A stretch of 62,105 bases of DNA from an uncultured Gammaproteobacteria bacterium (GTDB taxonomy: Bacteria; Patescibacteriota; Microgenomatia; 2-02-FULL-39-11): assembly GCA_964520615.1 (NCBI GenBank), contig CAZFNL010000120.1, forward strand, positions 1 through 62,105, in the 5' to 3' direction. The notes under the pieces were generated by a model. That model made no database searches, was not told the DNA's origin, and saw nothing but the letters and a program-made list of their open reading frames with translations. The translations under genes and the position numbers were made by a program. This document shows positions 1-62,105 of the stretch, one piece after another (position 1 is the first letter of the stretch; every line of letters begins with the position of its first letter).

Positions 1-690
1 AACTACAATATACAAAAGGAAAACCATCTTGGCATAAGCGTCTTTCCCTATGCCATCCTTGAGTCAACAGCGCTACAACCATTTCTTGATAGCATGATTC
101 CAGAAAAGGTCATTGGTGAATCGGATGAAGACAAAAGAGAAATAGTAGTTTATCAATTTGATAATCTACCTAAAGTGGCCTCCCTCCCCGGACCCAAATT
201 TGTCTTTGTCCATATCATCTCCCCCCACGGTCCGTATGTTTTTGACAAAAACTGCGGCGTGACATCCTATACCCAAAACTGGTACCGGCCGGAAGAGCAG
301 AATTATACAGCTCAAATCAACTGTATTAATAAAAAACTGGAAACGGCAATCGATTCTATCCTGAAGACTTCGTCCAAACCGCCTGTCATACTCCTTCAAG
401 CTGATGAGGGCGCCAAGTTCATCGCCGGCATGCTCAAACCTGAGGAAAGCTGGCAAAACGCTACCACTACCCAACTGAAGATGAAATTTCCCATTCTCTC
501 TGCTTACTATCTGCCTGGAGAACCAAAAGACAAGCTATACCAAACTATAACTCCTGTAAACTCATTTAGGATAATATTCAACTTATATTTTGACGCCAAA
601 ATGCCGCTTTTACCTGACAAAAATTATATTTATCTGGATAACAAACATCTCTACGATTTCCGCGACGTCACTAAAGAAATACATGGCTGA
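1..690 (+). CDS. Sulfatase/alkaline-phosphatase-superfamily-like protein, C-terminal part (5' truncated by window)
   Basis: Frame open from position 1; FVFVHIISPHGPY and VILLQADEG resemble sulfatase/LTA-synthase-like motifs. Confidence 0.5.
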   Translation, partial: NYNIQKENHLGISVFPYAILESTALQPFLDSMIPEKVIGESDEDKREIVVYQFDNLPKVASLPGPKFVFVHIISPHGPYVFDKNCGVTSYTQNWYRPEEQNYTAQINCINKKLETAIDSILKTSSKPPVILLQADEGAKFIAGMLKPEESWQNATTTQLKMKFPILSAYYLPGEPKDKLYQTITPVNSFRIIFNLYFDAKMPLLPDKNYIYLDNKHLYDFRDVTKEIHG

Positions 691-723
691 CAGGTATATT
701 TTCCAAAGAAGTATTTAGAAGAT

Positions 724-1038
724 TTAATTATGGTACCTTGTTGCAAATCTTTGGATTTCGTCCAATACCGGCAGCATACCCATGCCACGTTTACTCAGGT
801 GATAAGTAACTGACAGCTTGTCATGAATCTCCGCTTTGCGACTTATGAAATCTGCCCTCTCAAGCCTTTTTAACCTGTTAGTCAGGGTTACCGGATTAAG
901 ATTATTTAGCGCCCTTTGCAGCTGGCAAAATCTCAGGTTCCCCTTTCTCAACTCCATGATTATTGACAATGTCCAGAAATCTCCTATAACTTTGAGTAAC
1001 TTATTGCATTGTTTCTGGTTTTTCTCCTCCATGACCAT
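724..1038 (-). CDS. HxlR-family winged-helix transcriptional regulator
   Basis: C...LKVIGDFWTLSII, RFCQLQRAL, LTNRLKRLE, YHLSKRG typical of HxlR/DUF24; divergent from FMN reductase. Confidence 0.9.
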   Translation of the reverse strand: MVMEEKNQKQCNKLLKVIGDFWTLSIIMELRKGNLRFCQLQRALNNLNPVTLTNRLKRLERADFISRKAEIHDKLSVTYHLSKRGMGMLPVLDEIQRFATRYHN

Positions 1039-1060
1039 AATTTTATCCTCTTTTCCTCTC

Positions 1061-1114
1061 TTGACTATTTATTATTTGTACTATAATATATATAGTACTA
1101 TATTTATTATAGTT
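1061..1114 (+). promoter_or_regulatory. Sigma70-like promoter (TTGACT-17-TAATAT) overlapped by two tandem ACTATA-N5-TATAGT palindromes; putative HxlR-family operator
   Basis: TTGACT 1061-1066, TAATAT 1084-1089; TACTATA-atata-TATAGTA 1079-1097; ACTATA-tttat-TATAGT 1097-1113. Confidence 0.6.
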
Positions 1115-1152
1115 ATTATACAATAATATTTACTAAAATTAAAGGAGGCAAT

Positions 1153-1764
1153 ATGGCAAATTCAGATAAATTAAAAATACTGGTAATCCTAGGCAGTACC
1201 CGCAAAAAAAGATTCGGCGATAAAGCCGCAAAGTTTATTTACTCAGAGGCGGTAAAAAGGGATGATATGGATGTAGAACTTGTCGACCTGCGCGACTATC
1301 CCCTACCCTTTTTTGATGAACCTATATCCCCTTCAAGAATCACTGACGGAAAATATGCCAATCCGACTGTCCAAAAGTGGGCGGATAAAGTCAGTGTAGC
1401 AGACGGGTTTGTCATAGTCACCTCCGAGTATAACCATGGTTATCCAGCGGTGCTGAAAAATGCACTTGACTATGTATATTATCCGTGGAATAAAAAGGCT
1501 GTAGGCTTTGTAGCATACGGTAGCGTAGGAGGAGCAAGATCTGTAGAGCAACTGCGTGAAGTGGCAGTCGAACTACAGATGGCACCAATTAGAACCGGAA
1601 TACACATTCCATTTCAGGTAATGATGGAAATATTTAACAAAAAAGAGGGTGACAAAACAGATTATTTTTCGGCTTTCCGTCAGCAAGCAGGAGATTTTCT
1701 TTCACAACTTGCCTGGTGGACAAAGGCTCTTAAAGCGGCACGACAGACAGATATCATAAAATAA
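1153..1764 (+). CDS. NADPH-dependent FMN reductase (flavodoxin-like)
   Basis: LGSTR, DLRDYPLPFFDE, VTSEYNHGYPAVLKNALD, GGARSVEQLR; AAGGAGG RBS. Confidence 0.92.
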   Translation: MANSDKLKILVILGSTRKKRFGDKAAKFIYSEAVKRDDMDVELVDLRDYPLPFFDEPISPSRITDGKYANPTVQKWADKVSVADGFVIVTSEYNHGYPAVLKNALDYVYYPWNKKAVGFVAYGSVGGARSVEQLREVAVELQMAPIRTGIHIPFQVMMEIFNKKEGDKTDYFSAFRQQAGDFLSQLAWWTKALKAARQTDIIK

Positions 1765-1965
1765 AAGCGAGATGTCCCATCTGTCCATTCCAAAATCGTA
1801 ACGGTTCCATAACTTCAACATATTCTTAAGCTAATACCCCTAAAAATTGTTATAATCAATCCGGGTGAAATTTAGATGGAAGACTTTGGCATACTCTACA
1901 ATTGATGATTTCATAAGAAACATCCAATAATTTTTTTAGCCTCCGATTACTGCTATAATTTGTTT

Positions 1966-3144
1966 ATGAAATTCATTTTCCTTACTCTCCCGGCATATGG
2001 ACATCTCAATCCTACGCTTGGAGTAGCAAAAGAACTGGTAAGACGAAAGCACAAAGTTATTGTCTACAATACTGAAGATTTCAGGGGAAAGATAGAAAAA
2101 ACTGGAGCAGAGTTTCGCCCTCCTCCTATAAAAATCAAAATACCAGATTTGCGCGTTATGCAAAATGCGGAAATTATAGCCAAACTGAACCTTCAAGTAA
2201 CAAGACAAATACTCCCATATCTTGAAAGGATGATAGAAATTGAGAAACCTGACTGTGTACTTCACGACGCAATGAATCTGTGGGGTAAACTATCAGGTAT
2301 ACGATCCAAAACACCGTCTGTTTCACTTGTAACCAGCATGGTCCTCCACCCGGCAGTTCTTCTAAAATACACCAAATTTCTCCTACCGGATTATTTCAGG
2401 CTGATAAAACATACGAAAGATACTTTCCAGATATTTAAGGATTACCGCAATTTATATAAAAAGGTCGGCAGGCGGGTACCTTTTATTACCGACATGTTTA
2501 TAAATAGTGAAAAGCTGAACCTTGTTTTTACATCAAAATATTTCCAGCCATGCTCAGATAGACTTAGTCGGCAATTTAAGTTTGTAGGACCCATCATCTA
2601 CGAAAGACCAGAAGACCCACTCCCTGTAAATACAGCCGGCAAACCTATTATCTATATAGCTCTTGGCACAATCTACAACGACAATACTCAATTGTATCGG
2701 ACATTCATAAAAATACTCTCTGATACTCCATACCGTATCTACCTTTCTTATGGCAACCATATAAAACCTCAGGATTTGGGAGAAATACCGGAAAACATCA
2801 CCATCGGCAGTTACCTGCCGCAACTATCGATTCTGAAAAAAGCTTCCCTTTTCATCAGCCACGGTGGAATGAACAGTGTCAACGAAAGTCTTTATTTTGG
2901 CGTACCTATGCTTTTTTTTCCATTTATTCAAGAACAGAAAGCCAATGCTTCAAGGGTCGAAGAACTCGGCGCCGGAATAAGTTGGAATAAAAAACCAGTT
3001 GAAAAGGAAAACTTCTTGGGAACCATAAATGAACTTATGGCAGATCAAAAATACAAACAAAACGCAAAAAAAATAAGCAAAACACTAAAGGATGCAGGAG
3101 GATATAATAGAGCAGCAGATTTGATAATAACTTATGCAAGCTAA
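1966..3144 (+). CDS. Macrolide-type (MGT, GT1) UDP-glycosyltransferase
   Basis: PAYGHLNPTL, IYIALGT, PQLSILKKASLFISHGGMNSVNESLYFGVP, EQKANA. Confidence 0.9.
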   Translation: MKFIFLTLPAYGHLNPTLGVAKELVRRKHKVIVYNTEDFRGKIEKTGAEFRPPPIKIKIPDLRVMQNAEIIAKLNLQVTRQILPYLERMIEIEKPDCVLHDAMNLWGKLSGIRSKTPSVSLVTSMVLHPAVLLKYTKFLLPDYFRLIKHTKDTFQIFKDYRNLYKKVGRRVPFITDMFINSEKLNLVFTSKYFQPCSDRLSRQFKFVGPIIYERPEDPLPVNTAGKPIIYIALGTIYNDNTQLYRTFIKILSDTPYRIYLSYGNHIKPQDLGEIPENITIGSYLPQLSILKKASLFISHGGMNSVNESLYFGVPMLFFPFIQEQKANASRVEELGAGISWNKKPVEKENFLGTINELMADQKYKQNAKKISKTLKDAGGYNRAADLIITYAS

Positions 3145-4352
3145 TAAATTGGTAATACTCCACTTTTGAGACTGAAAGGATTTAGAGTCCAAACAAGCTT
3201 GCATTGCAGTATAAACCCCACGTCATCCTCAACTATAGCTTTGTGTTTCCTTAGTAAAGTCTTATATTCCTGCCACCATAAAGATCTGGGTTTAACCTCA
3301 GAAAGTTTAACCAACACTGCTTTAGCAAAATCCTGGTTGACTTTATGCAGGAGAAAATGCCTGATGGACTTTTTTCCATCCGTCACCAAAAGACCATAGC
3401 CTTTTTGCCGGCAATACTTTTGCATCAATTTCCATTTGAAAACATTTTCCGAAAGCGCCATCTTAAAAACCGGACGCACATCAACCACGATCCGTTTTCC
3501 GCTGGAAAGCTCAAATAGGCAATCAGGATATATATATCTATCCTTGTCTTGTAACCGATATGACAGTTTCAAAGGTTGCTCTTTATACCAAACTACATCA
3601 TCATGTTTCTCCATATAAATAAACATCTCTTTTTCACGCCCTGATTCAAATTGTACTTCTCTTTTAAGCTTGTGGCTGTAAAAAGAGCCTGAATTTTTCT
3701 GGTAATCGAAAGGTACATTTCTTATCCTTCTTTTACTTTCCAGGCTGACTTCCTTAATGTCTGGTAAAGATAAGTCATTCATTTCCTCCAACTGTCCAAA
3801 CCACTCAACTTCAGACAATAATTTCCTAAAAACCAAAGACTGCTTATTATTTAGGTAGGAAGGTAAAGTCTTTACGGATTTATTCATCAGTCTCCTGACT
3901 TTTTTTATAAGTATTTTATGTCGGGAGAACGAAGGATACGCCAGAAGAAGAATCAGATTTTCTATACCATATCTTGCCGGCAAATAGGAAAAATATCTTT
4001 TTATGTATCTTGATATACGTCCGGCCAGCTTTTTATCCGTTTTACCTGTATCCCTAAATCTGTTTTTAAGATATGAAGAAATTCTCTGTGATGCGTTGTC
4101 TGCATCTACGTTTTTCATATCCGCTGTCATTTTTGATCTTATGAGGACTATGGCAGATCTGGAATCTTTTTTTATTTTTTGTAAAGGGAAACCTGTTTGC
4201 CTGGATATTTGAAAAAAAGTTAACGGTTTTTCACCACCAAAACCATACCTTTTCTCTAAAGCTTTCCTGTCTCGTAAAGACATACATGCTTCTTTTGCCA
4301 AATCTGCAAATAACTCCCCGAATTTCTTATCCCTAAGTGTATTACCTAACAT
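3141..4352 (-). CDS. Sigma70-region-4-like HTH fused to TnsA N-terminal-like PD-(D/E)XK endonuclease
   Basis: N-term RDRKALEKRYGFGGEKPLTFFQISRQTG; C-term FESGREK, YKEQPLKLSY, YIYPDCL, VVDVRP. Confidence 0.65.
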   Translation of the reverse strand: MLGNTLRDKKFGELFADLAKEACMSLRDRKALEKRYGFGGEKPLTFFQISRQTGFPLQKIKKDSRSAIVLIRSKMTADMKNVDADNASQRISSYLKNRFRDTGKTDKKLAGRISRYIKRYFSYLPARYGIENLILLLAYPSFSRHKILIKKVRRLMNKSVKTLPSYLNNKQSLVFRKLLSEVEWFGQLEEMNDLSLPDIKEVSLESKRRIRNVPFDYQKNSGSFYSHKLKREVQFESGREKEMFIYMEKHDDVVWYKEQPLKLSYRLQDKDRYIYPDCLFELSSGKRIVVDVRPVFKMALSENVFKWKLMQKYCRQKGYGLLVTDGKKSIRHFLLHKVNQDFAKAVLVKLSEVKPRSLWWQEYKTLLRKHKAIVEDDVGFILQCKLVWTLNPFSLKSGVLPIY

Positions 4353-4407
4353 AACAATCTAATTGTTCCATAGCTTTTTGTCCTGGTCAATCTTTTAAAT
4401 AGTTATA

Positions 4408-4436
4408 TTGACATCTAAAATTATTCACCATATGCT
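4408..4436 (+). promoter_or_regulatory. Sigma70-like promoter for prk
   Basis: TTGACA-17-TATGCT. Confidence 0.55.
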
Positions 4437-4462
4437 TAATTTATATATTTGTTTCCGACTTT

Positions 4463-5566
4463 ATGAGCCAATCATTAAATTATCAGAGTAAACATTTCCA
4501 ATTCGGCTCTTTTGAATCGCACCCTACTTGTCTATTTCTACGTTCTATGTTGGACAGTATTAAAGAACCGTTTATTATAGGCATTGCTGGGGACAGCGGA
4601 AGCGGCAAGACTGTTTTTAGCGATGGAATCAGGAGGCTACTAGGTGAAAGCGTAGTCAAAACGATTGAAATGGACGGTTATCACAAGGAAAATAGGGCCG
4701 AACGCTTAAAAACTGGCCATTTGCCCTTAGATCCATCTATAAACAAACTTGATCTATTACATCAGCACCTGACAGACTTGAAAAAGGGAAAAGCAGTAGA
4801 GATTCCTGTGTATAATCATGCCACAGGTGATTTTGATAATCCAAGACCGTTTGCTCCTGCTCCAATTATTATAATTGAAGGGCTTCATGCTCTTTATCCT
4901 GAATTTCTACCTCTTCTGGATCTGAGTATCTATGTTGATCCGTCTAGGGAAGTAAAATGGAAATGGAAATACAGACGGGATATGGAAAAAAGAGGCCATG
5001 CTGCAGAAAAACTGATAGAAGAAATGCTCAAACGTGAAGCAGCTTATAAAAGATGGGTAGATTTCCAAAAGACAAGCGCCAATATCGTCATTAAAGTAAA
5101 TCTTACCCAAATGGCAAACTATGCCCGATATGAAATGGTCTATGCCATGCCGGAGATGTCCTACAAAGTAGAATTAATTATCCAACCCTCACAAAAACCA
5201 TTACCCAGCCTTATGCTTCCTCTTAATATGGGAGCAATACTTGATAACAACCAACCTCCTTTTCTTCTAGCAGCTGTTCCCAGTCTATATTGGGGAAGAA
5301 AAGTTATGGATGTTATCATTGATGGCTTACTTCCTGAACAGACAATAGCCAGTCTGGAAAATTTTATTGTCAGCTGCACAGGAATCCCGATAAGTGAGGC
5401 AATGAAGAGTGAAGCAAAGGATCTGAAATACGACAGCAGCAATGTCTCAGCTACCAGATTTGCCCAGCTTCTGATTGCCTGGCGGTTTTTGGAACAGGTC
5501 AACTGGAAATATAATGAACTTAGGGAGGGATATACCCAACGTAGTTCAGTTTGCAACGCAAAATGA
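4463..5566 (+). CDS. prk: Phosphoribulokinase (PRK/uridine kinase family, archaeal-PRK-like); alternative start at 4547
   Basis: IIGIAGDSGSGKT P-loop, DGYH, YNHATGDFD, IIEGLH, RRDMEKRG; adjacent to RuBisCO. Confidence 0.8.
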   Translation: MSQSLNYQSKHFQFGSFESHPTCLFLRSMLDSIKEPFIIGIAGDSGSGKTVFSDGIRRLLGESVVKTIEMDGYHKENRAERLKTGHLPLDPSINKLDLLHQHLTDLKKGKAVEIPVYNHATGDFDNPRPFAPAPIIIIEGLHALYPEFLPLLDLSIYVDPSREVKWKWKYRRDMEKRGHAAEKLIEEMLKREAAYKRWVDFQKTSANIVIKVNLTQMANYARYEMVYAMPEMSYKVELIIQPSQKPLPSLMLPLNMGAILDNNQPPFLLAAVPSLYWGRKVMDVIIDGLLPEQTIASLENFIVSCTGIPISEAMKSEAKDLKYDSSNVSATRFAQLLIAWRFLEQVNWKYNELREGYTQRSSVCNAK

Positions 5567-5622
5567 ACTTACGGAGGGTTATACCGATACATTTAATTGC
5601 GAATTCAAGTAAAAGAGGTATA
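5531..5622. mobile_element. Short palindromic insert bounded by TATACC...GGTATA, overlapping the prk 3' end
   Basis: TATACC 5531-5536, GGTATA 5617-5622; imperfect hairpin 5531-5583. Confidence 0.4.
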
Positions 5623-5631
5623 GCCTACCCC

Positions 5632-5694
5632 TTCCTTATCTGCTGGAGGTTTCTGGACCAGGTCAACTGGAAATATAATAATTTAAGTCTATAA
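5632..5694 (+). pseudogene. Recoded duplicate of the prk C-terminus (FLICWRFLDQVNWKYNNLSL*)
   Basis: Aligns to 5468-5530; 21-bp identity 5495-5515 vs 5659-5679. Confidence 0.85.
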
Positions 5695-5695
5695 A

Positions 5696-7084
5696 TCAGT
5701 AAACTATTTTAGGCTCCGTTCCCCATAGCTTTACTGCCTCAGATAGCGCGCTGTCTGGATGGGCTGCAACAAATTCCTTAACCGATTGGCCGTCAGTGAT
5801 GGCTTTTCTTGCCTCAAGAGCTGCTTCGACTCCTCTTTCCGCGCCTTTGGGATGACCTAATACTCCGCCTCCCATCTGTATATAACAGTCTTTACCCATC
5901 TTGCCCATCACCATATCCATTACTCCCGGATGTAATCCTCCGGAAGCGACAGGCCAAACCGTCTTTTTACCAAACCAGTTCTGTCCCAACGTATGGAATT
6001 TTGTATTTGGCTCTGTCATATCTTTTGTCAGAATACGCATAATCTCCTCACTCTCTCCATAATCTTCCATCTTGGCCTTGGGAGAACCACTGTGAAGGCT
6101 ATCAACTCCCAAAAGTCTGTATATTTTGGCGAGCACAATCATGGAAATACTAAAACCTTGCAGGCTACCCACACCAGTTATTCCGCTACCGCTTTCCCTG
6201 GTCATAAATGCATGCATTGCCCGATGTGCATGAATAATAAGCTCGGGATTCTTAAGCCTCATGGTATGGACTGCCGCCATACCGGTCGTCACCACATCTA
6301 TCATCATGCACCTGCCGCCATTTTCCTTTATTAGGTTTGCCCGATAAATCATCGTATCAAGATTGGAATGCGTCAGATTACATAGATAAATTTTTTTCTT
6401 GCCGCCTTTTTCCTCAAGCTCCCTTTGTACAGCAAGAACAAGTTTTGCCCTATCGTCAAACTTGTTGAATGGCAGACTGGTTAGATTCTCATCATCTTTA
6501 ATGAAATCATAAGTCCCATCACCTGCAGTCCAAAGTCTTCTGGCTAAATCTGCCTGTTCCTGAGCCGTCCTTCCCACTTTGGGTTTTGGCACAGTTCCCA
6601 ATATCGGCATCCTTCTTTGATCTTCATCCTGGGCAAGCATATCCCTGACTCCTTCAATACCATATCTGGGTCCGGGAAATGCATCTACCATTTTCTTTGG
6701 AAATCTCATATCAAAAATTCGAAGCCCCTTCACCATCTTCATCCCGCCAATATTTCCGGCGGGCCCCGCCAAATAACCTGACATATTGTCATATTCAAAC
6801 AAGTCCACTTTATAGGCCACCTTAAACATATGGTTGATTTCATCTAGATCGTATACTATAGCTTTGTAATCATCCGCCACCTTTATACCTGAGTCTGGAC
6901 GATCCTCTACCTTTGTCCAGGTACCTGTGGATGATTCAGCTGCCACAGAGGCTGCAGCATCCCTGAAGTTTGAGGGGTCAATATTATCCGCAAGCTCCAT
7001 CTTGAATTGAACCAACACATAATTCTCATCCGGATTCTCAGGTTGCCAGCCTTCCCGCGCAATATAATTTAATTGGACAGCCAT
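5696..7084 (-). CDS. rbcL: RuBisCO large chain, Form III-related, catalytic residues present
   Basis: AAESSTGTW, GN, GTVPKPKVG, DFIKDDEN, HAHRAMHA, HSGSPKAKME, SGG, GGG; AGGAGG RBS. Confidence 0.93.
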   Translation of the reverse strand: MAVQLNYIAREGWQPENPDENYVLVQFKMELADNIDPSNFRDAAASVAAESSTGTWTKVEDRPDSGIKVADDYKAIVYDLDEINHMFKVAYKVDLFEYDNMSGYLAGPAGNIGGMKMVKGLRIFDMRFPKKMVDAFPGPRYGIEGVRDMLAQDEDQRRMPILGTVPKPKVGRTAQEQADLARRLWTAGDGTYDFIKDDENLTSLPFNKFDDRAKLVLAVQRELEEKGGKKKIYLCNLTHSNLDTMIYRANLIKENGGRCMMIDVVTTGMAAVHTMRLKNPELIIHAHRAMHAFMTRESGSGITGVGSLQGFSISMIVLAKIYRLLGVDSLHSGSPKAKMEDYGESEEIMRILTKDMTEPNTKFHTLGQNWFGKKTVWPVASGGLHPGVMDMVMGKMGKDCYIQMGGGVLGHPKGAERGVEAALEARKAITDGQSVKEFVAAHPDSALSEAVKLWGTEPKIVY

Positions 7085-7209
7085 AAAATTTACCTCCTAT
7101 TAAAAAAATAACTGATACTTATCCAGTATATCTTTTTGGAAAGTAAAAATGCAACTAAGGAAAAGAGTACATAAGTATCGTTAAACAATGGATGATGTGA
7201 AATCAACCG

Positions 7210-8388
7210 TTATTCTGTACAATTTGTACCCAAACCGCCTACGCAGTTTTCTGTGGGAGGTTTACCTCTCTCAGGGCATTTGAGGGAATAAATGCACGCG
7301 TCATTTGTGACTGAATCTATTTGTTTAGTGATATTGACTTGGCTATCATTTCCGTAAGTGATAAGAATCCTGTCTAAATCGTCTGGTACGTATTTATCAA
7401 ACTGATTATTTTCTTTTCCATTCACGTACATTTTCAAAGTTTTGCCGCTTATATTACAATATTTTTTACCATTATCCATGGCAAAACAATCATTACTTAA
7501 CTGCATTTTCAAAGATTTGAAAAACTCTCCAAGAGTCACATCCTTTTTGTGAAAATGGATTATGTTCCCATTGCCGTCATGAAGGTGCACATACGGATCA
7601 AGTTCCTTGCCTTCAACCGATTGGTATTTTGCTAAAGAAAAATCTACAGGTATATCATTCAGATAGACCTTAAAATCAACATGAATGTGGTAAGCTTCCG
7701 CTGCCGGCGGCTGGGTAATAGGGATATCTTTTATTGCAGTTTTAACCAAATTACTGAATTCATCAAAACCAGAAGGATTATTCAGTTTGACTCCGTTAAG
7801 GTAAAAAGTCGGAGTAGCATCCACCCCCAAAGAATTGGCATCATCCACGTCTTCTTGTATAAGATCCTGTACTTTCTTTGAGTCTATATCGGCTTTGAAT
7901 TTATTAGCATCTATGTGAAGCGTCTGAGCATATTTGTCAAAAGTGTCTCTAGGATTACCTAAATCAGACCATTCAGATTGGTTCTCATAAAGGAGATTAT
8001 ACATATCAAAAAACTTCCCCTGCAGACCTGCCGCCACTGCAGCCTGTGCCGCTATCTGGGCATTTTGGTGAATTGAAGTAAGAGGGAAATTACGGAAGAC
8101 AAAATTTAGTTTTCCCTTGAATTGGTCTAGTACTTGCTGGACAATCGAATGATACGCTCCGCAAGCCGGACACTGGAAATCCCCAAATTCCACCAGCGTC
8201 GCCTGGGCTGATGGAGAAGATATCTTCTCACTGTCGGCTCTGACCAAAAGATCAGAATTCACCTTGGGACCGGAAAGGTTATTATTGTTTGAAGATTTGT
8301 TTCCTGAAGAAGATAACATCACCGCGGCCACAATAACCAAAACCGTGACAATAATTGTGCCTATAATAAATTTTTTTTCGCCTGACAT
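7210..8388 (-). CDS. Membrane-anchored DsbA-family thioredoxin with extra His/Cys-rich C-terminal domain
   Basis: N-term TM; EFGDFQCPACG, FRNFPL, GVDATPTFYLNG; C-term HIHVDF/HLHD/HFH and 4 terminal Cys. Confidence 0.85.
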   Translation of the reverse strand: MSGEKKFIIGTIIVTVLVIVAAVMLSSSGNKSSNNNNLSGPKVNSDLLVRADSEKISSPSAQATLVEFGDFQCPACGAYHSIVQQVLDQFKGKLNFVFRNFPLTSIHQNAQIAAQAAVAAGLQGKFFDMYNLLYENQSEWSDLGNPRDTFDKYAQTLHIDANKFKADIDSKKVQDLIQEDVDDANSLGVDATPTFYLNGVKLNNPSGFDEFSNLVKTAIKDIPITQPPAAEAYHIHVDFKVYLNDIPVDFSLAKYQSVEGKELDPYVHLHDGNGNIIHFHKKDVTLGEFFKSLKMQLSNDCFAMDNGKKYCNISGKTLKMYVNGKENNQFDKYVPDDLDRILITYGNDSQVNITKQIDSVTNDACIYSLKCPERGKPPTENCVGGLGTNCTE

Positions 8389-8471
8389 GTTTTATCCGTA
8401 TATTTTATTTATTATTCCTCTATAATACAAGACCTTATTAATATATCATGATATACTAAAATGCGCTAAAA

Positions 8472-8891
8472 ATGGACCAAAATAAAATATTAGGAGAGGT
8501 AAAAACCATAGCTATAATCGGTCTATCAGAAGACAGTGAAAAATATAGCCACAAGGTTGGAGCTTATCTTCAATCTCAGGGATATAAAATAATTCCAGTT
8601 AATCCAAACATTTCCGAAACTCTAGGTGAAAAAGCCTTTCCAAATCTTTTGTCTATACCCAAGAGCGTAAAAGTGGATATTGCTGATATTTTCCGAAAAA
8701 ATGAATTTGTTTTTTTCCACGTAAAAGAAGCGGTCAGACGTGGAGATATAAAAACTGTATGGATGCAGGAAGGAATCGCAGATAATAAAGCTCAAAAGTA
8801 TGCACAAGCTCACGGTTTGACAGTCATAATGAACTCTTGTCTGATGAAATTTATAAAGAATGGAAAAAGTCTAGATAAAAAATTATACTAG
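8472..8891 (+). CDS. CoA-binding domain protein (YccU-like)
   Basis: IAIIGLS, GYKIIPVNP, DIFRK, VWMQEGI, NSC. Confidence 0.88.
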   Translation: MDQNKILGEVKTIAIIGLSEDSEKYSHKVGAYLQSQGYKIIPVNPNISETLGEKAFPNLLSIPKSVKVDIADIFRKNEFVFFHVKEAVRRGDIKTVWMQEGIADNKAQKYAQAHGLTVIMNSCLMKFIKNGKSLDKKLY

Positions 8892-8904
8892 AGAAAGACA
8901 GACC

Positions 8905-9558
8905 ATGATAAAGAAAAACCTGCTCACAAAATTCTATTATTATATTTTCGGAACTACATCTGCTCTCGGACTTCTTCTCCTGTATTACAGGATACTTCTT
9001 ATAAACTCCGATCTTCACAGTCTATACGTACATAATTCGCTAACATACTTTGTCTCATATATTGTACTGACATTTGGCACAGCTATACTTTTCGGCATAA
9101 GTGTCTCCCTTTTCCTTTATCATTACAGGAAATACGGTATTGCCGATCTCTTTCATACATCAGGAGGCGGTGTCGGAGCTCTCATTGGCATCTTTGCCTC
9201 GTCTTGTCCGGTCTGCGGTTCTACCATCCTTTCAGGTCTTGGAGTAATCGGAGGATTATCCTCATTGCCGTTTCAGGGGCTTGAGATAAAAACACTTTCG
9301 TTTGGACTCATACTTTTTTCTGTAATTCTGGCGATTAGAAATCTGAAAAACAGAAATTGCCATAAAGATATCTGCCCGAAGATATTGAATGATTCGCTAA
9401 AAAAGGAGGAAAGAAAATGGGTAGGTTTAGCGCTAGCAACATTGATGATTTTTATTTTTGCCGGGTGGCAGATGCTCAGACAAGACCCATTTTTCGCTTC
9501 CCAAGGAAAAGCGCCAAACTCAAGCGACTACAGCTGTAATAACAGCAAGAAAATCTGA
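8905..9558 (+). CDS. Hypothetical membrane protein with CPVC motif
   Basis: Several TM segments; ASSCPVCG. Confidence 0.6.
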   Translation: MIKKNLLTKFYYYIFGTTSALGLLLLYYRILLINSDLHSLYVHNSLTYFVSYIVLTFGTAILFGISVSLFLYHYRKYGIADLFHTSGGGVGALIGIFASSCPVCGSTILSGLGVIGGLSSLPFQGLEIKTLSFGLILFSVILAIRNLKNRNCHKDICPKILNDSLKKEERKWVGLALATLMIFIFAGWQMLRQDPFFASQGKAPNSSDYSCNNSKKI

Positions 9559-9568
9559 CAAAATATTC

Positions 9569-10774
9569 TTATCTGTATTTTAAGTACTCTACACTTCTAT
9601 ACCTTGTAAATCCCAAAAGTAATAAGCTTGAAACTGCTGCAATTGCACTGGCAAAGAAAAAGGGCATTGAGGGATTAAATTTATCCCAAAGGAATCCAGC
9701 GATAAGACTGGCAGGTAAAGTCGCTGCTCCAATAACCGCGTTATATATTCCATATGCTTTACCACGATGCTCGGGTGAAGTCATGTCAGCTACAAAGGCT
9801 TTTGCTACACCCTCTGTAGTAGCATAGTAAACTCCGTAAAAGGCAAAAAGAAACCATATCTGATAACTTTTATCTGCTAGTGCAAAACCTAAATAAGCAA
9901 GGGCATAAGCCAACCATCCCAAAAAAATTACCTTTTCCCTGCCGATTTTATCAGACAGACTACCCAAAGGTATTGATGCGGTGGCATAGAAAAAATTGAA
10001 AAGAGCATAAACCAATGGAATTCCTAAAAGCGTCACGCCAACATTCTGAGCACGCAGTATAAGAAAAGTATCTGAAGAATTTCCCAAAGAAAATAAGACC
10101 ACGATAAAAAGAAAAATATAAAAGTCTTGAGAAAGATTGTGAGGCCTATCGTCATGTTTAATTTCTGCAGACAGATGTTTTTCCTTAACAAAAAAAACAA
10201 GTATAAGAAGGGTTATAAAAAGGGGAACTGCTGAAAAGAAAAATATATAATGATATTTCAATTGATTGCTACTCAAAAGATAAAGCATGACAAAAAGTAA
10301 TATCGGCCCTATTACAGAACCGAATGTATCAAGAGCCCTCACTATTCCAAAACCCTTGCCTCTTGTTTCAACTTTTGCAGACTCGGCGATAAGAGCGTCT
10401 TTTGGAGTATCTTTCATCCCTTTCCCAACTCCATCAATAAAACGCAGTCCCAATACACCAATACCGGATGTCAATATAGAAAGAAGTGGCCTACTAATCA
10501 ATGAAAGGAAATACCCTGTAAAGACAAGAGATTTCTTTACTCTGAATTTATCCGTCAGGTAACCAGCGACTATTTTGAATATACTGGCACTACTTGTAAC
10601 TAAACCTTCAATAAGTCCTATAAATTCTTTATTAAAATGGAGAATATTTGCAAGGTAAAGAGGAAGAATCGGTAGGAAAATATCCTGGCTTATACCGCCG
10701 AAAAAGCTTAACATTCCTATAAAAAAGACGTTATTATCTATTCTTTTAGAAGTCTTCCTATATTCCTGTGCCAT
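9569..10774 (-). CDS. MFS transporter
   Basis: About 12 hydrophobic segments; GYLTDKF, RFIDGVGKG, GSLSDKIGR. Confidence 0.92.
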   Translation of the reverse strand: MAQEYRKTSKRIDNNVFFIGMLSFFGGISQDIFLPILPLYLANILHFNKEFIGLIEGLVTSSASIFKIVAGYLTDKFRVKKSLVFTGYFLSLISRPLLSILTSGIGVLGLRFIDGVGKGMKDTPKDALIAESAKVETRGKGFGIVRALDTFGSVIGPILLFVMLYLLSSNQLKYHYIFFFSAVPLFITLLILVFFVKEKHLSAEIKHDDRPHNLSQDFYIFLFIVVLFSLGNSSDTFLILRAQNVGVTLLGIPLVYALFNFFYATASIPLGSLSDKIGREKVIFLGWLAYALAYLGFALADKSYQIWFLFAFYGVYYATTEGVAKAFVADMTSPEHRGKAYGIYNAVIGAATLPASLIAGFLWDKFNPSMPFFFASAIAAVSSLLLLGFTRYRSVEYLKYR

Positions 10775-10892
10775 ATTGTTTCCAAACCTTAAAAACTTAT
10801 TACTTTTGAAATCATATCATTGTCAAAGTAAAAAATGTATACCATTAAAATTCCCTATTGAAAAGGAAAAAATGATATATAATAATTGAGCT

Positions 10893-11330
10893 ATGGCCAA
10901 ACAAACAAAGCCGGATAAAAGCGGTAGAATTTCGGCCGTATATTTCGTAAGCTATATACTCATTGGAATTATCATATCTTTTATATATAGTGTAATAGTA
11001 GTCTACCTCCTTAATCCGTCAGTATATAGATTAATTCCACTCCTTGGAAGAGCTGACCAAGTAATTTTCCCCCTAGTCATTGTCCTTCTTGATACCTTTA
11101 TTGCGTCAAAAATGATAAAAAGCAAATACGAAATAGAAAAACCTGACAGGGTAGCATTATTATCAACTATATATGTTCTTGTCTTCAGCCTTATTTTTAT
11201 GCTGCCGATGTTAACGCAGAAAATTAGCGGTATCCCCAATACCAGGAACCTATTGCCTACTCTTATATCCTCAGCCTTGGAAATTCTGCTTTTTTATTTC
11301 TTCAGCTCCTTATTCTTAAGAAAGAAATAG
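10893..11330 (+). CDS. Hypothetical membrane protein
   Basis: 145-aa ORF with about 4 TM segments. Confidence 0.6.
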   Translation: MAKQTKPDKSGRISAVYFVSYILIGIIISFIYSVIVVYLLNPSVYRLIPLLGRADQVIFPLVIVLLDTFIASKMIKSKYEIEKPDRVALLSTIYVLVFSLIFMLPMLTQKISGIPNTRNLLPTLISSALEILLFYFFSSLFLRKK

Positions 11331-11463
11331 TGAAGCGCTCCCCGAGCTTACGCTCGGGGCATCAGCCCGATCGGCCATTCGCAGCGCGAAACCCCGCACC
11401 GAATGCCCGCTAGAAGACCATTCATCCCACGGGTTGACACCCGGGGCATTCTGGTGCGGGGGT
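11331..11463. repeat. GC-rich multi-hairpin REP/PATE-like element
   Basis: CCCCGAGC-ttac-GCTCGGGG 11340-11359; long stem 11392-11408 with 11444-11461; inner hairpin 11430-11443. Confidence 0.7.
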
Positions 11464-11640
11464 AAAACAGATTATCTATTTTCTTTATCCTTAGAATTTA
11501 TTTCAAAATGTTATTTTAAGTCTATATTAGAGCTTTCTTTCAGGCTTAATTTGCAGGTTTTGGAACCAGTTCTAGACTTTACAGAGAAAAAAATCGTTTC
11601 TATAATGTAATCGTTGTTTAATAATAACAAGTAATCTTTG

Positions 11641-13065
11641 ATGAACTCAGACGTAATAGACAAAAATCAGGACGCCTCGCTTTTTGATTTCAATCTAGCA
11701 GACCACCTATTTCCCTCAAGAAGACTAATTGACTACAGTAGATATGTTTCCTCTCAGACAATAGCAAAAATACAGAAAGAAGCCGAAAGTCTGAAATACA
11801 AGACTATTATCAGATTTAATTCCACTCCTTTTGGTGGAGGTGTAGCTGAGCTTATACCTTATTTTGCTGCACTTATGAATGACCTAGGCATAGAGACCCA
11901 CTGGATGACTATGTCTTCTCCTTATGGGAATCAAAAAGGCTATAATCCTCCTCCGGAATTTTTTGGTATTACTACAGGTCTTCATTACTCACTACAAGAC
12001 TCCGGTAAAATGTGGCTCGTGTATGAAAAAAGGGACAGTACGATACACCCCAGGCTAGTTACCGAACATGACAAAGAATTGTATCTTAATATAAATTCAA
12101 CATTCGGAAAAATGCTCCGGGAATTCCAAATAAATACTCAAAAAAGCTGCATGTTTATCGCTGATGACCCGCAATGCGCAGCTGTAATTGAATCGGCAAG
12201 ACAAGATAAACAGAAATGGTTTTGGCGCTTCCATCCATATGGTGATCCTGCTTCAACCTCATGGAAATTTATTGAGCCTTATATATTGAAACATGATGCA
12301 TTGGTTTGCACTATACCCCAATATCTCCCTTCTGATTTCAAAAATAAGATAAAATATGAAACTAACTATCCTTTTGTTGACCCTTTCCATAAAAAACTAC
12401 AACCATTATCAAAAGATGAAGCGGATAAAATACTTTCTGAATTCGGCGTAGATCCCCAAAAGCCCATACTTGTTCAGGTTTCACGCTTTGATCCTGACAA
12501 AAATCCTTTGGGAGTACTTGAGGTTTTCAGGATACTTCGCCGAAAGTATGTCGGATTACAACTTATCTACACAGGACCGATAACCAACGATAACCCTGTT
12601 TCTTCTATGATACTAAAACAGATACAGTTAAAAGCGGATCAGATGGGATTTTCCGAAAATAAGGACTACTTCCTCCTACATACCCAAACGGCTCACCCCA
12701 GACCGTTTCACTACCATGAGTTGGCAGCAGTTTGGCAGGCAACAAATACATATATTATCCAACTATCCACGCTGGAAGGTTTTGGCATGATGGTTGCTGA
12801 AGCTTCATGGTGCGGCAAACCCGTGGTAGCCTCAAACATTGGCGGTATTATTCCACAAATACAGCATGGAAAAACTGGCTTTCTAGTATCACCCAGAAAT
12901 TATGAAGAAGCAGCATTAAATGTCGCCAAACTTATTGACGATCATCAAATGGAAAGAAATATGGGTATTGCTGCGCATAATTTTATCAAAGATAATTTCC
13001 TTATCACTTCCAACATTTTTAGGTGGTTGAAACTGATGAACTATTATAATCTTAATCAGGATTAA
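11641..13065 (+). CDS. GT4 glycosyltransferase, trehalose synthase (TreT)-like
   Basis: NSTPFGGGVAELI, QVSRFDPDKNPLGV, EGFGMMVAEASWCGKPVVASNIGGI. Confidence 0.75.
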   Translation: MNSDVIDKNQDASLFDFNLADHLFPSRRLIDYSRYVSSQTIAKIQKEAESLKYKTIIRFNSTPFGGGVAELIPYFAALMNDLGIETHWMTMSSPYGNQKGYNPPPEFFGITTGLHYSLQDSGKMWLVYEKRDSTIHPRLVTEHDKELYLNINSTFGKMLREFQINTQKSCMFIADDPQCAAVIESARQDKQKWFWRFHPYGDPASTSWKFIEPYILKHDALVCTIPQYLPSDFKNKIKYETNYPFVDPFHKKLQPLSKDEADKILSEFGVDPQKPILVQVSRFDPDKNPLGVLEVFRILRRKYVGLQLIYTGPITNDNPVSSMILKQIQLKADQMGFSENKDYFLLHTQTAHPRPFHYHELAAVWQATNTYIIQLSTLEGFGMMVAEASWCGKPVVASNIGGIIPQIQHGKTGFLVSPRNYEEAALNVAKLIDDHQMERNMGIAAHNFIKDNFLITSNIFRWLKLMNYYNLNQD

Positions 13066-13094
13066 ATTATTTAAATTTATAAGAAAGGGTAGTC

Positions 13095-13415
13095 ATGAAA
13101 TATATATTTATTTTTGCAATTATTGTTCTAATCGGAATATTCGGATTTGTTGCTCTGGACGGAACAAAAACACCAGTTAATAACCAAAACAACGCTGCGC
13201 AAATTACAAATGTGGAGGTAAAACTTGCTGGCACCCTGCAAAAAGTACCTCAATCCAATAACGACTATTCGCACATATTGGTAAATAATAACGAAATTAC
13301 CGGGATAGCCTCAAACAATATTGATCTGGACAAATATGTAGGGCAAAAAGTAGAAATATCAGGACAATATTCAGGAACTACACTTTATACAGACAAGATT
13401 ACTCAAACGCACTAA
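13095..13415 (+). CDS. Hypothetical exported OB-fold-like protein
   Basis: N-term TM; LDKYVGQKVEISG. Confidence 0.6.
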   Translation: MKYIFIFAIIVLIGIFGFVALDGTKTPVNNQNNAAQITNVEVKLAGTLQKVPQSNNDYSHILVNNNEITGIASNNIDLDKYVGQKVEISGQYSGTTLYTDKITQTH

Positions 13416-13503
13416 ATAAAATGACTATAAATCTTGTTATCTCTTGACAAAAAATTTAGTCCAACTTATGCTGGATTTAAGGAGGTTAAAACCAAAAAAT
13501 TTT

Positions 13504-13653
13504 ATGAAAAAGTCAAAAAGAGTCTCCAGGCAAACGGCAAAAAGATCAGCTCAAGACCCTATGAAAAGCCCGATCATACAGACGGGTATTGTATTTTTTC
13601 TGGTCACTGCAGCTGCACTTTTGATTTACGTGTTTAAGTTCTATACGCCGTAA
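13504..13653 (+). CDS. Small basic protein with C-terminal TM helix
   Basis: MKKSKRVSRQ...IVFFLVTAAALLIY; start uncertain. Confidence 0.45.
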   Translation: MKKSKRVSRQTAKRSAQDPMKSPIIQTGIVFFLVTAAALLIYVFKFYTP

Positions 13654-13724
13654 TTTCTACTAAAATATCCGCATTAAATTGAAGGTAAAAGAAGGTTTTG
13701 TGGTGGCAATCTTTTACAGATTAA

Positions 13725-14195
13725 ATGACTACTTCCGACATAAAAAAAGAGGAAAACGTAATCATATCGGCGCAAAAGGAAACGCAAACGAAAAATATCA
13801 GCGGATCTCCCGGCCAACCTGACACAAAACCATTGGTTAATTCACCGGCTGTGGCTGATACTCCAAACTGCCCATTTTGCCATCTCCCTCGTCAGCCAAA
13901 CTATTTCTTTTGCCCAAACTGCGGCAGTAAACTGAAGCAGATACCACTGTCTGTATCAATAGGAAAACAAATTAGCATATACCTTATAAGTATTTTCCTG
14001 CCGCCGCTTGGGTATATATGGGGTTACAGATACCTGCGGCAGGAAAGCGCAACTGCCAAAAAAATAGGACTTCTCGCAATTGTCCTGACAACACTGTCAA
14101 TTGTTTTATCCCTTTGGGCTACAAAAGGACTAATTGATACAATCAATCAGACTCTCAATAAACAAATGGCGCCATACCAGAATCTCGGCTACTAA
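13725..14195 (+). CDS. Zinc-ribbon membrane protein
   Basis: CPFC..CPNCG plus two TM segments. Confidence 0.75.
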   Translation: MTTSDIKKEENVIISAQKETQTKNISGSPGQPDTKPLVNSPAVADTPNCPFCHLPRQPNYFFCPNCGSKLKQIPLSVSIGKQISIYLISIFLPPLGYIWGYRYLRQESATAKKIGLLAIVLTTLSIVLSLWATKGLIDTINQTLNKQMAPYQNLGY

Positions 14196-14260
14196 ATTCA
14201 TTTTAAAGATATATTCCGCTTTCACCCATTATCTTTATACAGAAGATTTATAATGATAGA

Positions 14261-15007
14261 TCAGATTTCTATTTTGGAAAAGAGATAGCTTCCCAACACT
14301 AGAAGAGCAAATGTAATAACTGAAAGAATAAAAAGATCAACAGTAAATCCGAAATGAGTTACTCCGGTCAGTGAATCTCTCAATCCGTCAACCCCGTATG
14401 AAAGCGGATCAAGCATCACAATTGCTGATAAGACCGCCGGCAGTCCTTCAAGCGGAAAAAGCGCTCCTGAGAGGAAAAACAGAGGCATAATAAGAAAATT
14501 CATTATAAGTTGAAACCCTTGCATATCCTCAAGCTTGGAAGCAATGGCGGTTCCCAGAGCGGTAAAAAGCACTGATATAAAAAACATGAAAATGAACGCC
14601 GTTAAAAGTGCTGCGAGTCCCGGTACTCTGAAACCCGCAAAAAGTGAAATAACAAAGATTATTACTCCCTGAAAAATAGCAACGGTTGCTCCTCCCAATG
14701 TCCTTCCCACCATTATCTCCAAACGTGATACGGGCGCGACAAGTGTTTCTTTTAGAAATCCGAATTGCCTGTCCCATATGATTTCTATTCCGGAAAAAAT
14801 TGAGGTAAACAAAATTCCCATAGCGATAATTCCGGGAACCAGAAATTGTATATAACTCCCCTGCCCGGCCCGTTTGAAAACCGGTCCCAATCCAAACCCC
14901 AAGGCTACCAGAAAGAGTATCGGCTGTCCGAGTGATCCGACTATCCTGGAATGCGACCTGAAATATCTTTTAATTTGCCTCAACCAAAGTATGTATATTG
15001 TGCTCAT
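14261..15007 (-). CDS. ABC-2 type exporter permease (DrrB-like)
   Basis: Six TM segments, DRQFGFLKETLVAPVSR; start MSTI at 15007. Confidence 0.9.
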   Translation of the reverse strand: MSTIYILWLRQIKRYFRSHSRIVGSLGQPILFLVALGFGLGPVFKRAGQGSYIQFLVPGIIAMGILFTSIFSGIEIIWDRQFGFLKETLVAPVSRLEIMVGRTLGGATVAIFQGVIIFVISLFAGFRVPGLAALLTAFIFMFFISVLFTALGTAIASKLEDMQGFQLIMNFLIMPLFFLSGALFPLEGLPAVLSAIVMLDPLSYGVDGLRDSLTGVTHFGFTVDLFILSVITFALLVLGSYLFSKIEI

Positions 15008-15011
15008 ATTT

Positions 15012-15821
15012 TTACCTCCCCCTTCTCCACATGGCACGGTGTTGGCGCATACGGTCAGTACCGGTTGCTTCTTCATCTCTTATTCCATGCCCGGTCAGGG
15101 ATAAAAATGCATCCTCAAGAGTCTCTTTTTTTGTTTTTTTCTTCAGCTCATCAGGCGTCCCCTGAGCCACAATCTTTCCGTGATCCATAATAGCAACTCT
15201 TTTGGCTACCTTTTCCGCCTCTTCGATATAATGTGTGGTAAAAAAGACGGTTATTTCCTCTTTTTTATTCAGATTCTGAACATATTCCCACATATGATTT
15301 CTCGTCTGCGGGTCAAGTCCTTGTGTCGGTTCATCCAGAAAAAAAATCTTGGGGTGATGAAGAAGTCCCCTGGCAATCTCAAGTCTTCTTTTCATCCCTC
15401 CTGAAAATGTTTTGACAAGATTATCTCGTCTTTCCCAGAGCTCTACAAACTTCATCAGCTCTTCAATTCTGGAATTCATCAGATTTCCGGGAACTTTATA
15501 AAGTACTCCGTGAAATTCCAGATTTTCCTTTGCCGTCAGGTCATCATCAAGACTAGGATCCTGAAACACTATGCCAAAAGATCTTCTTGCTTCATTTTTA
15601 TCAATCATCGGATTATAACCGTTGAGACTGATTTTTCCTTCTGTAGGAAAAAGAAGAGTAGTAAGCATCTTTATGGTAGTTGTTTTTCCTGCACCATTCG
15701 GACCTAGAAAGGCAAAAATATCCCCTCTTTCAACATTAAAAGAAATACCGTCAACGGCTGTAAAACCGCTAAATCTTTTGGTCAAATTTTTTACTTCAAT
15801 AATATGGTTATTATTACCCAT
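15012..15821 (-). CDS. ABC exporter ATP-binding protein (DrrA-like)
   Basis: GPNGAGKT, FSGGMKRR, LDEPT. Confidence 0.93.
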   Translation of the reverse strand: MGNNNHIIEVKNLTKRFSGFTAVDGISFNVERGDIFAFLGPNGAGKTTTIKMLTTLLFPTEGKISLNGYNPMIDKNEARRSFGIVFQDPSLDDDLTAKENLEFHGVLYKVPGNLMNSRIEELMKFVELWERRDNLVKTFSGGMKRRLEIARGLLHHPKIFFLDEPTQGLDPQTRNHMWEYVQNLNKKEEITVFFTTHYIEEAEKVAKRVAIMDHGKIVAQGTPDELKKKTKKETLEDAFLSLTGHGIRDEEATGTDRMRQHRAMWRRGR

Positions 15822-15852
15822 AAATTCTGTTTCCTAGCCCTAGAAATACAAA

Positions 15853-15871
15853 CTCTAACCTAAAGTTAGAG
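15853..15871. promoter_or_regulatory. Palindrome upstream of ABC exporter, MerR-type operator candidate
   Basis: CTCTAAC-ctaaa-GTTAGAG. Confidence 0.35.
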
Positions 15872-16053
15872 GTAAATAAAAAATCCTCGCGTTCTATGTT
15901 ATAGAATAATCTTATTATACTCCGATAAAGGACTTCTCCCTATTCTAATTCTGATTGTTTAATAAAATATAGTTTAACTCTCAGGTATAAGGCAGATATC
16001 ATACCTTATACCCTATGAGTTTTATGAGTCAAATTATAGACATCTCTCACAAA

Positions 16054-16509
16054 TCACGTTCCTGAAGGCCGAGGGCCGGCACCCGCGCCTGCTCCGAAAC
16101 GGAAATTGGCCGGATTCAACTGTACATCCTGAGCGGTAACGCTTCCGTCTGAATTAGACGTACCAAATGCCATTACCTCATCTCCACTTTTTATGTCGGA
16201 TGTTTTGGCGGATTGTGACTGACTTATGTTTGTGCTGTTTGAGAGAATAACGATTTTGCTGCTTCCATCATTCATCTGTACGGTCATACTACCATTCCCG
16301 ACACTTGTTACTTTACCTCTAACAGCAAGATTATTTGAGTTTGCTCCGTTTCCGCCGAATCTTTGTCTTAATTGTCCGCCGTTTGCACCTCCCGTTCCTC
16401 CAAGACCGAAAGCTGTACTTCTTCTTGATCCTGCATACATGGTTCCTCCATAAAACGAGGCTGCTGCAACAACTACAACCAAAATTGCTATGATTATTTT
16501 GTTATTCAT
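16054..16509 (-). CDS. Exported DUF5666-like protein
   Basis: N-term TM, Gly-rich linker, VRGKVTSV...DIKSGDEVMAFG. Confidence 0.7.
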   Translation of the reverse strand: MNNKIIIAILVVVVAAASFYGGTMYAGSRRSTAFGLGGTGGANGGQLRQRFGGNGANSNNLAVRGKVTSVGNGSMTVQMNDGSSKIVILSNSTNISQSQSAKTSDIKSGDEVMAFGTSNSDGSVTAQDVQLNPANFRFGAGAGAGPRPSGT

Positions 16510-17576
16510 TTATTTTCACCCCCTTTCAGATATTTATCAAAAAAATCAAGCGAATGCTGCATTGCTATGGAAAAAGATGGGCCGGAAATATTGTGATCGG
16601 CTCCGGAATAAGTATAAAACTCTACTGTTTTGCCCAATTTCTTCAAATCATCATACAGACTTCGGGAAAACTCAGGAGGAACATCTTCATCGGCCAACCC
16701 TTGGTCAAGCTGCAGAGGACCTGAAATATCGGATAAGTAATATCTTGGGTCTATACTGTGCCAAAATGAAGGGTTTTGTTGAAATGTGCCGTATTTAACC
16801 GCCAAATTTTGTCTTATTGATGTCACATGGGCTGCTATTTCTTTTTCAGATGGAGCCCAAGATGTCATCCTATGCCAATGGTTCATCAATTGATCATAAG
16901 TCCCCACTACGCCGCCCCAAATCACTCCTACTTTTATATCTCTGGATACCACCATCGCCCGAAGCGCAATATTTCCTCCCATTGAGTGTCCCCACATGCC
17001 AATTCTGTTAGAGTCAACTTCACTATACTTTTTGACCGAAGATAATGCGTTTAATACATCTACTGTATACGCAGGTGAATAGTAGGCTCCTTCTGGTTTT
17101 CCTTGGGAACTACCGTTACCCCTATAATCAGGCTTGAAGACTACATAACCGTTTCTGGCAAACTCATCCACATAAGCGACGTATCTTTCTGTGGTTCTAT
17201 ACTGCTCGGGAGGAATATAGCCATGGTTAAAAATGATTGCCGGCCAACCTGTTTTGGGCATTTGTCCGTCCGGTACAGTTAATAAAGCGTATATTTTCAA
17301 TCCGTCGGACATGTAAGAAGCAATATACTGTTTGTAGTTGCTGCCCTGAGCCAAAGTTTCTTCAATCTTTATGTTGCTACCCGGATAACTTCTCTGCCTC
17401 ATTGCAGCAATTGTTAAGGGATTCAGGTTAACTTGAGCCGTAGTTGTTGGTGTCGGAACCGGTTTTCCGGTCAAAATACTCTGTGTTTTAACCATTCGAT
17501 GGCTGAACAAACCGTAACCTACCAGTAAAACAAGTATTAATCCCGTAAAAATTATCAATTTCGTATTCAGTTTCAT
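16506..17576 (-). CDS. Alpha/beta hydrolase, peptidase S9-like
   Basis: HGY, GHSMGG nucleophile elbow, D and ADHN catalytic motifs. Confidence 0.85.
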   Translation of the reverse strand: MKLNTKLIIFTGLILVLLVGYGLFSHRMVKTQSILTGKPVPTPTTTAQVNLNPLTIAAMRQRSYPGSNIKIEETLAQGSNYKQYIASYMSDGLKIYALLTVPDGQMPKTGWPAIIFNHGYIPPEQYRTTERYVAYVDEFARNGYVVFKPDYRGNGSSQGKPEGAYYSPAYTVDVLNALSSVKKYSEVDSNRIGMWGHSMGGNIALRAMVVSRDIKVGVIWGGVVGTYDQLMNHWHRMTSWAPSEKEIAAHVTSIRQNLAVKYGTFQQNPSFWHSIDPRYYLSDISGPLQLDQGLADEDVPPEFSRSLYDDLKKLGKTVEFYTYSGADHNISGPSFSIAMQHSLDFFDKYLKGGENK

Positions 17577-17618
17577 ATATTTCAGGTAGAATTGAACCTT
17601 TGAACTCAGATAAAAAGA

Positions 17619-17669
17619 TTACTCATGTCTCAAAGCTTCAATCGGGGATAAATCAGCGGCTTTCCCGGC
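17619..17669 (-). pseudogene. Recoded duplicate of the ABC permease C-terminus (AGKAADLSPIEALRHE*)
   Basis: Aligns to 17695-17745 (ARKAADLSPIEALRYE*), offset 76. Confidence 0.88.
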
Positions 17670-17694
17670 ACGTATTCCCGTAATATTTCTCCTG

Positions 17695-18918
17695 TTATTC
17701 ATATCGTAACGCTTCTATCGGAGATAAATCTGCCGCCTTACGTGCTGGATAAAGTCCGAATACTATTCCTATACCCGCCGATACACCTATTGCCAAAATT
17801 ATAGCCGATAGGGATAGGGTAAACGGCAGGCTTATAAAATGAGAAATTACAAATGACAACCCCGCACCCAAAAACATCCCTATTACGCCTCCGACAAAGG
17901 TTAGAATAATAGACTCAGCAAGAAATTGGGAAATAACCGTCCTCTTCTTGGCTCCTAGGGCTTTTCTCAAACCTATTTCCCTTGTCCTTTCTGTTACTGT
18001 CACAAGCATGATATTCATAATTCCGATTCCCCCGACAAGAAGAGATATGGCGGCAATTCCGGAAAGAAGCGCGCTGAAAGTACCTGTCACCTGGGATGCA
18101 GCTCCCAATATGTCAGCCTGGGAAAATATGCTGAAATCTGCCTGTGCGGGATCTTTTATCTTATGTCTGGTCAGAAGAAAATAGCCTACTTGGTTTTCCG
18201 CCTGTGTCATAACGTCCGTACTCTTGGCGGAAACGGAAATATTACTCACATAATCCACTCCGTATAACTGATGTTGTGCGGTGGTAAGAGGAACATAAAC
18301 AATATCATCCTGATTGGCAAATCCCGATCCGCCCTTGGAGACTGTTACGCCAACCACTCTGAAAGCCTGCTTGTTTATTCTTATGGACTGTCCGACCGGA
18401 TCTGCTCCGTCACCGAAAAGATCACTTACTACCTGCGGACCCAAAACGGCTACTTTCTCCTCACTGTCTACATTATTCTGGCTTATAAATGCGCCTGAAG
18501 ACATTGTAATGTTGCGTACGGCAGCATATGCCGGAGTAACCCCGGCTATCTGTGTATTCGTATTGTTTCTGCCCGCTGTTACCTGTCCTCTCCTTGTCAG
18601 TTCAGCCGACACGTTACTTACCGTTGTCACATCAGGTGATGATAAAATAGCTTTTGCGTCATCATAAGTAAGTGAAGTGTCCCCTCCGGCTGCCCCCCTG
18701 ACCCCGCCGGTTGTTGAAGCACCCGGTATAACAGTCAGAAGATTGGATCCCAAAGATTCAATCTGCGACTGCACCGCTTTTTGTCCGGCCTGGCCCAAGG
18801 AAATGAGCGCAATAACGGCCCCGATACCAATTACAATACCGAGAGTTGCCAGGGCTGTACGCATTTTATTCAAAGTCAGAGCATTTATACTTTCGGCGAG
18901 AAGTTCTCCAAAATCCAT
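17695..18918 (-). CDS. MacB/FtsX-like ABC permease
   Basis: GIVIGIGAV, GGIGIMNIMLVTVTERTREIGLRKALGA, PIEALRYE. Confidence 0.93.
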   Translation of the reverse strand: MDFGELLAESINALTLNKMRTALATLGIVIGIGAVIALISLGQAGQKAVQSQIESLGSNLLTVIPGASTTGGVRGAAGGDTSLTYDDAKAILSSPDVTTVSNVSAELTRRGQVTAGRNNTNTQIAGVTPAYAAVRNITMSSGAFISQNNVDSEEKVAVLGPQVVSDLFGDGADPVGQSIRINKQAFRVVGVTVSKGGSGFANQDDIVYVPLTTAQHQLYGVDYVSNISVSAKSTDVMTQAENQVGYFLLTRHKIKDPAQADFSIFSQADILGAASQVTGTFSALLSGIAAISLLVGGIGIMNIMLVTVTERTREIGLRKALGAKKRTVISQFLAESIILTFVGGVIGMFLGAGLSFVISHFISLPFTLSLSAIILAIGVSAGIGIVFGLYPARKAADLSPIEALRYE

Positions 18919-18922
18919 ATTT

Positions 18923-19621
18923 TTAAATCTTAATTTTTAAATGTTTTCCGTTTTTCTCATCCTTAATAATTTTACCGTCGCGCACGGTAATAATCCTTTT
19001 TGCAAACTTTGCAATTGATGGTTCATGCGTAATCATAATCACTGTATGTCCTTTCCTGTTCAAATCGGAAAAAATTTTCATGATCTCTTCACTTTGACTG
19101 GTTGCCAGATTTCCCGTGGGTTCATCAGCCAGAAGTATGGCAGGATCCATGGCAAGTGCTCGGGCTATAGCGACTCTCTGCTGCTGACCTCCTGAAAGCT
19201 GGTTTGAATTATGGTGTAATCTGTCTCCAAGACCGACCATTGTCAGCAACTCAGTGGCTCTTTTTTCCCTGTTCTCTTTAGGATAAGCAGCGTAAGTGAG
19301 TGGTAACATCACGTTTTTCAGTGCGGAAGTTCTGGGAAGAAGATTAAAAGCCTGAAAGACAAAACCTATTTTTTTGTTCCTGATCTCAGCCAATTCATCA
19401 TCCGTAAGTCCTTCTATATCCTGGCCGTCAAGTATATATTTACCAGAGGTGGGTGTATCAAGGGCACCAAGCATATGCATAAGCGTGGACTTTCCGCTTC
19501 CTGAAGGACCCATGATGGCAACATACTCTCCTTTGTTTACCTCAAAATTGATATCTGACAGGGCTACAGTCTGTACACCATCCATTTTGTAGATTTTGGT
19601 AAGATGCGTGACTTTGATCAT
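18923..19621 (-). CDS. ABC ATP-binding protein (MacB/LolD-like)
   Basis: GPSGSGKS, LSGGQQQR, LADEPTG. Confidence 0.93.
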   Translation of the reverse strand: MIKVTHLTKIYKMDGVQTVALSDINFEVNKGEYVAIMGPSGSGKSTLMHMLGALDTPTSGKYILDGQDIEGLTDDELAEIRNKKIGFVFQAFNLLPRTSALKNVMLPLTYAAYPKENREKRATELLTMVGLGDRLHHNSNQLSGGQQQRVAIARALAMDPAILLADEPTGNLATSQSEEIMKIFSDLNRKGHTVIMITHEPSIAKFAKRIITVRDGKIIKDEKNGKHLKIKI

Positions 19622-19694
19622 AAATTATTCCTGACATAATACTTTCTTTAATTCCCCAATTTTTTGTCTGTTTATTTTCACTTATGTTGATTTA

Positions 19695-20984
19695 TTAACC
19701 TCCACGGAATAACACTCTGCCGCCTCCTCCGCCTCCAAACCCTCTGCTGAAAGGTGAACTTCCTCCGCCAGTTGTCGTGCTTGAACCGCTTATGGTACCT
19801 GTTATTATCTGATTACCATCAGACAACCCGGATACTATTTCCGTTTGAGTATCTGATGAAATACCTGTCTGAACCGGCATGCTTACCGGATGTCCGTTCC
19901 GCAGTATCCTGACGTATGACTGGTTACCGCTTGTCTGAATTGCGGATGAAGGAACCATTAGTACATTATTCTTTGTGGCCGTTATTATATTGGCTGTTGC
20001 AGACATATTTGGTAATATATCTGCGGAAGTTGGATCTAATGTAATCGTAAGAGGATAATTAGTTACTCCACTACTCACTACACCCGTCCTGTCTACTCCG
20101 GAAACTGTTCCGGTAAAAGTCATATTTGGGAAAGCATCCAAAGTGATAGTGGCTTTTTCTCCTTCTTTTATGGTACCTACATCAATTTCCGCCACACTGA
20201 ACTGACCAGCTATGGTATTTCCGGTTGTAATTGTGGCAATTTTCTGGGACACTGCAGCACTGCTCTGACTGTTTGTCTGGGAGGCCAATGTCATACCGGG
20301 CACCAGAGTAATGTCGCCCACTATACCTGCTGCCGGAGCCGTAATAGTAGCGGAAGCAGCCTGATAATTGAGCCAGGAATTGGACAAAGCTGCCTGGTCC
20401 TGGGCGATAACATCCTGCTGGTTCTTATAATCTGCCTCAGCCTTAAGCCAGTTATCGTAAACTTCATAAAATTGCGGTAAAGTCCTGTTGGCTGTATTTG
20501 GAGAATTGTCAGAATTCTGGTATGTGGAGTTTTGTGCAGTGTCCATATATGTCTTCCAGTCTCCCATCATTGTTGACTGAAGACTGTATAGTTTGGCATT
20601 GTCCGACGCCAAACTGTTTTTTGCCGATAAATAGCTTGCGTAAGCCTGTTGCTGACGCTGTAATCCAACGGAGTCTGGCGTGACGGTCAAGAGTGTCTGT
20701 CCCTGACTAACCTTGTCACCGTTTTTCACCAGAATATCTTTTATAATTCCTGAAGCCTGGGAAGTAACAGTCATCTTACCGGATGTGGCTATCTGCCCGG
20801 AAACGGAAATTGAGGACACTATCGTACCTTTCGTAACTTTTGTTGTCTGATACTGAACAGTCTGTTGAGCTCCCTTTACTTTTTGCCAAGCAAAGAATAT
20901 AACCGCCAAAAGGAGAATAATAACAACTCCTGCTTTTAACCGGTTTTTAAAAAATTCTGAAAGAAACGTTTTTATCGTCTTCAT
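19695..20984 (-). CDS. Efflux periplasmic adaptor (MacA/HlyD-like)
   Basis: N-term TM, VKNGDKVSQGQTL, ITAPAAG, ILPNMSATA, VQTGISSD. Confidence 0.88.
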   Translation of the reverse strand: MKTIKTFLSEFFKNRLKAGVVIILLLAVIFFAWQKVKGAQQTVQYQTTKVTKGTIVSSISVSGQIATSGKMTVTSQASGIIKDILVKNGDKVSQGQTLLTVTPDSVGLQRQQQAYASYLSAKNSLASDNAKLYSLQSTMMGDWKTYMDTAQNSTYQNSDNSPNTANRTLPQFYEVYDNWLKAEADYKNQQDVIAQDQAALSNSWLNYQAASATITAPAAGIVGDITLVPGMTLASQTNSQSSAAVSQKIATITTGNTIAGQFSVAEIDVGTIKEGEKATITLDAFPNMTFTGTVSGVDRTGVVSSGVTNYPLTITLDPTSADILPNMSATANIITATKNNVLMVPSSAIQTSGNQSYVRILRNGHPVSMPVQTGISSDTQTEIVSGLSDGNQIITGTISGSSTTTGGGSSPFSRGFGGGGGGRVLFRGG

Positions 20985-21000
20985 AAAAAGGATATTAAAA

Positions 21001-21022
21001 GACTTAGCTGAGAATTAGCTTA
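21001..21022 (-). promoter_or_regulatory. 11-bp-period direct repeat, putative response-regulator box upstream of efflux operon
   Basis: Minus strand TAAGCTAATTC-TCAGCTAAGTC. Confidence 0.5.
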
Positions 21023-21207
21023 AAATAAAATTGTAGTAAGTGTATTACACATCTCCTTACTCTCTACAAAAATCATTCATGTATAAATATTGTCACATCC
21101 TGACATAAAATAAAAGCGAAAACAGATTATAAACGGATTTCTACCCTAGATAGAATAAAATTTTCCTTCAGCCCTGCAGACTTAAACCTTATAATTCCTA
21201 CAAAGAA

Positions 21208-22221
21208 TTAAAGAGGAAGAGATACGATAAATATAGTTCCTTTTCTTGGTGAACTTATAACATCAATTTTCCCGTGATAATATTCCACAATACTTTTTGC
21301 AATCGGCAATCCCAGACCATACCCACCTACTTTGTTTTTTTCCCTGGACATGTCAGCCCTGTAAAAACGGTTGAATATATAAGGGAGGTCACTGGCTTTA
21401 ATACCTATACCATTGTCTTTTATCTGTACTGTTACTTTTTTTCCTTCAGTTTTTACTTTCACTAAAACAATGCTTCCTAAAGGACTGTACTTGACGGCGT
21501 TATCCATAAATATAGTAAATAATTCAATTAGGCTGACTTCTTCTGCCGAAACCTCAATTTGTGTACTCTCTATCTTAATTTGGATCCTTTTCTTTCTGGC
21601 AAGAGGCAAAACATTCCCTTTTGCCTTTTCAAGAATCTCAAGTAGCTTTATTTTTCTCATATCCAGACTCAGTCTTGTATCCTCATATCTGGATAATGTC
21701 AGAAGATGGTCAGATAACGACTGCAATTTTGCCACTTCTTCTAAATTGCTCTTTATTTGGTTTTTGGCTTGGGAAAGATCTAATTTAGTATCCCGCAAAG
21801 CTACTTCTGACTCAGTCTTCAGAACAGTAAGAGGAGTACGCAGTTCGTGTGAAGCGTCTGCTATAAATCTTTTTTGCTCATCTACCATCTCTTCAATCGG
21901 AACCAGCGTTCTACCTGCCAAGAAATAACCAGCTATTCCACTTACCAAAACAATAGCTGCATCTATAAGAATAAGATTTAACCTGATCCTTGTAAGCTCA
22001 TCTTTAAGAATTTGTGTATCTGCGGGATATAAAAAAAGGGTAATATCGGGATTCAAAACTCGTTCAGGCCTTTCAATTCTAAGCCTCTGCAATCTCAAAC
22101 CCCTATCAAGCTCATGACTCAAAACCCTATATATTGCTACACTGAAAACGCTGCTTATCAAAAATATGACAAAGACATAAAAAAGTGTTAGCTTTAATCT
22201 GGCTGAATAAAACATTTGCAT
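21208..22221 (-). CDS. Sensor histidine kinase (HisKA/HATPase)
   Basis: ADASHELRTP, DNAVKYS, DNGIGI, GYGLGL. Confidence 0.95.
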   Translation of the reverse strand: MQMFYSARLKLTLFYVFVIFLISSVFSVAIYRVLSHELDRGLRLQRLRIERPERVLNPDITLFLYPADTQILKDELTRIRLNLILIDAAIVLVSGIAGYFLAGRTLVPIEEMVDEQKRFIADASHELRTPLTVLKTESEVALRDTKLDLSQAKNQIKSNLEEVAKLQSLSDHLLTLSRYEDTRLSLDMRKIKLLEILEKAKGNVLPLARKKRIQIKIESTQIEVSAEEVSLIELFTIFMDNAVKYSPLGSIVLVKVKTEGKKVTVQIKDNGIGIKASDLPYIFNRFYRADMSREKNKVGGYGLGLPIAKSIVEYYHGKIDVISSPRKGTIFIVSLPL

Positions 22222-22290
22222 ATATTTAATTTATATCTATCGCAGTAATTTTTTTACATTAGTAAATTTTAGTTTTCCGTCATTTGATTT

Positions 22291-22968
22291 TTATTTTGTA
22301 CCGATTTTGTACCCAAATCCCCGAATTGTTTGGATTAATTCTTTTTTATTCTTAAAAGGCTTATCTATTTTATTGCGCAGATAACCTATATAGACCTCGA
22401 CTGTATTTGGTAATATATCCGCATCATAATTCCAGACATTTCCTATAATTTGGTCTTTTGTCAAAATCTTCCCCTGATGCCGTAACAGGTATTCCAAAAG
22501 AGCAAATTCTTTCCTGGAAAGACTGATTATTATCCCATCCCTTTTTACTTCAAATGTATTGGTATCCAAAGTAAGCCCGTCAATTGAAAGTATCGTACTT
22601 ATAGTATTTTTGGGCCTCCTATTCAAAGCTTTCACTCTCGCTAAAAGTTCCAGGAATGCAAATGGTTTTGTAAGATAATCATCTGCACCAAGACGGAAAC
22701 CTTTTAATTTTTCCTCAAGCTGCCCCCTGGCAGTCAACATCAGAACCGGGGTATGATTGTTACTTTCACGCAACCTGCGGCAGATTTCCCAACCGTCTAT
22801 TCCGGGAAGCATAAGATCTAGAATAATTACATCGTAATCCTCACTTGCGGCTAGATCATAACCATCAGTACCGTCATAAGCAACATCTACGGCATACGAC
22901 TCCTGTTCAAGCCCTTTCTTTATGGAATTGGCAATCTTATGCTCATCCTCAACAACAAGAATTCTCAT
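22291..22968 (-). CDS. OmpR-family response regulator
   Basis: ILVVEDE, LDLMLP, GADDYLTKPF, TIRGFGY. Confidence 0.95.
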   Translation of the reverse strand: MRILVVEDEHKIANSIKKGLEQESYAVDVAYDGTDGYDLAASEDYDVIILDLMLPGIDGWEICRRLRESNNHTPVLMLTARGQLEEKLKGFRLGADDYLTKPFAFLELLARVKALNRRPKNTISTILSIDGLTLDTNTFEVKRDGIIISLSRKEFALLEYLLRHQGKILTKDQIIGNVWNYDADILPNTVEVYIGYLRNKIDKPFKNKKELIQTIRGFGYKIGTK

Positions 22969-22986
22969 TTGGGAAATTATATCAGT

Positions 22987-23019
22987 ATAAAGCTGAGAAA
23001 CAACTTAGAATTATCTAAG
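22987..23019 (-). promoter_or_regulatory. 11-bp-period repeat upstream of response regulator, putative autoregulatory box
   Basis: Minus strand TTAGATAATTC-TAAGTTGTTTC-TCAGCTTTATA; shares TTCTCAGCT with 21001-21022. Confidence 0.45.
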
Positions 23020-23027
23020 ACTGGTTA

Positions 23028-23351
23028 TTATCCTTCTAATGAATGATCTAATACCAACTTCACCAATTCTCCATTTTTAATTTTATTCTTTTTTACATCA
23101 CCGGCAGGCATTTCAACTATCTTGTCATAAACAGGATTCCAAAAAAAAACGTTATTCGGTTGCATATTTTCTTTGACTTTAACAATATTGTTTTCCCTCG
23201 AAAGCACAAGAACATCTATGGGAAATCCCACACCAAAAGTATGAATGCCAAAGCGGGTATTCAAGTATACGGTTTGAGGATGTTTTTCACCAATAAGTCC
23301 CACCGTCTTCTGCAAGGAATTTTTCAGGTATTTAGCCTTTAACACAATCAT
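23028..23351 (-). CDS. DUF192-like protein
   Basis: GIHTFGVGFPIDVL, IVEMPAG. Confidence 0.7.
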   Translation of the reverse strand: MIVLKAKYLKNSLQKTVGLIGEKHPQTVYLNTRFGIHTFGVGFPIDVLVLSRENNIVKVKENMQPNNVFFWNPVYDKIVEMPAGDVKKNKIKNGELVKLVLDHSLEG

Positions 23352-23355
23352 TAAT

Positions 23356-24129
23356 TTATCTAACTACCAAAAACCAAAAAGCAAGCGACATGACGATTCT
23401 ATATACTCCAAACTGGATAAAATTATGTGTTTTAATATACTTCATGAAGTATTTAATCGTCATGTAAGCTGTGATAAATGACCCGACAAATCCTATGGAT
23501 AGAAGAGTAAATTCCTGACTGGTAAAATGTGCATGACTTTTTACCAGGTCAAGTCCTGTAGCAGCCATCATGGTGGGTACAGCCAGAAGAAAAGAAAACT
23601 CCACTGCAGTTTTTCTCTTGAGTCCCAGATATAAACCTCCGAATATGGTGGCAGCAGATCTAGACACTCCTGGAACCATAGCGATCGACTGGAAAAGCCC
23701 GATAAGAAAAGCCTGTTTATATGTAATTTTTTCCATTTCCTCAATATGGAAATCTTTTTCTTTATGTAATTTTTCCAAAATAATCAGGGCTATTCCTCCC
23801 AAAAAAAGAGACGTTAAAACTACTGATGTATTTCCGAGAAGATAATTCTTTATCAGCTTAAACAAAGTCAAGCCCAAAATACCCGTAGGTATAAAAGCGA
23901 TTAACACCCTCTCCCAAACTTTTATGCTATGAAGAAGCGTATCACGATATAGTAAAACCACAGATAAGATAGCCCCCAACTGTATAAAGATCTCAAAGCT
24001 CTTCTGAAAGTCAGTCTGAGGAATCCTTAATATATCACTGGCCAATATCAGGTGCCCCGTCGAAGATATAGGAAGGAACTCCGAAACGCCTTCAACAATT
24101 GATAATATAACCGCAAAAATATAATGCAT
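23356..24129 (-). CDS. uppP: Undecaprenyl-diphosphate phosphatase
   Basis: EGVSEFLPISSTGHL, PGVSRSAAT, FSFLLAVP. Confidence 0.95.
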   Translation of the reverse strand: MHYIFAVILSIVEGVSEFLPISSTGHLILASDILRIPQTDFQKSFEIFIQLGAILSVVLLYRDTLLHSIKVWERVLIAFIPTGILGLTLFKLIKNYLLGNTSVVLTSLFLGGIALIILEKLHKEKDFHIEEMEKITYKQAFLIGLFQSIAMVPGVSRSAATIFGGLYLGLKRKTAVEFSFLLAVPTMMAATGLDLVKSHAHFTSQEFTLLSIGFVGSFITAYMTIKYFMKYIKTHNFIQFGVYRIVMSLAFWFLVVR

Positions 24130-24225
24130 AATTTAAGCTCCTTATGCAATAATTTAACAATACCTGGAATAATAATGCAACCGGCTAAACGGAATATAAG
24201 AGTGGTTTATTATATAATTCAAGTA

Positions 24226-24984
24226 ATGAACAGATATCTCCAGTTAATTTCCAGAGATACTAGAGTTGAAATATTTTCCATTCTTGTTCTTCTCTGGATT
24301 ACCGTAGTATTAAGAAATCCCAAGTGGGAAAATATTATATTTCCTATTCTCTCAGTTATTATTTTCGTACTTCTTGATCTGGTATTTATATTTTTAACAA
24401 AAAAGAAATTGTTTTATCCATTTTCATCGCTGGTATCAGGACTTCTTATTGGACTTATTATAAGCCCAAAAGAAGGAATAATAACCATAGTATTGGTTGT
24501 TCTTGCGGCATTTCTATCTAAACATTTTATAAAACTGAAAAACAGGCATATATTTAATCCTGCAGCCTTTGGCATTCTGTCAATTTCACTCTTAAAACTA
24601 CATTCTATCGCATCATGGTGGTCTGTAGCAGAGGGAGGTCCTTCACTAATAATCATATTATTATCACTTCCTATTCTTTTCAGGCTAAAAAGAGTACAAA
24701 TGCCGTTTCTTTTTCTTTTTGGTTATTTTCTTTTTCAACTTTTCTTCCAAAATATCCATACTGCAATCACACTGACTTTGGATGGTTCCATTTTCCTTTT
24801 CTCATTTATCATGCTACCTGAACCCATGACATCAACTGCCTCTGGAGCATGGAAGTATAGTTTTGGATTTTTGGTTATGATTATTTTTATCCTACTTTAC
24901 CCACTACATATTTCCTTTTTAGACCCTTTACTTCTCTCACTTTTATTCTGTAACTTTATAACTAAAATAGTCACGAAAAACTAA
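24226..24984 (+). CDS. RnfD/NqrB-like membrane protein, stand-alone
   Basis: HIFNPAAFG, FIMLPEPMTS; no other rnf/nqr genes in window. Confidence 0.6.
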   Translation: MNRYLQLISRDTRVEIFSILVLLWITVVLRNPKWENIIFPILSVIIFVLLDLVFIFLTKKKLFYPFSSLVSGLLIGLIISPKEGIITIVLVVLAAFLSKHFIKLKNRHIFNPAAFGILSISLLKLHSIASWWSVAEGGPSLIIILLSLPILFRLKRVQMPFLFLFGYFLFQLFFQNIHTAITLTLDGSIFLFSFIMLPEPMTSTASGAWKYSFGFLVMIIFILLYPLHISFLDPLLLSLLFCNFITKIVTKN

Positions 24985-25046
24985 ATAAATCTAAATAAAA
25001 TTAATTCCTTGCGCTAAGTTCAAATAGTACAATAAAATATCACAAT

Positions 25047-25892
25047 ATGCCTCCAAATTTTGGGAAGATTGCACTTTTAGGTTCAGGTGAAACTGCACCT
25101 TCCGGCAAGAAAATACTGCGAAGAATCATGCAACAGGAAAGAAAAAAGTATAAAGTTGCCATATTGGAAACTCCTGCAGGTTTTCAGCCAAATACAGAAT
25201 ACGTTGCCGGAGAAATAAAAAATATATTCGACTTCAGCCTCAAAGAATTCATTGCTAGTGTTTCCGTCATTCCTGCTAGAAATAAAAAAGGCATTCTTAG
25301 CCCAAATAACAAAAATATACTTGAACCTCTATTAACCGCTGATTTTATATTCATGGGTCCCGGCAGCCCGACATATACTGTAAGACAGCTAAAGGGATCT
25401 CTTGCCTTGAAATTTATCCATTCCATCTGGAAAAACGGAAAAACGTTATGTCTCTCAAGCGCAGGTGCTTTAGCAGCGGGAAAATTCACTCTTCCGGTAT
25501 ATGAGATTTATAAGGCCGGCTTTAATCTTTACTGGGAGGATGGATTGGACATATTCAGGGAAACTGGTTTTACGAATACGACAATCATAACCCACTGGAA
25601 TAATAAAGAGGGAGGAAAACATCTTGATACACGGTATTGTTATATGGGGAAAGAAAGATTTACAAGACTCAAAGAAATTCTCCCTTCTGAAGCGCTAATT
25701 ATCGGCATTGACGAACATTCCGCTCTCCTCATTGATTTTCCTAATAGGAAATTATCGGTTGAAGGTCTAGGGAAAGTTACTCTATTTTATAATGGTTCAT
25801 CAAACAAAATTGTAATTGAACATGGACAAACATTAGAAATTGGTTCAATCCTCAATACAAACAATTCAAAAAATAGATTATTTCAAACTTAA
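25047..25892 (+). CDS. Cyanophycinase/peptidase S51-like (class I GATase-like) protein
   Basis: LLGSGE, FMGPGSP, SSAGA, IGIDEHSAL. Confidence 0.7.
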   Translation: MPPNFGKIALLGSGETAPSGKKILRRIMQQERKKYKVAILETPAGFQPNTEYVAGEIKNIFDFSLKEFIASVSVIPARNKKGILSPNNKNILEPLLTADFIFMGPGSPTYTVRQLKGSLALKFIHSIWKNGKTLCLSSAGALAAGKFTLPVYEIYKAGFNLYWEDGLDIFRETGFTNTTIITHWNNKEGGKHLDTRYCYMGKERFTRLKEILPSEALIIGIDEHSALLIDFPNRKLSVEGLGKVTLFYNGSSNKIVIEHGQTLEIGSILNTNNSKNRLFQT

Positions 25893-26474
25893 TATATTCA
25901 TAACTCTTTTAGTTAGTGTTGGAAAAGGTCGTGAAGTTACACAAGGAATATGGTATTTTACAGCTTCGTGATAAATCTCTATTCCGTTTAAATAAGCGTG
26001 AAGAATTTGATTTTTGAAAATAATACTTTTCTCATCAAACAAGTTATCACGCCTCCTTATATTTTCTTCAGTCATCTCTTTCTTTCCTTCATAAAGACAA
26101 ACGGACCGGATTGGCAAAGATAATTTATTAAGCTTTACAATAAAATTCGGCAGTAAATCGTCTCCTTCAATAATAAATCCTTTTTCCTTCCTTTTTAGCT
26201 GTTGAAAATCCTTCATAAACTCTACCCAAGTGAATAAGCTCACTTCTTTATGTATTTTAAGAAGTTCTTTTTGGGGAAATTTCATATAGCTATTTTCATC
26301 AAGAAGACGGCAAATAGGAAAATGGCTATGTTTTGATTTATTTTGCAGGTTGACCCGATATGTATCAGTATGAAAAAGAGGCAAACCCAGATCATCTGAC
26401 AATGCTTTAGCCAATGTTGATTTACCAGTCCCTGATCCGCCAAGTATAAAAATCGTCGTTCTTTTGGCTAACAT
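25878..26474 (-). CDS. P-loop kinase-like protein
   Basis: ILGGSGTGKS, IIEG. Confidence 0.65.
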   Translation of the reverse strand: MLAKRTTIFILGGSGTGKSTLAKALSDDLGLPLFHTDTYRVNLQNKSKHSHFPICRLLDENSYMKFPQKELLKIHKEVSLFTWVEFMKDFQQLKRKEKGFIIEGDDLLPNFIVKLNKLSLPIRSVCLYEGKKEMTEENIRRRDNLFDEKSIIFKNQILHAYLNGIEIYHEAVKYHIPCVTSRPFPTLTKRVMNILSLK

Positions 26475-26527
26475 ATATCAATTATCACACGCAAAACTAC
26501 ACAAGTTAAAGTAGTATAATTTGAAAC

Positions 26528-27148
26528 ATGTTACCTATAAGGAAAAAAATCGTTCTATTTGATATTGACGGAACATTATTTGATTCCAGGTTTTTTGGGG
26601 AAAAGGTCAGAATACAGTTTTCCAAAACATTAAAAATAGACCCAGCACGGATAGAAAAAGTGTCTTCAAAATATTTTGAAAATCTGGAGTCAGGTACCGA
26701 TTTCAACCCGCAGACTTTTATTGAATTTTTAGAAGGTAAATTTTCCATAAACAACGCAATACTCTGGAAAATTTTTTGGGGAAATAAGGAAAACTATAAA
26801 AAGGCACTTTATCCAGAGGTAACAAAAACATTATGCCAACTGGCAGCAAACAATAAATTAGGCATATATTCGCAGGGGTTCAGAAAGTTTCAATTGCACA
26901 AATTGTCTCAATCGGGTATTCTCGACTTTTTCCAAAAAGAATACATCTTTATTTCCAGAAGAAAGTTGAGACCATCCCTTATCAAGTCAATGCCAGAGAG
27001 TAGCGTAATTGTGGATAATCACCCTGGTGTCGTTGAAAAACTGAATTTTGCAAAACGCTTCAATATAATTTGGCTCAATAGAATCTCTAATGAGAAAATA
27101 GTAAGTATCCAAACAATTCAAAAACTAGATGATTTGATTACTTTCTAA
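26528..27148 (+). CDS. HAD-family hydrolase
   Basis: LFDIDGTL, SQG, VDNH. Confidence 0.8.
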   Translation: MLPIRKKIVLFDIDGTLFDSRFFGEKVRIQFSKTLKIDPARIEKVSSKYFENLESGTDFNPQTFIEFLEGKFSINNAILWKIFWGNKENYKKALYPEVTKTLCQLAANNKLGIYSQGFRKFQLHKLSQSGILDFFQKEYIFISRRKLRPSLIKSMPESSVIVDNHPGVVEKLNFAKRFNIIWLNRISNEKIVSIQTIQKLDDLITF

Positions 27149-27165
27149 AATCAGGTAAGAATAGG

Positions 27166-27420
27166 TTATTTCTTTGAGGATTTTTTTATTTTTGTCTTCT
27201 TTTCCGGGTTCTCTTCGGCTAAATTACTATCCAATTCCTCATCAGCAGTAGTCAAAATGGCAAAAAGTATAAATCCGGCAAAAATAGGCATAATGAGCGT
27301 AAATCTAGTCACCTCATCAGGCACTTTCCACAAAACCCCCAGACTCAAGACTATCCCGATTACTGCCGCCCAGACTATAGATCTGTTATTTTTATAAAAA
27401 TCATTCCACCACTTTTGCAT
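27166..27420 (-). CDS. Small 2-TM protein
   Basis: 84-aa ORF, two hydrophobic helices, charged tail. Confidence 0.6.
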   Translation of the reverse strand: MQKWWNDFYKNNRSIVWAAVIGIVLSLGVLWKVPDEVTRFTLIMPIFAGFILFAILTTADEELDSNLAEENPEKKTKIKKSSKK

Positions 27421-27483
27421 ACTATCAATATCCTATTCTAACAATGTATAATTGTCAAGAAGTTACAACGATAAGAAATAACT

Positions 27484-28347
27484 ATGAAATCAGGTTATGT
27501 AGCGATTGTCGGCCGACCAAACAGCGGCAAATCAACGTTGCTGAATAACATTTTGGGTCATAAGGTCTCCATCACCTCACCAAAACCTCAAACTACAAGA
27601 TTTCCCATTCAGGCTGTCTATGAAGACGATAGAGGACAAATAATCTTCATCGACACTCCGGGAGTCTTTGGGAAAGTTCATGACCCGTTGTCTAAATCCA
27701 TTAATCCCATGGCCCAAGAGACATTGTCACAAGGACCGGACGTGGTAGTATATCTAGCTGATCACACTAGAGACCGCGATATGGAAGAAAATAAATCGTT
27801 GGGTTTGGTACGGAATATCAATACTCCTAAAATTTTGGCAATAAATAAGATTGATATTAAAAAACCTACATACCTACCCCACTATAAATTCATGGAAGAA
27901 GAATTTGACAAAACTGTAATGATATCCGGGCTTTACAAGAATAACTTGAATTACCTGCTTGATGCAATTTTTGAACTTTTACCTGAAGGAAAAAAAATAG
28001 TAAATGCTACCGATAGACCGACTCCAGCTCTTAATATAGACAGTAAAATATACATTGCAGAAATTGTGAGAGAAAAAGCCTTTCTTTTTTTACGCAAGGA
28101 AGTGCCCTATTCTCTGACGTGCCTCGTGGATGAGATAACTCACCGTAATAACAATATGGTATATATAAAGGCACGAATTATTACTTCAGCAGACAGGTAT
28201 AAAAAAATGATTATTGGAGAAAACGGCCGGATGGTTAAGGAAATCGGTATGGCTGCAAGAAAAGAGTTGGAAACAGCCACTAACCAGAAAGTTTATATCA
28301 ATATTCAGGTAGAAACAAACCCTCACTGGATTGACCAATTAACTTAA
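27484..28347 (+). CDS. era: GTPase Era
   Basis: GRPNSGKS, PQTTR, DTPG, NKID, KH-like IIGENG. Confidence 0.96.
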   Translation: MKSGYVAIVGRPNSGKSTLLNNILGHKVSITSPKPQTTRFPIQAVYEDDRGQIIFIDTPGVFGKVHDPLSKSINPMAQETLSQGPDVVVYLADHTRDRDMEENKSLGLVRNINTPKILAINKIDIKKPTYLPHYKFMEEEFDKTVMISGLYKNNLNYLLDAIFELLPEGKKIVNATDRPTPALNIDSKIYIAEIVREKAFLFLRKEVPYSLTCLVDEITHRNNNMVYIKARIITSADRYKKMIIGENGRMVKEIGMAARKELETATNQKVYINIQVETNPHWIDQLT

Positions 28348-28371
28348 ACTCAATAGTTTATACCTGTACTT
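28339..28371 (-). pseudogene. Recoded duplicate of the rdgB C-terminus (KYRYKLLSLS*)
   Basis: Aligns to 28414-28446 (KCRNKLLSLY*), offset 75. Confidence 0.6.
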
Positions 28372-28413
28372 CCCAATTAGTACGTTCATGGAAATTTGAC
28401 TTGCCGGTTAAAG

Positions 28414-29004
28414 TCAGTATAAACTCAAAAGCTTGTTCCGACATTTCAATAGCGCGCGGGCTCTGTGACTAACGTTGTTTTTTTCCGCTGGTGACGCTTC
28501 AGCATTAATTTTTTCTAAATCAAAATTATAGAAAATCGGATCGTACCCGAAACCATTTTTACCGCTTGGCTTTTGTGTAATACATCCTTCACTTTCCCCT
28601 CGGAATGTAAAAACCTTGTCTTCTTGAGGATTATAAAGAGCAACAACGGCTATAAATCTGGCTGTTCTTTTCTTTTTCGGGATACCTGACATTTCCTTTA
28701 ATACCTTTTTAACCCTATCTTCATCAGTTCCCATCGTATATCTAGCAGAATAAATTCCCGGTTTTCCACCAAGGGCATCCACCTCCAAACCAGAATCATC
28801 TGCCAAAGTCATTAGTCCCGTCTTTCTCCCGATTGTTCTGGCCTTAAGTACGGCATTTTCCTCAAATGTTTTACCTGTTTCTTTCACATCAGTATCATCT
28901 CCGAAATCCGAAAGAGACAAAATATCAAAAGGAAGGCCGGAGAATATTTCTTTTATTTCCCGCATTTTACCGGGATTTTTGGAGGCAATCAGAATCTTAG
29001 ACAT
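28414..29004 (-). CDS. rdgB: Non-canonical purine NTP pyrophosphatase
   Basis: SKNPGK, ETGKTFEENA, DDSGL, GFGYDPIF, SHRARA. Confidence 0.95.
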   Translation of the reverse strand: MSKILIASKNPGKMREIKEIFSGLPFDILSLSDFGDDTDVKETGKTFEENAVLKARTIGRKTGLMTLADDSGLEVDALGGKPGIYSARYTMGTDEDRVKKVLKEMSGIPKKKRTARFIAVVALYNPQEDKVFTFRGESEGCITQKPSGKNGFGYDPIFYNFDLEKINAEASPAEKNNVSHRARALLKCRNKLLSLY

Positions 29005-29013
29005 AACGTATAC

Positions 29014-29871
29014 TTATTCTTCTTTTTTTATTACGCTATAACCAGCATAAATTATCAGAGCGCCACCTATAAGCGTAGAAAAAGTAGGAATCTCTCCAAA
29101 AAGCAAACCTGCATAGATAACTGCAGACAATGGTTCAAAGTAGGAAATGATCCCAGCATGCTGGGCTTTGACACTTTTAAGCCCTCCCAAGAATAATGAC
29201 ATAGATATGGTCGTCATAACAACTCCCATAATTATCAATAAGACAAATCTTGCTACTGTCATATGGTAAGAAACGAAAAATATCGTAGGAAGAAGAATTA
29301 AGGCGCTTATTAGCACTTGATAAAAATTTAATTTCATGCCGGAAAATTTTGTTCTCGCCAATTTTCCAAAAATAAAAGTGAGAGAAAACACAAAACCCGC
29401 AGACAGACCTAAAATTATGCCTTTCAAAGTATAATTTGAAAGGGCTATTTTTGTATTTGAAAAAATAAGGATCACACCCAGAAAAGCGATTAAAAGACTG
29501 ATTACAGTCACCTTCTCAAGCTTTTCATGAAAAATTGCCGGTGACAAAACAACTAAAAAAACAGGTGCAGTATAAAGGAGTATCTCAGCATTAGCAATCG
29601 TTGTCATGGACAACGCATAAAAAAATAAGACAGCAGTCAATGTGTTGAAAAACGCAATAGCTAAAACATTTTTGTCCTTAAAACCAGAAAGACTAATTTT
29701 TTCTTTTGTCAGCAGGAAATAAATATAAAGGGTAAACGCACCAAATAAAAAACGGAAAGCCAAGAGTACAGGAGCCGGCATATCTATCCACCTTTGAAAA
29801 ACTCCGTTAAATCCAAATATCAATCCGGATAATACCAACTGCATATAACCTTTAAGATGAGGGGATTTCAT
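29014..29871 (-). CDS. EamA/DMT-family transporter
   Basis: About 10 TM segments in two repeats; FEPLSA. Confidence 0.88.
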   Translation of the reverse strand: MKSPHLKGYMQLVLSGLIFGFNGVFQRWIDMPAPVLLAFRFLFGAFTLYIYFLLTKEKISLSGFKDKNVLAIAFFNTLTAVLFFYALSMTTIANAEILLYTAPVFLVVLSPAIFHEKLEKVTVISLLIAFLGVILIFSNTKIALSNYTLKGIILGLSAGFVFSLTFIFGKLARTKFSGMKLNFYQVLISALILLPTIFFVSYHMTVARFVLLIIMGVVMTTISMSLFLGGLKSVKAQHAGIISYFEPLSAVIYAGLLFGEIPTFSTLIGGALIIYAGYSVIKKEE

Positions 29872-31316
29872 GGGGACCTCAGCACCATTTCCAACCTTTC
29901 TTTCATTTCACCCTTATGAATTTTTTCCAATTCTTGAAGCGACTCAAAAAGCGGAGGGCCCACTGTTTTTCCTGTCACTACTACTCGTAATTCCATAAAC
30001 AAATCTTTTGGCTTAATATTTTTTTCCTTGGCTAAACTATTTATTTCCTTCTCAAAAACTGCCTTATCAGCTAGAATTTTATCCCCTATACTCATGAACA
30101 ACTTTATCCAATCAACATGTAGTTTTTTTTCGAAACCAGTCGGTTTTTCAAAGAAAAATGATGAAAGTTTGTCAAATTCTTTGAAAGTACTAATTCTCGG
30201 AGCAATAATTCCTGCAGTATCCTTTACAATTGAGCCAAATTCAGCATTTGAAGTATATCTGCTATATATTTTGACATAGCTTAGATACTTCTCTTTATCC
30301 CGAAGAGACATCTCTAGAATATATTTTTTATTCAGCCATTTTAATTTCTCGATGTCAAATACAGGAGCAGTAGTTTTGATATCCTCTAGCCTGAATTCTT
30401 TTATCATCTCCGAAATATCAAATTTATCCCGTCCCTCAAGCCCGCTTGCCGACGATGCAGGCATGGACCATCCCATAAGCGCTAAATAATTTAGAAGCGC
30501 TTCAGGCAGTATCCCCTCATCCTTATACCAGGATACCCAAACGGGGTTTTTTCTTTTAGAAAGCTTGCTTTTATCGGGATTGCGCAAGAGGGGTAAATGG
30601 GCAAATTTGGGCAATTCCCATCCGAAAGCCTTGTAAAGCAAAATGTGTTTGGGCGCAGAGGATATCCATTCCTCCCCTCTTATAATATGGGATATCTTCA
30701 TGAGATAATCATCAACCACCACCCCCAAATGATAAGTCGGATAACCGTCGGATTTTAGAAGCACCTGATCGTCTATCAGTTTATTTTCAAATGAAATTTT
30801 GCCTCTTATAATATCGTAGAATTGTATTTCTCCTTTATCAGGCACATTTAACCTGATTACATATTTTTCTTTTTCTGCTTTACTCGCAGCAATTTCCGCT
30901 GATAAATTCTTACAATGTCCGTCATACAATGTTGGTACACCCTTTTCCTGTTGGTTTTTCCTCATTTCGGCCAAACGTTCAGGTGTACAAAAACAGTAAT
31001 AAGCGTGACCTTTACTCACTAATTCTTTTGCCTTTTCCTGATATACGGAAAGGCGTTCAGATTGTCGGTAGGGTGCATACGGTCCGTTTTTATCCGGCCC
31101 CTCGTCATATTCTATCCCCAACCATTTTAATGACGAGAGAATTCTTTCCTCTGCCCCATTTACAAATCTTGTCCTGTCAGTGTCCTCTATCCGGACTATA
31201 AATTTACCATTATGCTTTTTGGCAAAGACATAATTTATGAGGGCCGTATAAGCATTGCCTATATGCAGATTTTCACCTGTTGGAGATGGAGCAATACGTG
31301 TACGTATATTTACCAT
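29868..31316 (-). CDS. gltX: Glutamate--tRNA ligase
   Basis: RIAPSPTG, HIGN, KLSKR; start MVNI at 31316. Confidence 0.96.
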   Translation of the reverse strand: MVNIRTRIAPSPTGENLHIGNAYTALINYVFAKKHNGKFIVRIEDTDRTRFVNGAEERILSSLKWLGIEYDEGPDKNGPYAPYRQSERLSVYQEKAKELVSKGHAYYCFCTPERLAEMRKNQQEKGVPTLYDGHCKNLSAEIAASKAEKEKYVIRLNVPDKGEIQFYDIIRGKISFENKLIDDQVLLKSDGYPTYHLGVVVDDYLMKISHIIRGEEWISSAPKHILLYKAFGWELPKFAHLPLLRNPDKSKLSKRKNPVWVSWYKDEGILPEALLNYLALMGWSMPASSASGLEGRDKFDISEMIKEFRLEDIKTTAPVFDIEKLKWLNKKYILEMSLRDKEKYLSYVKIYSRYTSNAEFGSIVKDTAGIIAPRISTFKEFDKLSSFFFEKPTGFEKKLHVDWIKLFMSIGDKILADKAVFEKEINSLAKEKNIKPKDLFMELRVVVTGKTVGPPLFESLQELEKIHKGEMKERLEMVLRSP

Positions 31317-31359
31317 GAGTTGATTATATCCTATAAGGTCATTTATACTCAATTTATAT

Positions 31360-32418
31360 ATGAATCTTACTGAGATCTCAATTGCCACCAGAAAGTTTTT
31401 GTTTTGGCTGGTAATAGTTTTCATTTGTTACCTGATACTCAAGATATTTGTCGGAGTGGGCGTGCAATACTGGAAAGCCACTCACCCCATACCTATCCCT
31501 CCTCCTGACGTCAAATACGGCAAAATTCCATCTCCTGCCTTTACTCATGTATCTACATCCTCATCGGGAATGAAATTTTCTCTGGAAACAGTTGAGGGAG
31601 GACCACCGGAAACCACATCCGCCGGAAAAGTATATCTCATGCCCAAAAAACTCCCTTCACTTTTAGCTGCCGACAGAGCAAAAAGTTTTGCCACAAAACT
31701 TGGATTTACCAACGATCCACAACTTATCACACCTACAAATTATCTGTTTACAGATCCGGGAGACAACCTCAGAACGTTGAGCCTTGATATAAACACTATG
31801 AATTTTCTCCTGAAATATGATTATCAGAATAATTCTGATATCTTTGTTAAAGGAGGGATTATAAGTAAAGATGACGCGTTTAATGAGGTGAAAACTTTTA
31901 TACAGCTGAATAACATATTTGACGACAGCATACTAAAGGGTAAAATCACTTATGAATTACTCTCATATAATACGCAAACAAAAACCTTTTTCCCTGCATC
32001 GAGCCTGTCGGATGCAAATGCTCTCAGGATAAATTTTTTCAGAAACGACCTGGACGGAATGAGAATCCTTCCTCCTCAATTTAATGAAAGTTATAACCAT
32101 GTCCTTTTTAATGCCGGAACCACGCCGAATACCAGAATTTTAGAAATGTCTTACTCTTTCTGGCCCATATCCTTTGATGATTTCGGAACATATCCTCTCA
32201 AAAGCGGTTCGGCAGCTTGGAAAGACCTTACTGACGGATATGCACTAGTAGTGGAAATGGGTAACAACAGTCCTGAAAATATTATAATAAGAAAAATATA
32301 TCTGGCTTATTATGATAGTGACCAACCACAGTCATATCTTCAGCCGATCTTCGTCTTTGAGGGTGACAACGGTTTTGTAGCTTATGAACCTGCAATTACT
32401 TCTAACTGGCTGGAATAA
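31360..32418 (+). CDS. Conserved hypothetical membrane-anchored protein
   Basis: N-term TM; C-term IYLAYYDS..YLQPIFVF. Confidence 0.7.
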   Translation: MNLTEISIATRKFLFWLVIVFICYLILKIFVGVGVQYWKATHPIPIPPPDVKYGKIPSPAFTHVSTSSSGMKFSLETVEGGPPETTSAGKVYLMPKKLPSLLAADRAKSFATKLGFTNDPQLITPTNYLFTDPGDNLRTLSLDINTMNFLLKYDYQNNSDIFVKGGIISKDDAFNEVKTFIQLNNIFDDSILKGKITYELLSYNTQTKTFFPASSLSDANALRINFFRNDLDGMRILPPQFNESYNHVLFNAGTTPNTRILEMSYSFWPISFDDFGTYPLKSGSAAWKDLTDGYALVVEMGNNSPENIIIRKIYLAYYDSDQPQSYLQPIFVFEGDNGFVAYEPAITSNWLE

Positions 32419-32454
32419 TTTCTTCTTTTACAAACGATTTTCCACACATTTCTC

Positions 32455-33423
32455 TTAAGGTGAACCGGTCGGAACTACTGATTCTATATTTCTCCACTCG
32501 AAATTGTTAAAAATCCAATTTATCAGTTGAGTCGTCTCACCAAACCTATCGTCACTTTTTAATATAACAAAGAGTACCGATTGCCCATTCTTTTTTACCT
32601 CAGAAACCAATATTTCACCTGCATTTTGCGTATAACCTGTTTTTACCCCTGCCACACCCTGAATTTTCCCCAATAATTGATTTACGTTTGTCAATGAATG
32701 GAAATAGGTATAAGTCACATCTGAAACGGTAATATTTTTGATACCGATAATTTTGGTAAATGTTTTATTGTGAAGAGCTGCCATAGCCAACTTTGCCAAA
32801 TCGGAAGGAGTTGTGTAATTTGGGGGATCGTCAAAACCAATGGGATTGGCAAAATGAGTATGGGAAAGATGAAGTTCCTCAGCTTTTTTATTCATCATGT
32901 CTACGAAATTAGATACCCCTCCAGGATAATTTTCCGCAAGAGTATAGGCGGCATCGTTACCTGACTCAACAAGCGCTCCATAAAGAAGTGATTCAACAGT
33001 AATCTGTTCACCATGTACCAAACCCATTACGCTGCCATCCGTTATAACTGTATTCACTTTCAAAACGTCATCCAGATGGTAATGATCAAGAGCAACTAAA
33101 ACTGTTGCTATTTTTGTAGTAGATGCTGGAAGAAACTCTTCGTCTGGATTTTTCTGGTAAAGCACAACTCTTGAGGGTATATCCACAATATACACCCCTT
33201 GAGCCGTCACTGTTGGGGGTATAGGATTGCCCACCATTACCGGATAGGCTGGAGGAGAAGGCAATTTTATAGTTTGCGGCAAGTAGAATCCTCCTGTCTC
33301 AGCAACAGTCTGAAAATAAATATTTGGTGCAGGAAAAAGAAACAGAATTAAAGTAAAAAGAGCAAAATATGTTACCCGCCAAAAATTTTTTTTAGGGGAT
33401 TTTTTCCTAAAAACTTTTGTCAT
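32455..33423 (-). CDS. dacA: D-Ala-D-Ala carboxypeptidase (peptidase S11)
   Basis: ASTTK, SGN, KTG. Confidence 0.92.
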   Translation of the reverse strand: MTKVFRKKSPKKNFWRVTYFALFTLILFLFPAPNIYFQTVAETGGFYLPQTIKLPSPPAYPVMVGNPIPPTVTAQGVYIVDIPSRVVLYQKNPDEEFLPASTTKIATVLVALDHYHLDDVLKVNTVITDGSVMGLVHGEQITVESLLYGALVESGNDAAYTLAENYPGGVSNFVDMMNKKAEELHLSHTHFANPIGFDDPPNYTTPSDLAKLAMAALHNKTFTKIIGIKNITVSDVTYTYFHSLTNVNQLLGKIQGVAGVKTGYTQNAGEILVSEVKKNGQSVLFVILKSDDRFGETTQLINWIFNNFEWRNIESVVPTGSP

Positions 33424-33491
33424 TTATGAAGGAAAAAACGTTAATACCTTAAACTATCACAAGATTATCTTTAAAGTCATCAACTTGATTA

Positions 33492-34868
33492 TTATTTTTC
33501 ACCTTTGCGAAGAGATAATCCTAATTCCCTAAGTTGAGTAGGGCTAACTGGAGACGGGGCTTCCATAACAGACGTCCTTCCGCCTGAAGTCATCGGAAAA
33601 GCTACTACTTCACGCAAATACTGCTCGCCGGTCAAAATCATCATAAGACGGTCAACACCAAAAGCGCACCCTCCATGGGGAGGAGTCCCGTAGCTGAAAG
33701 CCGTCAGCATATGTCCAAACTTTTGCTTTATATCTTCTTTTTTATAACCCATGACTTCAAAAACGGATTCTAATATTTGTGGATCGTGAGATCTTATACT
33801 ACCGCCTCCCACTTCAAAACCGTTACAAACAAGGTCGTATTGGCTGGTTAGAATTCCTTCTATATTTTTCTTCTGCAATAAATCATTTACATTCTCTGGC
33901 ATAGGATTTGAAAACGGATTATGAGTAAATGTCCATTTGTCCTCTTTATCCTTTTCAAAAAAAGGAAAATCAATCACCCAAGCAAAAGCTTTGACACCTT
34001 CTTTATTTTCTTCATCTGTTCTCAAATCAAATTTGTCAGACTTAAATTTTTCCATCGCTTCTTTATATGTAAATACCGGAAAAGGTTTCTTCTTTATCTT
34101 CTGTCCCATTTTTTCCATCACTTCTGTAATCATTTTTTCCAGCATATCCATCACGTCTTCTCTTTCCACAAAACTCATCTCAATATCAATCTGCGTATGC
34201 TCAAACCCTCGGTCGGCACGCAAATCCTCATCCCTCATACATCTGGCTATCTGGAAATATCTCTCCATCCCTGCAACCATCAGAAGCTGCTTATATTGTT
34301 GTGGAGATTGGGGTAAGGCATAAAAATTGCCAGGCTGAAGCCTAGATGGAACAAGGAAATCTCTTGATCCTTCAGGTGTTGACTGCGACAAAAGAGGAGT
34401 CTCAATCTCTAAAAAGTTATTTGAGAATAGGAAATTTCTTATGTTTTGGACAAATTGTGAGCGCAGTCTTATATTCCTATTCAATCTTTTCCGTCTCAAA
34501 TCCAAATATCTATACTTCAGTCTTACCTCCTCGTTGATATCATAACCATCACCATCAATAGGAAAAGGTAACTCACGTGATCTGGATAAAACTTCAATAG
34601 ATTTTATCTCTATCTCAATTTTCCCCGTTTCTATATTTGGGTTAACCATCTTTTCAGGACGCGCCTTGATTAATCCTGCAATTCTTACCACACTTTCTGC
34701 TGACACTTTAGCCAGTCCTTTAGCGTCTACTGTCTGTACTGTACCCGTACTATCTCTCAAATCGATAAAAGTGATCTTACCGTGATCTCTCACGGCATTT
34801 ACCCAGCCGTACAAAGTCACTTCTTCACCAACTTTGCCGACCGTATCTTTTATAAGTACCCTCAACAT
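33492..34868 (-). CDS. aspS: Aspartate--tRNA ligase, short form lacking GAD insertion (probably non-discriminating)
   Basis: RDHGK, RLKYRYLDLRR, TPEGSRDF, LPQSPQ, DEDLRADR, GTPPHGG; only 458 aa. Confidence 0.93.
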   Translation of the reverse strand: MLRVLIKDTVGKVGEEVTLYGWVNAVRDHGKITFIDLRDSTGTVQTVDAKGLAKVSAESVVRIAGLIKARPEKMVNPNIETGKIEIEIKSIEVLSRSRELPFPIDGDGYDINEEVRLKYRYLDLRRKRLNRNIRLRSQFVQNIRNFLFSNNFLEIETPLLSQSTPEGSRDFLVPSRLQPGNFYALPQSPQQYKQLLMVAGMERYFQIARCMRDEDLRADRGFEHTQIDIEMSFVEREDVMDMLEKMITEVMEKMGQKIKKKPFPVFTYKEAMEKFKSDKFDLRTDEENKEGVKAFAWVIDFPFFEKDKEDKWTFTHNPFSNPMPENVNDLLQKKNIEGILTSQYDLVCNGFEVGGGSIRSHDPQILESVFEVMGYKKEDIKQKFGHMLTAFSYGTPPHGGCAFGVDRLMMILTGEQYLREVVAFPMTSGGRTSVMEAPSPVSPTQLRELGLSLRKGEK

Positions 34869-34942
34869 AAAAATAAATATTTGATTAAAAGGACCACTAG
34901 TACTAAAACCTGATAAATAGATATTTTGAAATTAGAGAAAGT

Positions 34943-36139
34943 TTAACGGTTGTATTTTTTGATTGCCAAACCCAATAACTCTATTGCCCTTTCAAGCTTC
35001 TTTTCCTCTAGTACATAGGCAATTCTGATCTCGCTACTACCCAACCCCGGTGTAGCATAGAAACCAGTCGCTGGAGCCACCATAACCGTCTCTTTCTTAT
35101 CAGAAAAATCACTTAGAAGGTATGACGCAAAGTCATCACTGTCTTTTATCGGAAGCTTAGGAATTATATAAAAAGCTCCTTCGGGCGCAACCGCTGTCAC
35201 ACCTGGAATTCTTTTCAGCTCACGCACCACTGTATCCCTTCTGCTCTCATAAAGTTTCCTTATCTTGGCGACATAAGGCTTATGATTTAACAGCATAGGA
35301 ATAAGAGCCATCTGTTCAACTGTAGCTACAGACAATCTTCCCTGTGCAAACCTTAAAATTGACTGCATTATTTCCTTATTCTTACTCACTACACAACCTA
35401 TCCTCACTCCGCAACTATTAAAACGTTTGGAAACGCTATCCGTCACAACCAACTGGTTTGCAAGTTTGGGAAATGAGGCAAACGGCAAGACTTTTTTCCC
35501 GTCAAAGACTAACTCCTGATAGGTTTCGTCAGAGATGATAAAAAGATTGTGTTTCAAGGCCAACTCTACAATCATTTTCACTTCGGCATCCGTATAGAGA
35601 GTACCGGTAGGATTATTTGGATTGCACACTACAATCCCTTTAGTTCTTACGGTAATTGCTTTCTCAATTACTGCTTTAGGCGGAAGATGGAAACCATCCT
35701 CCACTTTTGTCCTGACTGCTTTTAATTTGATATTGCCCATTGCAGCAATTATTGCGTAGCTTGTATAAAAGGGCTCAAAGACTATTAACTCATCTCCGGG
35801 ATCTGCCACTGTAAGAAAAGCAAAAATCAGACCTTCCGAACCTCCGCTTGTTACCAATATATCAGAGGCATCAAATTTTATTCCCTTATCACTATAAAAC
35901 TTTTTCCATGCCTCCATAGTCTCATATACACCAGTTGATGGAGCATATTCTATAGTAGATTCCTTAAAATGCCTTATGGCCGAAAGTATTGGATCAGGGG
36001 TTGGCAAATCAGGTTGGCCTATATTCACATGGTAAACCTTGATTCCCCTTTTTTTGGCTGCATCAGCCAAAGGCACCAGTTTTCTTATGGCAGAAGCGGG
36101 CGTATTTGCTGCCCTTTTTGAGACAGAAACTTTTTTCAT
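34943..36139 (-). CDS. PLP-dependent class I/II aminotransferase (aspartate aminotransferase-like)
   Basis: NIGQPD, CNPNNPTG, SDETY, SVSKRFNSCGVRIG; start MKKV at 36139. Confidence 0.9.
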   Translation of the reverse strand: MKKVSVSKRAANTPASAIRKLVPLADAAKKRGIKVYHVNIGQPDLPTPDPILSAIRHFKESTIEYAPSTGVYETMEAWKKFYSDKGIKFDASDILVTSGGSEGLIFAFLTVADPGDELIVFEPFYTSYAIIAAMGNIKLKAVRTKVEDGFHLPPKAVIEKAITVRTKGIVVCNPNNPTGTLYTDAEVKMIVELALKHNLFIISDETYQELVFDGKKVLPFASFPKLANQLVVTDSVSKRFNSCGVRIGCVVSKNKEIMQSILRFAQGRLSVATVEQMALIPMLLNHKPYVAKIRKLYESRRDTVVRELKRIPGVTAVAPEGAFYIIPKLPIKDSDDFASYLLSDFSDKKETVMVAPATGFYATPGLGSSEIRIAYVLEEKKLERAIELLGLAIKKYNR

Positions 36140-36233
36140 ATTTATTCCTCCTTTTATTTTATAAAAAGCAGGTCCTTGATAATCTCTACCAATTATATAC
36201 GAAACTACTCCTACACCCAAGCCATCATTTATC

Positions 36234-37748
36234 TCAACCCAAACTTTGCCTCAATAAACCACCGTAAGTAATCAGTTTTGAAACATCCTTACCTTCCACA
36301 ACCTTCTTATAAATTTTTTCCACAAGATTGTAATGCTCTAGATGTGTGGAATTACCAGGGCCAAGTACTATTCCTAATTCTTTTTCGATCTCCTTAGTAT
36401 CTTCTTCTACGTCATACCAGAAGGAATTGCGCTTTGCAAGACGGGATAAATTCTGCCTATTCAGGAAATTACCCGCATGAAGCAAATCTTCTTTAATATG
36501 AATATAATACTGTGAAGATTTTTCCCATAAGCCTTTTTTCTTTGCCTCTTTTATACCTCTCCCTGTCCCTATCAATTCAGGAGGCACACCCAATGAATAT
36601 AAGGATGCGGTAAACGGAATAGCCCTCGGCAAACTGACATGACCCACACCTCTTGAGTATCCGAAAAGTCCTATATGAAGCATCCTTTCTCTTCTTTTGG
36701 CTACTTGCCTGCTTAAAGCATTTATCATTCCTGCTGCCTGTTCTATCGAACTCCTATAGGGCTTCTCAAAAAGAGGAATGGTTCTTTGTATGATATCTAC
36801 ACTTGTTTTGTCCAGTCGTTTTGCTTTTCTATGATGGAGCTCATTATTTAGCCTCTCAATGGCAAGTTTCACATCGTGTTTGGGATAGTCGTATCTGAAA
36901 GCGCTTTGTATGGTCAACGTGCGTACTCCGGCATATTCAGACAATGCAATGTCCAACCTGTCAGGACTAAGTCCACCTCTAAAAGGCAACGAACCTGTTC
37001 CCAACATAGGAAAAAACCTTACATCAGTATCTTCCTCCAGCTTCAAGTAGGAGGATAATGCTACTTTTAGGGATAATATCGTCGGGATAAGCCCCGAGTT
37101 TAGTGCCGGGTCGCTCCTTGCACAATAAGGCCTTATATATTTGGGTTTGTACCCAAACATCTTTTTGTGTAATGCAATATATTTTTTCAGAATTCCGGCA
37201 GATCCGGCAATCTTACCCACTTGTTCAAAAAGAGGTATTATTTCCAAATATTGCAATGAGTCCTTCATATTCAAAAGCCTGTGATTTACACTGATCAAGT
37301 CTTTGAAGGCTTCCTGAATCTCTGCGATTTCTTCTGCGGTTTCCGTCAGAGGAAGAATTGTTTCAAAAATTGGTGGTGAAGAAAAACCCAGACTCCTAGC
37401 AAGCTGGCTGCTTGTAATAATTACCATAAAAGCCCTAGCCAACCTGAATTGCTTTTCCACTCTGGGATTTGGAATCCTGAAAGTAAGAAGCTTATCTTTC
37501 CCTATCGGATGTTTTTGGAAGTAATTGAAATAACGGTGCAAAAGTTTATCTATGACCGCCTCATCCACAAACTTCCCTTCCCAATCCCAATTATACTCAT
37601 CTATAGAAAGATCAGAAAAATTCAGGTAACTTTCTTTTATCTCAGCGCTTGTTGAGATGAAAGGTCTTGGATTCCAGTAAGGCCTGGCAGCATTGTCCGG
37701 ATGCTGCGTGGCCATGCAAGCTGAGATTTTACGGTTTATAGTGGTCAT
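36234..37748 (-). CDS. ppcA: Archaeal-type phosphoenolpyruvate carboxylase
   Basis: MATQHPDNA, WDWEGK, ARSDPALNSG, GSLPFRGG, PRAIPFTAS; 504 aa. Confidence 0.92.
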   Translation of the reverse strand: MTTINRKISACMATQHPDNAARPYWNPRPFISTSAEIKESYLNFSDLSIDEYNWDWEGKFVDEAVIDKLLHRYFNYFQKHPIGKDKLLTFRIPNPRVEKQFRLARAFMVIITSSQLARSLGFSSPPIFETILPLTETAEEIAEIQEAFKDLISVNHRLLNMKDSLQYLEIIPLFEQVGKIAGSAGILKKYIALHKKMFGYKPKYIRPYCARSDPALNSGLIPTILSLKVALSSYLKLEEDTDVRFFPMLGTGSLPFRGGLSPDRLDIALSEYAGVRTLTIQSAFRYDYPKHDVKLAIERLNNELHHRKAKRLDKTSVDIIQRTIPLFEKPYRSSIEQAAGMINALSRQVAKRRERMLHIGLFGYSRGVGHVSLPRAIPFTASLYSLGVPPELIGTGRGIKEAKKKGLWEKSSQYYIHIKEDLLHAGNFLNRQNLSRLAKRNSFWYDVEEDTKEIEKELGIVLGPGNSTHLEHYNLVEKIYKKVVEGKDVSKLITYGGLLRQSLG

Positions 37749-37804
37749 ATTAATATTGATTCCAAACCTTCTGAATATTGTGTAACCATATCGTCTAAGA
37801 TTTT

Positions 37805-38120
37805 ACCCAAAAAAAATCCCACCTTTTTCTAAGGGTGAGACTATCACGGTACCACCTTATTTTGGTTATGAGTGATGTTTAGCGGGTGATGGGTTTTTAA
37901 TGATCATATTTCGTAACCCACAACTCACAACTTATCCCGCCTCAGCGGGATCCATAATGCTTTAAGACTCAATAATTTTTCAACAGCATCGGGACATACC
38001 CACAACTACTTATTCCAGCTATCACGGGCATACCCGGCAAGGATCTAATTTCCGACTATGTGGATTTCTTCCTGCAGCTTGTTAGAAAAATCTAACTATG
38101 GCGTGTCGTCGCCATTGTAG
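37805..38120 (-). ncRNA. T-box riboswitch (tRNA specificity not resolved)
   Basis: Antiterminator AAGG-UGGUACC-GUGA...UCAC-CCUU at 37831-37858 overlapping a terminator with U-tract (37809-37840); GCCCGUGAUA stem II-like motif at 38020-38029; 5' boundary uncertain. Confidence 0.8.
37934..37951. repeat. REP-like palindrome inside the T-box leader
   Basis: ATCCCGC-ctca-GCGGGAT. Confidence 0.65.
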
Positions 38121-38123
38121 CTT

Positions 38124-39833
38124 TTAGTCAATTTCCGATTTGCTCGTGATGATAACATCTTTAAGTTTTAATTGCAAACGCCTATTTCCATTCCAACTAT
38201 CTATGTTTATTGAAAAAGCAATATCTACCAGTTTGTGCGGATAAAGCTTCTTAAAAAACTCACCCATCCCAAAACCCACAGCCTGATGTATCCTTCCATC
38301 ATTTTGTCTCACGAACATTTTTATATGTTTCTGTTCCCTACCAACCAATGACAAACCAACAACTTCTGCATTTTTTACGGCAAATACTGGTTCAGGATTG
38401 CCCACACCAAATGGAGAAAGTGTGTTTATTTTCTCATAAAAATCCTCTGTTATCTCATTAAGAGTCAGAATAGCGTCTATTTTAAGAGTTCTTTCCAATT
38501 TTATTCCTGACAGTTTTTCCTCTACTACCGAATTTAATCTCTTTTTAAGCATATTTATATTTTTTGTCGCTACGGTAAAACCCGCCGCCATCGCATGCCC
38601 CCCAGCATCCTCAAGCAAATCCCCCGCTTCCCTTATCACTTCCACAATATTCAATCCGTTAACTGATCTGGCTGAAGCTTTTGAGTATTCCTTTCCCTCT
38701 GACACGACTATTGAAGGACGGTAATAAGTCTCTGTCAATCTACCTGCAACAAGTCCTATTATCCCCTCCTGAAACTGATTATGTGATACGAAAATCAGAT
38801 TGCTACCTTTCCCATTTTTATAAAGCATTTCATTCCTGACGATATCCATTGCCAGAATAGAAGCTTTTTCCGTAAGTATTTGCCTTTCCCTATTTGTTAA
38901 AGAAAGTTTTCTGGCTAAAGACTCTGCCCTATCTATATCTTTAGTGCATAAAAGCCTGAGTGCATCCATTGCGTGCATCAACCTACCCATGGCATTTATC
39001 CTGGGAGCAAGAATATGCCCTATCTCATATGTAGACACATCCCCGTTTTCAAGACCCGATTGTTTTATAAGAGACCTCAAGCCTACACGGCGCGTATTTT
39101 TAATCTCATCTATACCATATTTCACTATTACCCTGTTTGCGCCCAAAAGCGGAACAAGATCAGCAACTGTGGCTATTGCTGCCAAATCAAGGTTACTTTT
39201 ATCCGTCTGACCAGATTTACTCAAGTCATTCTTTCTGAAATACCGATGTTTTGAAAGGAAACTGGAAAAAAAGTAAGCAAGTCCGCCAGAAGCAAGAAAA
39301 GTCGTATGTATTAATGCTACCGAACCCGGCAATTTTTGGGGGAGTATATGATGATCCAGTATAATCGTGTCTATACCTTTTTCCTTGGCATAGGCAACCT
39401 CTTTTACCGCCGTAACCCCATGATCGACTGTCACAATAAGTTTTGTGCCAAATTGCTCTATAATTTTGTCAATCCCTTTTCTTGACAAACCATAACCTTC
39501 ATTCACCCTATGCGGAACATATGGCATTACATTGACTCCCAATTTATAAAGCGTTTCCCAAACTATTGCCCCTCCACATACACCGTCAGCGTCATAATCC
39601 GTATAAACGGTAACCGACTCCTTTCTTTTAATCGCTATTTTTATCCGTTTTGCAGCATTCTCCAATTCTTTGGTTTTAAGATGAGCGCTTGCTAAAGTCA
39701 GATCGGAAAGTTTTGGGTGAAGAAATTCTTTTTTTTCTTTCTCACTGGAAATATTTCTATTTCCGAGAAGAATTCCCAGAATGTCTTTTTTATTATCGGA
39801 TGCTGATTTTTCAAGTATTATCCACTTCTTCAT
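38124..39833 (-). CDS. recJ: ssDNA exonuclease RecJ
   Basis: DYDADG, VDHG, DHH, GGHAMAAG. Confidence 0.95.
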   Translation of the reverse strand: MKKWIILEKSASDNKKDILGILLGNRNISSEKEKKEFLHPKLSDLTLASAHLKTKELENAAKRIKIAIKRKESVTVYTDYDADGVCGGAIVWETLYKLGVNVMPYVPHRVNEGYGLSRKGIDKIIEQFGTKLIVTVDHGVTAVKEVAYAKEKGIDTIILDHHILPQKLPGSVALIHTTFLASGGLAYFFSSFLSKHRYFRKNDLSKSGQTDKSNLDLAAIATVADLVPLLGANRVIVKYGIDEIKNTRRVGLRSLIKQSGLENGDVSTYEIGHILAPRINAMGRLMHAMDALRLLCTKDIDRAESLARKLSLTNRERQILTEKASILAMDIVRNEMLYKNGKGSNLIFVSHNQFQEGIIGLVAGRLTETYYRPSIVVSEGKEYSKASARSVNGLNIVEVIREAGDLLEDAGGHAMAAGFTVATKNINMLKKRLNSVVEEKLSGIKLERTLKIDAILTLNEITEDFYEKINTLSPFGVGNPEPVFAVKNAEVVGLSLVGREQKHIKMFVRQNDGRIHQAVGFGMGEFFKKLYPHKLVDIAFSINIDSWNGNRRLQLKLKDVIITSKSEID

Positions 39834-39967
39834 AAATTCATGATGGGATATAATAAGATTAGAATTTTGTTCCTTTGATTTTCATCCATTTTTCTAAACT
39901 GGTACAAGAGTTAAAATTTATGAGATAAGATTTTAGAGCTGGAACAATATGCCAAAATAATATTACT

Positions 39968-41344
39968 ATGAAGATTGCACTTCCGAAAGAGGTAAATACT
40001 ACACTATTGATACTCAAAAAAGCAGGATTTCAGGCATATGCCGTAGGCGGTTGTGTAAGAGACATTATCCTTTCAAAACCCACAAAAGACTGGGATTTCA
40101 CCACTGACGCTACTCCGGAAGAAATTATAAAACTGTTTCCTGACAGTTTCTATGATAATAAATTTGGCACTGTCGGCGTTGAGATAAAAACATCAAATGG
40201 CAAGAAATTAGATTCACCTGATATATATGAAATAACTACATTTAGAAGTGAAATGGGTTATTCTGACCATCGTCATCCTGACAAAATCATCTGGGGTAAA
40301 ACTCTTGAGGAAGATCTGGAAAGAAGAGATTTTACTATAAACGCGATGGCCACAAACGGGAAAAAGATTATTGATCTTTATGACGGACAGAAAGACATCT
40401 CACAAAAACTCATCAAAGCTGTAGGAGATGCAAATCTACGCTTCAAAGAAGACGCGCTACGCATGATGCGGGCTATCCGCATCGCTACAGAACTCCAATT
40501 TCTTATTGAAGAAAAAACATTTATGGCTATTAAAAAGAACGCATCGCTACTTGCCAAAATCTCAACCGAAAGAGTAAGAGATGAGTTACTAAAAGTTCTT
40601 GCTTCCAACTTCCCAGCAGACGGTATAATGCTTTTGAAAAATGCAGGTCTTCTGTCTTTTATATTGCCTGAACTAGAAAAATGTTTTGGTGTGGAACAAA
40701 AAAGCCCCAAACGCCACCACGTTTTTGATGTGGGTACACATCTTCTTATGTCACTGAAAAACTGCCCGTCCTCAAATCCTATCGTCAGACTGGCAACACT
40801 CCTACATGATATCGGCAAACCTGCTACTTTTAACAAAACTTTTGAAGGAGTAATCACTTTTTATAACCACGAGATCATCGGCGCTTCAATAGTCAGAAAT
40901 ATCGCCCAACGTCTACATTTGTCAAAAAAAGATTCGAATTTGCTTTTGACTCTTGTCCGTTATCATCAGTTTACTGTAGATGAGAGACAAACCGATACTG
41001 CAGTCAGGCGCTTTATAAGAAATGTCACGCCTGAATACTTGAATCATATGCTTCATCTTCGTACCGGCGACAGACTTGGAGGCGGCGCTAGGGAAACTTC
41101 GTGGAGACTTGAGCTATTCAAAAAAAGGTTACTAGAGGTACAAACACAGCCTTTTACCGCGGCTGATCTGAAAATAGACGGCTACGACGTAATGAAAATT
41201 TTTGCTTCACGGCCAGGCCCATTGGTAGGAAAAGCGCTGGACATGCTCTTTAACGACGTTGTTGAAGGGAAACTGCCAAACGAAAGAGAAATTCTTCTCA
41301 CAAGACTGAAAGAACTAAAAAATAAAAAAATACTGTCTAATTAA
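39968..41344 (+). CDS. cca: CCA-adding enzyme/poly(A) polymerase family with HD domain
   Basis: VGGCVRD, DWDF, RRDFTINA, EDALR, LLHDIGK. Confidence 0.88.
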   Translation: MKIALPKEVNTTLLILKKAGFQAYAVGGCVRDIILSKPTKDWDFTTDATPEEIIKLFPDSFYDNKFGTVGVEIKTSNGKKLDSPDIYEITTFRSEMGYSDHRHPDKIIWGKTLEEDLERRDFTINAMATNGKKIIDLYDGQKDISQKLIKAVGDANLRFKEDALRMMRAIRIATELQFLIEEKTFMAIKKNASLLAKISTERVRDELLKVLASNFPADGIMLLKNAGLLSFILPELEKCFGVEQKSPKRHHVFDVGTHLLMSLKNCPSSNPIVRLATLLHDIGKPATFNKTFEGVITFYNHEIIGASIVRNIAQRLHLSKKDSNLLLTLVRYHQFTVDERQTDTAVRRFIRNVTPEYLNHMLHLRTGDRLGGGARETSWRLELFKKRLLEVQTQPFTAADLKIDGYDVMKIFASRPGPLVGKALDMLFNDVVEGKLPNEREILLTRLKELKNKKILSN

Positions 41345-41345
41345 T

Positions 41346-42269
41346 TTATTTTTTCCTATTTTGTCCCCATTCCTCCCATAACACAAGAAGAGGAGAAGCG
41401 TTGAAAATGGAGGAATAAGTTCCTGAGGCAATTCCAATAAGAAGCGCTACTATAAACCATCTTATTGTTTCTCCCCCGAAAAGAAGGAGGGCAAAAAGAG
41501 TAAAAAGTACAGTCAGTGATGTGGAGAGAGATCTTGCTAATGTCTGAACTATCGACTCATTAGTAACATCGGCAAAAGAAAGATTAGGCATTTTATGCAG
41601 GTTTTCCCTAATTCTGTCAAAAACCACGATAGTATCGTGTACCGAAAATCCCATTACGGTTAAAAGCGCGGTAATAAAAAGACTATCCACCTCCACGTTG
41701 AAAAAATGACCCATTATGGAAAAAATTCCAACAACCACCAACACGTCATGAACTAAAGCAATAACAGCGCAAATACCGAATTTCCATGAAGAGTATGGTT
41801 TGTGAATTTTTCTGAAAGCAAAGGCGATAAAAATAATTATTGCAAGCGAAGCAATAAGAACTGATTTAACCGCATTCAAAGTAGTCTCAGCACCAATTGT
41901 TGGCCCGACTGTCTGCAAGCTCAAGACGGAAATTTGTCCAAGTTTTATATTCATATCAGACTCTAATTTTTGTGTCTGATTTTTATCTATTGGCTTCATT
42001 CTTAAAAGATAAGTCTTTGTATTTGTTACCTGTACTGAAGCAAGTTCAATCTTGTCTGATTTGGCAACTTCCTCAATGTCTTTTATCAATATTGGATCGT
42101 TTGTGTTTTTTGGCGGGTTTTCAACCCGTACTTCCATCGTTGTCCCTCCGGTAAAATCTATAGCCGGTCTTATACCCCACAATGCCAAAGAGATTATTCC
42201 TGGAACGATAACCAATCCGGAAAGGATGAAATACAATATTTTTTTGCCTATTATGTCTGGCGATTTCAT
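41346..42269 (-). CDS. secF: Protein translocase subunit SecF
   Basis: IDFTGG, VGPTIG, GFSVHDTIVVFDRIRE. Confidence 0.96.
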   Translation of the reverse strand: MKSPDIIGKKILYFILSGLVIVPGIISLALWGIRPAIDFTGGTTMEVRVENPPKNTNDPILIKDIEEVAKSDKIELASVQVTNTKTYLLRMKPIDKNQTQKLESDMNIKLGQISVLSLQTVGPTIGAETTLNAVKSVLIASLAIIIFIAFAFRKIHKPYSSWKFGICAVIALVHDVLVVVGIFSIMGHFFNVEVDSLFITALLTVMGFSVHDTIVVFDRIRENLHKMPNLSFADVTNESIVQTLARSLSTSLTVLFTLFALLLFGGETIRWFIVALLIGIASGTYSSIFNASPLLVLWEEWGQNRKK

Positions 42270-42294
42270 ATTGACACGTAAACTAATTTAACTT

Positions 42295-43632
42295 TTAAGA
42301 ATGTCGGTAAAGCATTCTCAAAAAAGTCCTAGTCACTGTAATTGCGGAAAATAAGGATACAATTATTCCTATTGCCAATGTGATAGCAAAACCCCTTATT
42401 ATTCCCGTACCAAACCAGTAAAGTATACCGCAAGTGATTAGTGATGAAATGTTGGAATCGCGAATCGAAGGGAAAGCTCTGTCAAAACCGAGTCTTATGG
42501 CGGTCATATGATCTTTACCCCACCTTAATTCTTCTTTCATCCTCTCAAATATAAGTATATTGGCATCCACAGCCATTCCTATAGACAGTATAAAACCGGC
42601 AATTCCAGCTAGCGTTAACGTCACCGGAATAAGCTTAAAGATGGCAAAAACAATAAGAGAATAGATAATCAATGCAATATCAGCCAAAAGACCCAATATA
42701 CCATAATTGAAAAGCATAAAAAGGGCAACCAATGTCAATCCGACCGCACCAGCTATCATGCTTTTTTCGATTGATTGAAATCCCAAAGTAGCGCCTATAT
42801 TCCTTTCCTCAATTACTTTGAGAGGAACGGGTAACGCTCCAGCATTCAAATCTATTGACAGCCTTTTTGCTTCATCCATGGTAAAAGATCCCTGTATTAC
42901 AGCATTTCCTCCCGATATAGGCTCGTTTACACGTGGAGCTGTTATTAACTGATTATCCAAAAATATAGCGATAGTCTTGCCCACATTTTCTTTTGTAATC
43001 TTTTCAAAAAGGTCAGCCCCGGCAGAGTTGAATACTAACGATACCTCAGGTTTACCGGTATTTGGATCGAAAGTGACCGATGAGCTTTTTAGGTCTTTGC
43101 CGGTCAATCCTGTCGGCTTGGTCCATATGTCTGCAATAGTAGACGATGTAGTGGCAGTCTTAGCAGACTGGGTCCCTTCGGCGTAAAATGTCAGCTGTGC
43201 AGTCTTTCCAATGAGATCAATTGCGCTTGACACATCCGACACCCCAGGTATTTCCACAATTAATCTGTATGATTGACCCACTTTTGACTGTTGGATTACC
43301 GGTTCCGTAAGACCGTAAAGATTTATTCTTCTTTCTACTACATCCTTTGCAGCGTTGAAGGCATTATCTTTGTCTGCAGAAGCGATCTTACTCATATCCG
43401 CCTCAAGCGTAAGATGAGTACCACCTGACAAATCAAGACCATAGTGTCCTGCCAAATTTTTCGTGACTGATATCGGACCAAGTTGAAAATTGATATCCGG
43501 ACCATGTATTGTCCTATTGATTTTTATCGGACCTGAAGAAAACTTCAATCTATAACTTCTCGGCAAGTCAATAACTACCGATACAACAGTCAAAAAAGCA
43601 ATAAACCACAGAAGTAATCTTATATGTTTCAT
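42295..43632 (-). CDS. secD: Protein translocase subunit SecD
   Basis: GLDLSGG, IGMAVDANILIFERMKEE. Confidence 0.96.
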   Translation of the reverse strand: MKHIRLLLWFIAFLTVVSVVIDLPRSYRLKFSSGPIKINRTIHGPDINFQLGPISVTKNLAGHYGLDLSGGTHLTLEADMSKIASADKDNAFNAAKDVVERRINLYGLTEPVIQQSKVGQSYRLIVEIPGVSDVSSAIDLIGKTAQLTFYAEGTQSAKTATTSSTIADIWTKPTGLTGKDLKSSSVTFDPNTGKPEVSLVFNSAGADLFEKITKENVGKTIAIFLDNQLITAPRVNEPISGGNAVIQGSFTMDEAKRLSIDLNAGALPVPLKVIEERNIGATLGFQSIEKSMIAGAVGLTLVALFMLFNYGILGLLADIALIIYSLIVFAIFKLIPVTLTLAGIAGFILSIGMAVDANILIFERMKEELRWGKDHMTAIRLGFDRAFPSIRDSNISSLITCGILYWFGTGIIRGFAITLAIGIIVSLFSAITVTRTFLRMLYRHS

Positions 43633-43633
43633 T

Positions 43634-43834
43634 TTATTTTTTTAGTTTGGGTTTATTCCCTGAAGGAAGACGCAGCTGTACGGCACCGGAGAAATGAAGA
43701 TTTATCACTCCCCTATCAATCATTGTCTTTACCAGTACACTGTCACCTGATCTTATCCCAAGTGAATGGATAAAATTTGCTGGAATGATTACTGCCAGAC
43801 TCGATCTGCCTACCCTAATAATCTTTTGCCTCAT
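43634..43834 (-). CDS. AbrB/MazE-like DNA-binding protein
   Basis: KIIRVGRSSLAVIIPA..LGIRSGD. Confidence 0.75.
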   Translation of the reverse strand: MRQKIIRVGRSSLAVIIPANFIHSLGIRSGDSVLVKTMIDRGVINLHFSGAVQLRLPSGNKPKLKK

Positions 43835-43868
43835 TTTAACAGATTTTTATGCTTAACTTATAAAACAA

Positions 43869-44444
43869 CTATGAAACCAGCTCTTCTTCATCCCCAATAA
43901 GCATAATTCTTGAACCCTTTAGGATTTCAAGAACAAACGGATCCCTCCTTTTTTTCCTGAAATCAAATTCTTCCTCACTCATCACGGTATAATTTATTTC
44001 CCTTTCCCTCCTCACTTCCTCTTGTCTGACTATTTGAGACAATTCAGGCAGCACTACCTTACCAACAACAAGAAGATCTACAGTATTTGCCGCCCTTTGC
44101 ATTCCACGTGCATATCTTCCTGAAATCATGGCATACTTTACTTTCCCGAGTTTTACTTTATTTTTCAGCATATCTCCACCGAGGCCTGAGTTTTTTATGA
44201 CTAGATTGAGAATATCAAAGTAGAGTGGGTAGTCTTTGCGAAGATTATAAAAAAGCCGATTTGCCCGTCTTTCTTTGGATAAAAGCCCAGCTTTCTCCAG
44301 ATGGGACAACTCACGTCTGACTGCATTTATTTCCTCACTTGTCCTTCTGACTATTTCTCTGACGTGATAAATATTTCCCAAATTTAGAAAAAATAGTTCA
44401 AGTACCTTTACCCGTACCCGGGAAACTATAAGGTCTGACAACAT
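43869..44444 (-). CDS. Winged-HTH fused to degenerate minimal nucleotidyltransferase-like domain
   Basis: HVREIVRR..NAVRRELSHLEKAG; GRYARG..TVDLLVVG; AAAGGAG RBS before ATG at 44444. Confidence 0.7.
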   Translation of the reverse strand: MLSDLIVSRVRVKVLELFFLNLGNIYHVREIVRRTSEEINAVRRELSHLEKAGLLSKERRANRLFYNLRKDYPLYFDILNLVIKNSGLGGDMLKNKVKLGKVKYAMISGRYARGMQRAANTVDLLVVGKVVLPELSQIVRQEEVRREREINYTVMSEEEFDFRKKRRDPFVLEILKGSRIMLIGDEEELVS

Positions 44445-44566
44445 ATATTTTTCTCCTTTCTTTATAGTTGATCCGCCGGGCATCAAGACTTTGAAAACTT
44501 GATTTCCCCGAGATCCGTCATAAGACGTGACGACGGGGCAGGTTAACCGCAATTGGTCAAAAGTAT

Positions 44567-45745
44567 CTAATATGTTACCTGCTGTTCACTTGGCAATATT
44601 TCTATCCAAATTGGACCTCTAGTGAAACTTACTTGTTTTCCGTTTGGCCCGTAAAACATTGTCCTTGAAACCCTGGACTTCTTAGACCATGTACCTACCA
44701 CCACTTTCCCATCCTGGAAAATTAGGGCTTTACCGCTTCCGATTGTTGTATACAATAGATGACCATGCTCATCAACCGGACCGGTAAGTTTAGTCAGTTG
44801 AACCACTACATTTTTTGCTGTCAGTTGCTGTTTATTTTCCAAATCAATATGTGGCACTCCTCCGTTAAACCTCTTATAGCTGTTTGTCGCTTTATCGTAT
44901 TGCCACATTACATCATATTTGTCATAACCTGGCGCAAAAACCAATTTCACTTTTGTCACCGTACCAAGATCTGCGGCGGAAGGATCATCCTTAAATGACC
45001 ACTCCGTAAAATTTTTATCCCAGGATACACCGTTTTCATCCACATTTGTCCATCCTCGGTTTGAAGCTATCTTATATAGATTTTCGGAAAAACAGACCAT
45101 CGTATGCTCTGTTGCAACAGGATGATCAAGCCTATCCGGATTTCTATAACAATCCGGAAACCCTATGCCAAACTGGTCCATATCTTTTATGCCGTATTGG
45201 CGGATCTGACAAAGAGCCTTGGCGCGCGTATCTACAGTATTATCATCACACATCCCCGCTCCGCCAACATGATTGTATAAAGCATCATATTCTGACACCC
45301 AATCGACAAAATAGGTTCTAGCTGATCTGACAGGAGCAACTGTAATATTTTCCATCGGAGTATTACAGTAAAAAACAGCCATAAATCTAGTAATCCATCC
45401 TTCTGCTAATGCCTCATATACTATGTCTGCTCTGGAGATACCCGATTGTGGTCTTGCCTCCTCTGAATTTTCGATCATAACAGCAAGCGGACGCCTTGTA
45501 TCCCAAATATCTTTTTCCTGCTTGGTATACATTTCTCCATCCAACGGACAAACCTGATCTCTTGGGACTGAAGGGTCGACTTTATATTTGGGTTTTACCC
45601 CAGGAGAAACACCAACTGGAGAAGTCACTACTTGAGCCGAAGAGTTTCCTTTTGCAAAAAAGCTAAAACCTGCAAATGACAAACCGGTAACAATAAAATA
45701 AAGCCCGAGCCCTGAAAGAATATAAACTAATTTCTGCTTAGTCAT
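44567..45745 (-). CDS. DUF3048-like membrane-anchored protein
   Basis: RPLAVMIEN, ARPQSG, EGWITRF, PVRSAR. Confidence 0.8.
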   Translation of the reverse strand: MTKQKLVYILSGLGLYFIVTGLSFAGFSFFAKGNSSAQVVTSPVGVSPGVKPKYKVDPSVPRDQVCPLDGEMYTKQEKDIWDTRRPLAVMIENSEEARPQSGISRADIVYEALAEGWITRFMAVFYCNTPMENITVAPVRSARTYFVDWVSEYDALYNHVGGAGMCDDNTVDTRAKALCQIRQYGIKDMDQFGIGFPDCYRNPDRLDHPVATEHTMVCFSENLYKIASNRGWTNVDENGVSWDKNFTEWSFKDDPSAADLGTVTKVKLVFAPGYDKYDVMWQYDKATNSYKRFNGGVPHIDLENKQQLTAKNVVVQLTKLTGPVDEHGHLLYTTIGSGKALIFQDGKVVVGTWSKKSRVSRTMFYGPNGKQVSFTRGPIWIEILPSEQQVTY

Positions 45746-45949
45746 AAAATAAAATACAAAATAATTACAATCCTACATTTTTCCGGCGATTACGTCAACT
45801 AATTAATCCTATTATTAGAGATATATCTCCCAAGCGTGCTGATTCTGAACAAACATCTGAATGGAATAATCTCTTCTAGTACTCCATTTCGCTGATTTTC
45901 AATCGTTTCTCAAAGCCGGTCCGGATAGCAAAATTAACTAAACGAACTA

Positions 45950-46546
45950 CTAATCCGAACCTATCTTCCTTATCGTAACACGGCTGCTTCTCAAATAACC
46001 TGTTTGTGAACCAGTTTGACCATTTTGTCTTATTGTCGTCTTTTCTTTTCTTTCCTTTGATAGATTTGATAGATTTCCAGCAACGACAATAACTTTTTTT
46101 TCCTCCTCTGACAATTGAAAATCTACGCCCTTCCCTTCCTTGACACTTTTCACATACCAACGGGTTGCACCTCTATTATGAAGAGATGTCAAGACAATAC
46201 CGGTATCACAACTATCAAGGACAGCCAAGACAAAACTCTGTTCTCCCCCAACATCAGAAAAAGGATTAAACCGAAGAATACCCACTTTCTGTATATGATA
46301 TTTATTTTCATTTATGACTTTATCCAGTTCCTTTCGCAAAAGTTCAAGTTCATTACTGTTATCTTTTAACTTATCAACAATACCATCCAAAATATCACCC
46401 GATTGTTCCTTACCAGTCAGTCTTGTCAGCTTGCCATAGTGAGCCAATGATTTATAAAGATAAAAACTCAATACGCCTAACCATATAAGGATAATAGCTA
46501 AAATTATGAGAGTAATATTTTCAACCACTTTTATGTTTCCAACCAA
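45950..46546 (-). CDS. DUF4446-like protein
   Basis: KVGILRFNPFSDVGGEQSF, GIVLTSLH, LSEEE; C-terminus looks extended. Confidence 0.75.
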   Translation of the reverse strand: MVGNIKVVENITLIILAIILIWLGVLSFYLYKSLAHYGKLTRLTGKEQSGDILDGIVDKLKDNSNELELLRKELDKVINENKYHIQKVGILRFNPFSDVGGEQSFVLAVLDSCDTGIVLTSLHNRGATRWYVKSVKEGKGVDFQLSEEEKKVIVVAGNLSNLSKERKEKTTIRQNGQTGSQTGYLRSSRVTIRKIGSD

Positions 46547-46646
46547 AAATTAATCGGAATTTTAACAACTATTTTCCGAATGAGTAAACGAAGTATTCAG
46601 ATTGTACTTACTTTACAACTCTATGTCAATATGATATCTTGGCCCC

Positions 46647-47033
46647 ATGCCTAAGAAAACAAAAAAGCAGAAACTCTTAGCCGAACTCCACCGAAAAATA
46701 ACAGTTCACGATATTCATTCTGTAACTCAATCTCAATCGCATATTTCCAAAGAAAATAATGAAGCGCGTTTTCCCCACCGTAATAGCAGCAGTATCTCTG
46801 TCAGTCTTACTGACACTTCTGTCAAGAGCCAATTAACAACTGACAAAGCAAGATATTCCATACAGGACAGCTTTAATGGTATATCAAATATTCAGACTAT
46901 CCTAAAGCCCAAATCGTCCTCATTAATGACTGATTATTCTTATGTCAGGCACGACTTGATAAAAATTACTATATTCACCGTGTTTGCATTCCTGCTTCAA
47001 GGTGTGCTATATTTTCTGCTACATAGGGCTTAA
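46647..47033 (+). CDS. Hypothetical protein with C-terminal TM
   Basis: MPKKTKKQK..., YSYVRHDLIKI. Confidence 0.65.
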   Translation: MPKKTKKQKLLAELHRKITVHDIHSVTQSQSHISKENNEARFPHRNSSSISVSLTDTSVKSQLTTDKARYSIQDSFNGISNIQTILKPKSSSLMTDYSYVRHDLIKITIFTVFAFLLQGVLYFLLHRA

Positions 47034-47115
47034 AACAATAAATCAGTTTTCAGTCAGAAAAAATTTTTTTATAGCATTGATTTAGATTTGACATAATGAA
47101 GGGAGGTGAATATTA

Positions 47116-47256
47116 ATGGCACAGATGTATTGTGTAAAATGCCGCGCAAAAAGAGACGATCCAAACGCTACCAAAGTTACCATGAAAAACGGCAAACCGG
47201 CTATGAAAGGTAAATGCCCAGTCTGCGGTACTGGCATGTACAAGATTGGCGGCTGA
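47116..47256 (+). CDS. Small zinc-ribbon protein (DUF5679-like), not in the ORF track
   Basis: MAQMYCVKCRAKR...KGKCPVCGTGMYKIGG*; GGAGG RBS. Confidence 0.85.
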   Translation: MAQMYCVKCRAKRDDPNATKVTMKNGKPAMKGKCPVCGTGMYKIGG

Positions 47257-47425
47257 AATAGGTAATTTGGTAAATTTAATGTTTTACCTTCCCGTACTCA
47301 AATGAATATTTCTAATTCATATGAAAGTTGGATTGTGGAAGTGGGTATTAGAATAAAGTATGGAAGCGGATTATAGTTTGGGTACAACATTAAACTTATT
47401 TGAAATTTTCAAATCGGTAATTACC

Positions 47426-47453
47426 AAAAACCCCTCTTTTTAGAGGGGTTTTT
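47426..47453. terminator. Bidirectional intrinsic terminator
   Basis: AAAAACCCCTCT-tttt-AGAGGGGTTTTT between convergent genes. Confidence 0.85.
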
Positions 47454-47484
47454 ATTGACAGAAATAATTCAAAATTCCTTTTTA

Positions 47485-47796
47485 TTAACCCGTCAATTCT
47501 TCTCCAAGCCATTTATCTATCGCTTTAGTCGTATTGGTCTTATCAAAAATAATGATTTCCGGAGTATTATATGAATGAATCCTTTGAATATGAGAAACGA
47601 CCCTGTCGACAAGATTTGATCTCGTCTTTATTATAATTAACGCTTCTTTCTGCTCTTCAATTTTCCCTTTCCACCGGTATACAGAAAAAATTGAAGGAAT
47701 TATATTCACACACGCTGACAACTTCGCTTCAATTATTGATCGCGCGATTAGCTTTGCTTCAGAAGAATCTTTACAGGGAACATATATAATCTTCAT
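47485..47796 (-). CDS. cutA: Divalent cation tolerance protein CutA
   Basis: LSACVNI, YRWKG, HSYNTPEI. Confidence 0.92.
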   Translation of the reverse strand: MKIIYVPCKDSSEAKLIARSIIEAKLSACVNIIPSIFSVYRWKGKIEEQKEALIIIKTRSNLVDRVVSHIQRIHSYNTPEIIIFDKTNTTKAIDKWLGEELTG

Positions 47797-48467
47797 TTCT
47801 TTATGGAGACAATCTTATTAACCACGTTAAAGGGGCCAAAATCAGTGCGAGTCACGGCAAACCCGTATTTTTCGAAATAACCCTTATTATCTCTCTCAAT
47901 TCTGAGCGTAGTCTGGCTACCAATGAACTTAAACAATAATTTGGCGATAATATTTCTGTCCTGAGGTATACCTCCAGCAATAACAATCACTTTCCCGCCT
48001 TTTTTCAATACTCTTTTCATCTCGATTATAGCTTTATCTAGATTTACAATCTCAGCTAAAACAAACGTCATCACAATACAATCAAATGTTTCATTCTTAA
48101 AAGGCAGGCGGTATACTGACTGTTGTAAAATATCAATATCCAAACCCGCTTTTTTTACCTTTCTCCTTGCCTCATAGGCCATACCTTTTCGAAGTTCCAA
48201 ACCAGTTACTCGATACCCTTTCTGCACCATCTTCAAAAGCAGATGCCCCGGGCCAACACCGATCTCCAGTATTTTTCTACCTACTAAATCATCAAATACC
48301 CTATTCTGCCATTTTTCCCATTGACCAATGGAAAACAGTTGGGTAATTCCGTCATAAATTCGGGGCCACGCATTATACGCGCGATAAAGGTAATCAAAAA
48401 GATGTAAGTGGGTTAGTCGCATAAAGCGGCTTTTATAAATTATAACAAATGTTGACACTAAAATCAA
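47793..48467 (-). CDS. Class I SAM-dependent methyltransferase
   Basis: ILEIGVGPG, LPFKNETFD, RVLKKGG; start may be 48422. Confidence 0.85.
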   Translation of the reverse strand: MILVSTFVIIYKSRFMRLTHLHLFDYLYRAYNAWPRIYDGITQLFSIGQWEKWQNRVFDDLVGRKILEIGVGPGHLLLKMVQKGYRVTGLELRKGMAYEARRKVKKAGLDIDILQQSVYRLPFKNETFDCIVMTFVLAEIVNLDKAIIEMKRVLKKGGKVIVIAGGIPQDRNIIAKLLFKFIGSQTTLRIERDNKGYFEKYGFAVTRTDFGPFNVVNKIVSIKK

Positions 48468-48491
48468 AATGTCGTATATTAAACTATTCTT

Positions 48492-48545
48492 ATGCGAAAT
48501 CTAACTCTTTCAAGCCTTAATCTCCTCCTTGGAGAAGATTTCTAA
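48492..48545 (+). CDS. leuL: leu attenuator leader peptide MRNLTLSSLNLLLGEDF
   Basis: 6 Leu codons including CTC-CTC-CTT; upstream of terminator and leuA. Confidence 0.8.
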   Translation: MRNLTLSSLNLLLGEDF

Positions 48546-48593
48546 TGGTTTGAGAGGATACAGAGAATAAATCAATAAGCAAATAAGAAAATG

Positions 48594-48624
48594 AATCTCT
48601 CTTAAGCCAAGAGAGATTTTTTTT
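48594..48624 (+). terminator. leu attenuator terminator
   Basis: AATCTCTCTT-aagcc-AAGAGAGATT followed by T-tract. Confidence 0.85.
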
Positions 48625-48694
48625 ATGATAAATATTCAATGTAAAGGATTTGAAAAATTCGGTATCAAGGCTGCAAAAATAAAACAATGATTTT

Positions 48695-50194
48695 ATGAAA
48701 CAAAAAATTTCCATCTTTGACACCACACTGCGCGATGGCGAACAGTCGCCGGGGGCTAAACTAAACACTTCCCAAAAAGTGGAGTTGGCAAGACAACTAG
48801 AAAAGTTGGGAGTGAACATCATCGAAGCCGGATTTCCCATCTCTTCACCTGGGGATTTTGAATCAGTCGTGGCCGTCTCAAAAACAGTCAGAAACTGTAC
48901 CGTCTGCGGCCTGACCCGTGCCATAAAAGAAGATATAGAGTGCGCCGCCAAAGCGCTGAAATACGCACAAAGCCCCCGGATACATACCGGAATCGGCGCC
49001 TCAGATGTCCATATAAAATACAAATTCAAATCAAACCGCAAAGATATACTGGAAAGGGCGGTCGAGGCTGTCCTGTATGCCAAAAAATTTGTTTCTGACG
49101 TGGAATTTTACGCTGAAGATGCCGGACGCGCAGATAATCAATTTCTTTCGGAAATGATTATGAAAGTAATAACTGCAGGAGCAACAGTTGTCAATATTCC
49201 CGACACCACCGGTTATTGTTTTCCTGAAGAATTCGGCCCAAAAATAAAATATCTCACCAAAAATGTACCAAATATTGATAAAGCCATCATTTCCGTGCAT
49301 TGTCATAATGATCTGGGTGTAGCTACAGCCAATACATTGTCTGGAGTTTTTAATGGAGCACGGCAGGTAGAAGTAACAATGAACGGAATTGGTGAAAGAG
49401 CAGGAAATACCTCACTTGAAGAAGTAGTCATGGCGCTTTATACACGGCGCGATTATCTGTCTTATTCAACAAGTATTAAGACTGGCGAAATTTACAAAAC
49501 CAGCCAGATGGTCTCGCAGATTATGGGCATTCCTGTCCAACCGAATAAAGCCATAATCGGAGCCAATGCTTTTTCCCATTCATCAGGAATACATCAAGAT
49601 GGAATCCTGAAAAGAAGGGAAAATTACGAAATAATTGATCCAAAGGCTGTAGGATTGACCTCTTCAAAAATTATTCTCACAGCCCGATCAGGCCGAGCAG
49701 CACTCCGTCACAAGCTGGAAAAAATAGGTTTTAATCTGACACATGATAAATTGAACTCTGTCTATCAGAAATTCCTGAAACTGGCGGATATCAAAAAAGA
49801 AATTTATGACGAGGATCTATATTATCTGATGGACCAAAAAGATGAAACAAACCACAAAAAAATAAAACTGGTACTCATCCAAACAATTTCGGGAAATAAA
49901 AATATTCCCACTTCAACCGTAAGACTGTCAGTCAATGGAAAAAATAAGGAAGCTACGGGTACTGGTGACGGCCCAATAGATGCCAGTTTTAATGCGATAG
50001 ACACTTGTTTGGGCCAAAATCATAAACTGACACAATTTCTTATCCAGGCCGCCACAATAGGATCAAATGCCATGGCTAAAGTATACGTGGGAGTACAAGA
50101 CGGCAAAAGGGGATCTTTCGGTTCTGGAACTCACACAGACACCATAGTCGCTGCAGCAATGGCTTACATAGATGCTGTTAATAAGATTCACTAA
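48695..50194 (+). CDS. leuA: 2-isopropylmalate synthase
   Basis: [32 protein letters not shown]-terminal regulatory domain. Confidence 0.96.
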
Positions 50195-50195
50195 T

Positions 50196-52097
50196 ATGAT
50201 CACCGATATTTCCGGAAAAGTTACCTCCACCTTTCCCGACGACATAAATACTGACGACATCATACCGGCCTGGACATTGCAGGAATCAACCGACCGTTCA
50301 TTTTTCGGCAGGTATGCTTTTGCAAATTATGATAAGGAATTTATCTCCCGAAACCGGAAAGATGAAAATAATATTCTTGTCGCCGGTGAAAATTTTGGCT
50401 GCGGGTCATCCCGAGAACAGGCGGTCTACGCACTACAGGAAAACTGTGTAAAAGCAGTCATTGCCAAATCATATCCTGATATATTTTTCCGTAATTGCCT
50501 TAATAACGGACTTATATTAATTACAATGACTGATACTACCCAATTTCACAAATCGGACCGACTTGTGATTAATCTTGAGAAAAAGGAAATAAAAATAAAC
50601 GGCAGAAAAACGTTTAGTTTCAAAATGGATGAGACTGTCGCCAAAACATTCATTCTTGGAGGAAAAATCGGAAAAATCAGAAGTCACCTATCCTTATTAT
50701 TGGAAAAACCCGCCAAAAGCCAAAAGGATTATGCCGGAACAAAAATAAAGTCTACTAAACCAAAGACTATCGCAGAAAAAATAATAACAGATCATCTGGG
50801 ATACGAGACTTTTGCAGGTGACAAGCTAGAAAAATTACCCATAGATGTTCTTTTCTTCAATGAAGTCATTGCACCTCCGGCTCTGAAAGACAGTCTTTCT
50901 AATTTTTCCGACATATATGCAAAAAACAAAAAGAAATTTTACGTCTTTGATAAAAAAAGAGTATTTCTTATCCCAGACCATACTGTCCCCTCTTCGTCGG
51001 TTGCGGTTTCCGAAGGAATAGATTTTATGGAGAAGTTTGCCAAAGATCAGGGAATCAAATGCTATAAGGAAGGAGATGGGATAGAACATGTCGTCCTTAT
51101 AGAAGATGGCCAAATCGTTCCCGGAGAAATTATTCTGGGAACGGACTCGCACACTGATACCAATGGGGCGTTAAACACATTGGCTTTTGGCGTCGGCACC
51201 ACTGATGCAAGTTTTGCTCTGCCTACCGGATATCTTTACGATATTGAAATACCAAAAACAATCAGGGTAAATCTTCATGGTAAACTCAGCAATGGTACAT
51301 TCTCCAAAGATATTATTCTTTATTTAATTGGTAAATTGGGAGTAGATGGAGCATCAAGAAGAATAGTCGAGTTTGGTGGCCCGGCCCTCTCCTCTCTCTC
51401 TATGGATGCCAGAACTACTATGGCTAACATGGCTGTGGAGATGGGAGCAAGGACGGCAATTTTTGAGTTTGACAAAATATTGAAAAAATATATCGATGAA
51501 AGAGCCAAGTATCCCTATAAAGCCTATACACCTGATAAAAATTGCAATTATGAAAAAATTATCAATATTGATTTATCCTCTCTTGAACCGATGGTGGCAT
51601 TCCCCCATAAACCTGGTAACGTCACGCCTGTAAGTAAACTAGACCAGTATATGCGTAAATCCCAAAAATCAAAAAATGTGGATTTTGCCAGAGTCAATTC
51701 TCTTAACATAACAGATGCTTTTTTGGGAGCCTGCACAAATGGCCGGTATGAAGACTTTGTGGCGGCGGCAAAGATAATAAAAGGCAGGAAAGTAAACCCG
51801 CAGGTAAACTTTGTAGTTATACCAGCATCAAGAAAAGTCTATAACAAACTACTAAAAGACGGCATACTGACGCTTTTTGCGGATGCCGGGGCCAATATCG
51901 AATCCTCAAACTGCGGACCGTGCTTTGGCAAACATATGGGAGTTGTCGGAACCGGCGCTCAAATGATATCTTCGTCAAACAGAAATTATATCGGCAGAAT
52001 GGGTTCCCGCGAAGCCAAGATTTTTCTGGCCTCACCGGTCACAGTCACCGCTGCTGCAATCGCAGGTAGGATAGTTGATCCCAGAATTTACCTATGA
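50196..52097 (+). CDS. leuDC: Fused 3-isopropylmalate dehydratase, small subunit (N-term) plus large subunit (C-term)
   Basis: DDINTDDIIP, NFGCGSSRE; then DHT, DSHT, GACTNG, CGPC, SSNRN in one frame. Confidence 0.9.
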   Translation: MITDISGKVTSTFPDDINTDDIIPAWTLQESTDRSFFGRYAFANYDKEFISRNRKDENNILVAGENFGCGSSREQAVYALQENCVKAVIAKSYPDIFFRNCLNNGLILITMTDTTQFHKSDRLVINLEKKEIKINGRKTFSFKMDETVAKTFILGGKIGKIRSHLSLLLEKPAKSQKDYAGTKIKSTKPKTIAEKIITDHLGYETFAGDKLEKLPIDVLFFNEVIAPPALKDSLSNFSDIYAKNKKKFYVFDKKRVFLIPDHTVPSSSVAVSEGIDFMEKFAKDQGIKCYKEGDGIEHVVLIEDGQIVPGEIILGTDSHTDTNGALNTLAFGVGTTDASFALPTGYLYDIEIPKTIRVNLHGKLSNGTFSKDIILYLIGKLGVDGASRRIVEFGGPALSSLSMDARTTMANMAVEMGARTAIFEFDKILKKYIDERAKYPYKAYTPDKNCNYEKIINIDLSSLEPMVAFPHKPGNVTPVSKLDQYMRKSQKSKNVDFARVNSLNITDAFLGACTNGRYEDFVAAAKIIKGRKVNPQVNFVVIPASRKVYNKLLKDGILTLFADAGANIESSNCGPCFGKHMGVVGTGAQMISSSNRNYIGRMGSREAKIFLASPVTVTAAAIAGRIVDPRIYL

Positions 52098-53167
52098 AAA
52101 AGAAAATAGCATTATTAGCAGGAGACGGTGTAGGCCCGGAAGTAACCAGAGAAGCGGTAAAAGTACTGAAAAAAGTCGGGGAGGAATTCAATCACCAGTT
52201 TATCTTTCAGGAAGGTCTTATAGGTAGTATTGCCATAGATAAGACTGGCGGCCCGCTCCCGCCTGAAACTCTGAAACTCTGTAAAAGTTCCGATGCTATA
52301 CTTTTTGGCGCAATTGGAGATCCAAAATATGACAACAACCCTGAAGCAAAAATAAGACCAGAACAAGGCCTTTTGAAATTGCGTAAATCTCTTGAACTTT
52401 TTGCCAACATCCGTCCAATTATACTATTTGAAAACTTATCAGAAATCTCACCACTCAAAAAAGAAAGAGTAGAAGGAGTTGATATGGTTGTTGTCAGAGA
52501 ACTTACTGGAGGTATCTATTTTGGCCAACCAAGGTTGCGGAAAAATAAGGGAAATACTGCAGTTGACACGTCAATTTATTCAAAAGAAGAAGTCATAAGA
52601 ATTGCTAAAGTAGCTTTTAATCTTGCACAAAAACGCCAAAAAAGAGTCACAAGCATCGACAAAGCCAATGTACTTGAAACATCAAGATTGTGGCGGGAAA
52701 CTGTGGAAAAAGTTGCCCGAAGTTTTCCATCAGTAACACTAAATCATATGTTTGTTGATAATGCCGCCATGCAAATAATTAAAAATCCGGCGCAATTTGA
52801 TGTCATTTTAACGGAAAATATGTTTGGGGATATCCTTACTGACGAAGCATCAGTTATAAGCGGGTCTATTGGCCTTCTTCCGTCAGCCTCAATAGGCGAA
52901 AAATACTCCTTATTTGAACCAATCCATGGTGCCTATAACAAAGCGGTAGGAAAAAATACTGCAAACCCCTTGGCTGCCATCCTCTCTATAGTAATGATGT
53001 TAAGGATTAGTTTCCGTATGGAAAATGAGGCAAAAATCGTAGAAAAAGCTATTGGGAAATTTATCAAATCAGGCTACCGCACTCACGATATAAAAGACAA
53101 AAATACGCCTGAAAGTAAAATCTTGGGCACAAAAGAGACAGGGGATAAAATAGTCTCTTGTATCTAA
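52094..53167 (+). CDS. leuB: 3-isopropylmalate dehydrogenase
   Basis: GDGVGPE, VRELTGGIYFG, DKANVL, NMFGDILTDEAS, EPIHG. Confidence 0.96.
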   Translation: MKKKIALLAGDGVGPEVTREAVKVLKKVGEEFNHQFIFQEGLIGSIAIDKTGGPLPPETLKLCKSSDAILFGAIGDPKYDNNPEAKIRPEQGLLKLRKSLELFANIRPIILFENLSEISPLKKERVEGVDMVVVRELTGGIYFGQPRLRKNKGNTAVDTSIYSKEEVIRIAKVAFNLAQKRQKRVTSIDKANVLETSRLWRETVEKVARSFPSVTLNHMFVDNAAMQIIKNPAQFDVILTENMFGDILTDEASVISGSIGLLPSASIGEKYSLFEPIHGAYNKAVGKNTANPLAAILSIVMMLRISFRMENEAKIVEKAIGKFIKSGYRTHDIKDKNTPESKILGTKETGDKIVSCI

Positions 53168-53186
53168 TAATTCCAAAGAATAATTT

Positions 53187-53495
53187 TTACGATATTTTGA
53201 CTCCTACGAAATCAATCTTTGGAAAATAAATCCTGACTTCCTTCCAAAATTTATCAGCAAGCCCTGCCGAAAACACTCCGTATTGTCCCCGTTCGCTTTG
53301 ACTGCACAACTTTCTTTCCCATTCCCTAATCTCATCTACTACTTCCTTACCTAGCTTGTTGAATTCATTTTCATACTTGACGGGATCAAGCATATAACTG
53401 TCATGTATGCGCTTAAACTCGGTAAAAAGATATTCATTCTTATCCATCATTTCTCGAAAATATTTTTGGTATTTGGTCATATTTTTGTCAGCCAA
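53187..53495 (-). CDS. Conserved hypothetical protein
   Basis: 102-aa ORF; EIREWERKLC..FWKEVR. Confidence 0.65.
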   Translation of the reverse strand: MADKNMTKYQKYFREMMDKNEYLFTEFKRIHDSYMLDPVKYENEFNKLGKEVVDEIREWERKLCSQSERGQYGVFSAGLADKFWKEVRIYFPKIDFVGVKIS

Positions 53496-54400
53496 GCGGC
53501 ATATTTCTTATCCTTGCCACGGACAATGTCAAAAAAAAGTTTTTGAATTTTCCCCGTAATTGGCCCCATTCCCCCTTCACCTATTGTCCGTCCGTCAACC
53601 TCTGTAATCCAAGCGACTTGAGCTCCGGTCCCGGAAAGGAAAGCTTCATCAGCTATATAAACTTCTGTCCTGTCTATTTCTCTTTCCTCAATAGAAATCT
53701 TTAATTCACCCGCCAATTCTAGAATAGTTCTCCTTGTTATACCTTCAAGGACATCATTATATTTTGGGCTTGTTATAAGTATCCCGTCCCTTATCATAAA
53801 GAAATTTGCCCCACTTCCCTCAGCCAAATGACCGTCGGAAGAAAGCATAAGAGCGTCATCACAACCCAGTTTAGCTGCATCCCCTTTAGCAAGGGAAGAA
53901 TTGATATATCCTCCCGTCACTTTAGCCCGGGAAGGAATCATATTATCATTTATCCTGACCCAATTGGAAATAGCCAGCTTCAAACCCTTACTCACGGGCA
54001 AATATTCTCCCAGAGGAATCATATACATGGCAAAATCAAATTCCAGTTTACTTAAATCAGGTGAAATTTCAAAATTCTTGGCATAAGCAAATGGACGGAA
54101 GTAACAATCGGTTCTAGGATTGTTTTTCCTGGCCAGTTCCACTGTGATATCAATAAGATGTTTCTGGCTATATCGAATAGATTTATTTAAAATTTTCAGG
54201 GAACTTAAAAATCTTTTATAGTGGTCACTCACTCTAAAAATATTTACAGATCTTTTACCCTCGGCAACGTACCCTCTTATACCGCCAAAAATACCATTGC
54301 CGTATTGGAGAGCATTGGTCATGATGTTGACACGTGCAAGCTCAGTAGGAACTATTTTCCCCTCAAAAAAAGCAAAAGGGAAAGATTTTGATTCAGCCAT
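53477..54400 (-). CDS. ilvE: Branched-chain amino acid aminotransferase
   Basis: LQYGNGIFGG, AKVTGGY, EGSGAN, LEGITR, LSGTGA. Confidence 0.93.
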   Translation of the reverse strand: MAESKSFPFAFFEGKIVPTELARVNIMTNALQYGNGIFGGIRGYVAEGKRSVNIFRVSDHYKRFLSSLKILNKSIRYSQKHLIDITVELARKNNPRTDCYFRPFAYAKNFEISPDLSKLEFDFAMYMIPLGEYLPVSKGLKLAISNWVRINDNMIPSRAKVTGGYINSSLAKGDAAKLGCDDALMLSSDGHLAEGSGANFFMIRDGILITSPKYNDVLEGITRRTILELAGELKISIEEREIDRTEVYIADEAFLSGTGAQVAWITEVDGRTIGEGGMGPITGKIQKLFFDIVRGKDKKYAAWLTKI

Positions 54401-54406
54401 ATTATT

Positions 54407-54835
54407 TTAGTCGCAGCAGCTGCAATTACCCTCGCCGCAACATTCTCCTTTCTTATCTTTTGTAAAAGCTATACATTCTATCTCAACTAAAGCATCCTTT
54501 GGCAATTTAGCTACAGCAATAGTTGCCCGCGCCGGATACGGCTTGGAAAAAAAGGTGGCATAAACTTCATTCATAGAGGCAAAATCATCCATGCTTTTCA
54601 GATAAACAGTGGTCTTTAACACGTTTTCCATACCAGAACCGGCTGCAGAAAGAATATTCTTTATATTCTCTAAAGCAAGTTTCGTCTGTTCTTTTATCCC
54701 TTTATCGCTTAATATGTTTGTTTTTGGATCCGCTCCTATGTTACCAGCGCAAAAAACCAGATTACCCAGCTTGACAGCTTGTGAATATGGTCCTATGGCC
54801 GATGGAGCCTTTTTGGTATCAACTTCAATTTTCAT
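54407..54835 (-). CDS. ridA: RidA/YjgF enamine-imine deaminase
   Basis: IGPYSQA, YPARAT, LVEIE; Cys-rich tail CCGEGNCSCCD. Confidence 0.92.
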   Translation of the reverse strand: MKIEVDTKKAPSAIGPYSQAVKLGNLVFCAGNIGADPKTNILSDKGIKEQTKLALENIKNILSAAGSGMENVLKTTVYLKSMDDFASMNEVYATFFSKPYPARATIAVAKLPKDALVEIECIAFTKDKKGECCGEGNCSCCD

Positions 54836-54871
54836 AATAGTACCTCCTTACAATAAAGTTTATATTCACTA

Positions 54872-56749
54872 TCAGGATTTCTTCGCACTATTTTTAGATT
54901 GTTCTTTCAACTGATAGGCTAGCTCATTATAACCTTTTTCAAATGCTTCTATCGACGCCACAATAATATCAGGGGATGTGCCTTTCTCAATTACTTGAGT
55001 TCCATTCTCATGTTGTAAGACCATACTTGCTTCTACAGTAGCATCGCTTCCTGTTGTAGGTATCTCTACGTTAAAATCGGTAAGGCGGAATTCCCCTCCA
55101 TTTTTGCGTTTGATAATTGAGGATATTGCGTTTATTGCTGCGTCTACCGGTCCCACTCCTTCGCTTTCATTTTCAAATTCGCGACCGTTAAGGCTAATTT
55201 TGACATATGCCCTGGGTTTATTTCTTTTGGAAGTCTCGATTCTAAAATCCAAAACGTCCAGTGTCTTTTTTCTTCTCTCATCCTGCATGATAGTCTCTAT
55301 TATTGACTGAAGATCAGCTTTCACGATATTTTTCCCTTTTACGATAATAAACTTACCAATCACTTTTTTGATTATTTTTAGCGATTCTATATCCAATTCC
55401 AGTCGGAATTCACGCTTGATGACTTTTTTCAACTCGATCTCTTCGGGTACTTTGGTAAATAAGACTTTTTCTTTATCGCCTACTCCTCCTGCTCTAAGAG
55501 ACAGAATGCCGCTTTTTATCACTTTTAAGGCTTCAGAAAGTATCGGTTCGATTGTTGGTGGATCAGCCAAAACTTTTAGCGTTGTGGCAGGATCTTTCAA
55601 ACCTGCCCCAGTTGCCACACAAACCACTACATCATTTTCTTTTATAATCTTCTGTTTCGCCAGTCTTTGAAGCGCTACAATCGAAGTAGCTGATGAAGGC
55701 TCTATATATAGCGCTTCCATCTTAGCAAGAGTCTGCTGAGCGGAAAGCGTCTCATCATCTGATACTGCTATGGCTGTCCCGTGTGACTCTTTCAGAGCTT
55801 TGAGCACTTTGGGGTAATCAATTGGCATCCCGCAGGCAATAGCAGAACATATAGTTTGGGGTTTATCCAATGGCTTTATCTCAGAGTGAGTTATAAAAGC
55901 TGTTACTATTGTTGACGCTCCCTCAGCCTGAACAGCCACCATTTTCGGGAGCTGGGAAATAAGGCCAAACTCAAAATATTCCTTAAATCCTTTCCAAATA
56001 TAAGATAAGTTTGTTCCCATTCCCACCGGCACTATTACCCAGTCAATTTTACCAAACCACATCTGCTCGCAAACTTCAAATGCCAGTGATTTCTGGCCTT
56101 CACCTCTAAAAGCATAATCTCCGGCCAGGTAATAACCGAACTGCGCCGCAACTTTTACTGTAAGGTTAAAAGCATCAGAGTAAGTACCGCGCACCTGGAT
56201 TACCCGCGCTCCATAAGAAATGGCCTGAGCCAACTTGCCGCGCGGCGTATTTTCAGGCACAAATACATAACACTCCAAACCTGCCTGAGCAGAATATGCA
56301 GCAACGGATGCTGCCATATTTCCGGTTGAAGCAACACAGACGCTCTTAAAACCTAATTCTTTTGCCTTATTTATTTCTACAAAACTTCCCCTATCCTTAA
56401 AAGCCCCTGTGGGATTGAGACCTTCATTTTTCAGGTAAATTCTGGAAAGTCCTAACTTACTGCCAAGTTTTGGCAAATTATGGAGCTGTGTTCCCCCCTC
56501 ACCAAGCGAGCTTAAATTATTCCTATCAATTAAAGGGTAAAAATCAAGATATTTTATTGTTTTGGGAGGGGTATTTTGCATCACATAGAAATTCATTCCA
56601 TCTTTTAGCTTTGAATAATCATAGATTACGTCAAGAGGGCCGCCACAACTTCTGCAGACGGTAGTATTTTCTTTTTCGTTAACCTTTTTATGACAAAGGA
56701 AACATTCTATATGATAGAAATAGTCATCTGATATCATTTTTTCTTCCAA
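54872..56749 (-). CDS. thrC: Threonine synthase-like PLP enzyme fused to a LeuA-type C-terminal regulatory domain
   Basis: NPTGAFKDRG, ASTGN, EGQKS, EPSSA, TGAGLK; C-term GVGPVDAA...GSDATVEA...DIIVAS. Confidence 0.82.
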   Translation of the reverse strand: MEEKMISDDYFYHIECFLCHKKVNEKENTTVCRSCGGPLDVIYDYSKLKDGMNFYVMQNTPPKTIKYLDFYPLIDRNNLSSLGEGGTQLHNLPKLGSKLGLSRIYLKNEGLNPTGAFKDRGSFVEINKAKELGFKSVCVASTGNMAASVAAYSAQAGLECYVFVPENTPRGKLAQAISYGARVIQVRGTYSDAFNLTVKVAAQFGYYLAGDYAFRGEGQKSLAFEVCEQMWFGKIDWVIVPVGMGTNLSYIWKGFKEYFEFGLISQLPKMVAVQAEGASTIVTAFITHSEIKPLDKPQTICSAIACGMPIDYPKVLKALKESHGTAIAVSDDETLSAQQTLAKMEALYIEPSSATSIVALQRLAKQKIIKENDVVVCVATGAGLKDPATTLKVLADPPTIEPILSEALKVIKSGILSLRAGGVGDKEKVLFTKVPEEIELKKVIKREFRLELDIESLKIIKKVIGKFIIVKGKNIVKADLQSIIETIMQDERRKKTLDVLDFRIETSKRNKPRAYVKISLNGREFENESEGVGPVDAAINAISSIIKRKNGGEFRLTDFNVEIPTTGSDATVEASMVLQHENGTQVIEKGTSPDIIVASIEAFEKGYNELAYQLKEQSKNSAKKS

Positions 56750-57789
56750 TTTTCAGGACGCAGAGACCTTACAGTAGCGCCTGCCCTCCACATCTCCATA
56801 TTTCTCATTTCTGACAATTCTTTTTCAAGTTTTTTCCTATAATCCTTTGCTGAATTTGCCTTCAATACTCGTTGTGCTTCTTTTCCGATCTTGACAGAAG
56901 AATAGAGCCTCCTGAAAACCGGAGCTACAGCGTCTCTAAACTCTCCTTTCCAATCAAGAGCACCTCTTTGAGCGGTAGTTGAACAGTTGGCATACATCCA
57001 GTCCATTCCGTTTTCCGCAACCATCCTGATAAGACTTTGGGTCAACTCTTCCACTGTTTCGTTAAAAGCTTCAGATGGCGTGTGTCCTCGTCTTCTGAAT
57101 TCATTAAACTGCGCCTCCATTATCCCTTCAAGCGCTCCCATAAGTACTCCCCGCTCCCCTGTCAAGTCGCTGTAGACTTCTTTCTCAAACGTGGTTTCAA
57201 AAAGAAAACCTGATCCCACACCGATACCCATTGCCATAACTCTCTCCTTTGCCCGGCCTGTAGCATCTTGGAAGACGGCAAAACTACTATTTATCCCGCT
57301 TCCGGCAAGGAAATTCTGCCTTACAGATCTTCCAGCACCTTTAGGAGCTATAAGGATAACGTCTGTATCTTTTGGAGGAATAATCTTGGTATATTTCCTG
57401 TAAGTGATACCAAATCCGTGGGAAAAATAGAGTGCTTTACCGGCAGTCAGATATTTTTTCACTTTTGGCCACAGAGCCACCTGCCCGGCATCAGAAAGCA
57501 GATAGGCCAATATCGTACCTTTTTCTGCCGCTTCCTCAATAGAAAAGAGGGTCTTTCCTTTTTTCCACCCATCCTTTACAGCCTTATCCCAGGAAGATGA
57601 AGGTGACCGTTGACCGATAATCACATTCACACCGTTATCTTGCAGATTCATCGCTTGTGCCGGACCCTGAACTCCATAACCAAGTACCGCAACTATTTCA
57701 TTTTTTAATACCTGGCGGGCGCGATCTAGCGGAAACTCCTGCCTCGTCACTACATTTTCGGTAACATCACCAAATTTCATCTTTGCCAT
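56734..57789 (-). CDS. ilvC: Ketol-acid reductoisomerase
   Basis: GYGVQG, SDLTGERGVLMG, AQRGALDW; start MAKM at 57789. Confidence 0.94.
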   Translation of the reverse strand: MAKMKFGDVTENVVTRQEFPLDRARQVLKNEIVAVLGYGVQGPAQAMNLQDNGVNVIIGQRSPSSSWDKAVKDGWKKGKTLFSIEEAAEKGTILAYLLSDAGQVALWPKVKKYLTAGKALYFSHGFGITYRKYTKIIPPKDTDVILIAPKGAGRSVRQNFLAGSGINSSFAVFQDATGRAKERVMAMGIGVGSGFLFETTFEKEVYSDLTGERGVLMGALEGIMEAQFNEFRRRGHTPSEAFNETVEELTQSLIRMVAENGMDWMYANCSTTAQRGALDWKGEFRDAVAPVFRRLYSSVKIGKEAQRVLKANSAKDYRKKLEKELSEMRNMEMWRAGATVRSLRPENWKKK

Positions 57790-57799
57790 AGAAAACTCC

Positions 57800-58288
57800 T
57801 TATTTATATAATGCGGTTCTTCCGGTCCGCACAAACTCAATAATGCCGAATTTCTTCATATTTTCATAAAAGGCATCAATTTTCTCCTCTTCACCGGTAA
57901 TCTCTAGCACCATATATTCTGGATGAATATTTACTACATGAGCTCTAAAATGATCGGCAATGTTGGATACTTCAATTCTAGCTCCTGGCTTTCTTATGGA
58001 AACCTTTAGAAGCGCAAGTTCTCTGGCAACAATTTCTCCTGGTGCTGGATCGCTTACTTTTAAAACTTCAATAATCCGGTAAAGTTGTTTGCTCATTTTC
58101 TCAACAATGTCTTTTTCTCCCCGCACCAATATCGTAAATCGCGAAATCAGGGGATTTTCTGTATGTGATACCGTCAGACTCTCGATATTAAACCGCCTTT
58201 TGCGGATAAGGCCTGCAATCCGGAAAAGGACTCCCGGTCGGTTTTGTACAGACACGATTAAAGTTGACAAATTATTCTTAGTCTCCAT
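57800..58288 (-). CDS. ilvN: Acetolactate synthase small subunit
   Basis: NRPGVL, FNIESL, VRTGRTAL. Confidence 0.93.
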   Translation of the reverse strand: METKNNLSTLIVSVQNRPGVLFRIAGLIRKRRFNIESLTVSHTENPLISRFTILVRGEKDIVEKMSKQLYRIIEVLKVSDPAPGEIVARELALLKVSIRKPGARIEVSNIADHFRAHVVNIHPEYMVLEITGEEEKIDAFYENMKKFGIIEFVRTGRTALYK

Positions 58289-58296
58289 AAATCTTA

Positions 58297-58317
58297 TTTA
58301 CGCTTTACGCTAAACGC
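58297..58317. repeat. Heptamer tandem array (TTTACGC)2-TAAACGC
   Basis: Seen directly. Confidence 0.75.
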
Positions 58318-58322
58318 TAATT

Positions 58323-58358
58323 TTACTCCAGTATAATTTCATCCACGGCCGCACCAGC
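58323..58358 (-). pseudogene. Recoded duplicate of the ilvB C-terminus (AGAAVDEIILE*)
   Basis: Aligns to 58399-58434, offset 76; 17-bp identity block. Confidence 0.9.
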
Positions 58359-58398
58359 ACCACTTTTATAACATATCCTACTAAAACTATGATTATTG

Positions 58399-60105
58399 CT
58401 ATTCTAATATTATCTCGTCCACGGCCGCACCAGCCGGCATCATTGGGAATACATTGGCCTCTGTCTCCACAACAAATTCAATAACAAACGGTCCTTTATG
58501 CGCACGTGCTTTTTTTATTGCAGGTAATATATCCTTTCTGTTTTCTACTTTCACAGCCGGTATCCGGAACCCCTCGCAGAGTTTGATAAAATCGGGATTC
58601 CTCAAAAATACCTCCGAATATTTATGATTGAAAAAAAGATGCTGCCATTGCCGTACCATACCCAAAAAATTATTATTCAGAATTGCTACTTTAATATCTA
58701 TATTTTCCTCTTCAATGGTTGCTAGCTGATTCATGGTCATCTGGAAACTTCCATCCCCAACAATTGCCCAGACTTCGGCCCCAGATCTGCCCAATTTTGC
58801 GCCCATAGCAGCCGGAATGGAAAAACCCATAGTACCTAAACCTCCGGAAGTAAGAAATCTGTCAAGTTTATGAAAATGGTAATATCTGGCGGCTATCATC
58901 TGATGTTGACCCACATCGGCTACAACAACTGCCTCACCCCTCGTCTCCTGATTCAGCTCATTAACCACCTCACCCATTTTGATTTTTCCTTTTTTGGGAT
59001 GGACTTCAACTTGAATAACCTTTTTATCTTCAATCCGGTCATATTTTTTAAATTCCGCAAACCATTCTTTATGCTTTACACGATTGACTAGAGGAATAAG
59101 TTTACCAAGAACATTTTTCACGTCGCCGACAATAGGCACATCTGCTTTTACATTTTTCCCCAGCTCGGCAGGATCAATATCCACATGAACTACTTTCGCG
59201 CCTTTGGCATAAGAAGATAAATTTCCAGTCACTCTGTCATCAAAACGCATACCCAAAGCAATCAGGCAATCAGTTTTATTAGTACACATATTCGGACTAA
59301 GATTCCCGTGCATCCCCAACATTCCTACATAACTTGGATGGTCAACAGTGATACTACTGATTCCATGAAGGGTGGTAGCTACAGGAATATCAGCCTTTCG
59401 TGCAAGCTCATCCAGCTCTTTTTCAGCATGGGAAATGAGGATTCCGTGACCAGCCAAAATATAAGGCTTTTTGCTTTCATTTATAATTTCTGCCGCTTTT
59501 TTAATTTGTATAATATTTCCCTCAACAGTCGGCTTGTATCCGGGAAGATCTAGACTTTTGGGGTAAACAAATTTGCACTCTCTATATTGCGCATCTTTGG
59601 CAATATCAATCATGACTGGACCGGGTCTCCCTGAATTGGCAATATAAAAAGCTTCTCTTATTACATCCGCCACTTCCTCCGGTTTTAGGATAAGATAATT
59701 ATGTTTGGTAATCATTCCCGTCACTCCTACCACATCAGTCTCCTGAAAAGCATCGTTGCCAATGAGATTTGAAACCACCTGGCCGCTAATGCAAACAATC
59801 GGGACTGAATCCATCATGGCATCGGCAATTCCGGTTATCAGATTTGTGGCACCAGGTCCTGAGGTAACGAGGCAAACTCCCGGTTTACCGGTAACTCTAG
59901 CATAGCCTTCAGCAGCGTGAGCCGCACCCTGTTCGTGACGTACCATCACATGATGAAGCTCCGGATATTCCAAAAGCGCATCATAGGTTGGCATGATAGC
60001 ACCCCCTATATAACCAAAAATTGTATCGACTCCCTCACGAAGCAACATTTCACAAAGAATTTCTCCACCGGTTGCGTTCTGTCCTTCTTTTAATCTAGTT
60101 TTCAT
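58399..60105 (-). CDS. ilvB: Acetolactate synthase large subunit
   Basis: RHEQGA, TSGPGATN, FQETD, GDGSFQM..NN, PM. Confidence 0.96.
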   Translation of the reverse strand: MKTRLKEGQNATGGEILCEMLLREGVDTIFGYIGGAIMPTYDALLEYPELHHVMVRHEQGAAHAAEGYARVTGKPGVCLVTSGPGATNLITGIADAMMDSVPIVCISGQVVSNLIGNDAFQETDVVGVTGMITKHNYLILKPEEVADVIREAFYIANSGRPGPVMIDIAKDAQYRECKFVYPKSLDLPGYKPTVEGNIIQIKKAAEIINESKKPYILAGHGILISHAEKELDELARKADIPVATTLHGISSITVDHPSYVGMLGMHGNLSPNMCTNKTDCLIALGMRFDDRVTGNLSSYAKGAKVVHVDIDPAELGKNVKADVPIVGDVKNVLGKLIPLVNRVKHKEWFAEFKKYDRIEDKKVIQVEVHPKKGKIKMGEVVNELNQETRGEAVVVADVGQHQMIAARYYHFHKLDRFLTSGGLGTMGFSIPAAMGAKLGRSGAEVWAIVGDGSFQMTMNQLATIEEENIDIKVAILNNNFLGMVRQWQHLFFNHKYSEVFLRNPDFIKLCEGFRIPAVKVENRKDILPAIKKARAHKGPFVIEFVVETEANVFPMMPAGAAVDEIILE

Positions 60106-60109
60106 ATTA

Positions 60110-60137
60110 AAAGCGTTTAGCGGTAAGCGTGAAACGT
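60110..60137. repeat. Degenerate heptamer array, inverted relative to 58297-58317
   Basis: AAAGCGT TTAGCGG TAAGCGT GAAACGT. Confidence 0.65.
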
Positions 60138-60174
60138 GAAGTTTCTTTTTACGCTTTTGGCCTGGCGCCTTATG

Positions 60175-61893
60175 CTAACTTGTAACTGCGCCGTATGAAG
60201 CGCTTGATACCAGTTTTGCGTATTTTGCCAGAACTCCCCGTTTATATTTATCTGCCGGAGCTTTCCAATTCTTCCTTCTTTTCTCAATCTCATCTTTACT
60301 TATATCCAAATCTACGATCCTTTTTTTCAGGTTGATAGTTATCATATCTCCTTCTTTCACTAAAGCAATTGTCCCTCCGACTTTTGCCTCGGGTGATACA
60401 TGTCCTATCATAATTCCGTGAGTACCGCCTGAGAAACGTCCGTCTGTAATAAGGGCAACATCTTTCCCCAATCCCCGACCCATTAGAGCTGAAGAAGGAG
60501 AAAGCATCTCCCGCATGCCTGGTCCGCCTTTTGGACCCTCATATCTTATCACTATTACGTCTCCTTTTTTTATCTTCCCGGCGAGAATTGCATCAAGAGC
60601 ATCCTCTTCCCTCTCAAAAACTCTGGCAGGACCCCGATGCATCTCCATCTCCTTGCCGGAAAGTTTCATCACTGCACCCTCTTTTGCCATATTGCCATAC
60701 ATGACAACAATATGATGGTCAGACGGCGCCAAAGGTTTATCAAAACTATATACAATCTTCTGGTTTGAGGGTCGCCTCCGGGCTGACCTGATATTTTCCT
60801 CTACCGTTTTTCCTGTTACTGTCATACATTCACCATGAATAAGCCCTGCTTCATAAAGCATTTTCAAAACCATTTGTACTCCGCCTATGGTATGCAAATT
60901 CTCCATAACATAATCACCAAAAGGTTTGAAATTACCCAAAAGTGGTACTTTCTTTCCGATTCTATCAAAATCAGAAAGAGTCAAATCAATATCAGCCTCA
61001 TGGGCCAAAGCTAAAAGATGAATATAAGCATTGGTAGATCCTCCAAGAGCCAACACAACCATAATCGCATTTTCAAAAGCCTTTTTTGTCATGATATCCC
61101 TTGTTCTTATGCCTTTTTTCATCAGGTTAAAAAGAGCTTTGACTGAATTTTTGCAGTCTGCTTTTTTCTCCGCTGATACCCGGTTTTTGCGGTCTACGGC
61201 CAAATTGGTAGCAGAACCTGGCAAACTCATTCCCAGTGCCTCAATGGCACTTGACATGGTATTGGCGGTAAACATCCCCCCGCAGGCACCGGCTCCCGGA
61301 CATGAATGGCACTCAATCTGCCGGAATTCGGCATCGTTCATCTTACCCGCAGCGTGAGCTCCGATTGCTTCAAAAGTGCTGACTATTGTCAGGTCTTTTC
61401 CTTTATACCTTCCCGGCAAAATACTTCCTCCATAGAGAGTCAACCCTATGCTGTTGTTTCTGGCCAGCGGCATAAGCGCTCCCGGTATAGTCTTGTCGCA
61501 GCCTGAAAGGGTAATAATACCGTCAGCCATATATGATTCATGCATTGTCTCGATGCTGTCGGCGATAAGCTCGCGGGAAACAAGGGAATACTTCATGCCT
61601 TCCATGCCCATTGATTCTCCATCACTTACTACAGGAGTTCCGAATATGAACGCTTTCCCTCCGGCTTTTTCTATCTCATCTTTTATAATCTCTCCCAACT
61701 CCTGGACTTGAGCATTGCAGGGAGTAGCATTGGTGTATGGACAAGCTACAGTCACGATGGGTTTTTCAAAATCTCGGTCATTGAAATTGACTGCCCGCAG
61801 CATGGCACGTGCCGCGGCTCTTTTTGCCCAATCCTTGCCGCCGGGGGTTCCGGTAAGAAACCTGCTTCGATTTTTTAATAAATTTTTACTCAT
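60175..61893 (-). CDS. ilvD: Dihydroxy-acid dehydratase
   Basis: [41 protein letters not shown]. Confidence 0.96.
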
Positions 61894-61898
61894 AAACG

Positions 61899-61926
61899 AA
61901 AAAGCCTCTCTTTCTTGAGAGGCTTT
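61899..61926 (-). terminator. ilv attenuator terminator
   Basis: AAAGCCTCTC-6-GAGAGGCTTT; U-tract on minus strand. Confidence 0.85.
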
Positions 61927-61952
61927 CTTAATTCTTAATTCTTAATTCTTAA
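61925..61952. repeat. (TTCTTAA)4 perfect tandem repeat inside the ilv leader
   Basis: Seen directly. Confidence 0.9.
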
Positions 61953-62044
61953 CTCTTTGATCCGGCCTCCCAAGAAAATCCCTGTCCGATGACAAGGACA
62001 ATAATTGAGAGGGCAATAAGTGATAAAGTCGGGAAACTTAACAC
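61949..62044 (-). CDS. ilvL: ilv attenuator leader peptide (GTG) MLSFPTLSLIALSIIVLVIGQGFSWEAGSKS
   Basis: Run LIALSIIVLVI of Leu/Ile/Val codons between promoter and terminator. Confidence 0.75.
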   Translation of the reverse strand: MLSFPTLSLIALSIIVLVIGQGFSWEAGSKS

Positions 62045-62052
62045 GATAACCT

Positions 62053-62081
62053 AATATATACCAACATATATAGCTTGTCAA
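62053..62081 (-). promoter_or_regulatory. Sigma70 promoter of ilv operon
   Basis: TTGACA-17-TATATT on minus strand. Confidence 0.75.
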
Positions 62082-62105
62082 GAACGCCTTTACACTATGT
62101 TGTAC

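Follow-up and report, generated by a model that had tools for sequence, protein, structure and literature searches.

In the present study, a stretch of DNA of 62,105 nt (the window) from a host that is read as an ultra-small Patescibacteria (CPR) bacterium was analysed, and several of its genes were found to be followed by a recoded, dead duplicate of their own last codons. We favour, at a probability of about 0.55, the reading that these shadow ends are scars of allele or cassette replacement, in which one side of the incoming DNA recombined by homology and the other was joined out of register. If this is true, such ghost gene ends would leave a readable record of how uncultured ultra-small bacteria of diverged lineages have exchanged alleles gene by gene; they would mark the ends of exchange tracts and preserve old and new alleles together at a single site, and tight gene packing would decide which joints survive. 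Relics of this kind may wrongly be taken for regulatory repeats, sites of frameshifting or errors of assembly.

Duplicated gene ends in the window

The last 25 codons of 77 ORFs were compared with the next 400 nt in an unbiased scan. The pairs at a permease gene of the MacB/FtsX type, at ilvB and at prk scored 69, 54 and 50 against a noise ceiling of about 34 for the 77 ORFs of the window, and a re-paired control of 1051 gene ends set against unrelated downstream DNA reached a maximum of 35. These three pairs are also the top three direct repeats no more than 600 nt apart in the entire window. The preliminary description had proposed a pattern of four genes, with rdgB as the fourth. Its positions and offsets (permease 76, ilvB 76, rdgB 75 and prk 164 nt) proved correct, and the shadow stops of permease, ilvB and rdgB are aligned with the working stops; three of the genes stand far above the gene-end null, but rdgB does not rise over the noise. 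A fifth pair was found at the end of ilvE. Within the pairs of the 76-nt type the copies are 78-83% alike, and the spacer that separates them (X) matches nothing.

In the permease gene (minus strand), the working 3' end, copy 1 (RKAADLSPIEALRYE and a stop), lies at 17695..17742 and the shadow end (GKAADLSPIEALRHE and a stop) at 17619..17666, at an offset of 76 nt in frame +1. The 28 nt from stop to shadow (17667..17694, minus strand) read MNNRRNITGI.. from an ATG that overlaps the stop. The C-terminus ...PIEALR(Y/F)E is present in 120/120 relatives, the shadow has H at the position of Y or F in these 120, and ADLS occurs in 4/120. For ilvB (minus strand), the copy in use, AGAAVDEIILE and a stop, is at 58399..58434, followed by an X of 40 nt at 58359..58398, which has no likeness to the flanks and whose fold is insignificant (z +1.2), and then by the shadow, again AGAAVDEIILE and a stop, at 58323..58358. 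The offset is 76 nt, and the shadow ends 34 nt before ilvN, which in relatives starts 1-4 nt past the ilvB stop. The ilvB pair consists of a 17-nt identical block and then 7 differences, all of them silent. The best match to ilvB in species-representative genomes has 51% identity (Bacteroidales), too distant for an empty site.

In prk (plus strand), the end in use (LIAWRFLEQVNWKYNEL.., 5471..5524) continues into an insert (..REGYTQRSSVCNAK, with the stop at 5564-5566). This structured insert, from the end to the shadow (5522..5636), has an outer stem (AGGGAGGG/CCCTTCCT) and two inner hairpins, and its fold has z -3.9, with 0/200 shuffles as stable. The shadow (LICWRFLDQVNWKYNNLSL and a stop, 5635..5694) lies at an offset of 164 nt, its stop 1 nt from the convergent RuBisCO stop; the aligned parts are 5471-5524 and 5635-5688. 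The offset had been explained as 76 nt plus one insert of 88 nt bounded by TATA. The arithmetic and the TATA edges (5531-5534 and 5619-5622) hold, but 88 nt as a single insert are not borne out, as there is no empty site, terminal inverted repeat or second copy. Furthermore, the insert contains a 24-nt direct repeat (5513-5536 and 5562-5585) with a period of 49 nt, which encodes a second tail, NELTEGYT..., and this 49-nt unit gives an alternative decomposition of 164. A gene with a TnsA-like endonuclease domain adjoins prk, and relatives have one too.

The working end of rdgB (Ham1; KCRNKLLSLY and a stop, 28414..28446, minus strand) has a possible old shadow, KYRYKLLSLS and a stop, at 28339..28371 (minus strand, offset 75 nt), which overlaps the convergent era stop by 9 nt. 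The score of 29-30 is at noise level, and the pair is credible only through the offset of 75 nt and the aligned stop, about 0.01 such chance matches being expected in the window. The same pair is conserved in the relative L026, a different lineage sequenced in the runs of another study. In ilvE (minus strand), the end in use (KLFFDIVRGKDKKY.., 53501..53542, stop at 53477) is separated from the displaced end (KLFFGIIRYKRLFY, 53145..53186) by an offset of 356 nt. A gene for 97 amino acids (ORF97; 53187..53480, minus strand) of a conserved family, whose ATG overlaps the ilvE stop, lies between ilvE and leuB and has pushed the old end away; this old end overlaps the convergent 3' end of leuB, like the genuine ilvE end of relatives.

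Coding history and comparison with relatives

In codon tests of the five pairs, residues were preserved above random decay (P 5e-5, 5e-5, 2e-3, 4.5e-4 and 1e-4); the values of rdgB (4.5e-4, for a pair picked by residue similarity) and ilvE are inflated, because both pairs were found through residue similarity. Our recount gave 44 of 51 sense codons with the same residue, 22 of them recoded, and 7 with a changed residue, a small correction to an earlier tally of 45 of 52, 23 and 7. In addition, both copies of ilvB end in DEIILE and a stop, where 60 relatives have instead (I/L/M/V)R(L/I/V/M)E or similar, and the prk shadow carries WKYN, seen only in this lineage and in P0121. The residues kept beyond decay and the shared lineage-specific residues therefore indicate that both copies served as working ends in closely related lineages, in agreement with the initial claim that both had evolved as protein in lineages that had diverged.

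The permease copies differ at 12 nt, of which 9 fall in codons with an unchanged residue. Seven of the 12 changes are transversions, so there is no transition bias, and deamination was rejected as the source of the silent changes in this pair. A diversity-generating retroelement (DGR) with a VR/TR pair would confine the differences to adenine; the 12 permease differences are of all kinds, and those of ilvB include C/T, G/A, A/T, T/C and A/G. As the changes are neither adenine-specific nor, in the permease, transition-biased, a DGR is excluded, as had been concluded before; among the 20 of about 60 window ORFs that were scanned, none was a reverse transcriptase.

The permease site is empty in L026. 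There the shadow is absent, the gap between permease and peptidase is 48 nt against 119 nt in the window, and the ends of the 48-nt spacer match the post-shadow spacer of the window, which is therefore old, being common to both. The identity to L026 is mosaic: the background is at 93-95%, and the macAB-like operon of MFP, ATPase and permease (17695..21200, minus strand) is at about 78% and ends at the shadow junction. The BLAST alignment to L026 breaks precisely at the copy-1 stop. By hand count, the two permease copies are identical to the L026 end at 38/45 and 36/45 positions; since neither is close to it, the direction is unproven and L026 may itself be the replaced one. Along prk the identity lies at 91-100% as far as 5394 and at 51-88% beyond it, and the last 200 nt or so of the RuBisCO gene are at 71-84%, with 89-98% further in. 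A diverged patch of about 500 nt runs from the prk end through the rbcL end; in relatives, a HAD gene occupies this spot instead. The empty permease site, the 78% tract ending at the junction and the prk-rbcL patch bear out the proposal that these sites are junctions of homolog swapping. Sequence of donor type on the anchored side that stops at the joint is seen at the permease and at the prk/RuBisCO patch, where the recipient genome could be either.

The shadows stand in the native position. The prk shadow has its stop by the RuBisCO stop, the rdgB shadow lies over the era stop and the ilvE shadow over the leuB end, and behind the permease and ilvB shadows come the resident spacer and then the next gene. 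In locus L112, ilvE overlaps the leuB end as the ilvE shadow does here, and ORF97 is absent from the junction. Relatives of ORF97 in other Gottesmanbacteria lie between surE and an epimerase gene. ORF97 was also considered as a phage gene or a nuclease and gave no match to a viral locus, PHROG or Pfam.

Proposed replacement of gene ends and its alternatives

The replacement reading would run as follows. The shadows would be resident, once-working 3' ends, retired by DNA recombined in from a closely related lineage with a DNA divergence of about 20%. This DNA would bring its own gene end and a bit of donor sequence behind it, so that the gene now ends in the imported version. The donor flank gained would amount to 28-40 nt where the offset is 75-76 nt, to a hairpin-rich stretch in prk and to the whole 97-aa gene in ilvE. 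On the gene side the piece would be joined through homology, whereas the far joint would be out of register and lie a few dozen bases before the resident stop; the old end would stay unmoved, directly before the neighbour gene or overlapping it. In tightly packed genes only such joints spare both genes, which would explain scars across stop codons. Which copy was imported, the joining that was homologous on one side and illegitimate on the other, and the uptake by natural transformation are what we infer from the pattern. Natural competence has been shown in Saccharibacteria, a CPR group (PMC10633639). In the permease gene, X has the look of a peptidase start of the overlapping kind found in other lineages: it matches codons 7-13 of the resident peptidase at 15/19 positions (p 0.013, uncorrected, six tests), and the peptidase ATG overlaps the permease stop likewise in L027, L032 and L039. 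Also in favour of replacement, the permease end in other CPR genomes is followed by one or two extra ends reading IEALRYE and a stop, each differently spelled, in units of 50-51 nt; L032 has two of them, with periods of 51 and 50 nt, and so three such ends in total. No donor sequence was found among 127 loci.

Some observations stand against replacement. It leaves the 75-77 nt spacing, which is real as a statistic, unexplained, and one-sided illegitimate joining predicts scattered overlaps, not 76, 76 and 75 nt. ORF97 terminates exactly at the joint (TAA, then AAATTA), a neater fit than an illegitimate event would lead one to expect. In similarity to L029, the prk shadow (72%) falls behind copy 1 (80%), and the X of ilvB showed no resemblance to anything it was compared with, including the ilvN starts of relatives.

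A possible but unlikely alternative is a local tandem duplication of about 76 nt (by slippage, an unprocessed flap or a staggered cut), which could arise anywhere and be kept only across a stop codon, with later exchange refreshing the copies and giving the silent differences. The mosaic identity shows that exchange is frequent, and internal copies would be lost because 76 is not a multiple of 3. Duplicate and spacer have a constant sum while the parts vary (48/28 in the permease, 36/40 in ilvB, 33/42 in rdgB and about 75/2 in L040), and in L040 the entire unit is repeated, seemingly as a pure 77-nt tandem copy of a gene end (score 38, null maximum 35). Nevertheless, a duplication of this kind should leave an X that resembles the sequence 76 nt upstream or the post-shadow flank, and the X of permease, ilvB and rdgB resembles neither; copying from upstream coding sequence or downstream flank was rejected at p 0.37-0.99 (p 0.49 for the permease X and the upstream permease coding sequence). 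The sole match, that of the permease X to the peptidase, falls 62-81 nt past the shadow, in the wrong register, the post-shadow permease spacer is the old one, and the known slippage processes have no fixed length.

It is distinctly unlikely, in our view, that the units are tiny non-autonomous mobile cassettes with a spare end of the target gene, inserted by a nuclease or recombinase acting in trans, as a gene-less counterpart of homing cassettes. In L032 and L039 each extra permease end is preceded by a conserved hairpin (AATCCT-GAGCnTGTCGA-AGGATT) with compensating stem changes, whose core occurs twice in the unrelated, GC-rich locus L081. Moreover, L026 has a 50-nt insert at the end of a histidine-kinase gene, made of a 22-nt diverged duplicate and a hairpin, the prk insert is strongly structured, and the window has, 1 nt past a stop codon, a 132-nt GC-rich hairpin element (11332-11463) that L026 lacks. 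Against cassettes, the folds of the three units of 75-76 nt are not significant (z +0.07 to +1.2), the units share no sequence with one another or with the 1.15 Mb of fetched loci and have no terminal repeats, and the permease X looks like ordinary donor flank. There is no nuclease or recombinase gene in or beside the units, and the TnsA-like gene by prk is present in relatives too.

The spacing itself was suggested in the preliminary description to be nearly constant and set by a length-defined mechanism. The first part stands, since 76, 76 and 75 nt are unlikely by chance (about p 0.002 for 75-77 nt in the window, and one 77-nt case in another CPR genome). The second is not established: the permease units elsewhere are of 50-51 nt, the offsets are 356 nt in ilvE and 164 nt in prk, and no feature able to measure 76 nt was found. 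Beyond the window (1.15 Mb of loci, score at least 26), offsets of 75-77 nt occurred in L040 (38), L046 (28) and L052 (26), that is 3 against 1.0 expected (p about 0.09), and only L040 is convincing. In the 76-nt units no integrase, nuclease, shared sequence, hairpin, tRNA or Rfam match at gathering score was found; in the three units of 75-76 nt there was no significant fold (z +0.75, +1.16 and +0.07) and no terminal repeat, and the X sequences had no second copy in the window or the 1.15 Mb of loci. A shared spacer motif, TTCTACCTGAA, which follows two shadows, was not above chance.

A recombination with a length-measuring step, in which for example the last 76 nt or so of an incoming single strand, about one wrap of an SSB tetramer, stay unpaired and are ligated unchanged, is a speculative proposal of low probability. 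Each allele replacement might then leave a donor/resident overlap of 75-77 nt, surviving only across stop or start codons, and another binding mode could account for a second mode near 50 nt. If such a step exists, natural transformation in uncultured bacteria would have left, in the shadows, a footprint that can be counted, and a 75-77 nt constant that holds genome-wide would point to an unrecognised measuring step in recombination.

Two further explanations concern whether the pairs are real relics. It would be an assembly artefact if the gene-end alleles of two strains had been concatenated with a retained overlap of k-1 = 76, as k = 77 gives; the sample is a metagenome, and alleles placed in tandem would mimic silent recoding exactly. 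This is very improbable. In Logan contigs (k = 31, no scaffolding, three runs) the junction depth equals the flank depth with 0 differences; the permease junction is identical in two contigs, and contigs from 3 runs carry the ilvB junction at 17-44x and show no alternative joint. The worry about an artefact is thus refuted by independent assemblies that cross both junctions without mismatch. Furthermore, a graph overlap is an exact 76-mer, yet the copies are only 78-83% alike with an unmatched X, and the rdgB pair recurs in a different lineage from the runs of another study. Hardly credible at all is the use of the shadow through a +1 shift at the stop, reading X and shadow into a protein with a doubled C-terminus: both 76-nt shadows are in frame +1 with the frame open from stop to shadow stop, and C comes next after all three copy-1 stops (TAA C, TAG C and TGA C), a weak termination context, but in rdgB the shadow has frame 0 and another stop follows two codons later, neither prk nor ilvE conforms, a slippery motif is absent, the doubled tail has no evident benefit, and the permease shadow has H in place of the Y or F of relatives.

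Relation to known systems

The e14 element and phage 21 in E. coli icd, and the islands in tRNA and tmRNA genes, are integrative elements that bring a replacement 3' end. As there, a diverged duplicate of the target gene end is present on both sides of the insert, the working end being silently different and the original end lying just past the insert. The parallel to integrating elements, drawn early on, fails on the integrase, for which inserts of 28-40 nt (permease, ilvB and rdgB) and 115 nt (prk) have no room; the cargo of ilvE, a 97-aa product, gave no match in Pfam or PHROG. The units here are also of 76 nt and not of kilobases, and no conserved att core common to the sites is apparent. 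The identical blocks at the junction pairs are 17 nt in ilvB and 21 nt in prk, and the permease has none above 8 nt. Hairpin repeats of the REP/MITE type are gene-less inserts right behind stop codons, like the prk insert, the element at 11332-11463 and the modules of L032, L039 and L026. In contrast, the permease, ilvB and rdgB units have no hairpin or repeated sequence, the hairpin being limited to the prk insert and to L032/L039, and we know of no REP or MITE element that carries a copy of the neighbouring gene end.

Homology-facilitated illegitimate recombination is described for naturally transformable Acinetobacter, S. pneumoniae and P. stutzeri (PMC3240628). It and the C-terminal displacement of rhs/cdi genes resemble the proposed replacement in that homology to a conserved gene fixes one end of the incoming DNA and the other joins out of register, the recipient gains foreign DNA and keeps its former gene end as a relic, and the hosts are likely competent. 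In contrast to homology-facilitated illegitimate recombination, the gain here would be down to 28-40 nt, the overlap is nearly constant (75-77 nt in three cases), and the donors would be close relatives supplying the same housekeeping gene. The WHO elements of Torulaspora and Lachancea yeasts encode the endonuclease that drives the process (Coughlan et al. 2020, PMC7282813); here the 76-nt units have no ORF, no nuclease match was obtained for ORF97 and the host is a bacterium. The likeness is in the stacking of old gene ends downstream by repeated events, as in the three ends of L032: there is one relic per gene in the window, and L032 has two extra ends behind the working one.

Duplicated gene ends and their coding past

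The preliminary description reported second copies of the last codons downstream of four genes, and reading of the gene ends bears this out, with all copies on the same strand at offsets of 76 (MacB-like permease), 76 (ilvB), 75 (rdgB) and 164 nt (prk). The four genes were confirmed by Pfam (MacB_PCD/FtsX permease; acetolactate synthase large subunit; Ham1/RdgB; PRK). The source genome belongs to the Patescibacteria and is Gottesmanbacteria-like by the source names of its nearest protein relatives, and the window sequence was found in three runs, all of one mine-drainage metagenome study. Here the gene end in use is called copy 1 and the differently spelled copy downstream the shadow. The permease reads RKAADLSPIEALRYE in copy 1 and GKAADLSPIEALRHE in the shadow, and rdgB reads KCRNKLLSLY and KYRYKLLSLS, each followed by a stop; ilvB reads AGAAVDEIILE and stop in both copies; prk reads LIAWRFLEQVNWKYNEL and then LICWRFLDQVNWKYNNL. 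A fifth case, absent from the earlier list, is ilvE, in which KLFFDIVRGK.. is found again as KLFFGIIRYK.. 356 nt downstream.

In the window scan, the last 25 codons of all ORFs of at least 100 aa were compared with the following 400 nt in three frames; the permease scored 69, ilvB 54 and prk 50, and all other ORFs 34 or less. A wider scan took in 111 fetched loci besides the window, 1051 gene ends in all; in its null, where each gene end was paired with the downstream DNA of another gene, the maximum was 35. The same three pairs are the top three direct repeats by length within 600 nt in the window. The original observation is largely right. The rdgB pair, at 29-30, is noise on score alone. 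Since chance would produce a noise match with both an aligned stop and an offset of 75-77 nt only about 0.01 times in 77 ORFs, the rdgB pair is probably an old case; it is unchanged in the relative L026.

Residue preservation was evaluated by scattering the observed number of differences randomly in copy 1 and counting the preserved residues. Random placement kept as many residues as observed, or more, with P = 5e-5 for the permease, 5e-5 for ilvB and 2e-3 for prk, and 4.5e-4 for rdgB and 1e-4 for ilvE, the last two values being flattering because both pairs were chosen by residue similarity. The permease copies have 12 differences, nine of them in residue-keeping codons; seven are transversions, which rules out transition bias as the source of the pattern. 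In ilvB, the copies are identical over a block of 17 nt; the next 22 nt hold 7 differences, every one silent, including a change of TAG to TAA. These patterns show that both copies of each pair have a coding past, and the two source lineages were close to each other. The ilvB tail is ..R(L/I/V/M)E or a similar R-containing form in 60/60 listed relatives, and IILE in both window copies. WKYN in PRK is limited to the window lineage and a 94% relative, ADLSPIEALRYE is present in 4/120 permeases, and H in the permease shadow stands for a Y or F kept in 120/120 permeases.

Junctions in independent contigs and in relatives

The worry that the junctions came from chimeric scaffolding is removed by their presence in independent contigs. 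Two runs yielded two Logan contigs that encode the exact permease protein, and 200 nt spanning both copies equal the window. The ilvB junction is internal to contigs of three runs (depths 21, 44 and 17), with zero differing letters, zero indels and zero alternative joints among them. Since Logan contigs represent a k = 31 graph without scaffolding, each word spanning the joints was present in the reads. An assembly artefact was also rejected, as a leftover k-1 overlap would be an exact repeat and the shadow pairs are inexact.

Two Logan contigs from another study, L026 and L029, are collinear with the window over about 2000-28900, and a 355-kb NCBI contig encodes the same protein. Most of this length is 93-95% identical to them, with a drop to about 78% across the MFP-ATPase-permease operon (21200-17695); the final base of the permease copy-1 stop is where the BLAST alignment to the relative ends. 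The permease and peptidase genes are 48 nt apart in L026 vs 119 nt in the window, and both ends of the 48-nt spacer agree with the spacer that follows the shadow in the window. As read from these alignments, L026 is the empty site for the permease shadow. The earlier proposal that the shadows are junctions of homolog swapping is supported by this empty site and by the tract of about 78% ending at the copy-1 stop. This tract is bounded on the right by the permease shadow of the window; at its left edge (about window 21212), L026 carries an insert of 50 nt (7675-7724) at a histidine-kinase gene end, made up of a second copy of the 22 nt that surround the stop, diverged by 4 transitions, and a hairpin ending GATGAATG.

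In three other loci (L027, L032 and L039), the permease stop is overlapped by the peptidase ATG. The spacer between the copy-1 stop and the shadow (X), read from the ATG overlapping the permease copy-1 stop, gives MNNRRNITGI and matches the resident peptidase codons 7-13 at 15/19 positions (p 0.013 before correction). Because of this ATG and this match, the permease X resembles the beginning of a peptidase gene from a donor.

Between prk and the convergent RuBisCO gene, relatives carry a 218-aa HAD-hydrolase gene; in the window, 175 nt are found there (5521-5695, vs L029 6485-7222), in which a structured insert and the prk shadow replace the HAD gene. Compared with L029, the prk side is 91-100% identical as far as 5394 and 51-88% from there to the end of prk, and the last 200 nt or so of the RuBisCO gene show 71-84% before the return to 89-98%. 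The diverged patch covers both gene ends, as would be expected if the two gene ends had served as arms in an exchange of the intervening piece. Divergent beside prk (3141-4352, minus strand) lies a 403-aa protein with an N-terminal TnsA-like endonuclease domain (Pfam E 8e-8); it is also found in relatives, and two strains differ in its size (382 vs 405 aa).

In ilvB relatives (74-76% identity), ilvN begins 1-4 nt past the ilvB stop, and in the window 110 nt (76 + 34) lie between them. In one 76% relative (L116, 3225-3292), a GC-rich hairpin GTCCCGCCAAAGGCGGGAC follows the stop in ilvN's place, near the contig end. The ilvE and leuB genes overlap tail to tail in relatives, with no gene between. 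In the window (53145-53542, minus strand) ilvE and the convergent leuB are separated by a 97-aa gene (53187-53480), which starts with an ATG overlapping the ilvE stop and is followed by the old ilvE end. The protein family of this gene, of unknown function, has 134 cluster representatives with a conserved C-terminus. The gene has moved, since other Gottesmanbacteria carry a family member between surE and an epimerase gene.

Out-of-register recombination as the best model

The best model for these pairs is a recombination in which homology would anchor the incoming DNA within the gene and its far side would be joined out of register past the gene; the resident gene end would be left behind as a relic. 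The permease shadow lies 42 nt before the peptidase gene, the ilvB shadow 34 nt before ilvN and the prk shadow 1 nt from the RuBisCO stop; the rdgB shadow overlaps the era stop, and the ilvE one the end of leuB. Each stands at the original gene end's expected place relative to its neighbour, which fits displaced resident ends, and shadows would have survived because the joint had to fall upstream of the neighbour's end or signals. The likeness to integrating elements drawn in the preliminary description holds for the outcome, which is the same, but not for the machinery, which differs. Plain tandem duplication is unsupported: X is unlike both the coding sequence one unit upstream and the flank one unit downstream, and so matches neither register.

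The 76-nt spacing and other kinds of unit

Duplicate and spacer lengths of 48/28, 36/40 and 33/42 give sums of 76, 76 and 75, and three offsets within two bases have p about 0.002 by a hand estimate (five events, log-uniform over 40-400 nt). On another CPR metagenome contig (L040, 13690-13840), the last 75 nt or so of a 170-aa gene are repeated at an offset of 77 (score 38); this copy is decayed and keeps L, D, G, G, N, I, Y and Y, several by different codons. Two further matches at 76-77 outside the window are at noise level, and beyond the window 3 cases at 75-77 were observed vs 1.0 expected. No sequence feature able to measure 76 was found in the window units. The subtraction of an 88-nt insert from the prk offset (164 - 88 = 76) is correct as arithmetic but has no independent support, and a 49-nt repeat unit in the insert leads to a different decomposition. 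The 76-nt constant remains a statistical oddity. At window 17695, 58399 and 28414, the base after the copy-1 stop is C in all three cases (TAA C, TAG C, TGA C), unlike at the shadow stops, where it is T or A; this C could be the insert's first base, or chance (about 0.01).

The fold of the 75-76-nt units is not significant (z +0.75, +1.16, +0.07), and that of the prk insert is strong (z -3.9). None of the 76-nt units recurs in the window or in the 1.15 Mb of loci, and none matches a tRNA or an Rfam family. In other CPR genomes, hairpin-type units are found at this permease end: L032 (1590-1714) has two further ends reading IEALRYE and stop, at periods of 51 and 50, which differ in spelling and are each preceded by a hairpin, and L039 (11200-11275) has one extra unit of this hairpin type. 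The hairpin is AATCCT-GAGCnTGTCGA-AGGATT with compensating stem changes, the next gene's ATG lies inside the last permease-end copy, and the hairpin core occurs twice in an unrelated GC-rich locus (L081, 1311-1351). Since hairpin units are seen in L032, L039 and L026 and the window's 76-nt units show no significant fold, at least two kinds of unit exist, the window's being the plain kind.

Elsewhere in the window (37828-38025, minus strand), a T-box leader aligns with the complete Rfam RF00230 model; its 28.5 bits (E 2e-4 when 700 nt were searched) fall below the gathering score of 93, and no window sequence attains gathering score. A 132-nt GC-rich insert (11332-11463) with nested hairpins (CCCCGAGC..GCTCGGGG; ACCCCGCACC..GGTGCGGGGT) begins 1 nt past the stop of the ORF at 10893-11330, and is cleanly missing in L026, with no target duplication.

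Follow-up and report, generated by a model that had tools for sequence, protein, structure and literature searches.

A MITE in the prk stop codon and an older duplicated gene end beside rbcL in an uncultured CPR bacterium, one of a recurring class of gene-edge duplications with a step of ~75 nt

The junction between the converging genes for phosphoribulokinase (prk) and the RuBisCO large subunit (rbcL) of an uncultured CPR bacterium has probably been shaped by two unrelated events, an old duplication of the prk gene end with a step of ~75 nt and a recent insertion of a MITE. The displaced second copy of the gene end, hereafter the shadow, had been treated in an initial annotation as a single oddity. 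It is instead one member of a genome-wide class of duplications that share this step. All positions refer to the window, that is, the whole stretch of 62,105 nt that was analysed, in which the relevant features are the following.

4463–5566, plus strand: prk ORF (phosphoribulokinase), 367 aa, stop included in the coordinates; PF00485, E 6e-40; residues 1–356 are native and residues 357–367 MITE-encoded
5370–5880, no strand: tract of old divergence, with a synonymous difference to the sister species of 0.70–0.98 versus 0.06–0.34 in the remaining prk and rbcL
5467–5521, plus strand: copy 1 of the duplicated prk end, encoding the conserved C-terminal helix ...LLIAWRFLEQVNWKYNEL
5516–5530, plus strand: native tail codons ELREG, homologous to ELGKQ of the sister and 16/17 identical to MITE positions 32–48
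5531–5622, plus strand: MITE, 92 nt, made up of an 88-nt core with the duplicated TA on each side
5531–5566, plus strand: MITE-encoded extension of PRK, YTQRSSVCNAK (5531–5563) and a new TGA stop (5564–5566)
5562–5585, plus strand: MITE-internal segment D2', 22/24 identical to the prk tail plus the left MITE terminus (5513–5536)
5623–5629, plus strand: G of the former stop and a short filler, between the old TAG stop and the shadow
5630–5694, plus strand: shadow, copy 2 of the prk end, ...LICWRFLDQVNWKYNNLSL and stop; now non-coding; tblastn E 5.8e-4
5696–7084, minus strand: rbcL (RuBisCO large subunit), 462 aa, converging on prk; PF00016, PF02788

The product of prk is assigned to its class by the PF00485 domain and by near homologues annotated as PRK, and it appears to be of the cyanobacterial/archaeal type. 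Its closest homologue is the 356-aa PRK of the sister species (P0001; 94% identity), followed at 55–66% identity by PRKs of Gottesmanbacteria, in which the enzyme has already been described (PMC6389311), and of cyanobacteria. The C-terminal helix FAQLLIAWRFLEQV is kept in every homologue compared (n = 16), the length of the tail beyond it varies widely, and strong purifying selection acts on the gene outside its tail (pN 0.01 versus pS 0.17–0.24, window versus sister). At present the protein ends in ...LIAWRFLEQVNWKYNELREGYTQRSSVCNAK. The ELREG portion of this ending shares 11 of 18 bases with the sister's ELGKQ tail and the mismatches are mainly transitions, which argues that it is native.

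What follows ELREG, originally noticed as a palindromic insert, belongs to a dispersed repeat whose boundaries, at 5531 and 5622, are sharp. Six copies, including the one in prk, are spread over four contigs of the genome at 97–100% identity and in unrelated flanks; the five beyond prk are 97–99% identical to the prk copy and likewise sharply delimited. The element is thus short, multi-copy and non-coding, as expected of a MITE, and has imperfect 27-nt ends starting TATACC / GGTATA. At two orthologous loci the sister has an empty site, where exactly 90 nt are missing and TA occurs once, and these filled/empty pairs demonstrate the TA target-site duplication. The same genome holds a partner insertion sequence of the IS630 family (C85:3211-4340; 1130 nt) with a 353-aa DDE_3 ORF (PF13358, E 1.6e-33). 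Terminal inverted repeats are common to the MITE and this autonomous DDE-transposase element: both termini share TATACCC-N8-TCAGTTTGCAAC, the ends being TATACCCAACGTAGTTCAGTTTGCAAC and TATACCTCTTTTACTTGAATTCGCAAT (reverse complement) in the MITE and TATACCCCTCTTCCTCCAGTTTGCAGC and TATACCCACCTAACTCAGGTTTGCAAC (reverse complement) in the insertion sequence. Judged from these shared termini, the MITE appears to be a non-autonomous derivative of the resident IS630-family element, and the near-identical copies and empty sites suggest that it was mobilised in trans by the partner transposase. Outside this genome, another genus of the family has copies that are 80% identical, and the sister genome retains one decayed copy. 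The MITE is predicted to fold into two hairpins on either strand (z-scores −4.6 and −4.7); an Rfam search of the element and its region returned chance-level matches only (E 7–9).

The target of the insertion in prk was the TA of the stop codon TAG, which became TAT, and the new TGA stop falls within the first MITE hairpin, on its 3' arm. In silico removal of 90 nt yields ...AAT GAA CTT AGG GAG GGA TAG, that is, ...WKYNELREG and a stop; the resulting protein of 356 aa equals in length the sister PRK, which ends in ...WKYNELGKQ. These comparisons establish that the element inserted, that the TA was duplicated and that a frame of 356 aa is restored by excision. The earlier proposal that the PRK tail is junk-derived holds for YTQRSSVCNAK, which lies inside the MITE and is carried by none of the 16 homologues aligned, and fails for ELREG; the junk-derived portion of the protein appears to be only the final 11 residues. 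Since the tails of homologues vary in length and purifying selection is strong elsewhere in the gene, the extension is probably tolerated, and the 367-aa PRK presumably still works. Both MITE junctions are backed by independently assembled k = 31 Logan contigs of three metagenome runs, which may include the source sample of the genome; they cover 5250–5559 and 5593/5615–5850. In these runs, the depth within the MITE is ~6–12x that of the flanks, and no empty prk site lacking the MITE was seen among the contigs.

A second direct repeat, D2 (5513–5536 versus 5562–5585, 22/24 in the repeat search), had been overlooked. It reflects a resemblance of the native tail and first MITE bases (AATGAACTTAGGGAGGGATATACC) to a MITE-internal segment (AATGAACTTACGGAGGGTTATACC). 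The MITE aligned to the left prk flank scores 30 versus 14.6 ± 2.5 for shuffles (0 of 3000 as high), and the flank portion taken alone accounts for the 16/17 match to MITE positions 32–48; the sister prk tail gave no such match. Capture of the prk tail by the MITE was considered and rejected, because the internal segment is kept in the 80%-identical copies of the other genus and the sister tail is unlike the MITE. Target preference for self-like sequence, a short conversion, or chance are possible sources of the likeness, and given the 16/17 match, ELREG could, with low probability, be related to the MITE.

Turning to the older event, the shadow lies in an ORF fragment (5551–5694) whose TAA stop at 5692–5694 is one base from the rbcL stop (5696–5698, minus strand). 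The duplicate of the PRK end had been annotated correctly as to its coordinates, translations and 21-bp identical block. Alignment of 5471–5515 with 5635–5679 (38/45 bases identical, well above chance) likewise bears out the reported match of 13/15 residues, its seven nucleotide differences corresponding to four synonymous codons and two residue changes. A repeat search recovers the pair as D1 (5479–5515 / 5643–5679, 34/37 identical), and local alignment extends the homology to ~56 nt (5467–5521 versus 5630–5685), with a score of 66 versus 14.5 ± 2.5 for shuffles. Before the arrival of the MITE, the shadow stood 74 nt downstream of copy 1 and ~10 nt from the old prk stop. As 56–60 of these 74 nt are homologous between the copies, the unit does not appear to be a clean tandem repeat; the 7–11 nt after the old stop match neither the rbcL end nor prk upstream sequence.

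The shadow is 84% identical to copy 1 and the MITE 99% identical to its copies; with ~15% versus ~1% divergence, the shadow is far older than the MITE. When the 45 nt of functional copy, shadow and sister gene are compared pairwise, 7, 8 and 9 bases differ; this star-like pattern suggests that the shadow is about as old as the split between the two species. Its differences fall on the three codon positions as 3:1:3, i.e., with no coding bias. From the functional copy to the shadow, the seven mismatches read G>T, T>C, G>T, C>G, C>A, T>C and A>C; they are not confined to adenines, for which reason a diversity-generating retroelement (TR/VR pair) was rejected. A role of the shadow as terminator or structured RNA was also rejected in view of fold z-scores of 0.3 and 1.8. 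No terminator-like site was found between prk and rbcL, and none of the sampled words were present in the metatranscriptomes of the same study.

In two other genera of the family the prk and rbcL stops abut or overlap with nothing between them, and in the sister a 218-aa HAD-family hydrolase gene, of which the window's genome has no orthologue, separates the two genes. Homology between window and sister breaks off at 5520; the rbcL stop is the exact point at which it starts again. On either side, the synonymous difference to the sister is 0.70–0.80 in prk codons 304–356 and 0.74–0.98 in rbcL codons 410–462. Import of this tract into one species was rejected, since a permease gene (17695–18918) is equally diverged over its full length; a better reading is that the tract is old sequence which escaped homogenisation and is tied to the HAD/shadow difference, and that the flanking parts of prk and rbcL may have been homogenised between the species more recently. 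The HAD–rbcL spacer of the sister bears no trace of a shadow, local alignments against both the prk end and the shadow being at chance level. When contigs from metagenomes and genomes were scanned for sequence encoding QVNWKYN (87 loci), the sister alone proved to carry a PRK, and no third genome of the genus was found. The suggestion that the shadow, which ends in ...WKYNNLSL, preserves the ancestral prk end is not supported: the sister, the only close relative, has an NEL-type tail and no shadow. In a near-tandem duplication, the question of which copy is ancestral may have no answer.

Displaced gene ends of this kind recur throughout the genome. When the last 45 nt of each ORF were compared with the 300 nt downstream (at least 28/45 matching), 23 of 1396 ORF ends were matched, versus 0–1 in reverse-complement and shuffled controls. 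Twenty of the 23 lie at an offset of 68–80 nt, mainly 73–76; by our own arithmetic, the probability of finding 20/23 in a 13-nt span of ~250 possible offsets is near 1e-22. A scan of all positions gave 39 direct-repeat loci at offsets of 45–400, of which 18 fall at 66–77 nt (16 at 70–77) and the others are scattered. Gene starts belong to the class as well (one gene resembles adenylate kinase, the other, with a copy at both ends, DnaB), as does the 5' half of one tRNA. Tandem Repeats Finder, run on the whole genome, reported no repeat with a period above 54 nt, as two partial copies fall below its threshold. The sister shows an offset peak at 75–76 nt (395 kb scanned). Another genus yielded one locus at 69 nt in 200 kb, another family no such locus in 200 kb, and 528 kb of unrelated DNA no such cluster.

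These duplications expand and collapse. The sister has three of the class loci in common with this genome, at 93% identity, lacks at least five and carries extra units at three, including an array of 73 nt x 4.2 copies at 99% identity; its arrays comprise three to four copies of 73–76-nt units. Orthologous loci other than prk accordingly differ by whole units, with 0, 1, 2 or ~3 extra units in the sister. At one locus, the single gene end of the sister is a hybrid of unit 1 and unit 2 of the window, as expected from collapse by unequal exchange, and at two loci other than prk the shadow or its unit carries sister-type sequence. Some loci are plain tandem duplications with whole-unit homology of 73–80 nt (C107, C17-11362, C11+42126 and the 73-nt array of the sister). 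At several young loci, by contrast with their 96–100% identical gene-end copies, the 14–48 nt in between are novel, with no match elsewhere in the genome or to local sequence on either strand. The duplicated length ranges from 24 to 75 nt across loci, and only the sum of copy and filler is constant. Over 20 copy pairs the differences by codon position 1:2:3 amount to 60:43:140, unevenly among loci (19/22 at third positions in one shadow); some shadows, though not that of prk, either were coding until recently or derive from another allele.

On the favoured reading of two unrelated events, the final ~60–70 nt of prk, including the stop, would have been duplicated ~74 nt downstream. The first copy would have kept its own stop, leaving the protein unchanged, and the second would have become a silent relic drifting to ~85% identity. 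The same kind of duplication, always with a step of 68–80 nt, would have affected a tRNA, several gene starts and no fewer than 20 further gene ends in the genome and its sister. Such duplications would survive only where they straddle a gene edge with one copy intact, and once two copies are present, unequal exchange could expand or collapse them. More recently, the 90-nt MITE would have transposed into the TA of the prk stop TAG, so that translation runs 11 codons to TGA. The process that generates the ~75-nt step is one that we infer. Novel filler between 96–100% identical copies cannot be produced by plain duplication and neutral decay, and the mixing in of diverged alleles once a duplication exists can account for shadows that look recoded but not for the ~75-nt ruler. 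We propose tentatively, at slightly less than even confidence, that a mutational process governed by a physical ruler of ~75 nt operates in the genus, and perhaps in others; it would copy 25–75 nt and place the copy 68–80 nt away, sometimes with new sequence in between.

Among other accounts of the junction, an allele replacement scar is the least improbable, although we regard it as unlikely. Here a diverged prk allele, or its 3' part, would have recombined in through a homologous upstream crossover and an out-of-register downstream joint, the shadow being the last ~60 nt of the resident gene, its genuine old end next to rbcL. A gap of 1 nt separates the shadow stop from that of rbcL, an arrangement matched by the genuine prk stops of the two other genera; the junction falls in a tract that diverged much earlier than its flanks, exactly where the sister has its HAD gene; shadows at other loci retain a coding signature, and at one locus the shadow and its downstream flank are 91% identical to the sister versus 74% for the gene body. 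However, a scar of this kind leaves the constant ~75-nt overshoot at more than 20 loci unaccounted for, it does not predict that the old tract also spans the final ~60 codons of rbcL beyond the shadow, and the unbiased 3:1:3 differences of the prk shadow speak against it. Nor would close alleles be expected to give young loci with identical copies but filler unrelated to the downstream flank. The initial annotation viewed the shadow as the ancestral C-terminus and everything after WKYN (ELREGYTQRSSVCNAK) as coming from the palindromic insert. The position of the shadow next to rbcL and the 16/17 identity of the prk tail AATGAACTTAGGGAGGG to MITE positions 32–48 fit this view, which is nonetheless very improbable: six copies and two empty sites fix the MITE ends at 5531 and 5622, ELREG lies outside them and has its homologue ELGKQ in the sister where no MITE is present, the pre-insertion PRK has the sister's length of 356 aa, and the duplication is far older than the insert.

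Stray insertion of a CRISPR spacer, in which Cas1-Cas2 would integrate a spacer into non-CRISPR DNA and duplicate a target of repeat length, would offer a ready source for a constant step, equal to repeat plus spacer, and for the layout of copy, novel filler and copy seen at several loci (copies of 36–45 nt, fillers of 27–40 nt). Yet Cas1 (PF01867) is absent from the genome and its sister, both 93–94% complete, while control genomes match; repeat scans found no CRISPR array; the duplicated length is not constant; and the prk locus has a copy of ~60 nt with a filler of ~10 nt. This route is still less credible than the preceding one. An assembly artefact joining two strain variants of the prk end in tandem might be suspected in a metagenome-derived genome with 4% estimated contamination, but it is scarcely credible at all. 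The k = 31 contigs of three runs link prk to the left MITE end, and the right MITE end to the shadow and rbcL; another shadow, that of the permease, is spanned by single k = 31 contigs in three runs with zero differences; and orthologous shadows are 93% identical in the sister genome, which comes from a separate study.

Elements that overlap or extend gene 3' ends include the Rickettsia palindromic elements and the Neisseria Correia elements. In Coxiella burnetii, QMITE1/QMITE2 are a further case, EnhC of strain Dugway gaining 33 residues (PMC5896051). The prk MITE resembles MITE insertions at gene ends in that the final residues and the stop of a housekeeping gene are provided by a short, non-coding, multi-copy element that forms hairpins and ends in TA. 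Unlike those cases, the insertion is in the stop codon itself, the partner IS630-family (DDE_3) insertion sequence lies in the same genome, the empty sites of the sister prove the TA duplication, and the host belongs to Patescibacteria (CPR).

Gene-end duplication is familiar from integrating elements such as e14 and phage 21 in icd of E. coli. The prk shadow has in common with this type that one copy forms the end of the working gene, while another, displaced and in some cases synonymously recoded, lies downstream. An integrative element at the prk 3' end was rejected all the same, given the mere ~10 nt between old stop and shadow before the MITE; in the class as a whole, no element, integrase or cargo separates the copies, just 4–48 nt of filler, and the distance is constant across unrelated genes. 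Neo-CRISPR loci, reportedly described by Nivala et al. in 2018 as arising from off-target spacer integration, share the constant period and the layout of copy, novel insert and copy, in contrast to which Cas1 is absent here and the duplicated length varies.

The closest published parallel is offered by the tandem repeats of the Borg elements of Methanoperedens (Schoelmerich et al. 2023, PMC9879509), which likewise lack a mechanism. As described there, a single genome can hold many locus-specific repeats and its relatives few, roughly half of the repeats lie between genes or begin within gene ends, and copy number changes fast; all of this also applies to the ~75-nt class. Partial repeats flank the Borg arrays, with a mid-unit absent from either flank and of puzzling origin, as is likewise the case here. 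In contrast, no single preferred unit length appears to be described for the Borg repeats, whereas the present class is held tightly to 68–80 nt. The Borg repeats are also characterised there as mostly perfect, A-rich and multi-copy, while the duplications reported here are mostly of two copies, many of them old and diverged, and lie in a bacterial chromosome.

In prk, a gene with a key part in the carbon metabolism of this uncultured CPR bacterium, nature offers a clean example of how a transposon can convert a stop codon into a sense codon, and the sequence before the insertion can be inferred to the single base. Taken alone, the locus is neat but ordinary, PRK in Gottesmanbacteria and MITE-made C-terminal extensions having both been published. 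The part that deserves its own study is the recurring ~75-nt gene-edge duplication, found with a step of 68–80 nt at more than 20 unrelated gene edges and conserved, lost and amplified between two species; neither CRISPR adaptation genes nor integrated elements account for the step. If a process with a ~75-nt ruler does operate, its products at gene edges would be harmless, and the arrays would grow and shrink as raw material. Collapse could then swap a C-terminus for a stored copy, as the hybrid sister allele suggests, and the shadow of prk would count among the traces left by an undescribed DNA transaction rather than as an accident private to its locus. A specific process behind the class would be a new route by which reduced genomes acquire small structural changes and varied C-termini, and it would also mislead gene callers and the evolutionary reading of "recoded" gene ends.

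Across the whole genome that holds the window (G000), at least 20 gene ends are followed by a second copy, or shadow, 68–80 nt downstream, mostly at 73–76 nt, compared with 0–1 in the controls. The right border of the homology coincides with the stop codon or lies 10–20 nt beyond it, while the left border is variable (−24 to −75). Examples of such duplicated gene ends in G000 are found at:

C85:7708-7824
C63:18576-18700
C11:46889-47037
C17:11282-11433
C107:21386-21540
C18:21400-21530

A step of ~70–73 nt is also found in G000 at gene starts, namely those of an adenylate-kinase-like gene located directly after secY and of a DnaB-like gene, as well as in the 5' half of a tRNA gene. The DnaB-like gene has a 3' shadow in addition to its copied start. 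The loci with this step are:

G000:C88:25910-26051
G000:C18:20025-20150
G000:C85:19157-19284

Within the window itself, further shadows accompany two genes:

17695-18918, minus strand, permease gene (FtsX/MacB-type), its end at 17695-17745
17619-17669, permease shadow, second copy of the permease gene end
58323-58398, gene-end shadow downstream of the minus-strand ORF 58399-60174

The permease end, AADLSPIEALR(Y/H)E followed by a stop, is encoded twice with a step of 76 nt, and 10 of the 13 differences between the two copies fall at third codon positions. This shadow is crossed by single contigs in three runs, and the sister species of the same genus does not have the extra 76 nt at this locus. 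Likewise, the end of ORF 58399-60174 (...AGAAVDEIILE and stop) has its second copy 76 nt downstream, with mostly synonymous differences.

At prk, in the repeat pair 5513-5536 and 5562-5585, the native tail matches an internal segment of the adjoining 92-nt MITE at 16 of 17 positions, for which target preference, conversion and chance are possible causes. The likely driver of the MITE is the first of two DDE_3 loci in the same genome:

G000:C85:3211-4340, intact insertion sequence of the IS630 family with a DDE_3 transposase of 353 aa
G000:C104:2047-2466, second DDE_3 gene

The neighbourhood of prk was also compared with the corresponding stretch of the sister species (L001):

window 3141-4352, minus strand, 403-aa protein whose N-terminal domain is a TnsA-like endonuclease, just upstream of prk, conserved at this position in the sister
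L001:7075-7731, HAD-family hydrolase gene (218 aa, PF13419) between prk and rbcL of the sister

The hydrolase gene, which starts 3 nt past the sister's prk stop and has no orthologue in the window's genome, could encode a putative phosphoglycolate-phosphatase-type partner of RuBisCO. Over window 1-11000, identity to the sister forms a mosaic of ~78% (1-1734), 89% (1890-5520) and 92% (5696-10969), with a sharp drop to 66–74% at the prk-rbcL junction; other regions show 74–82%. Such a pattern suggests that exchange between the two species is frequent.

Duplicated ends occur in the sister species as well. The 3' end of its DnaB-like gene carries a tandem array (L148:479-782, on G001:C4) of 4.2 copies with a period of 73 and 99% identity, each unit comprising the final 15 codons plus the stop codon and a further 24 bases. 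The sister's ComEA-like gene (L151, on G001:C18) has a single end; compared with G000:C107:21386-21540, this end resembles the G000 working copy in its left part and shows full identity to the G000 shadow in its right part. Since this end looks like a hybrid of the two, repeat collapse may have returned a stored copy to use in the sister species.

Follow-up and report, generated by a model that had tools for sequence, protein, structure and literature searches.

How does a gene come to be followed by a second, differently spelled version of its own last codons? The question is raised by a MacB-like ABC permease gene (17695–18918, minus strand; 407 aa; Pfam matches to MacB_PCD PF12704, 1e-45, and FtsX PF02687, 1.6e-21) in the window, the whole stretch of 62,105 nt of Patescibacteria DNA that was analysed. 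A preliminary description had noticed such a second ending, here named the shadow, behind the stop codon of the permease and had suggested that it may mark the junction at which a peptidase gene came into the operon.

The permease tail, its shadow and the neighbouring hydrolase gene

The functional tail of the permease, H1 (ARKAADLSPIEALRYE*, 17695–17745, minus strand), consists of 16 codons and a stop: GCA CGT AAG GCG GCA GAT TTA TCT CCG ATA GAA GCG TTA CGA TAT GAA TAA. It is followed by a spacer S of 25 nt (CAGGAGAAATATTACGGGAATACGT, 17670–17694, minus strand) and then by the shadow, H2 (AGKAADLSPIEALRHE*, 17619–17669, minus strand), which reads GCC GGG AAA GCC GCT GAT TTA TCC CCG ATT GAA GCT TTG AGA CAT GAG TAA. 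Being offset from the real tail by 76 nt, the shadow lies in a different frame and is untranslated. The two endings agree in the stop codon and in 14 of 16 residues, 10 of which are encoded by different codons, as the preliminary description had reported and as the contigs of three sequencing runs confirm. Nucleotide identity is 38/51, the longest identical run has 8 nt (GATTTATC) and the differences involve all base types. Counted according to Nei-Gojobori, 11 synonymous differences fall on 11.7 sites and two non-synonymous ones on 36.3 sites. This almost purely synonymous divergence shows that the shadow was, until recently, the functional end of a gene, in an allele unlike the present one. 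The shadow DNA is single-copy in its genome and contains the genus-specific signature AADLSPIEALR; it terminates in RHE, with a histidine found in none of 20 orthologues (RYE in 20/20), a change that is consistent with early neutral decay.

The spacer is a single-copy sequence in the genome, and nothing in the same-genus comparison genome, G001, corresponds to it. It does not match the downstream flank (7/25) and resembles weakly the codons upstream of H1 (12/23 with a 1-nt gap). It may be a decayed copy of these codons, which would favour a full-length tandem unit and speaks against the explanation preferred below. Translated from the ATG inside the real tail (tATGAATAA), the spacer gives MNNRRNITGI..., reminiscent of the overlapping hydrolase starts of other genera, a comparison that is suggestive only. 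An 8-nt repeat noted earlier (TTGAACCT/TTGAACTC, 17592–17607) is present as two imperfect copies within the gap ahead of the hydrolase gene; it is trivial and was given no weight.

The shadow is separated by 42 nt (17577–17618, minus strand) from the start of an alpha/beta-hydrolase gene (16506–17576, minus strand; 356 aa; matches of Peptidase_S9, S33 and S15 type), the peptidase of the preliminary description. Next comes a DUF5666 protein (16054–16509, minus strand), the conserved last gene of an RR-HK-HlyD-ATPase-permease-(hydrolase)-DUF5666 cluster. In G001 the permease (88% protein identity, dS 2.2), the S9-like hydrolase and the DUF5666 gene have the same order and orientation, without a shadow. 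The sole difference there is a 76-nt indel, visible as an alignment gap that covers H1 and S (17670–17745, minus strand), and BLAST collinearity stops exactly at 17695. Relative to the hydrolase start, the shadow occupies the position of the G001 permease stop (42 nt versus ~48 nt), and the two gaps are partly alignable, with CTACCTGAAATATATGA conserved as GTACTTGAAATATATGA. Scanning of genome and metagenome collections for closer relatives gave none above 72% protein identity except G001.

Besides G001, at least seven further loci (52–70% identity), of which several belong to other genera of the family, have the hydrolase adjoining the permease, so its presence is old and it can be regarded as the permease's ancestral neighbour. 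The earlier proposal, namely that a hydrolase segment entered behind the resident permease and brought with it the final codons of the permease of a donor, has in its favour that the shadow is contiguous with the hydrolase and that hydrolase dS versus G001 (1.2) is far over background. It is nevertheless distinctly improbable, since the hydrolase was already in place in all these loci, since shadow-to-hydrolase spacing and the start region agree with G001 and since the shadow is the native copy in four related cases described below. The view of the shadow as a recombination scar stands, but not its use as a marker of peptidase entry: on its own it is a small neutral scar, uninformative on how the operon gained its peptidase.

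The shadow is present, and exact, in independent data. Logan k=31 contigs from three runs (X1, X2 and X3, three samples from one mine-drainage study) cover 17000–18300 with 0 differences, no joints and no alternative form, in one contig in X1 and X2 and via overlapping contigs, one of which spans the shadow, in X3. Two further members of the class described in the next section are also confirmed by reads. A k-mer-sized overlap (76 = 77-1) joining two strain variants in the assembly was considered, as a fixed period of ~76 nt recalls the k-mer of an assembler and the copies of a pair could pass for two alleles. The probability of this is negligible, given that the junctions are unbranched in the independent contigs, that the spacer unitig of one unit (C18) is at single-copy depth with its repeat at double depth and that several units are common to G001 at 93% identity with differing copy numbers. 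The shadow is not an assembly artefact. Nor is it due to chance: a scan of the whole genome for tail copies gave 14 matches downstream on the same strand versus 0 in the opposite-strand control, and a motif scan gave 1 control match in 1.37 Mb.

A genus-specific class of units of about 75 nt

Of the 14 shadow C-termini in the genome, 13 have offsets of 73–80 nt. Direct repeats with at least 25/30 identity show a sharp peak at spacings of 70–77 nt, comprising about 30–33 loci, with almost none elsewhere between 20 and 300 nt. They are located at gene stops, at gene starts and at one tRNA 5' end. The same peak is found in G001 (6 loci in 355 kb); it is absent in 400 kb of a genome from another genus and in 1.5 Mb of loci from other genomes. 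The class is thus real, has a size peak and is confined to the genus.

The units follow the layout x-H1-S-H2-p, where H is a copy of a gene end or start and S is new sequence. Repeats are 23–75 nt long and spacers 4–50 nt, and only their sum is constant. Where the repeats are identical, the spacer matches neither flank. Considered as a family of mobile elements, the spacers have no common motif, and none has a second copy in the genome. Some members approach full-length tandem units, as in C107 (79 nt) and at the gene for HppA (80 nt). A second member in the window is the ilvB tail, where AGAAVDEIILE* appears twice (58323–58434, minus strand) at an offset of 76 nt; a 17-nt block is identical, and synonymous differences come after it. 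At the equivalent spot G001 has a different ilvB allele, with a perfect three-copy array of 71-nt period. Copy number also varies at loci C85 and C88, which have two copies in the genome containing the window and three in G001. Species-specific substitutions that distinguish the two genomes occur in both copies of units, which demonstrates that a gene end and its dead copy evolve in concert. At C53, the patch is polymorphic in the population, with two haplotypes that differ by 16 substitutions and 2 indels within ~85 nt, a situation that a simple patch model does not predict and that counts against the preferred explanation. Mini-shadows occur at two loci of other lineages, with offsets of 50 and 80 nt and a common CCTGAGCCTGTCGAA insert, and are related to the class in theme.

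Which of the two copies is native can be read from G001 at four members. In C53 the single copy of G001 matches the shadow at 23/24 positions and the functional copy at 20/24; in C90 the values are 49/51 and 36/51. The 25 nt that follow the stop codon in G001 match the sequence after the shadow at 25/25 positions in C11a and 19/25 in C107, versus 7/25 and 6/25 after the functional copy. Upstream flanks of C53 and C90 are 97–98% identical to G001, whereas their new tails are 17–30% different. As the single copy of G001 is thus found in the context of the shadow, the functional tail plus spacer is, in these four members, a ~75-nt in-frame insert, and the shadow is native. At the permease itself, the G001 tail is equally distant from both copies within a few positions (42/51 to the real copy, 40/51 to the shadow; 11/25 versus 7/25 for the post-stop context). 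By analogy with the four clearer members, the permease shadow is most likely the displaced native tail, and the 76 nt of H1 and S the insert.

Genes that might underlie a process specific to the genus were also compared. Cas1 (PF01867) is absent in both genomes and present in two other family members and seven control genomes; reverse transcriptase (PF00078) is likewise absent in both. A FEN-type 5' nuclease, DprA and RecA are encoded by nearly all family members, these two included, so no loss of these genes explains the restriction to one genus. Ectopic integration of CRISPR spacers (neo-CRISPR) was rejected, Cas1 being absent and repeat and spacer lengths each not being fixed. A diversity-generating retroelement was dismissed for the lack of reverse transcriptase and because mismatches are in all base types and not confined to adenines. 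A site-specific integrative element was discarded as well, with 25 nt between the ends, no recombinase gene nearby and no identical core above 8 nt at the permease.

Origin of the new tails and competing explanations

In some pairs the two tails are identical, and in the others their synonymous sites are saturated. For 11 pairs, pS is 0.665 and pN 0.080 (pN/pS 0.12). The HppA pair is a clear example, with 22/23 residues identical, 18 synonymous differences on 17 sites and two non-synonymous ones; the HppA tails of other genera match the shadow (83–90% nucleotide identity) and not the functional tail. At the permease, the combination of about two non-synonymous changes proper to the shadow with saturated synonymous sites means that the new tail is not a drifted local copy. 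It was most likely derived from a diverged orthologue, and a foreign origin of the insert would follow. A donor holding any of the spacers in another context was found neither in 21 genomes (the family representing the whole order) nor in the contigs of the three metagenome runs. GC3 is not decisive as a marker of foreign origin, and a simple search of the window versus G001 for in-register replaced patches of ~75 nt inside genes gave no clear mode. It also weighs against the preferred explanation that H1 and H2 of diverged pairs are only 65–75% identical, which is a poor substrate for homology-guided pairing.

The displacement of the native tail by a short insert has to be weighed against other routes to the same arrangement. 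A long allelic replacement whose end is out of register, by homology-facilitated illegitimate recombination, differs from it in the length of the incoming DNA alone: homology near the HlyD start would have anchored the whole HlyD-ATPase-permease block of a diverged congener, and the other end of the block, lying 25 nt beyond the donor stop, would have been joined illegitimately 51 nt before the recipient stop, leaving the recipient tail as the shadow. This agrees with the rise of dS versus G001 from 0.23 in HK to 2.0, 1.6 and 2.2 in HlyD, ATPase and permease, exactly at the HlyD start codon, and with C107, where a diverged upstream gene (76% to G001) stands beside a native-like shadow and downstream region (91%). 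The synonymously saturated block (17250–20975, minus strand; pS 0.6–0.85 versus a background of ~0.2) does not end at the shadow, however. It continues for ~350 nt into the hydrolase gene, to ~17250, so the comparison with G001 is saturated on both sides of the shadow and the shadow is not its boundary; an apparent step in synonymous divergence at the shadow (0.70 versus 0.60 at gene level) was dropped when a sliding window showed the block crossing it. In C53 and C90, moreover, the upstream genes are nearly unchanged and only ~75 nt are new, and an illegitimate join would not reproduce the 76-nt geometry of 30 other sites. Such a long replacement is rather unlikely.

A local tandem duplication of ~76 nt across the stop codon, produced by slippage or by flap ligation, with subsequent divergence and partial gene conversion, would account for the fixed period, the near full-length units of C107 and HppA, the perfect multi-copy arrays of G001 and the weak similarity of the permease spacer to upstream codons. 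Neutral decay of a dead copy is expected to yield ~11 non-synonymous changes per 10 synonymous ones at the permease, but two or three are seen, and the 18 to two ratio at HppA is as hard to reconcile with it. Spacers that resemble neither flank in identical-repeat members, and strongly different new tails between almost identical flanks in C53 and C90, make this origin improbable. As for the remnant of a second tandem permease paralogue, nearly all of which was deleted, tandem pairs of FtsX-type permeases do exist within the family, as well as at one distant locus of Patescibacteria. Yet a second permease follows this one in none of more than 25 orthologous loci, the only other FtsX match in the genome (tblastn of the permease versus its own genome) is 30% identical, the shadow has the genus-specific signature and unrelated genes have the same 76-nt geometry. 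A paralogue stub, an alternative already raised in the preliminary description, is thus very improbable.

A tentative insertion route and its known relatives

Collectively, the data favour, with a probability of about 0.6, the explanation that the shadow is the former native end of the permease, displaced by a 76-nt foreign insert in one of ~30 such events specific to the genus. A 76-nt piece, made up of the last ~16 codons in a different spelling, their own stop and 25 nt of unrelated sequence, would have been inserted in frame just 5' of the native tail. Translation would now stop within the insert, and the old ending would lie untranslated 76 nt downstream, ahead of an unchanged hydrolase gene. 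The same mutational process, peculiar to one Patescibacteria genus that is Microgenomates-like by its best protein matches, would have left ~30 units of 70–80 nt at gene edges.

The mechanism can be pictured as a strand insertion. A single-stranded foreign fragment of ~75 nt, originating from relatives, would find the homologous site by pairing of its conserved coding portion. Its non-homologous end, intergenic in the donor, would be unable to pair, and the whole fragment would be ligated ahead of the displaced native strand. Such events would persist at gene boundaries only, where an additional partial copy does no harm, and the copies would later be homogenised, through gene conversion or changes in copy number, or remain distinct if too different. 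Microhomology at the joint amounts to 12 nt in C53, 4 nt (CTAT) in C90 and at most 2 nt at the permease. The presence of DprA and RecA makes patch integration plausible, and natural competence has been demonstrated in Patescibacteria (PMC10633639). It is tempting to go further and to propose, tentatively, an unrecognised pathway with a ~75-nt ruler that stitches imported pieces of diverged orthologues into homologous sites while keeping the resident copy, with survivors only at gene and tRNA ends, where the working terminus is replaced and the former one stranded. Such a ruler might reflect the stretch of imported DNA that a single-strand-binding complex covers. We know of no basis for a fixed fragment length of ~75 nt, which counts against the preferred explanation and at the same time makes this length a concrete and testable puzzle.

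Together with its ~30 siblings, the shadow points to an insertion process of constrained size that operates in a single genus of ultrasmall, uncultured and probably competent bacteria and swaps gene ends for foreign-looking but synonymous versions. If this is true, the scars would be a natural record of short-fragment transformation in such organisms, and the pathway a new source of the small ‘substitute-end’ inserts that are seen elsewhere in groundwater bacteria. It would provide a read-out, from sequence only, of short-fragment DNA exchange in bacteria that cannot yet be grown. For annotators and for methods of recombination detection there is also a caution, namely that in such genomes apparent ‘alternative C-termini’ and 75-nt repeats at gene boundaries can be real.

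Several known systems share features with these units. Prophage e14 and phage 21 integrate at the 3' terminus of the E. coli gene icd and leave a displaced icd tail. As proposed for the permease, the incoming DNA brings a substitute 3' end with mainly synonymous differences and strands the original end downstream. There, however, a whole prophage with its integrase lies between the two ends and the crossover has an identical core, whereas the permease shadow has 25 nt between the ends, no integrase and no identical core above 8 nt (the ilvB member has a 17-nt block). Successive replacement of 3' ends, with older remnants left downstream, is also known from polymorphic toxin and T6SS loci with displaced effector C-termini and orphan modules, for example in Vibrio cholerae, but those remnants differ in protein, as new toxin domains, and come with immunity genes (PMC5361080), while here the same peptide recurs with no functional gain. 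Insertion with long target duplication (Furuta, Abe and Kobayashi 2010, PMC2853133) is closer in topology, since an insert is bracketed by a direct target duplication of tens of bases in the absence of a recombinase gene, and the H1-S-H2 layout, with G001 lacking exactly H1 and S, has this form. Known cases have kilobase cargo (restriction-modification genes) and near-identical repeats (PMC2853133); here the ‘cargo’ is 4–50 nt, repeat and cargo have a constant sum and the two repeats are often different at almost all synonymous positions.

Two processes resemble the proposed mechanism more directly. In SPDIR, short ectopic single strands, including those imported by transformation, are incorporated into the nascent strand at the replication fork through extended microhomology, giving indels of 3 to ~100 bp (bioRxiv 10.1101/2023.11.22.568220). 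Common points are that no dedicated element is involved, that the size range includes 76 nt and that joints show microhomology, as in C53 and C90. SPDIR would imply an identifiable ectopic donor sequence, which was not found here in 21 genomes and three runs, and it is very rare in the wild-type, in contrast to ~30 fixed events in one small genome with RecA and DprA present. The units here are tightly restricted to 70–80 nt and are pure insertions that duplicate the paired region, the donor apparently being the orthologous site of another lineage. In homology-facilitated illegitimate recombination (de Vries and Wackernagel 2002; see PMC3240628), homology likewise anchors one end of the incoming DNA; the other end is joined illegitimately, at a site with little microhomology or none, and foreign sequence comes to lie beside a conserved gene. 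Joins in that process occur at variable distances and usually delete recipient DNA, whereas in the units described here the paired segment is always resumed from its beginning at the join, with the native copy retained and a net addition of ~75 nt.

The permease end and its gene cluster

The MacB-like permease (407 aa; 17695-18918, minus strand), with MacB_PCD and FtsX domains, terminates in ...GLYPARKAADLSPIEALRYE and a stop codon. After a 25-nt spacer follows a second, untranslated copy of this C-terminus, the shadow (...AGKAADLSPIEALRHE and stop; 17619-17669, on the minus strand like all relevant genes of the locus), at an offset of 76 nt and with the frame moved by one base. Besides the stop codon, both copies have 14 of 16 residues in common, with different codons for 10 of these 14 residues and a nucleotide identity of 38/51; Nei-Gojobori counts give 11 synonymous differences on 11.7 sites and two non-synonymous ones on 36.3 sites. 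Chance is excluded as origin by a whole-genome scan for tail copies, with 14 downstream matches versus none on the opposite-strand control. Contigs (k=31) built independently from three runs, each on a different sample of the same mine-drainage study, rule out an assembly artefact: they reproduce 17000-18300 with zero differences, no joint and no alternative form; a single contig spans the region in two runs and a contig crosses the shadow in the third. The second C-terminus, as first noticed, is thus real, and it has no evident function.

The gene order is response regulator, histidine kinase, HlyD-type adaptor, ABC ATPase, permease, shadow, alpha/beta-hydrolase (S9/S33-type by its matches) and DUF5666. 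This cluster is conserved throughout the family and in other Patescibacteria, with best matches outside the family in Amesbacteria and Shapirobacteria MAGs; the source genome is itself a MAG of 1.67 Mb in 138 contigs. In the sister genome of the same genus (G001), the hydrolase adjoins the permease. It does so, at 52-70% identity, in at least seven further loci too, several of which belong to other genera of the family; in the remaining compared loci DUF5666 directly follows the permease. Therefore, the peptidase is an old and variable cluster member that did not arrive with the shadow. The preliminary description, in which the shadow may mark the junction of a peptidase segment from a donor with a syntenic permease, is partly supported: the shadow is a recombination scar, though neither the element nor the direction proposed there is likely to be right. 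The 8-nt repeat to which it also drew attention (TTGAACCT/TTGAACTC, 17592-17607) is indeed there, in the short stretch that precedes the hydrolase gene, with no sign of significance.

Mini-shadows, TEALRYE and IEALRYE with stop, also occur before the ATG of the next gene in two relatives of the permease from metagenomes (69-70% identity; L106 5200-5275 and L173 600-705). An insert with CCTGAGCCTGTCGAA in common sets each of them apart from the real stop. In L173, the hydrolase start is reduced to a 7-codon stub.

The class of ~75-nt repeats

Offsets of 73-80 nt occur in 13 of the 14 shadow C-termini found genome-wide. A composition-free scan for direct repeats (≥25/30 identity, every spacing from 20 to 300 nt) gives a sharp peak at 70-77 nt (~33 loci) in the source genome, other spacings being almost empty. 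Loci of the class lie at gene stops, at gene starts (a DnaB-like gene and a 2-oxoacid oxidoreductase beta subunit have shadow N-termini) and, in one case, at a tRNA gene's 5' end (C99 26330-26430), where the first 23 nt of the gene recur 73 nt upstream; ~75-nt units are thus not confined to protein-coding ends. The layout is always x-H1-S-H2-p, H1 and H2 being the two repeat copies (functional tail and shadow at the permease) and S the spacer between them; H covers 23-75 nt and S 4-50 nt, constant only in their sum. No shared motif was found among the spacers, nor a second spacer copy anywhere in the genome. Reads support two further members: one read-derived contig passes through the whole HppA unit, and at C18 the spacer unitig has single-copy depth and the repeat double depth.

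The same peak appears in 355 kb of the sister genome (six loci at 71-76 nt, some common to both genomes, some private), and no such peak was found in 400 kb of a genome from another genus of the family (G010) or across loci of other genomes totalling 1.5 Mb. This distribution makes the process genus-specific.

Individual loci are diverse. The two copies of the ilvB tail AGAAVDEIILE with stop (58323-58434, minus strand) are offset by 76 nt; they share an identical block of 17 nt, after which synonymous differences set in. In the sister genome, whose ilvB allele differs strongly (56% protein identity), three perfect copies with a period of 71 nt occupy this gene boundary ahead of ilvN (L183 8250-8450). 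A ridA-like gene of the sister genome (C9 ~44930) has a shadow N-terminus at a 76-nt offset, the first copy with ATA instead of ATG, and the corresponding start in the window (54803-54863) is single-copy. A ~140-nt element (...CCCCGCACCAGAATGCCCCGGGTTGTCAACCCGTGGGATGAATGG...) lies beside two class members (C53 ~13848-13990, L258 49-190; C90 downstream of 15426); its k-mer depth in metagenomes, 20-40 times that of the flanks, marks it as a high-copy repeat common to many community genomes.

Divergence from the sister genome

The window and the sister genome are collinear across all 62 kb, with a 76-nt indel at the permease end. In the sister genome, 48 nt separate a single permease tail from the hydrolase start; in the window, spacer and shadow follow the tail, and then 42 nt lead to a start region that is conserved. 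Background synonymous divergence is 0.2-0.3, and synonymous sites are saturated from the HlyD start codon through ~17250 inside the hydrolase, in one among several mosaic blocks. Because the shadow lies within this block, the sister tail is nearly equidistant from both copies (42/51 to the functional copy, 40/51 to the shadow), so that polarity is not directly readable at the permease locus. The mosaic blocks (1-1800, 11600-13000, 13700-21000 and 57800-61900; dS from ≥1 up to saturation) cover about a quarter of the window and have sharp edges, one of them precisely on the HlyD start codon. This pattern suggests that alleles are often exchanged with more distant relatives. A candidate PRK C-terminus shadow (5471-5515 and 5635-5679, plus strand; offset 164 nt), without the 75-nt geometry, coincides with a collinearity break (5520-5696).

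Polarity can be read in four members for which the sister genome has one copy, each time in the sequence context of the shadow. This copy matches the shadow versus the functional copy at 23/24 versus 20/24 in C53 and at 49/51 versus 36/51 in C90, where upstream flanks are 97-98% identical between both genomes. The H copies alone are indecisive in C11a (36/42 versus 34/42) and C107 (59/78 versus 56/78), and the post-stop context favors the shadow at 25/25 versus 7/25 and 19/25 versus 6/25, respectively. In these four members, functional terminus and spacer thus constitute an in-frame insertion of ~75 nt, the shadow being the native end.

Judged by its geometry, the permease shadow is a typical class member, given the 76 nt, the in-frame H1, the unrelated spacer and an H2 in a sister-like context before the hydrolase. 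Its own changes, Arg to Gly and Tyr to His, occur in none of 20 orthologues and amount to ~0.055 per non-synonymous site; since this is below the synonymous distance between both genomes, displacement after their split followed by neutral decay fits. With the ATG inside the new tail (tATGAATAA) as start, the spacer translates to MNNRRNITGI..., resembling the hydrolase starts that overlap the permease stop in other genera, a weak hint at a donor with such an overlap.

Source of the new ends and possible mechanism

Paired ends are bimodal, either identical or synonymously saturated, amino-acid changes being few (overall pS 0.665, pN 0.080). In HppA, 18 synonymous differences fall on 17 sites with 22 of 23 residues unchanged, and HppA tails from other genera resemble the shadow (83-90% nucleotide identity) and not the functional tail. 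A local copy that then drifted is rejected as source, the flanks 97-98% identical to the sister genome leaving too little time, as is neutral drift of a dead copy, which should bring mostly non-synonymous change, unlike the paired ends. The short time and the wrong type of change together argue that the new ends probably evolved as working gene ends elsewhere. No donor of new tails and spacers was found among the family's 21 genomes, the same set as in the order search.

Similar paired copies evolve in concert, with species-specific substitutions found in both, and copy number at C85 and C88 is two in the source and three in the sister genome. The C53 patch is polymorphic in the population: two haplotypes of real-tail end, spacer and shadow (14076-14160; L258 277-361), 16 substitutions and two indels apart between identical flanks, occur in two of three runs, the alternative one with two native-type synonymous codons in the real tail.

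We infer that short-strand pairing and ligation is the simplest route to x-H1-S-H2-p with a constant H+S. A single-stranded fragment of ~75 nt would pair by its conserved part, the non-homologous part staying unpaired, and a single cut in the displaced resident strand would allow ligation of both fragment ends; products would be lethal or invisible within genes and neutral at gene edges. Natural competence of this bacterium is plausible, as its genome encodes DprA and RecA and competence is demonstrated in cultivated Patescibacteria (PMC10633639). Ectopic CRISPR integration and a retroelement route are excluded by the absence of Cas1 and of reverse transcriptase, respectively, from both genomes. 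Strand insertion leaves unexplained the ~75-nt ruler, the polymorphic C53 patch and the identity of only 65-75% in diverged pairs.

The interest of the permease shadow rests on the class rather than on a single scar. This class is a genus-specific, size-constrained replacement of gene termini for which no full match among described mechanisms was found; the route proposed above comes closest to SPDIR, along with homology-facilitated illegitimate recombination, and the units have the same topology as 'insertion with long target duplication' (PMC2853133).

Follow-up and report, generated by a model that had tools for sequence, protein, structure and literature searches.

The minus strand of the window, the 62,105-nt stretch of DNA analysed here, carries between recJ (39833-38124) and ppcA a leader (38122-37809) that we read, with a probability of roughly 0.8, as an aspartate-specific T-box riboswitch. 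It would act by transcription attenuation ahead of ppcA, an aminotransferase gene and aspS, with tRNA binding and read-through predicted from the sequence. The T-box core, the terminator and the gene profiles agree with the earlier note, which had placed a T-box before an operon leading from phosphoenolpyruvate (PEP) through oxaloacetate and Asp to Asp-tRNA. The host looks like an ultrasmall CPR bacterium; its relatives are Gottesmanbacteria in the GenBank naming, in keeping with the CPR-like genome suspected before.

The first gene, ppcA (37748-36234, minus strand like all features described here), codes for an archaeal-type PEP carboxylase of 504 amino acids. The product matches TIGR02751 over its full length (profile positions 2-506 of 506; 462.5 bits, cut-off 146), PF14010 (E 1e-130) and PDB 3odm (E 8e-53). 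Its ATG lies 60 nt 3' of the terminator hairpin and has a weak ribosome-binding site (RBS). The second gene (36139-34943) encodes a class I PLP aminotransferase of 398 amino acids that scores 541 bits against PRK07568 (cut-off 389). Among solved structures its best relative is 2gb3 (344 bits; named 'aspartate aminotransferase') and the AspAT of Thermus comes next; judging by these matches the enzyme is probably an aspartate aminotransferase. Its open reading frame is listed from TTG 36220, but the true start codon, with the RBS AAGGAGG before it, is ATG 36139; 94 nt separate it from the ppcA stop, in line with the earlier note. After a spacer of 74 nt follows aspS (34868-33492), the gene for a bacterial-type aspartyl-tRNA synthetase (AspRS) of 458 amino acids, without the GAD insert of about 130 amino acids and matching NF001750 in two stretches of the 590-position profile (626.7 bits, cut-off 443). 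The order recJ, ppcA, aminotransferase gene, aspS is kept in 15 of 18 loci.

The leader, in which the earlier note saw a canonical T-box antiterminator/terminator, is canonical in its 3' half only; the 5' half has no long Stem I and, in the host genome, no K-turn. The antiterminator (37858-37831), aligned by Rfam with high posterior probability and confirmed by covariation, consists of helix A1 (AAGG 37858-37855 paired with CCUU 37834-37831), helix A2 (GUGA-UAGUC-UCAC, 37847-37835) and, between them, the 7-nt T-box bulge UGGUACC (37854-37848). Over nine pairs in eight sequences, 70 of 70 cells are paired and four pairs are changed on both sides, a level of covariation reached by none of 500 shuffles. 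The intrinsic terminator (37840-37809) is a hairpin of UCUCACCCUU and AAGGUGGGA (37840-37817) followed by U8 (37816-37809); it contains one bulged C, because of which a simple terminator scan missed it. Terminator and antiterminator share 37840-37831 and are mutually exclusive. Folding of the segment gives the terminator as the minimum free energy (MFE) structure, at -11.2 kcal/mol; the canonical antiterminator by itself has -2.7 kcal/mol. A hairpin with a U-run is present in all eight leaders, with compensatory changes in L006, and the window has a single T-box core with terminator.

The predicted specifier is GAC (38107-38105), for Asp, the amino acid that the genes downstream make and use. 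Together with the purine A (38104) after it, it lies in the loop that caps an ultrashort Stem I, a hairpin that had escaped the earlier note. The Stem I domain (38122-38076) is drawn as a three-way junction made of a closing helix (AGCU 38122-38119/AGCU 38079-38076), Stem I itself (38115-38098) and an extra hairpin between Stem I and Stem II (GUUAGA-UUUU-UCUAAC, 38096-38081), all three of which are present in the unconstrained MFE fold. Stem I pairs AUGGCG (38115-38110) with CGCCAU (38103-38098) in 6 bp around the 6-nt loop ACGACA (38109-38104). The closing helix covaries (AGCU/AGCU, GACU/AGUC, GACG/CGUU), and Stem I is kept with compensatory changes in ten Asp leaders; its pairs were counted by script, MAFFT having placed L010 and L004 wrongly when run on the full 5' domains. 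Eight ppcA and two aspS leaders, with six different helix sequences among them, have GACA without exception at the 3' side of their Stem I loop. The long Stem I with the tRNA-elbow platform is absent from the leader, and the K-turn consensus is absent from the window and L001, where the sequence reads GC-UAC-AA-UGGCG...CGCCA-UA and tandem G.A pairs are missing. In L013, L017 and L018 a K-turn that fits the consensus (GC-NNN-GA...GA-GC) takes the place of the window's extra hairpin, and L004 and L010 have the same junction design as the window, with covarying helices. We infer that the three-way junction stands in for the K-turn.

Stem II (38075-38037) is recognized by covariation and by its S-turn motif. 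It has the base GCAGG (38075-38071)/CCUUGC (38042-38037), the S-turn strands AAGAAA (38070-38065) and AAUUAGAU (38050-38043) and a short top helix, UCC (38064-38062)/GGA (38053-38051). The base covaries among relatives (GCAAG/CUUGC, UUGGA/UCCAA, UCGGA/UCCGA, CGGG/CCUG, CGAG/CUCG). The S-turn GAAGAA/(A/G)(G/U)UAGA is found again in leaders for Ile, for Asp and for others, regardless of the amino acid, and that of the leader fits the purine string described in PMC7583486. GAN, AUC and ACC of the 3' strand were rejected as specifiers since the motif is independent of the amino acid; GAU (38045-38043) and AUC (38065-38063), both proposed in the earlier note, lie in Stem II, and their place is taken by the GAC and A of Stem I. 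The 21-nt Stem IIA/B with the F-box element, CGGGUAUGCCCGUGAUAGCUG (38036-38016), was found by pattern search. The 19-nt Stem IIA/B pattern is matched once in the window, where 0 matches are expected, and stands ahead of a T-box core in 75 metagenome loci. Stem IIA/B forms a compact pseudoknot of 21 nt according to PMC7583486; the pairing in this leader is putative.

The variable Stem III region (38015-37859; 157 nt, with AAUAAGUAG at its 5' end) is branched on folding. It exceeds by about 85 nt its counterpart in L001, a locus with a 97% identical PEP carboxylase, and AAGT(A)GTTGTG repeats border the extra nucleotides on both sides. Among relatives the region ranges from 10 nt without a stem (L004, L010, L013) up to 105 nt. 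In a co-occurring strain (DNA run X1), 38002-37867 are swapped for 46 other letters.

A search with RF00230, which the earlier note had recommended, does match the leader (38025-37828; 28.5 bits, E 2e-4 in a 700-nt search) but falls short of the gathering score of 93, at which Rfam has no match in the whole window. The low score is explained by the missing distal Stem I. We did not accept where Rfam puts Stem I in the window (38025-37985), since most of this alignment falls in the stretch of about 85 nt missing from L001. L017 scores 44.7 bits, its hairpin aligned as Stem I with 7 nt for 76 positions; blastn-short with the L017 spacer gave no relatives among the loci. A covariance model (R1) built from 12 independent Ile-type 5' domains only matched the eight ppcA leaders in 220 kb and nothing else, at 46-70 bits. 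In the window (49.8 bits, E 7e-8) it wrongly sets Stem I on the extra hairpin, and our Stem I call there consequently rests on homology. R1 aligns GACA on AUCA in L006 and L013, the two for which alignments were inspected. As the Rfam threshold misses this short-stem class, T-box regulons in CPR genomes are under-called.

In unrelated metagenome leaders the loop's codon and purine foretold which gene follows: AUC-A stands before ileS (nine cases), GAC-A before aspS (L042, L125), AAC-A before aspS (L105), AGC-A before serS, UGG before trpS, UGC-G before a cysteine synthase gene and UCC-A before the gene of a PspA-like phosphatase. The bulge position facing the discriminator is U in seven of the eight ppcA leaders and C in L017, L042 and L125, a variation that fits only G73, that of tRNA-Asp. 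UGGU can be compatible with tRNA-Asp through a G.U wobble with G73, and related Asp leaders have UGGC, so that the bulge does not speak against tRNA-Asp as had been feared. ARAGORN detected a tRNA gene neither in the window nor in L001-L018; over 138 loci it found 18, with tRNA-Asp, tRNA-Asn and tRNA-Glu absent among them.

The leader is probably transcribed from a promoter that lies inside the 3' end of recJ. The candidate (38177-38149; 9/12 matches with TG in our scan) has the -35 box TTGCAA (38177-38172), a 17-nt spacer and the TG-extended -10 box TATCAT (38154-38149), and TTGCAA-17-TAnnAT occurs at the equivalent position in all seven leader-bearing relatives. The site shares letters with the codons for the conserved RecJ C-terminus LQLxLKDV and also persists in leaderless relatives, for which reasons its promoter function is only putative. 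Three metatranscriptomes of the same mine-drainage study had no contigs over 33400-38300.

On an RNA started there, GAC and its stacking A would be displayed in the tip loop of the very short Stem I. Stem II's S-turn together with Stem IIA/B would then clamp the helix formed by the codon and the anticodon (GUC) of tRNA-Asp, by comparison with the actinobacterial ileS T-boxes. The 3' end of uncharged tRNA-Asp, (G)CCA, would pair with the bulge UGGU and stabilize the antiterminator, and RNA polymerase would proceed into ppcA, the AspAT-like aminotransferase gene and aspS. When tRNA-Asp is charged, the more stable terminator with its U8 would form. The route under control would be that from PEP and HCO3- to oxaloacetate, Asp and Asp-tRNA; with such a switch, low Asp-tRNA charging would turn on the whole three-step route.

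We infer that ppcA, the aminotransferase gene and aspS lie on one transcript. It is unlikely that the T-box governs ppcA alone, the two other genes having their own promoters and no tRNA regulation. The 94-nt, AT-rich spacer behind ppcA does contain a TTGGGT-17-TATAAT-like site and a strong RBS, and a promoter-like site with 9/12 matches overlaps the aminotransferase-aspS junction. However, the region has about as many promoter-like matches as chance would give (16 against 15.4 expected), the terminator scan of the minus strand showed no terminator-like site in either spacer, and both spacers measure about 5-60 nt in most relatives' loci, with the gene order unchanged. Asp leaders of the same type directly precede aspS in L042 and L125, which makes aspS a natural target. 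That the leader reads a tRNA other than tRNA-Asp, either tRNA-Ile through AUC or one matching the internal-loop GAU, with isoleucine, an end product of the aspartate family, coupled to aspartate supply, is hardly credible. UGGU would make a Watson-Crick pair with A73 of tRNA-Ile and AUC is present at 38065-38063 and 38044-38042, but these triplets are part of the Stem II S-turn (GAAGAAA/UAGAN), a motif shared by the leaders of ileS, aspS and other genes. The triplet position is U, A or C among ppcA leaders, whereas GACA of Stem I never changes, and UGGC of L017 is unable to pair with A73.

The absence of the K-turn consensus, the extra hairpin between Stems I and II, the enlarged and strain-variable Stem III region and repeated leader loss among relatives would all suit a relic in decay, a constitutive terminator or a pause site, in each case without tRNA response in the host genome. 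We nevertheless consider this quite improbable: all tRNA-contact elements are intact (specifier with its A, S-turn, IIA/B, bulge, A1 and A2 helices), and an unresponsive terminator before aspS, which is usually essential, would be costly. The junction of L004 and L010, with its covarying helices, argues for a selected alternative architecture. Still less probable is a mainly translational control by sequestration of the Shine-Dalgarno (SD) sequence, like that of actinobacterial short-stem T-boxes, for which one can cite L006, L010, L013 and L018, where the 3' strand of the terminator bears the ppcA SD (GAGGUGA or AAGGAG) and the ATG comes directly after the U-run. In the window, by contrast, the SD lies outside the hairpin, and the ATG follows the hairpin at a distance of 60 nt. 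A run of U5-U8 directly after the helix is found in eight of eight leaders, and U-runs are absent in high-GC, actinobacterial-looking short-stem leaders and present in low-GC ones. Transcription attenuation by tRNA-Asp is our preferred reading.

Actinobacterial ileS T-boxes with an ultrashort Stem I were reportedly described by Sherwood in 2015. They are known from Mycobacterium and Nocardia, according to PMC7583486 and PMC7778990. Like them, the ppcA leader carries the specifier and its purine in a short hairpin's apical loop, lacks an elbow-binding double T-loop platform and has a Stem II with an S-turn purine string, a 21-nt IIA/B and a UGGN bulge; a model made from such Ile-type leaders finds the ppcA leaders. 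The actinobacterial T-boxes, however, are Ile-specific and translational, precede ileS and have no U-tract, whereas the ppcA leader would be specific for Asp, precedes ppcA, the aminotransferase gene and aspS and ends in a hairpin with U8, and in the host leader the three-way junction replaces the K-turn consensus.

The aspS and hisS-aspS leaders of Firmicutes with GAC are canonical class I transcriptional T-boxes. With class I (RF00230) the ppcA leader has in common the antiterminator/terminator switch, the T-box bulge, the F-box/IIA region and the Asp codon logic. Unlike class I, it lacks about 76 nt of distal Stem I (internal specifier loop, AG bulge, distal loop) and its target includes an anaplerotic carboxylase. 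A target of the PEP carboxylase type is absent from the 2008 T-box regulon survey PMC2494555, and among the papers searched we found none tying T-boxes to PEP carboxylase or to CPR. PEP carboxylase is, as suggested before, an unusual T-box target. The low-GC metagenome leaders of L042, L125 and L105 share the short stem, a GAC-A or AAC-A loop and a terminator with U-run, and in L042 and L125 a GAD-less AspRS is encoded downstream, as in the window. These three leaders stand directly before aspS and carry UGGC, whereas those of Gottesmanbacteria stand before ppcA, two genes upstream, and mostly carry UGGU.

According to PMC7583486, transcriptional T-boxes generally need a long Stem I or elbow platform, and the K-turn is indispensable to short Stem I leaders; in the review literature it is the long Stem I platform that gives transcriptional T-boxes fast enough tRNA binding. 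A Stem I of about 20 nt with a junction and a terminator would be a compact test case for the platform and K-turn rules. We see even odds for an undescribed co-transcriptional T-box class in CPR and other low-GC uncultivated lineages that terminates without an elbow platform and, in Gottesmanbacteria, also without a K-turn. On this evenly balanced reading, the three-way junction would orient Stem I against Stem II in this lineage, the class would serve at least Ile, Asp, Asn, Ser, Trp and Cys, and Gottesmanbacteria would have recruited it to gate PEP carboxylation into the aspartate family. An organism of supposedly minimal metabolism appears to make aspartate from PEP and CO2 with the flux tied directly to tRNA-Asp charging. 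Short leaders of this kind would supply small parts for engineered tRNA sensors.

The leader is conserved before ppcA in seven relatives, where the earlier note had advised looking for it; like the one match of the IIA/B pattern and the single core with terminator in the window, this speaks against a chance find. It is absent from about half of the relatives and was lost several times among them. Apart from the leader, of which a GAGGTTTTTT remnant is left, L012 is the same as its close sister L013; the T-box leader is therefore a discrete, removable module.

The 3' half of the recJ–ppcA spacer carries, on the minus strand, a T-box discriminator with the bulge UGGUACC (37854-37848), A1 (AAGG/CCUU) and A2 (GUGA/UCAC), overlapped by a terminator (37840-37817, followed by eight U residues). 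The T-box antiterminator and terminator that the earlier note had proposed upstream of ppcA are thus borne out, the discriminator being of textbook form. The terminator is the minimum-energy fold (-11.2 kcal/mol, against -2.7 for the canonical antiterminator alone), and its greater stability fits a default-off switch that needs to be stabilised by tRNA. Across eight ppcA leaders, those of the window and of seven relatives, 100% of the antiterminator cells are paired and four pairs change on both sides, a level of covariation reached by none of 500 shuffles. The Rfam T-box model (RF00230), suggested as a check, does match the leader, but with 28.5 bits vs a gathering score of 93, and an Rfam scan of the whole window gave no match reaching the gathering score. 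By Rfam's own criterion the leader is a non-member, the low score arising because its 5' half falls short. The Stem I placement offered by Rfam in the window was rejected, the aligned sequence being absent from a near-identical relative.

All eight leaders share a common plan in this 5' half: a short hairpin (GGYG-NN-GACA-CRCC), a Stem II whose base helix covaries and whose strands read GAAGAAA and (A/G)(G/U)UAGA, a 21-nt element (CGGGUAWGCCCGNNAYAGCWG), and a linker or Stem III of 10 to 157 nt. In L013, L017 and L018 the hairpin is seated on a consensus K-turn (GC-NNN-GA...GA-GC). The GACA of its loop is invariant among the eight leaders, on six different helix sequences, and also in two more leaders directly preceding aspS. 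The plan is the one known from actinobacterial ileS T-boxes, in which the codon lies in the apical loop and is followed by a purine, and the S-turn purine string of Stem II precedes a 21-nt IIA/B pseudoknot (PMC7583486). This likeness and the invariance of GACA together identify GAC (38107-38105) plus A 38104 as the specifier, for tRNA-Asp. The specifiers considered in the earlier note, GAU (38045-38043) and AUC (38065-38063), both sit in the S-turn strands of Stem II.

The same reading agrees with other leaders. Scanning metagenomes for the IIA/B pattern yielded 75 loci also holding a T-box core, with a short Stem I in about 30; in these the downstream gene can be predicted from the loop triplet that comes before the purine: AUC-A precedes ileS (nine loci), GAC-A aspS (L042, L125), AAC-A aspS (L105), AGC-A serS (L117), UGG trpS (L028), UGC-G cysteine synthase (L046) and UCC-A a PspA-like phosphoserine phosphatase, matched below its cut-off (L093). 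R1, a covariance model trained on 12 Ile-type 5' domains only (91.7% of cells paired, 9 of 15 pairs compensatory), retrieved exactly the eight ppcA leaders from 220 kb searched on both strands, at 46-70 bits, and aligned GACA with AUCA in the two alignments inspected, those of L006 and L013. The Rfam model scored L017 at 44.7 bits, matching its K-turn and short hairpin to Stem I, where 7 nt take the place of 76. Among the metagenome loci, L044, L028, L117, L093 and L075 have leaders of even more reduced design. L105 encodes a full-length AspRS of 597 aa (4381-6171) behind a short-stem T-box whose specifier is AAC (Asn) and whose bulge reads UGGC, which suggests a non-discriminating enzyme controlled by tRNA-Asn charging.

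G73 is the discriminator base of bacterial tRNA-Asp; U pairs with G by wobble and C by Watson–Crick pairing, whereas A73 is unable to pair with C. The bulge reads UGGU in seven of the eight ppcA leaders, and UGGC in L017 and both aspS-linked Asp leaders. This U/C variation fits G73, both letters pairing with it, and so removes the objection that UGGU speaks against tRNA-Asp.

Transcriptional T-boxes are described as generally needing a long Stem I platform, and short-stem T-boxes as translational and mostly actinobacterial (PMC7583486), a treatment of the short forms shared by TBDB. The ppcA leaders all combine the short stem with a hairpin and U-run, as do the other sampled low-GC short-stem leaders; the sampled high-GC ones have no U-run. 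A literature search found no paper tying T-boxes to PEP carboxylase or to CPR. The leaders are of relevance to both T-box mechanism and CPR physiology.

The operon itself, on the minus strand, was correctly described in the earlier note as to gene calls and distances. After recJ (39833-38124) and a 375-nt spacer, ppcA (37748-36234) encodes a full-length archaeal-type PEP carboxylase (TIGR02751, 462 bits, cut-off 146; PF14010; nearest solved relative PDB 3odm). The class I aminotransferase gene (PRK07568, 541 bits; best solved relative 2gb3, 344 bits, named "aspartate aminotransferase") has its real start at ATG 36139, preceded by AAGGAGG and 94 nt from the ppcA stop. It is followed by aspS (34868-33492; 458 aa, bacterial type without GAD insertion; two stretches matching NF001750, 627 bits) and a DD-carboxypeptidase gene. 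AspRS without this insertion is common to the window and its relatives (L001-L017). Their syntenic aspS products form two identity groups relative to the window protein, about 70% and about 52%, which do not follow the PEPC tree, a hint that aspS has been replaced inside the operon.

A protein-guided scan gave 18 relative loci, with GenBank titles mostly of Gottesmanbacteria and one of Roizmanbacteria; 15 keep the order recJ–ppcA–aminotransferase–aspS. A search for the same leader before ppcA succeeded in seven (L001, L004, L006, L010, L013, L017, L018), which hold the T-box core and terminator between recJ and ppcA. The leader is distributed unevenly over the PEPC tree, on which it was gained or lost at least three times. 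L012 is a close sister of L013 minus the whole leader (L012:3960-4005 vs L013:3820-4005); immediately ahead of its ppcA ATG it retains a promoter-like TTGCAA-17-TAGGAT and GAGGTTTTTT, left over from the 3' strand of the terminator. Such a clean deletion should make the operon constitutive. Several TPA MAG records (L004, L008, L013, L017) are titled 'uncultured Gammaproteobacteria bacterium', yet have the Gottesmanbacteria gene order and a PEPC clustering with Gottesmanbacteria; they seem to be mislabelled.

A candidate promoter (TTGCAA-17-TG-TATCAT, 38177-38149) in the 3' end of recJ recurs in every relative; its function is inferred, because the site overlaps a conserved RecJ peptide. No terminator-like site was found on this strand in the ppcA–aminotransferase and aminotransferase–aspS spacers, and the former may hold a promoter-like site. 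In several relatives the terminator 3' strand also carries the ppcA Shine–Dalgarno sequence, which may allow dual control; in the window the ppcA ATG lies 60 nt past the terminator. A 14-codon uORF (MVTQYSEGLESILI, 37789-37745) between the two, whose TGA overlaps the ppcA ATG (ATGA), is probably not meaningful, since it has no clear RBS; L001 has a different version. L017 alone has a structured and very stable 138-nt spacer between terminator and ppcA (3863-4000, MFE -60.8 kcal/mol), without a match in Rfam; a stretch after the terminator in L057 appeared similar by eye and was not confirmed by blastn.

The tandem G.A pairs of the K-turn are absent in the window and L001. Instead, the unconstrained fold of the window's leader shows a three-way junction built from a closing helix (AGCU/AGCU), Stem I and an additional hairpin (38096-38081), a design also seen in L004 and L010 with different, compensating closing sequences (GACU/AGUC, GACG/CGUU). 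R1 has no slot for the additional hairpin and therefore, in the window, placed its Stem I on it, so that the Stem I proposed for the window rests on homology with its relatives. The Stem III region is about 85 nt longer than that of L001. The extra stretch lies between direct repeats of AAGT(A)GTTGTG, and the region (37867-38002) differs between strains: a co-occurring strain contig from X1, a DNA run of the same sample, has another version in which 134 nt are replaced by 46 other letters.
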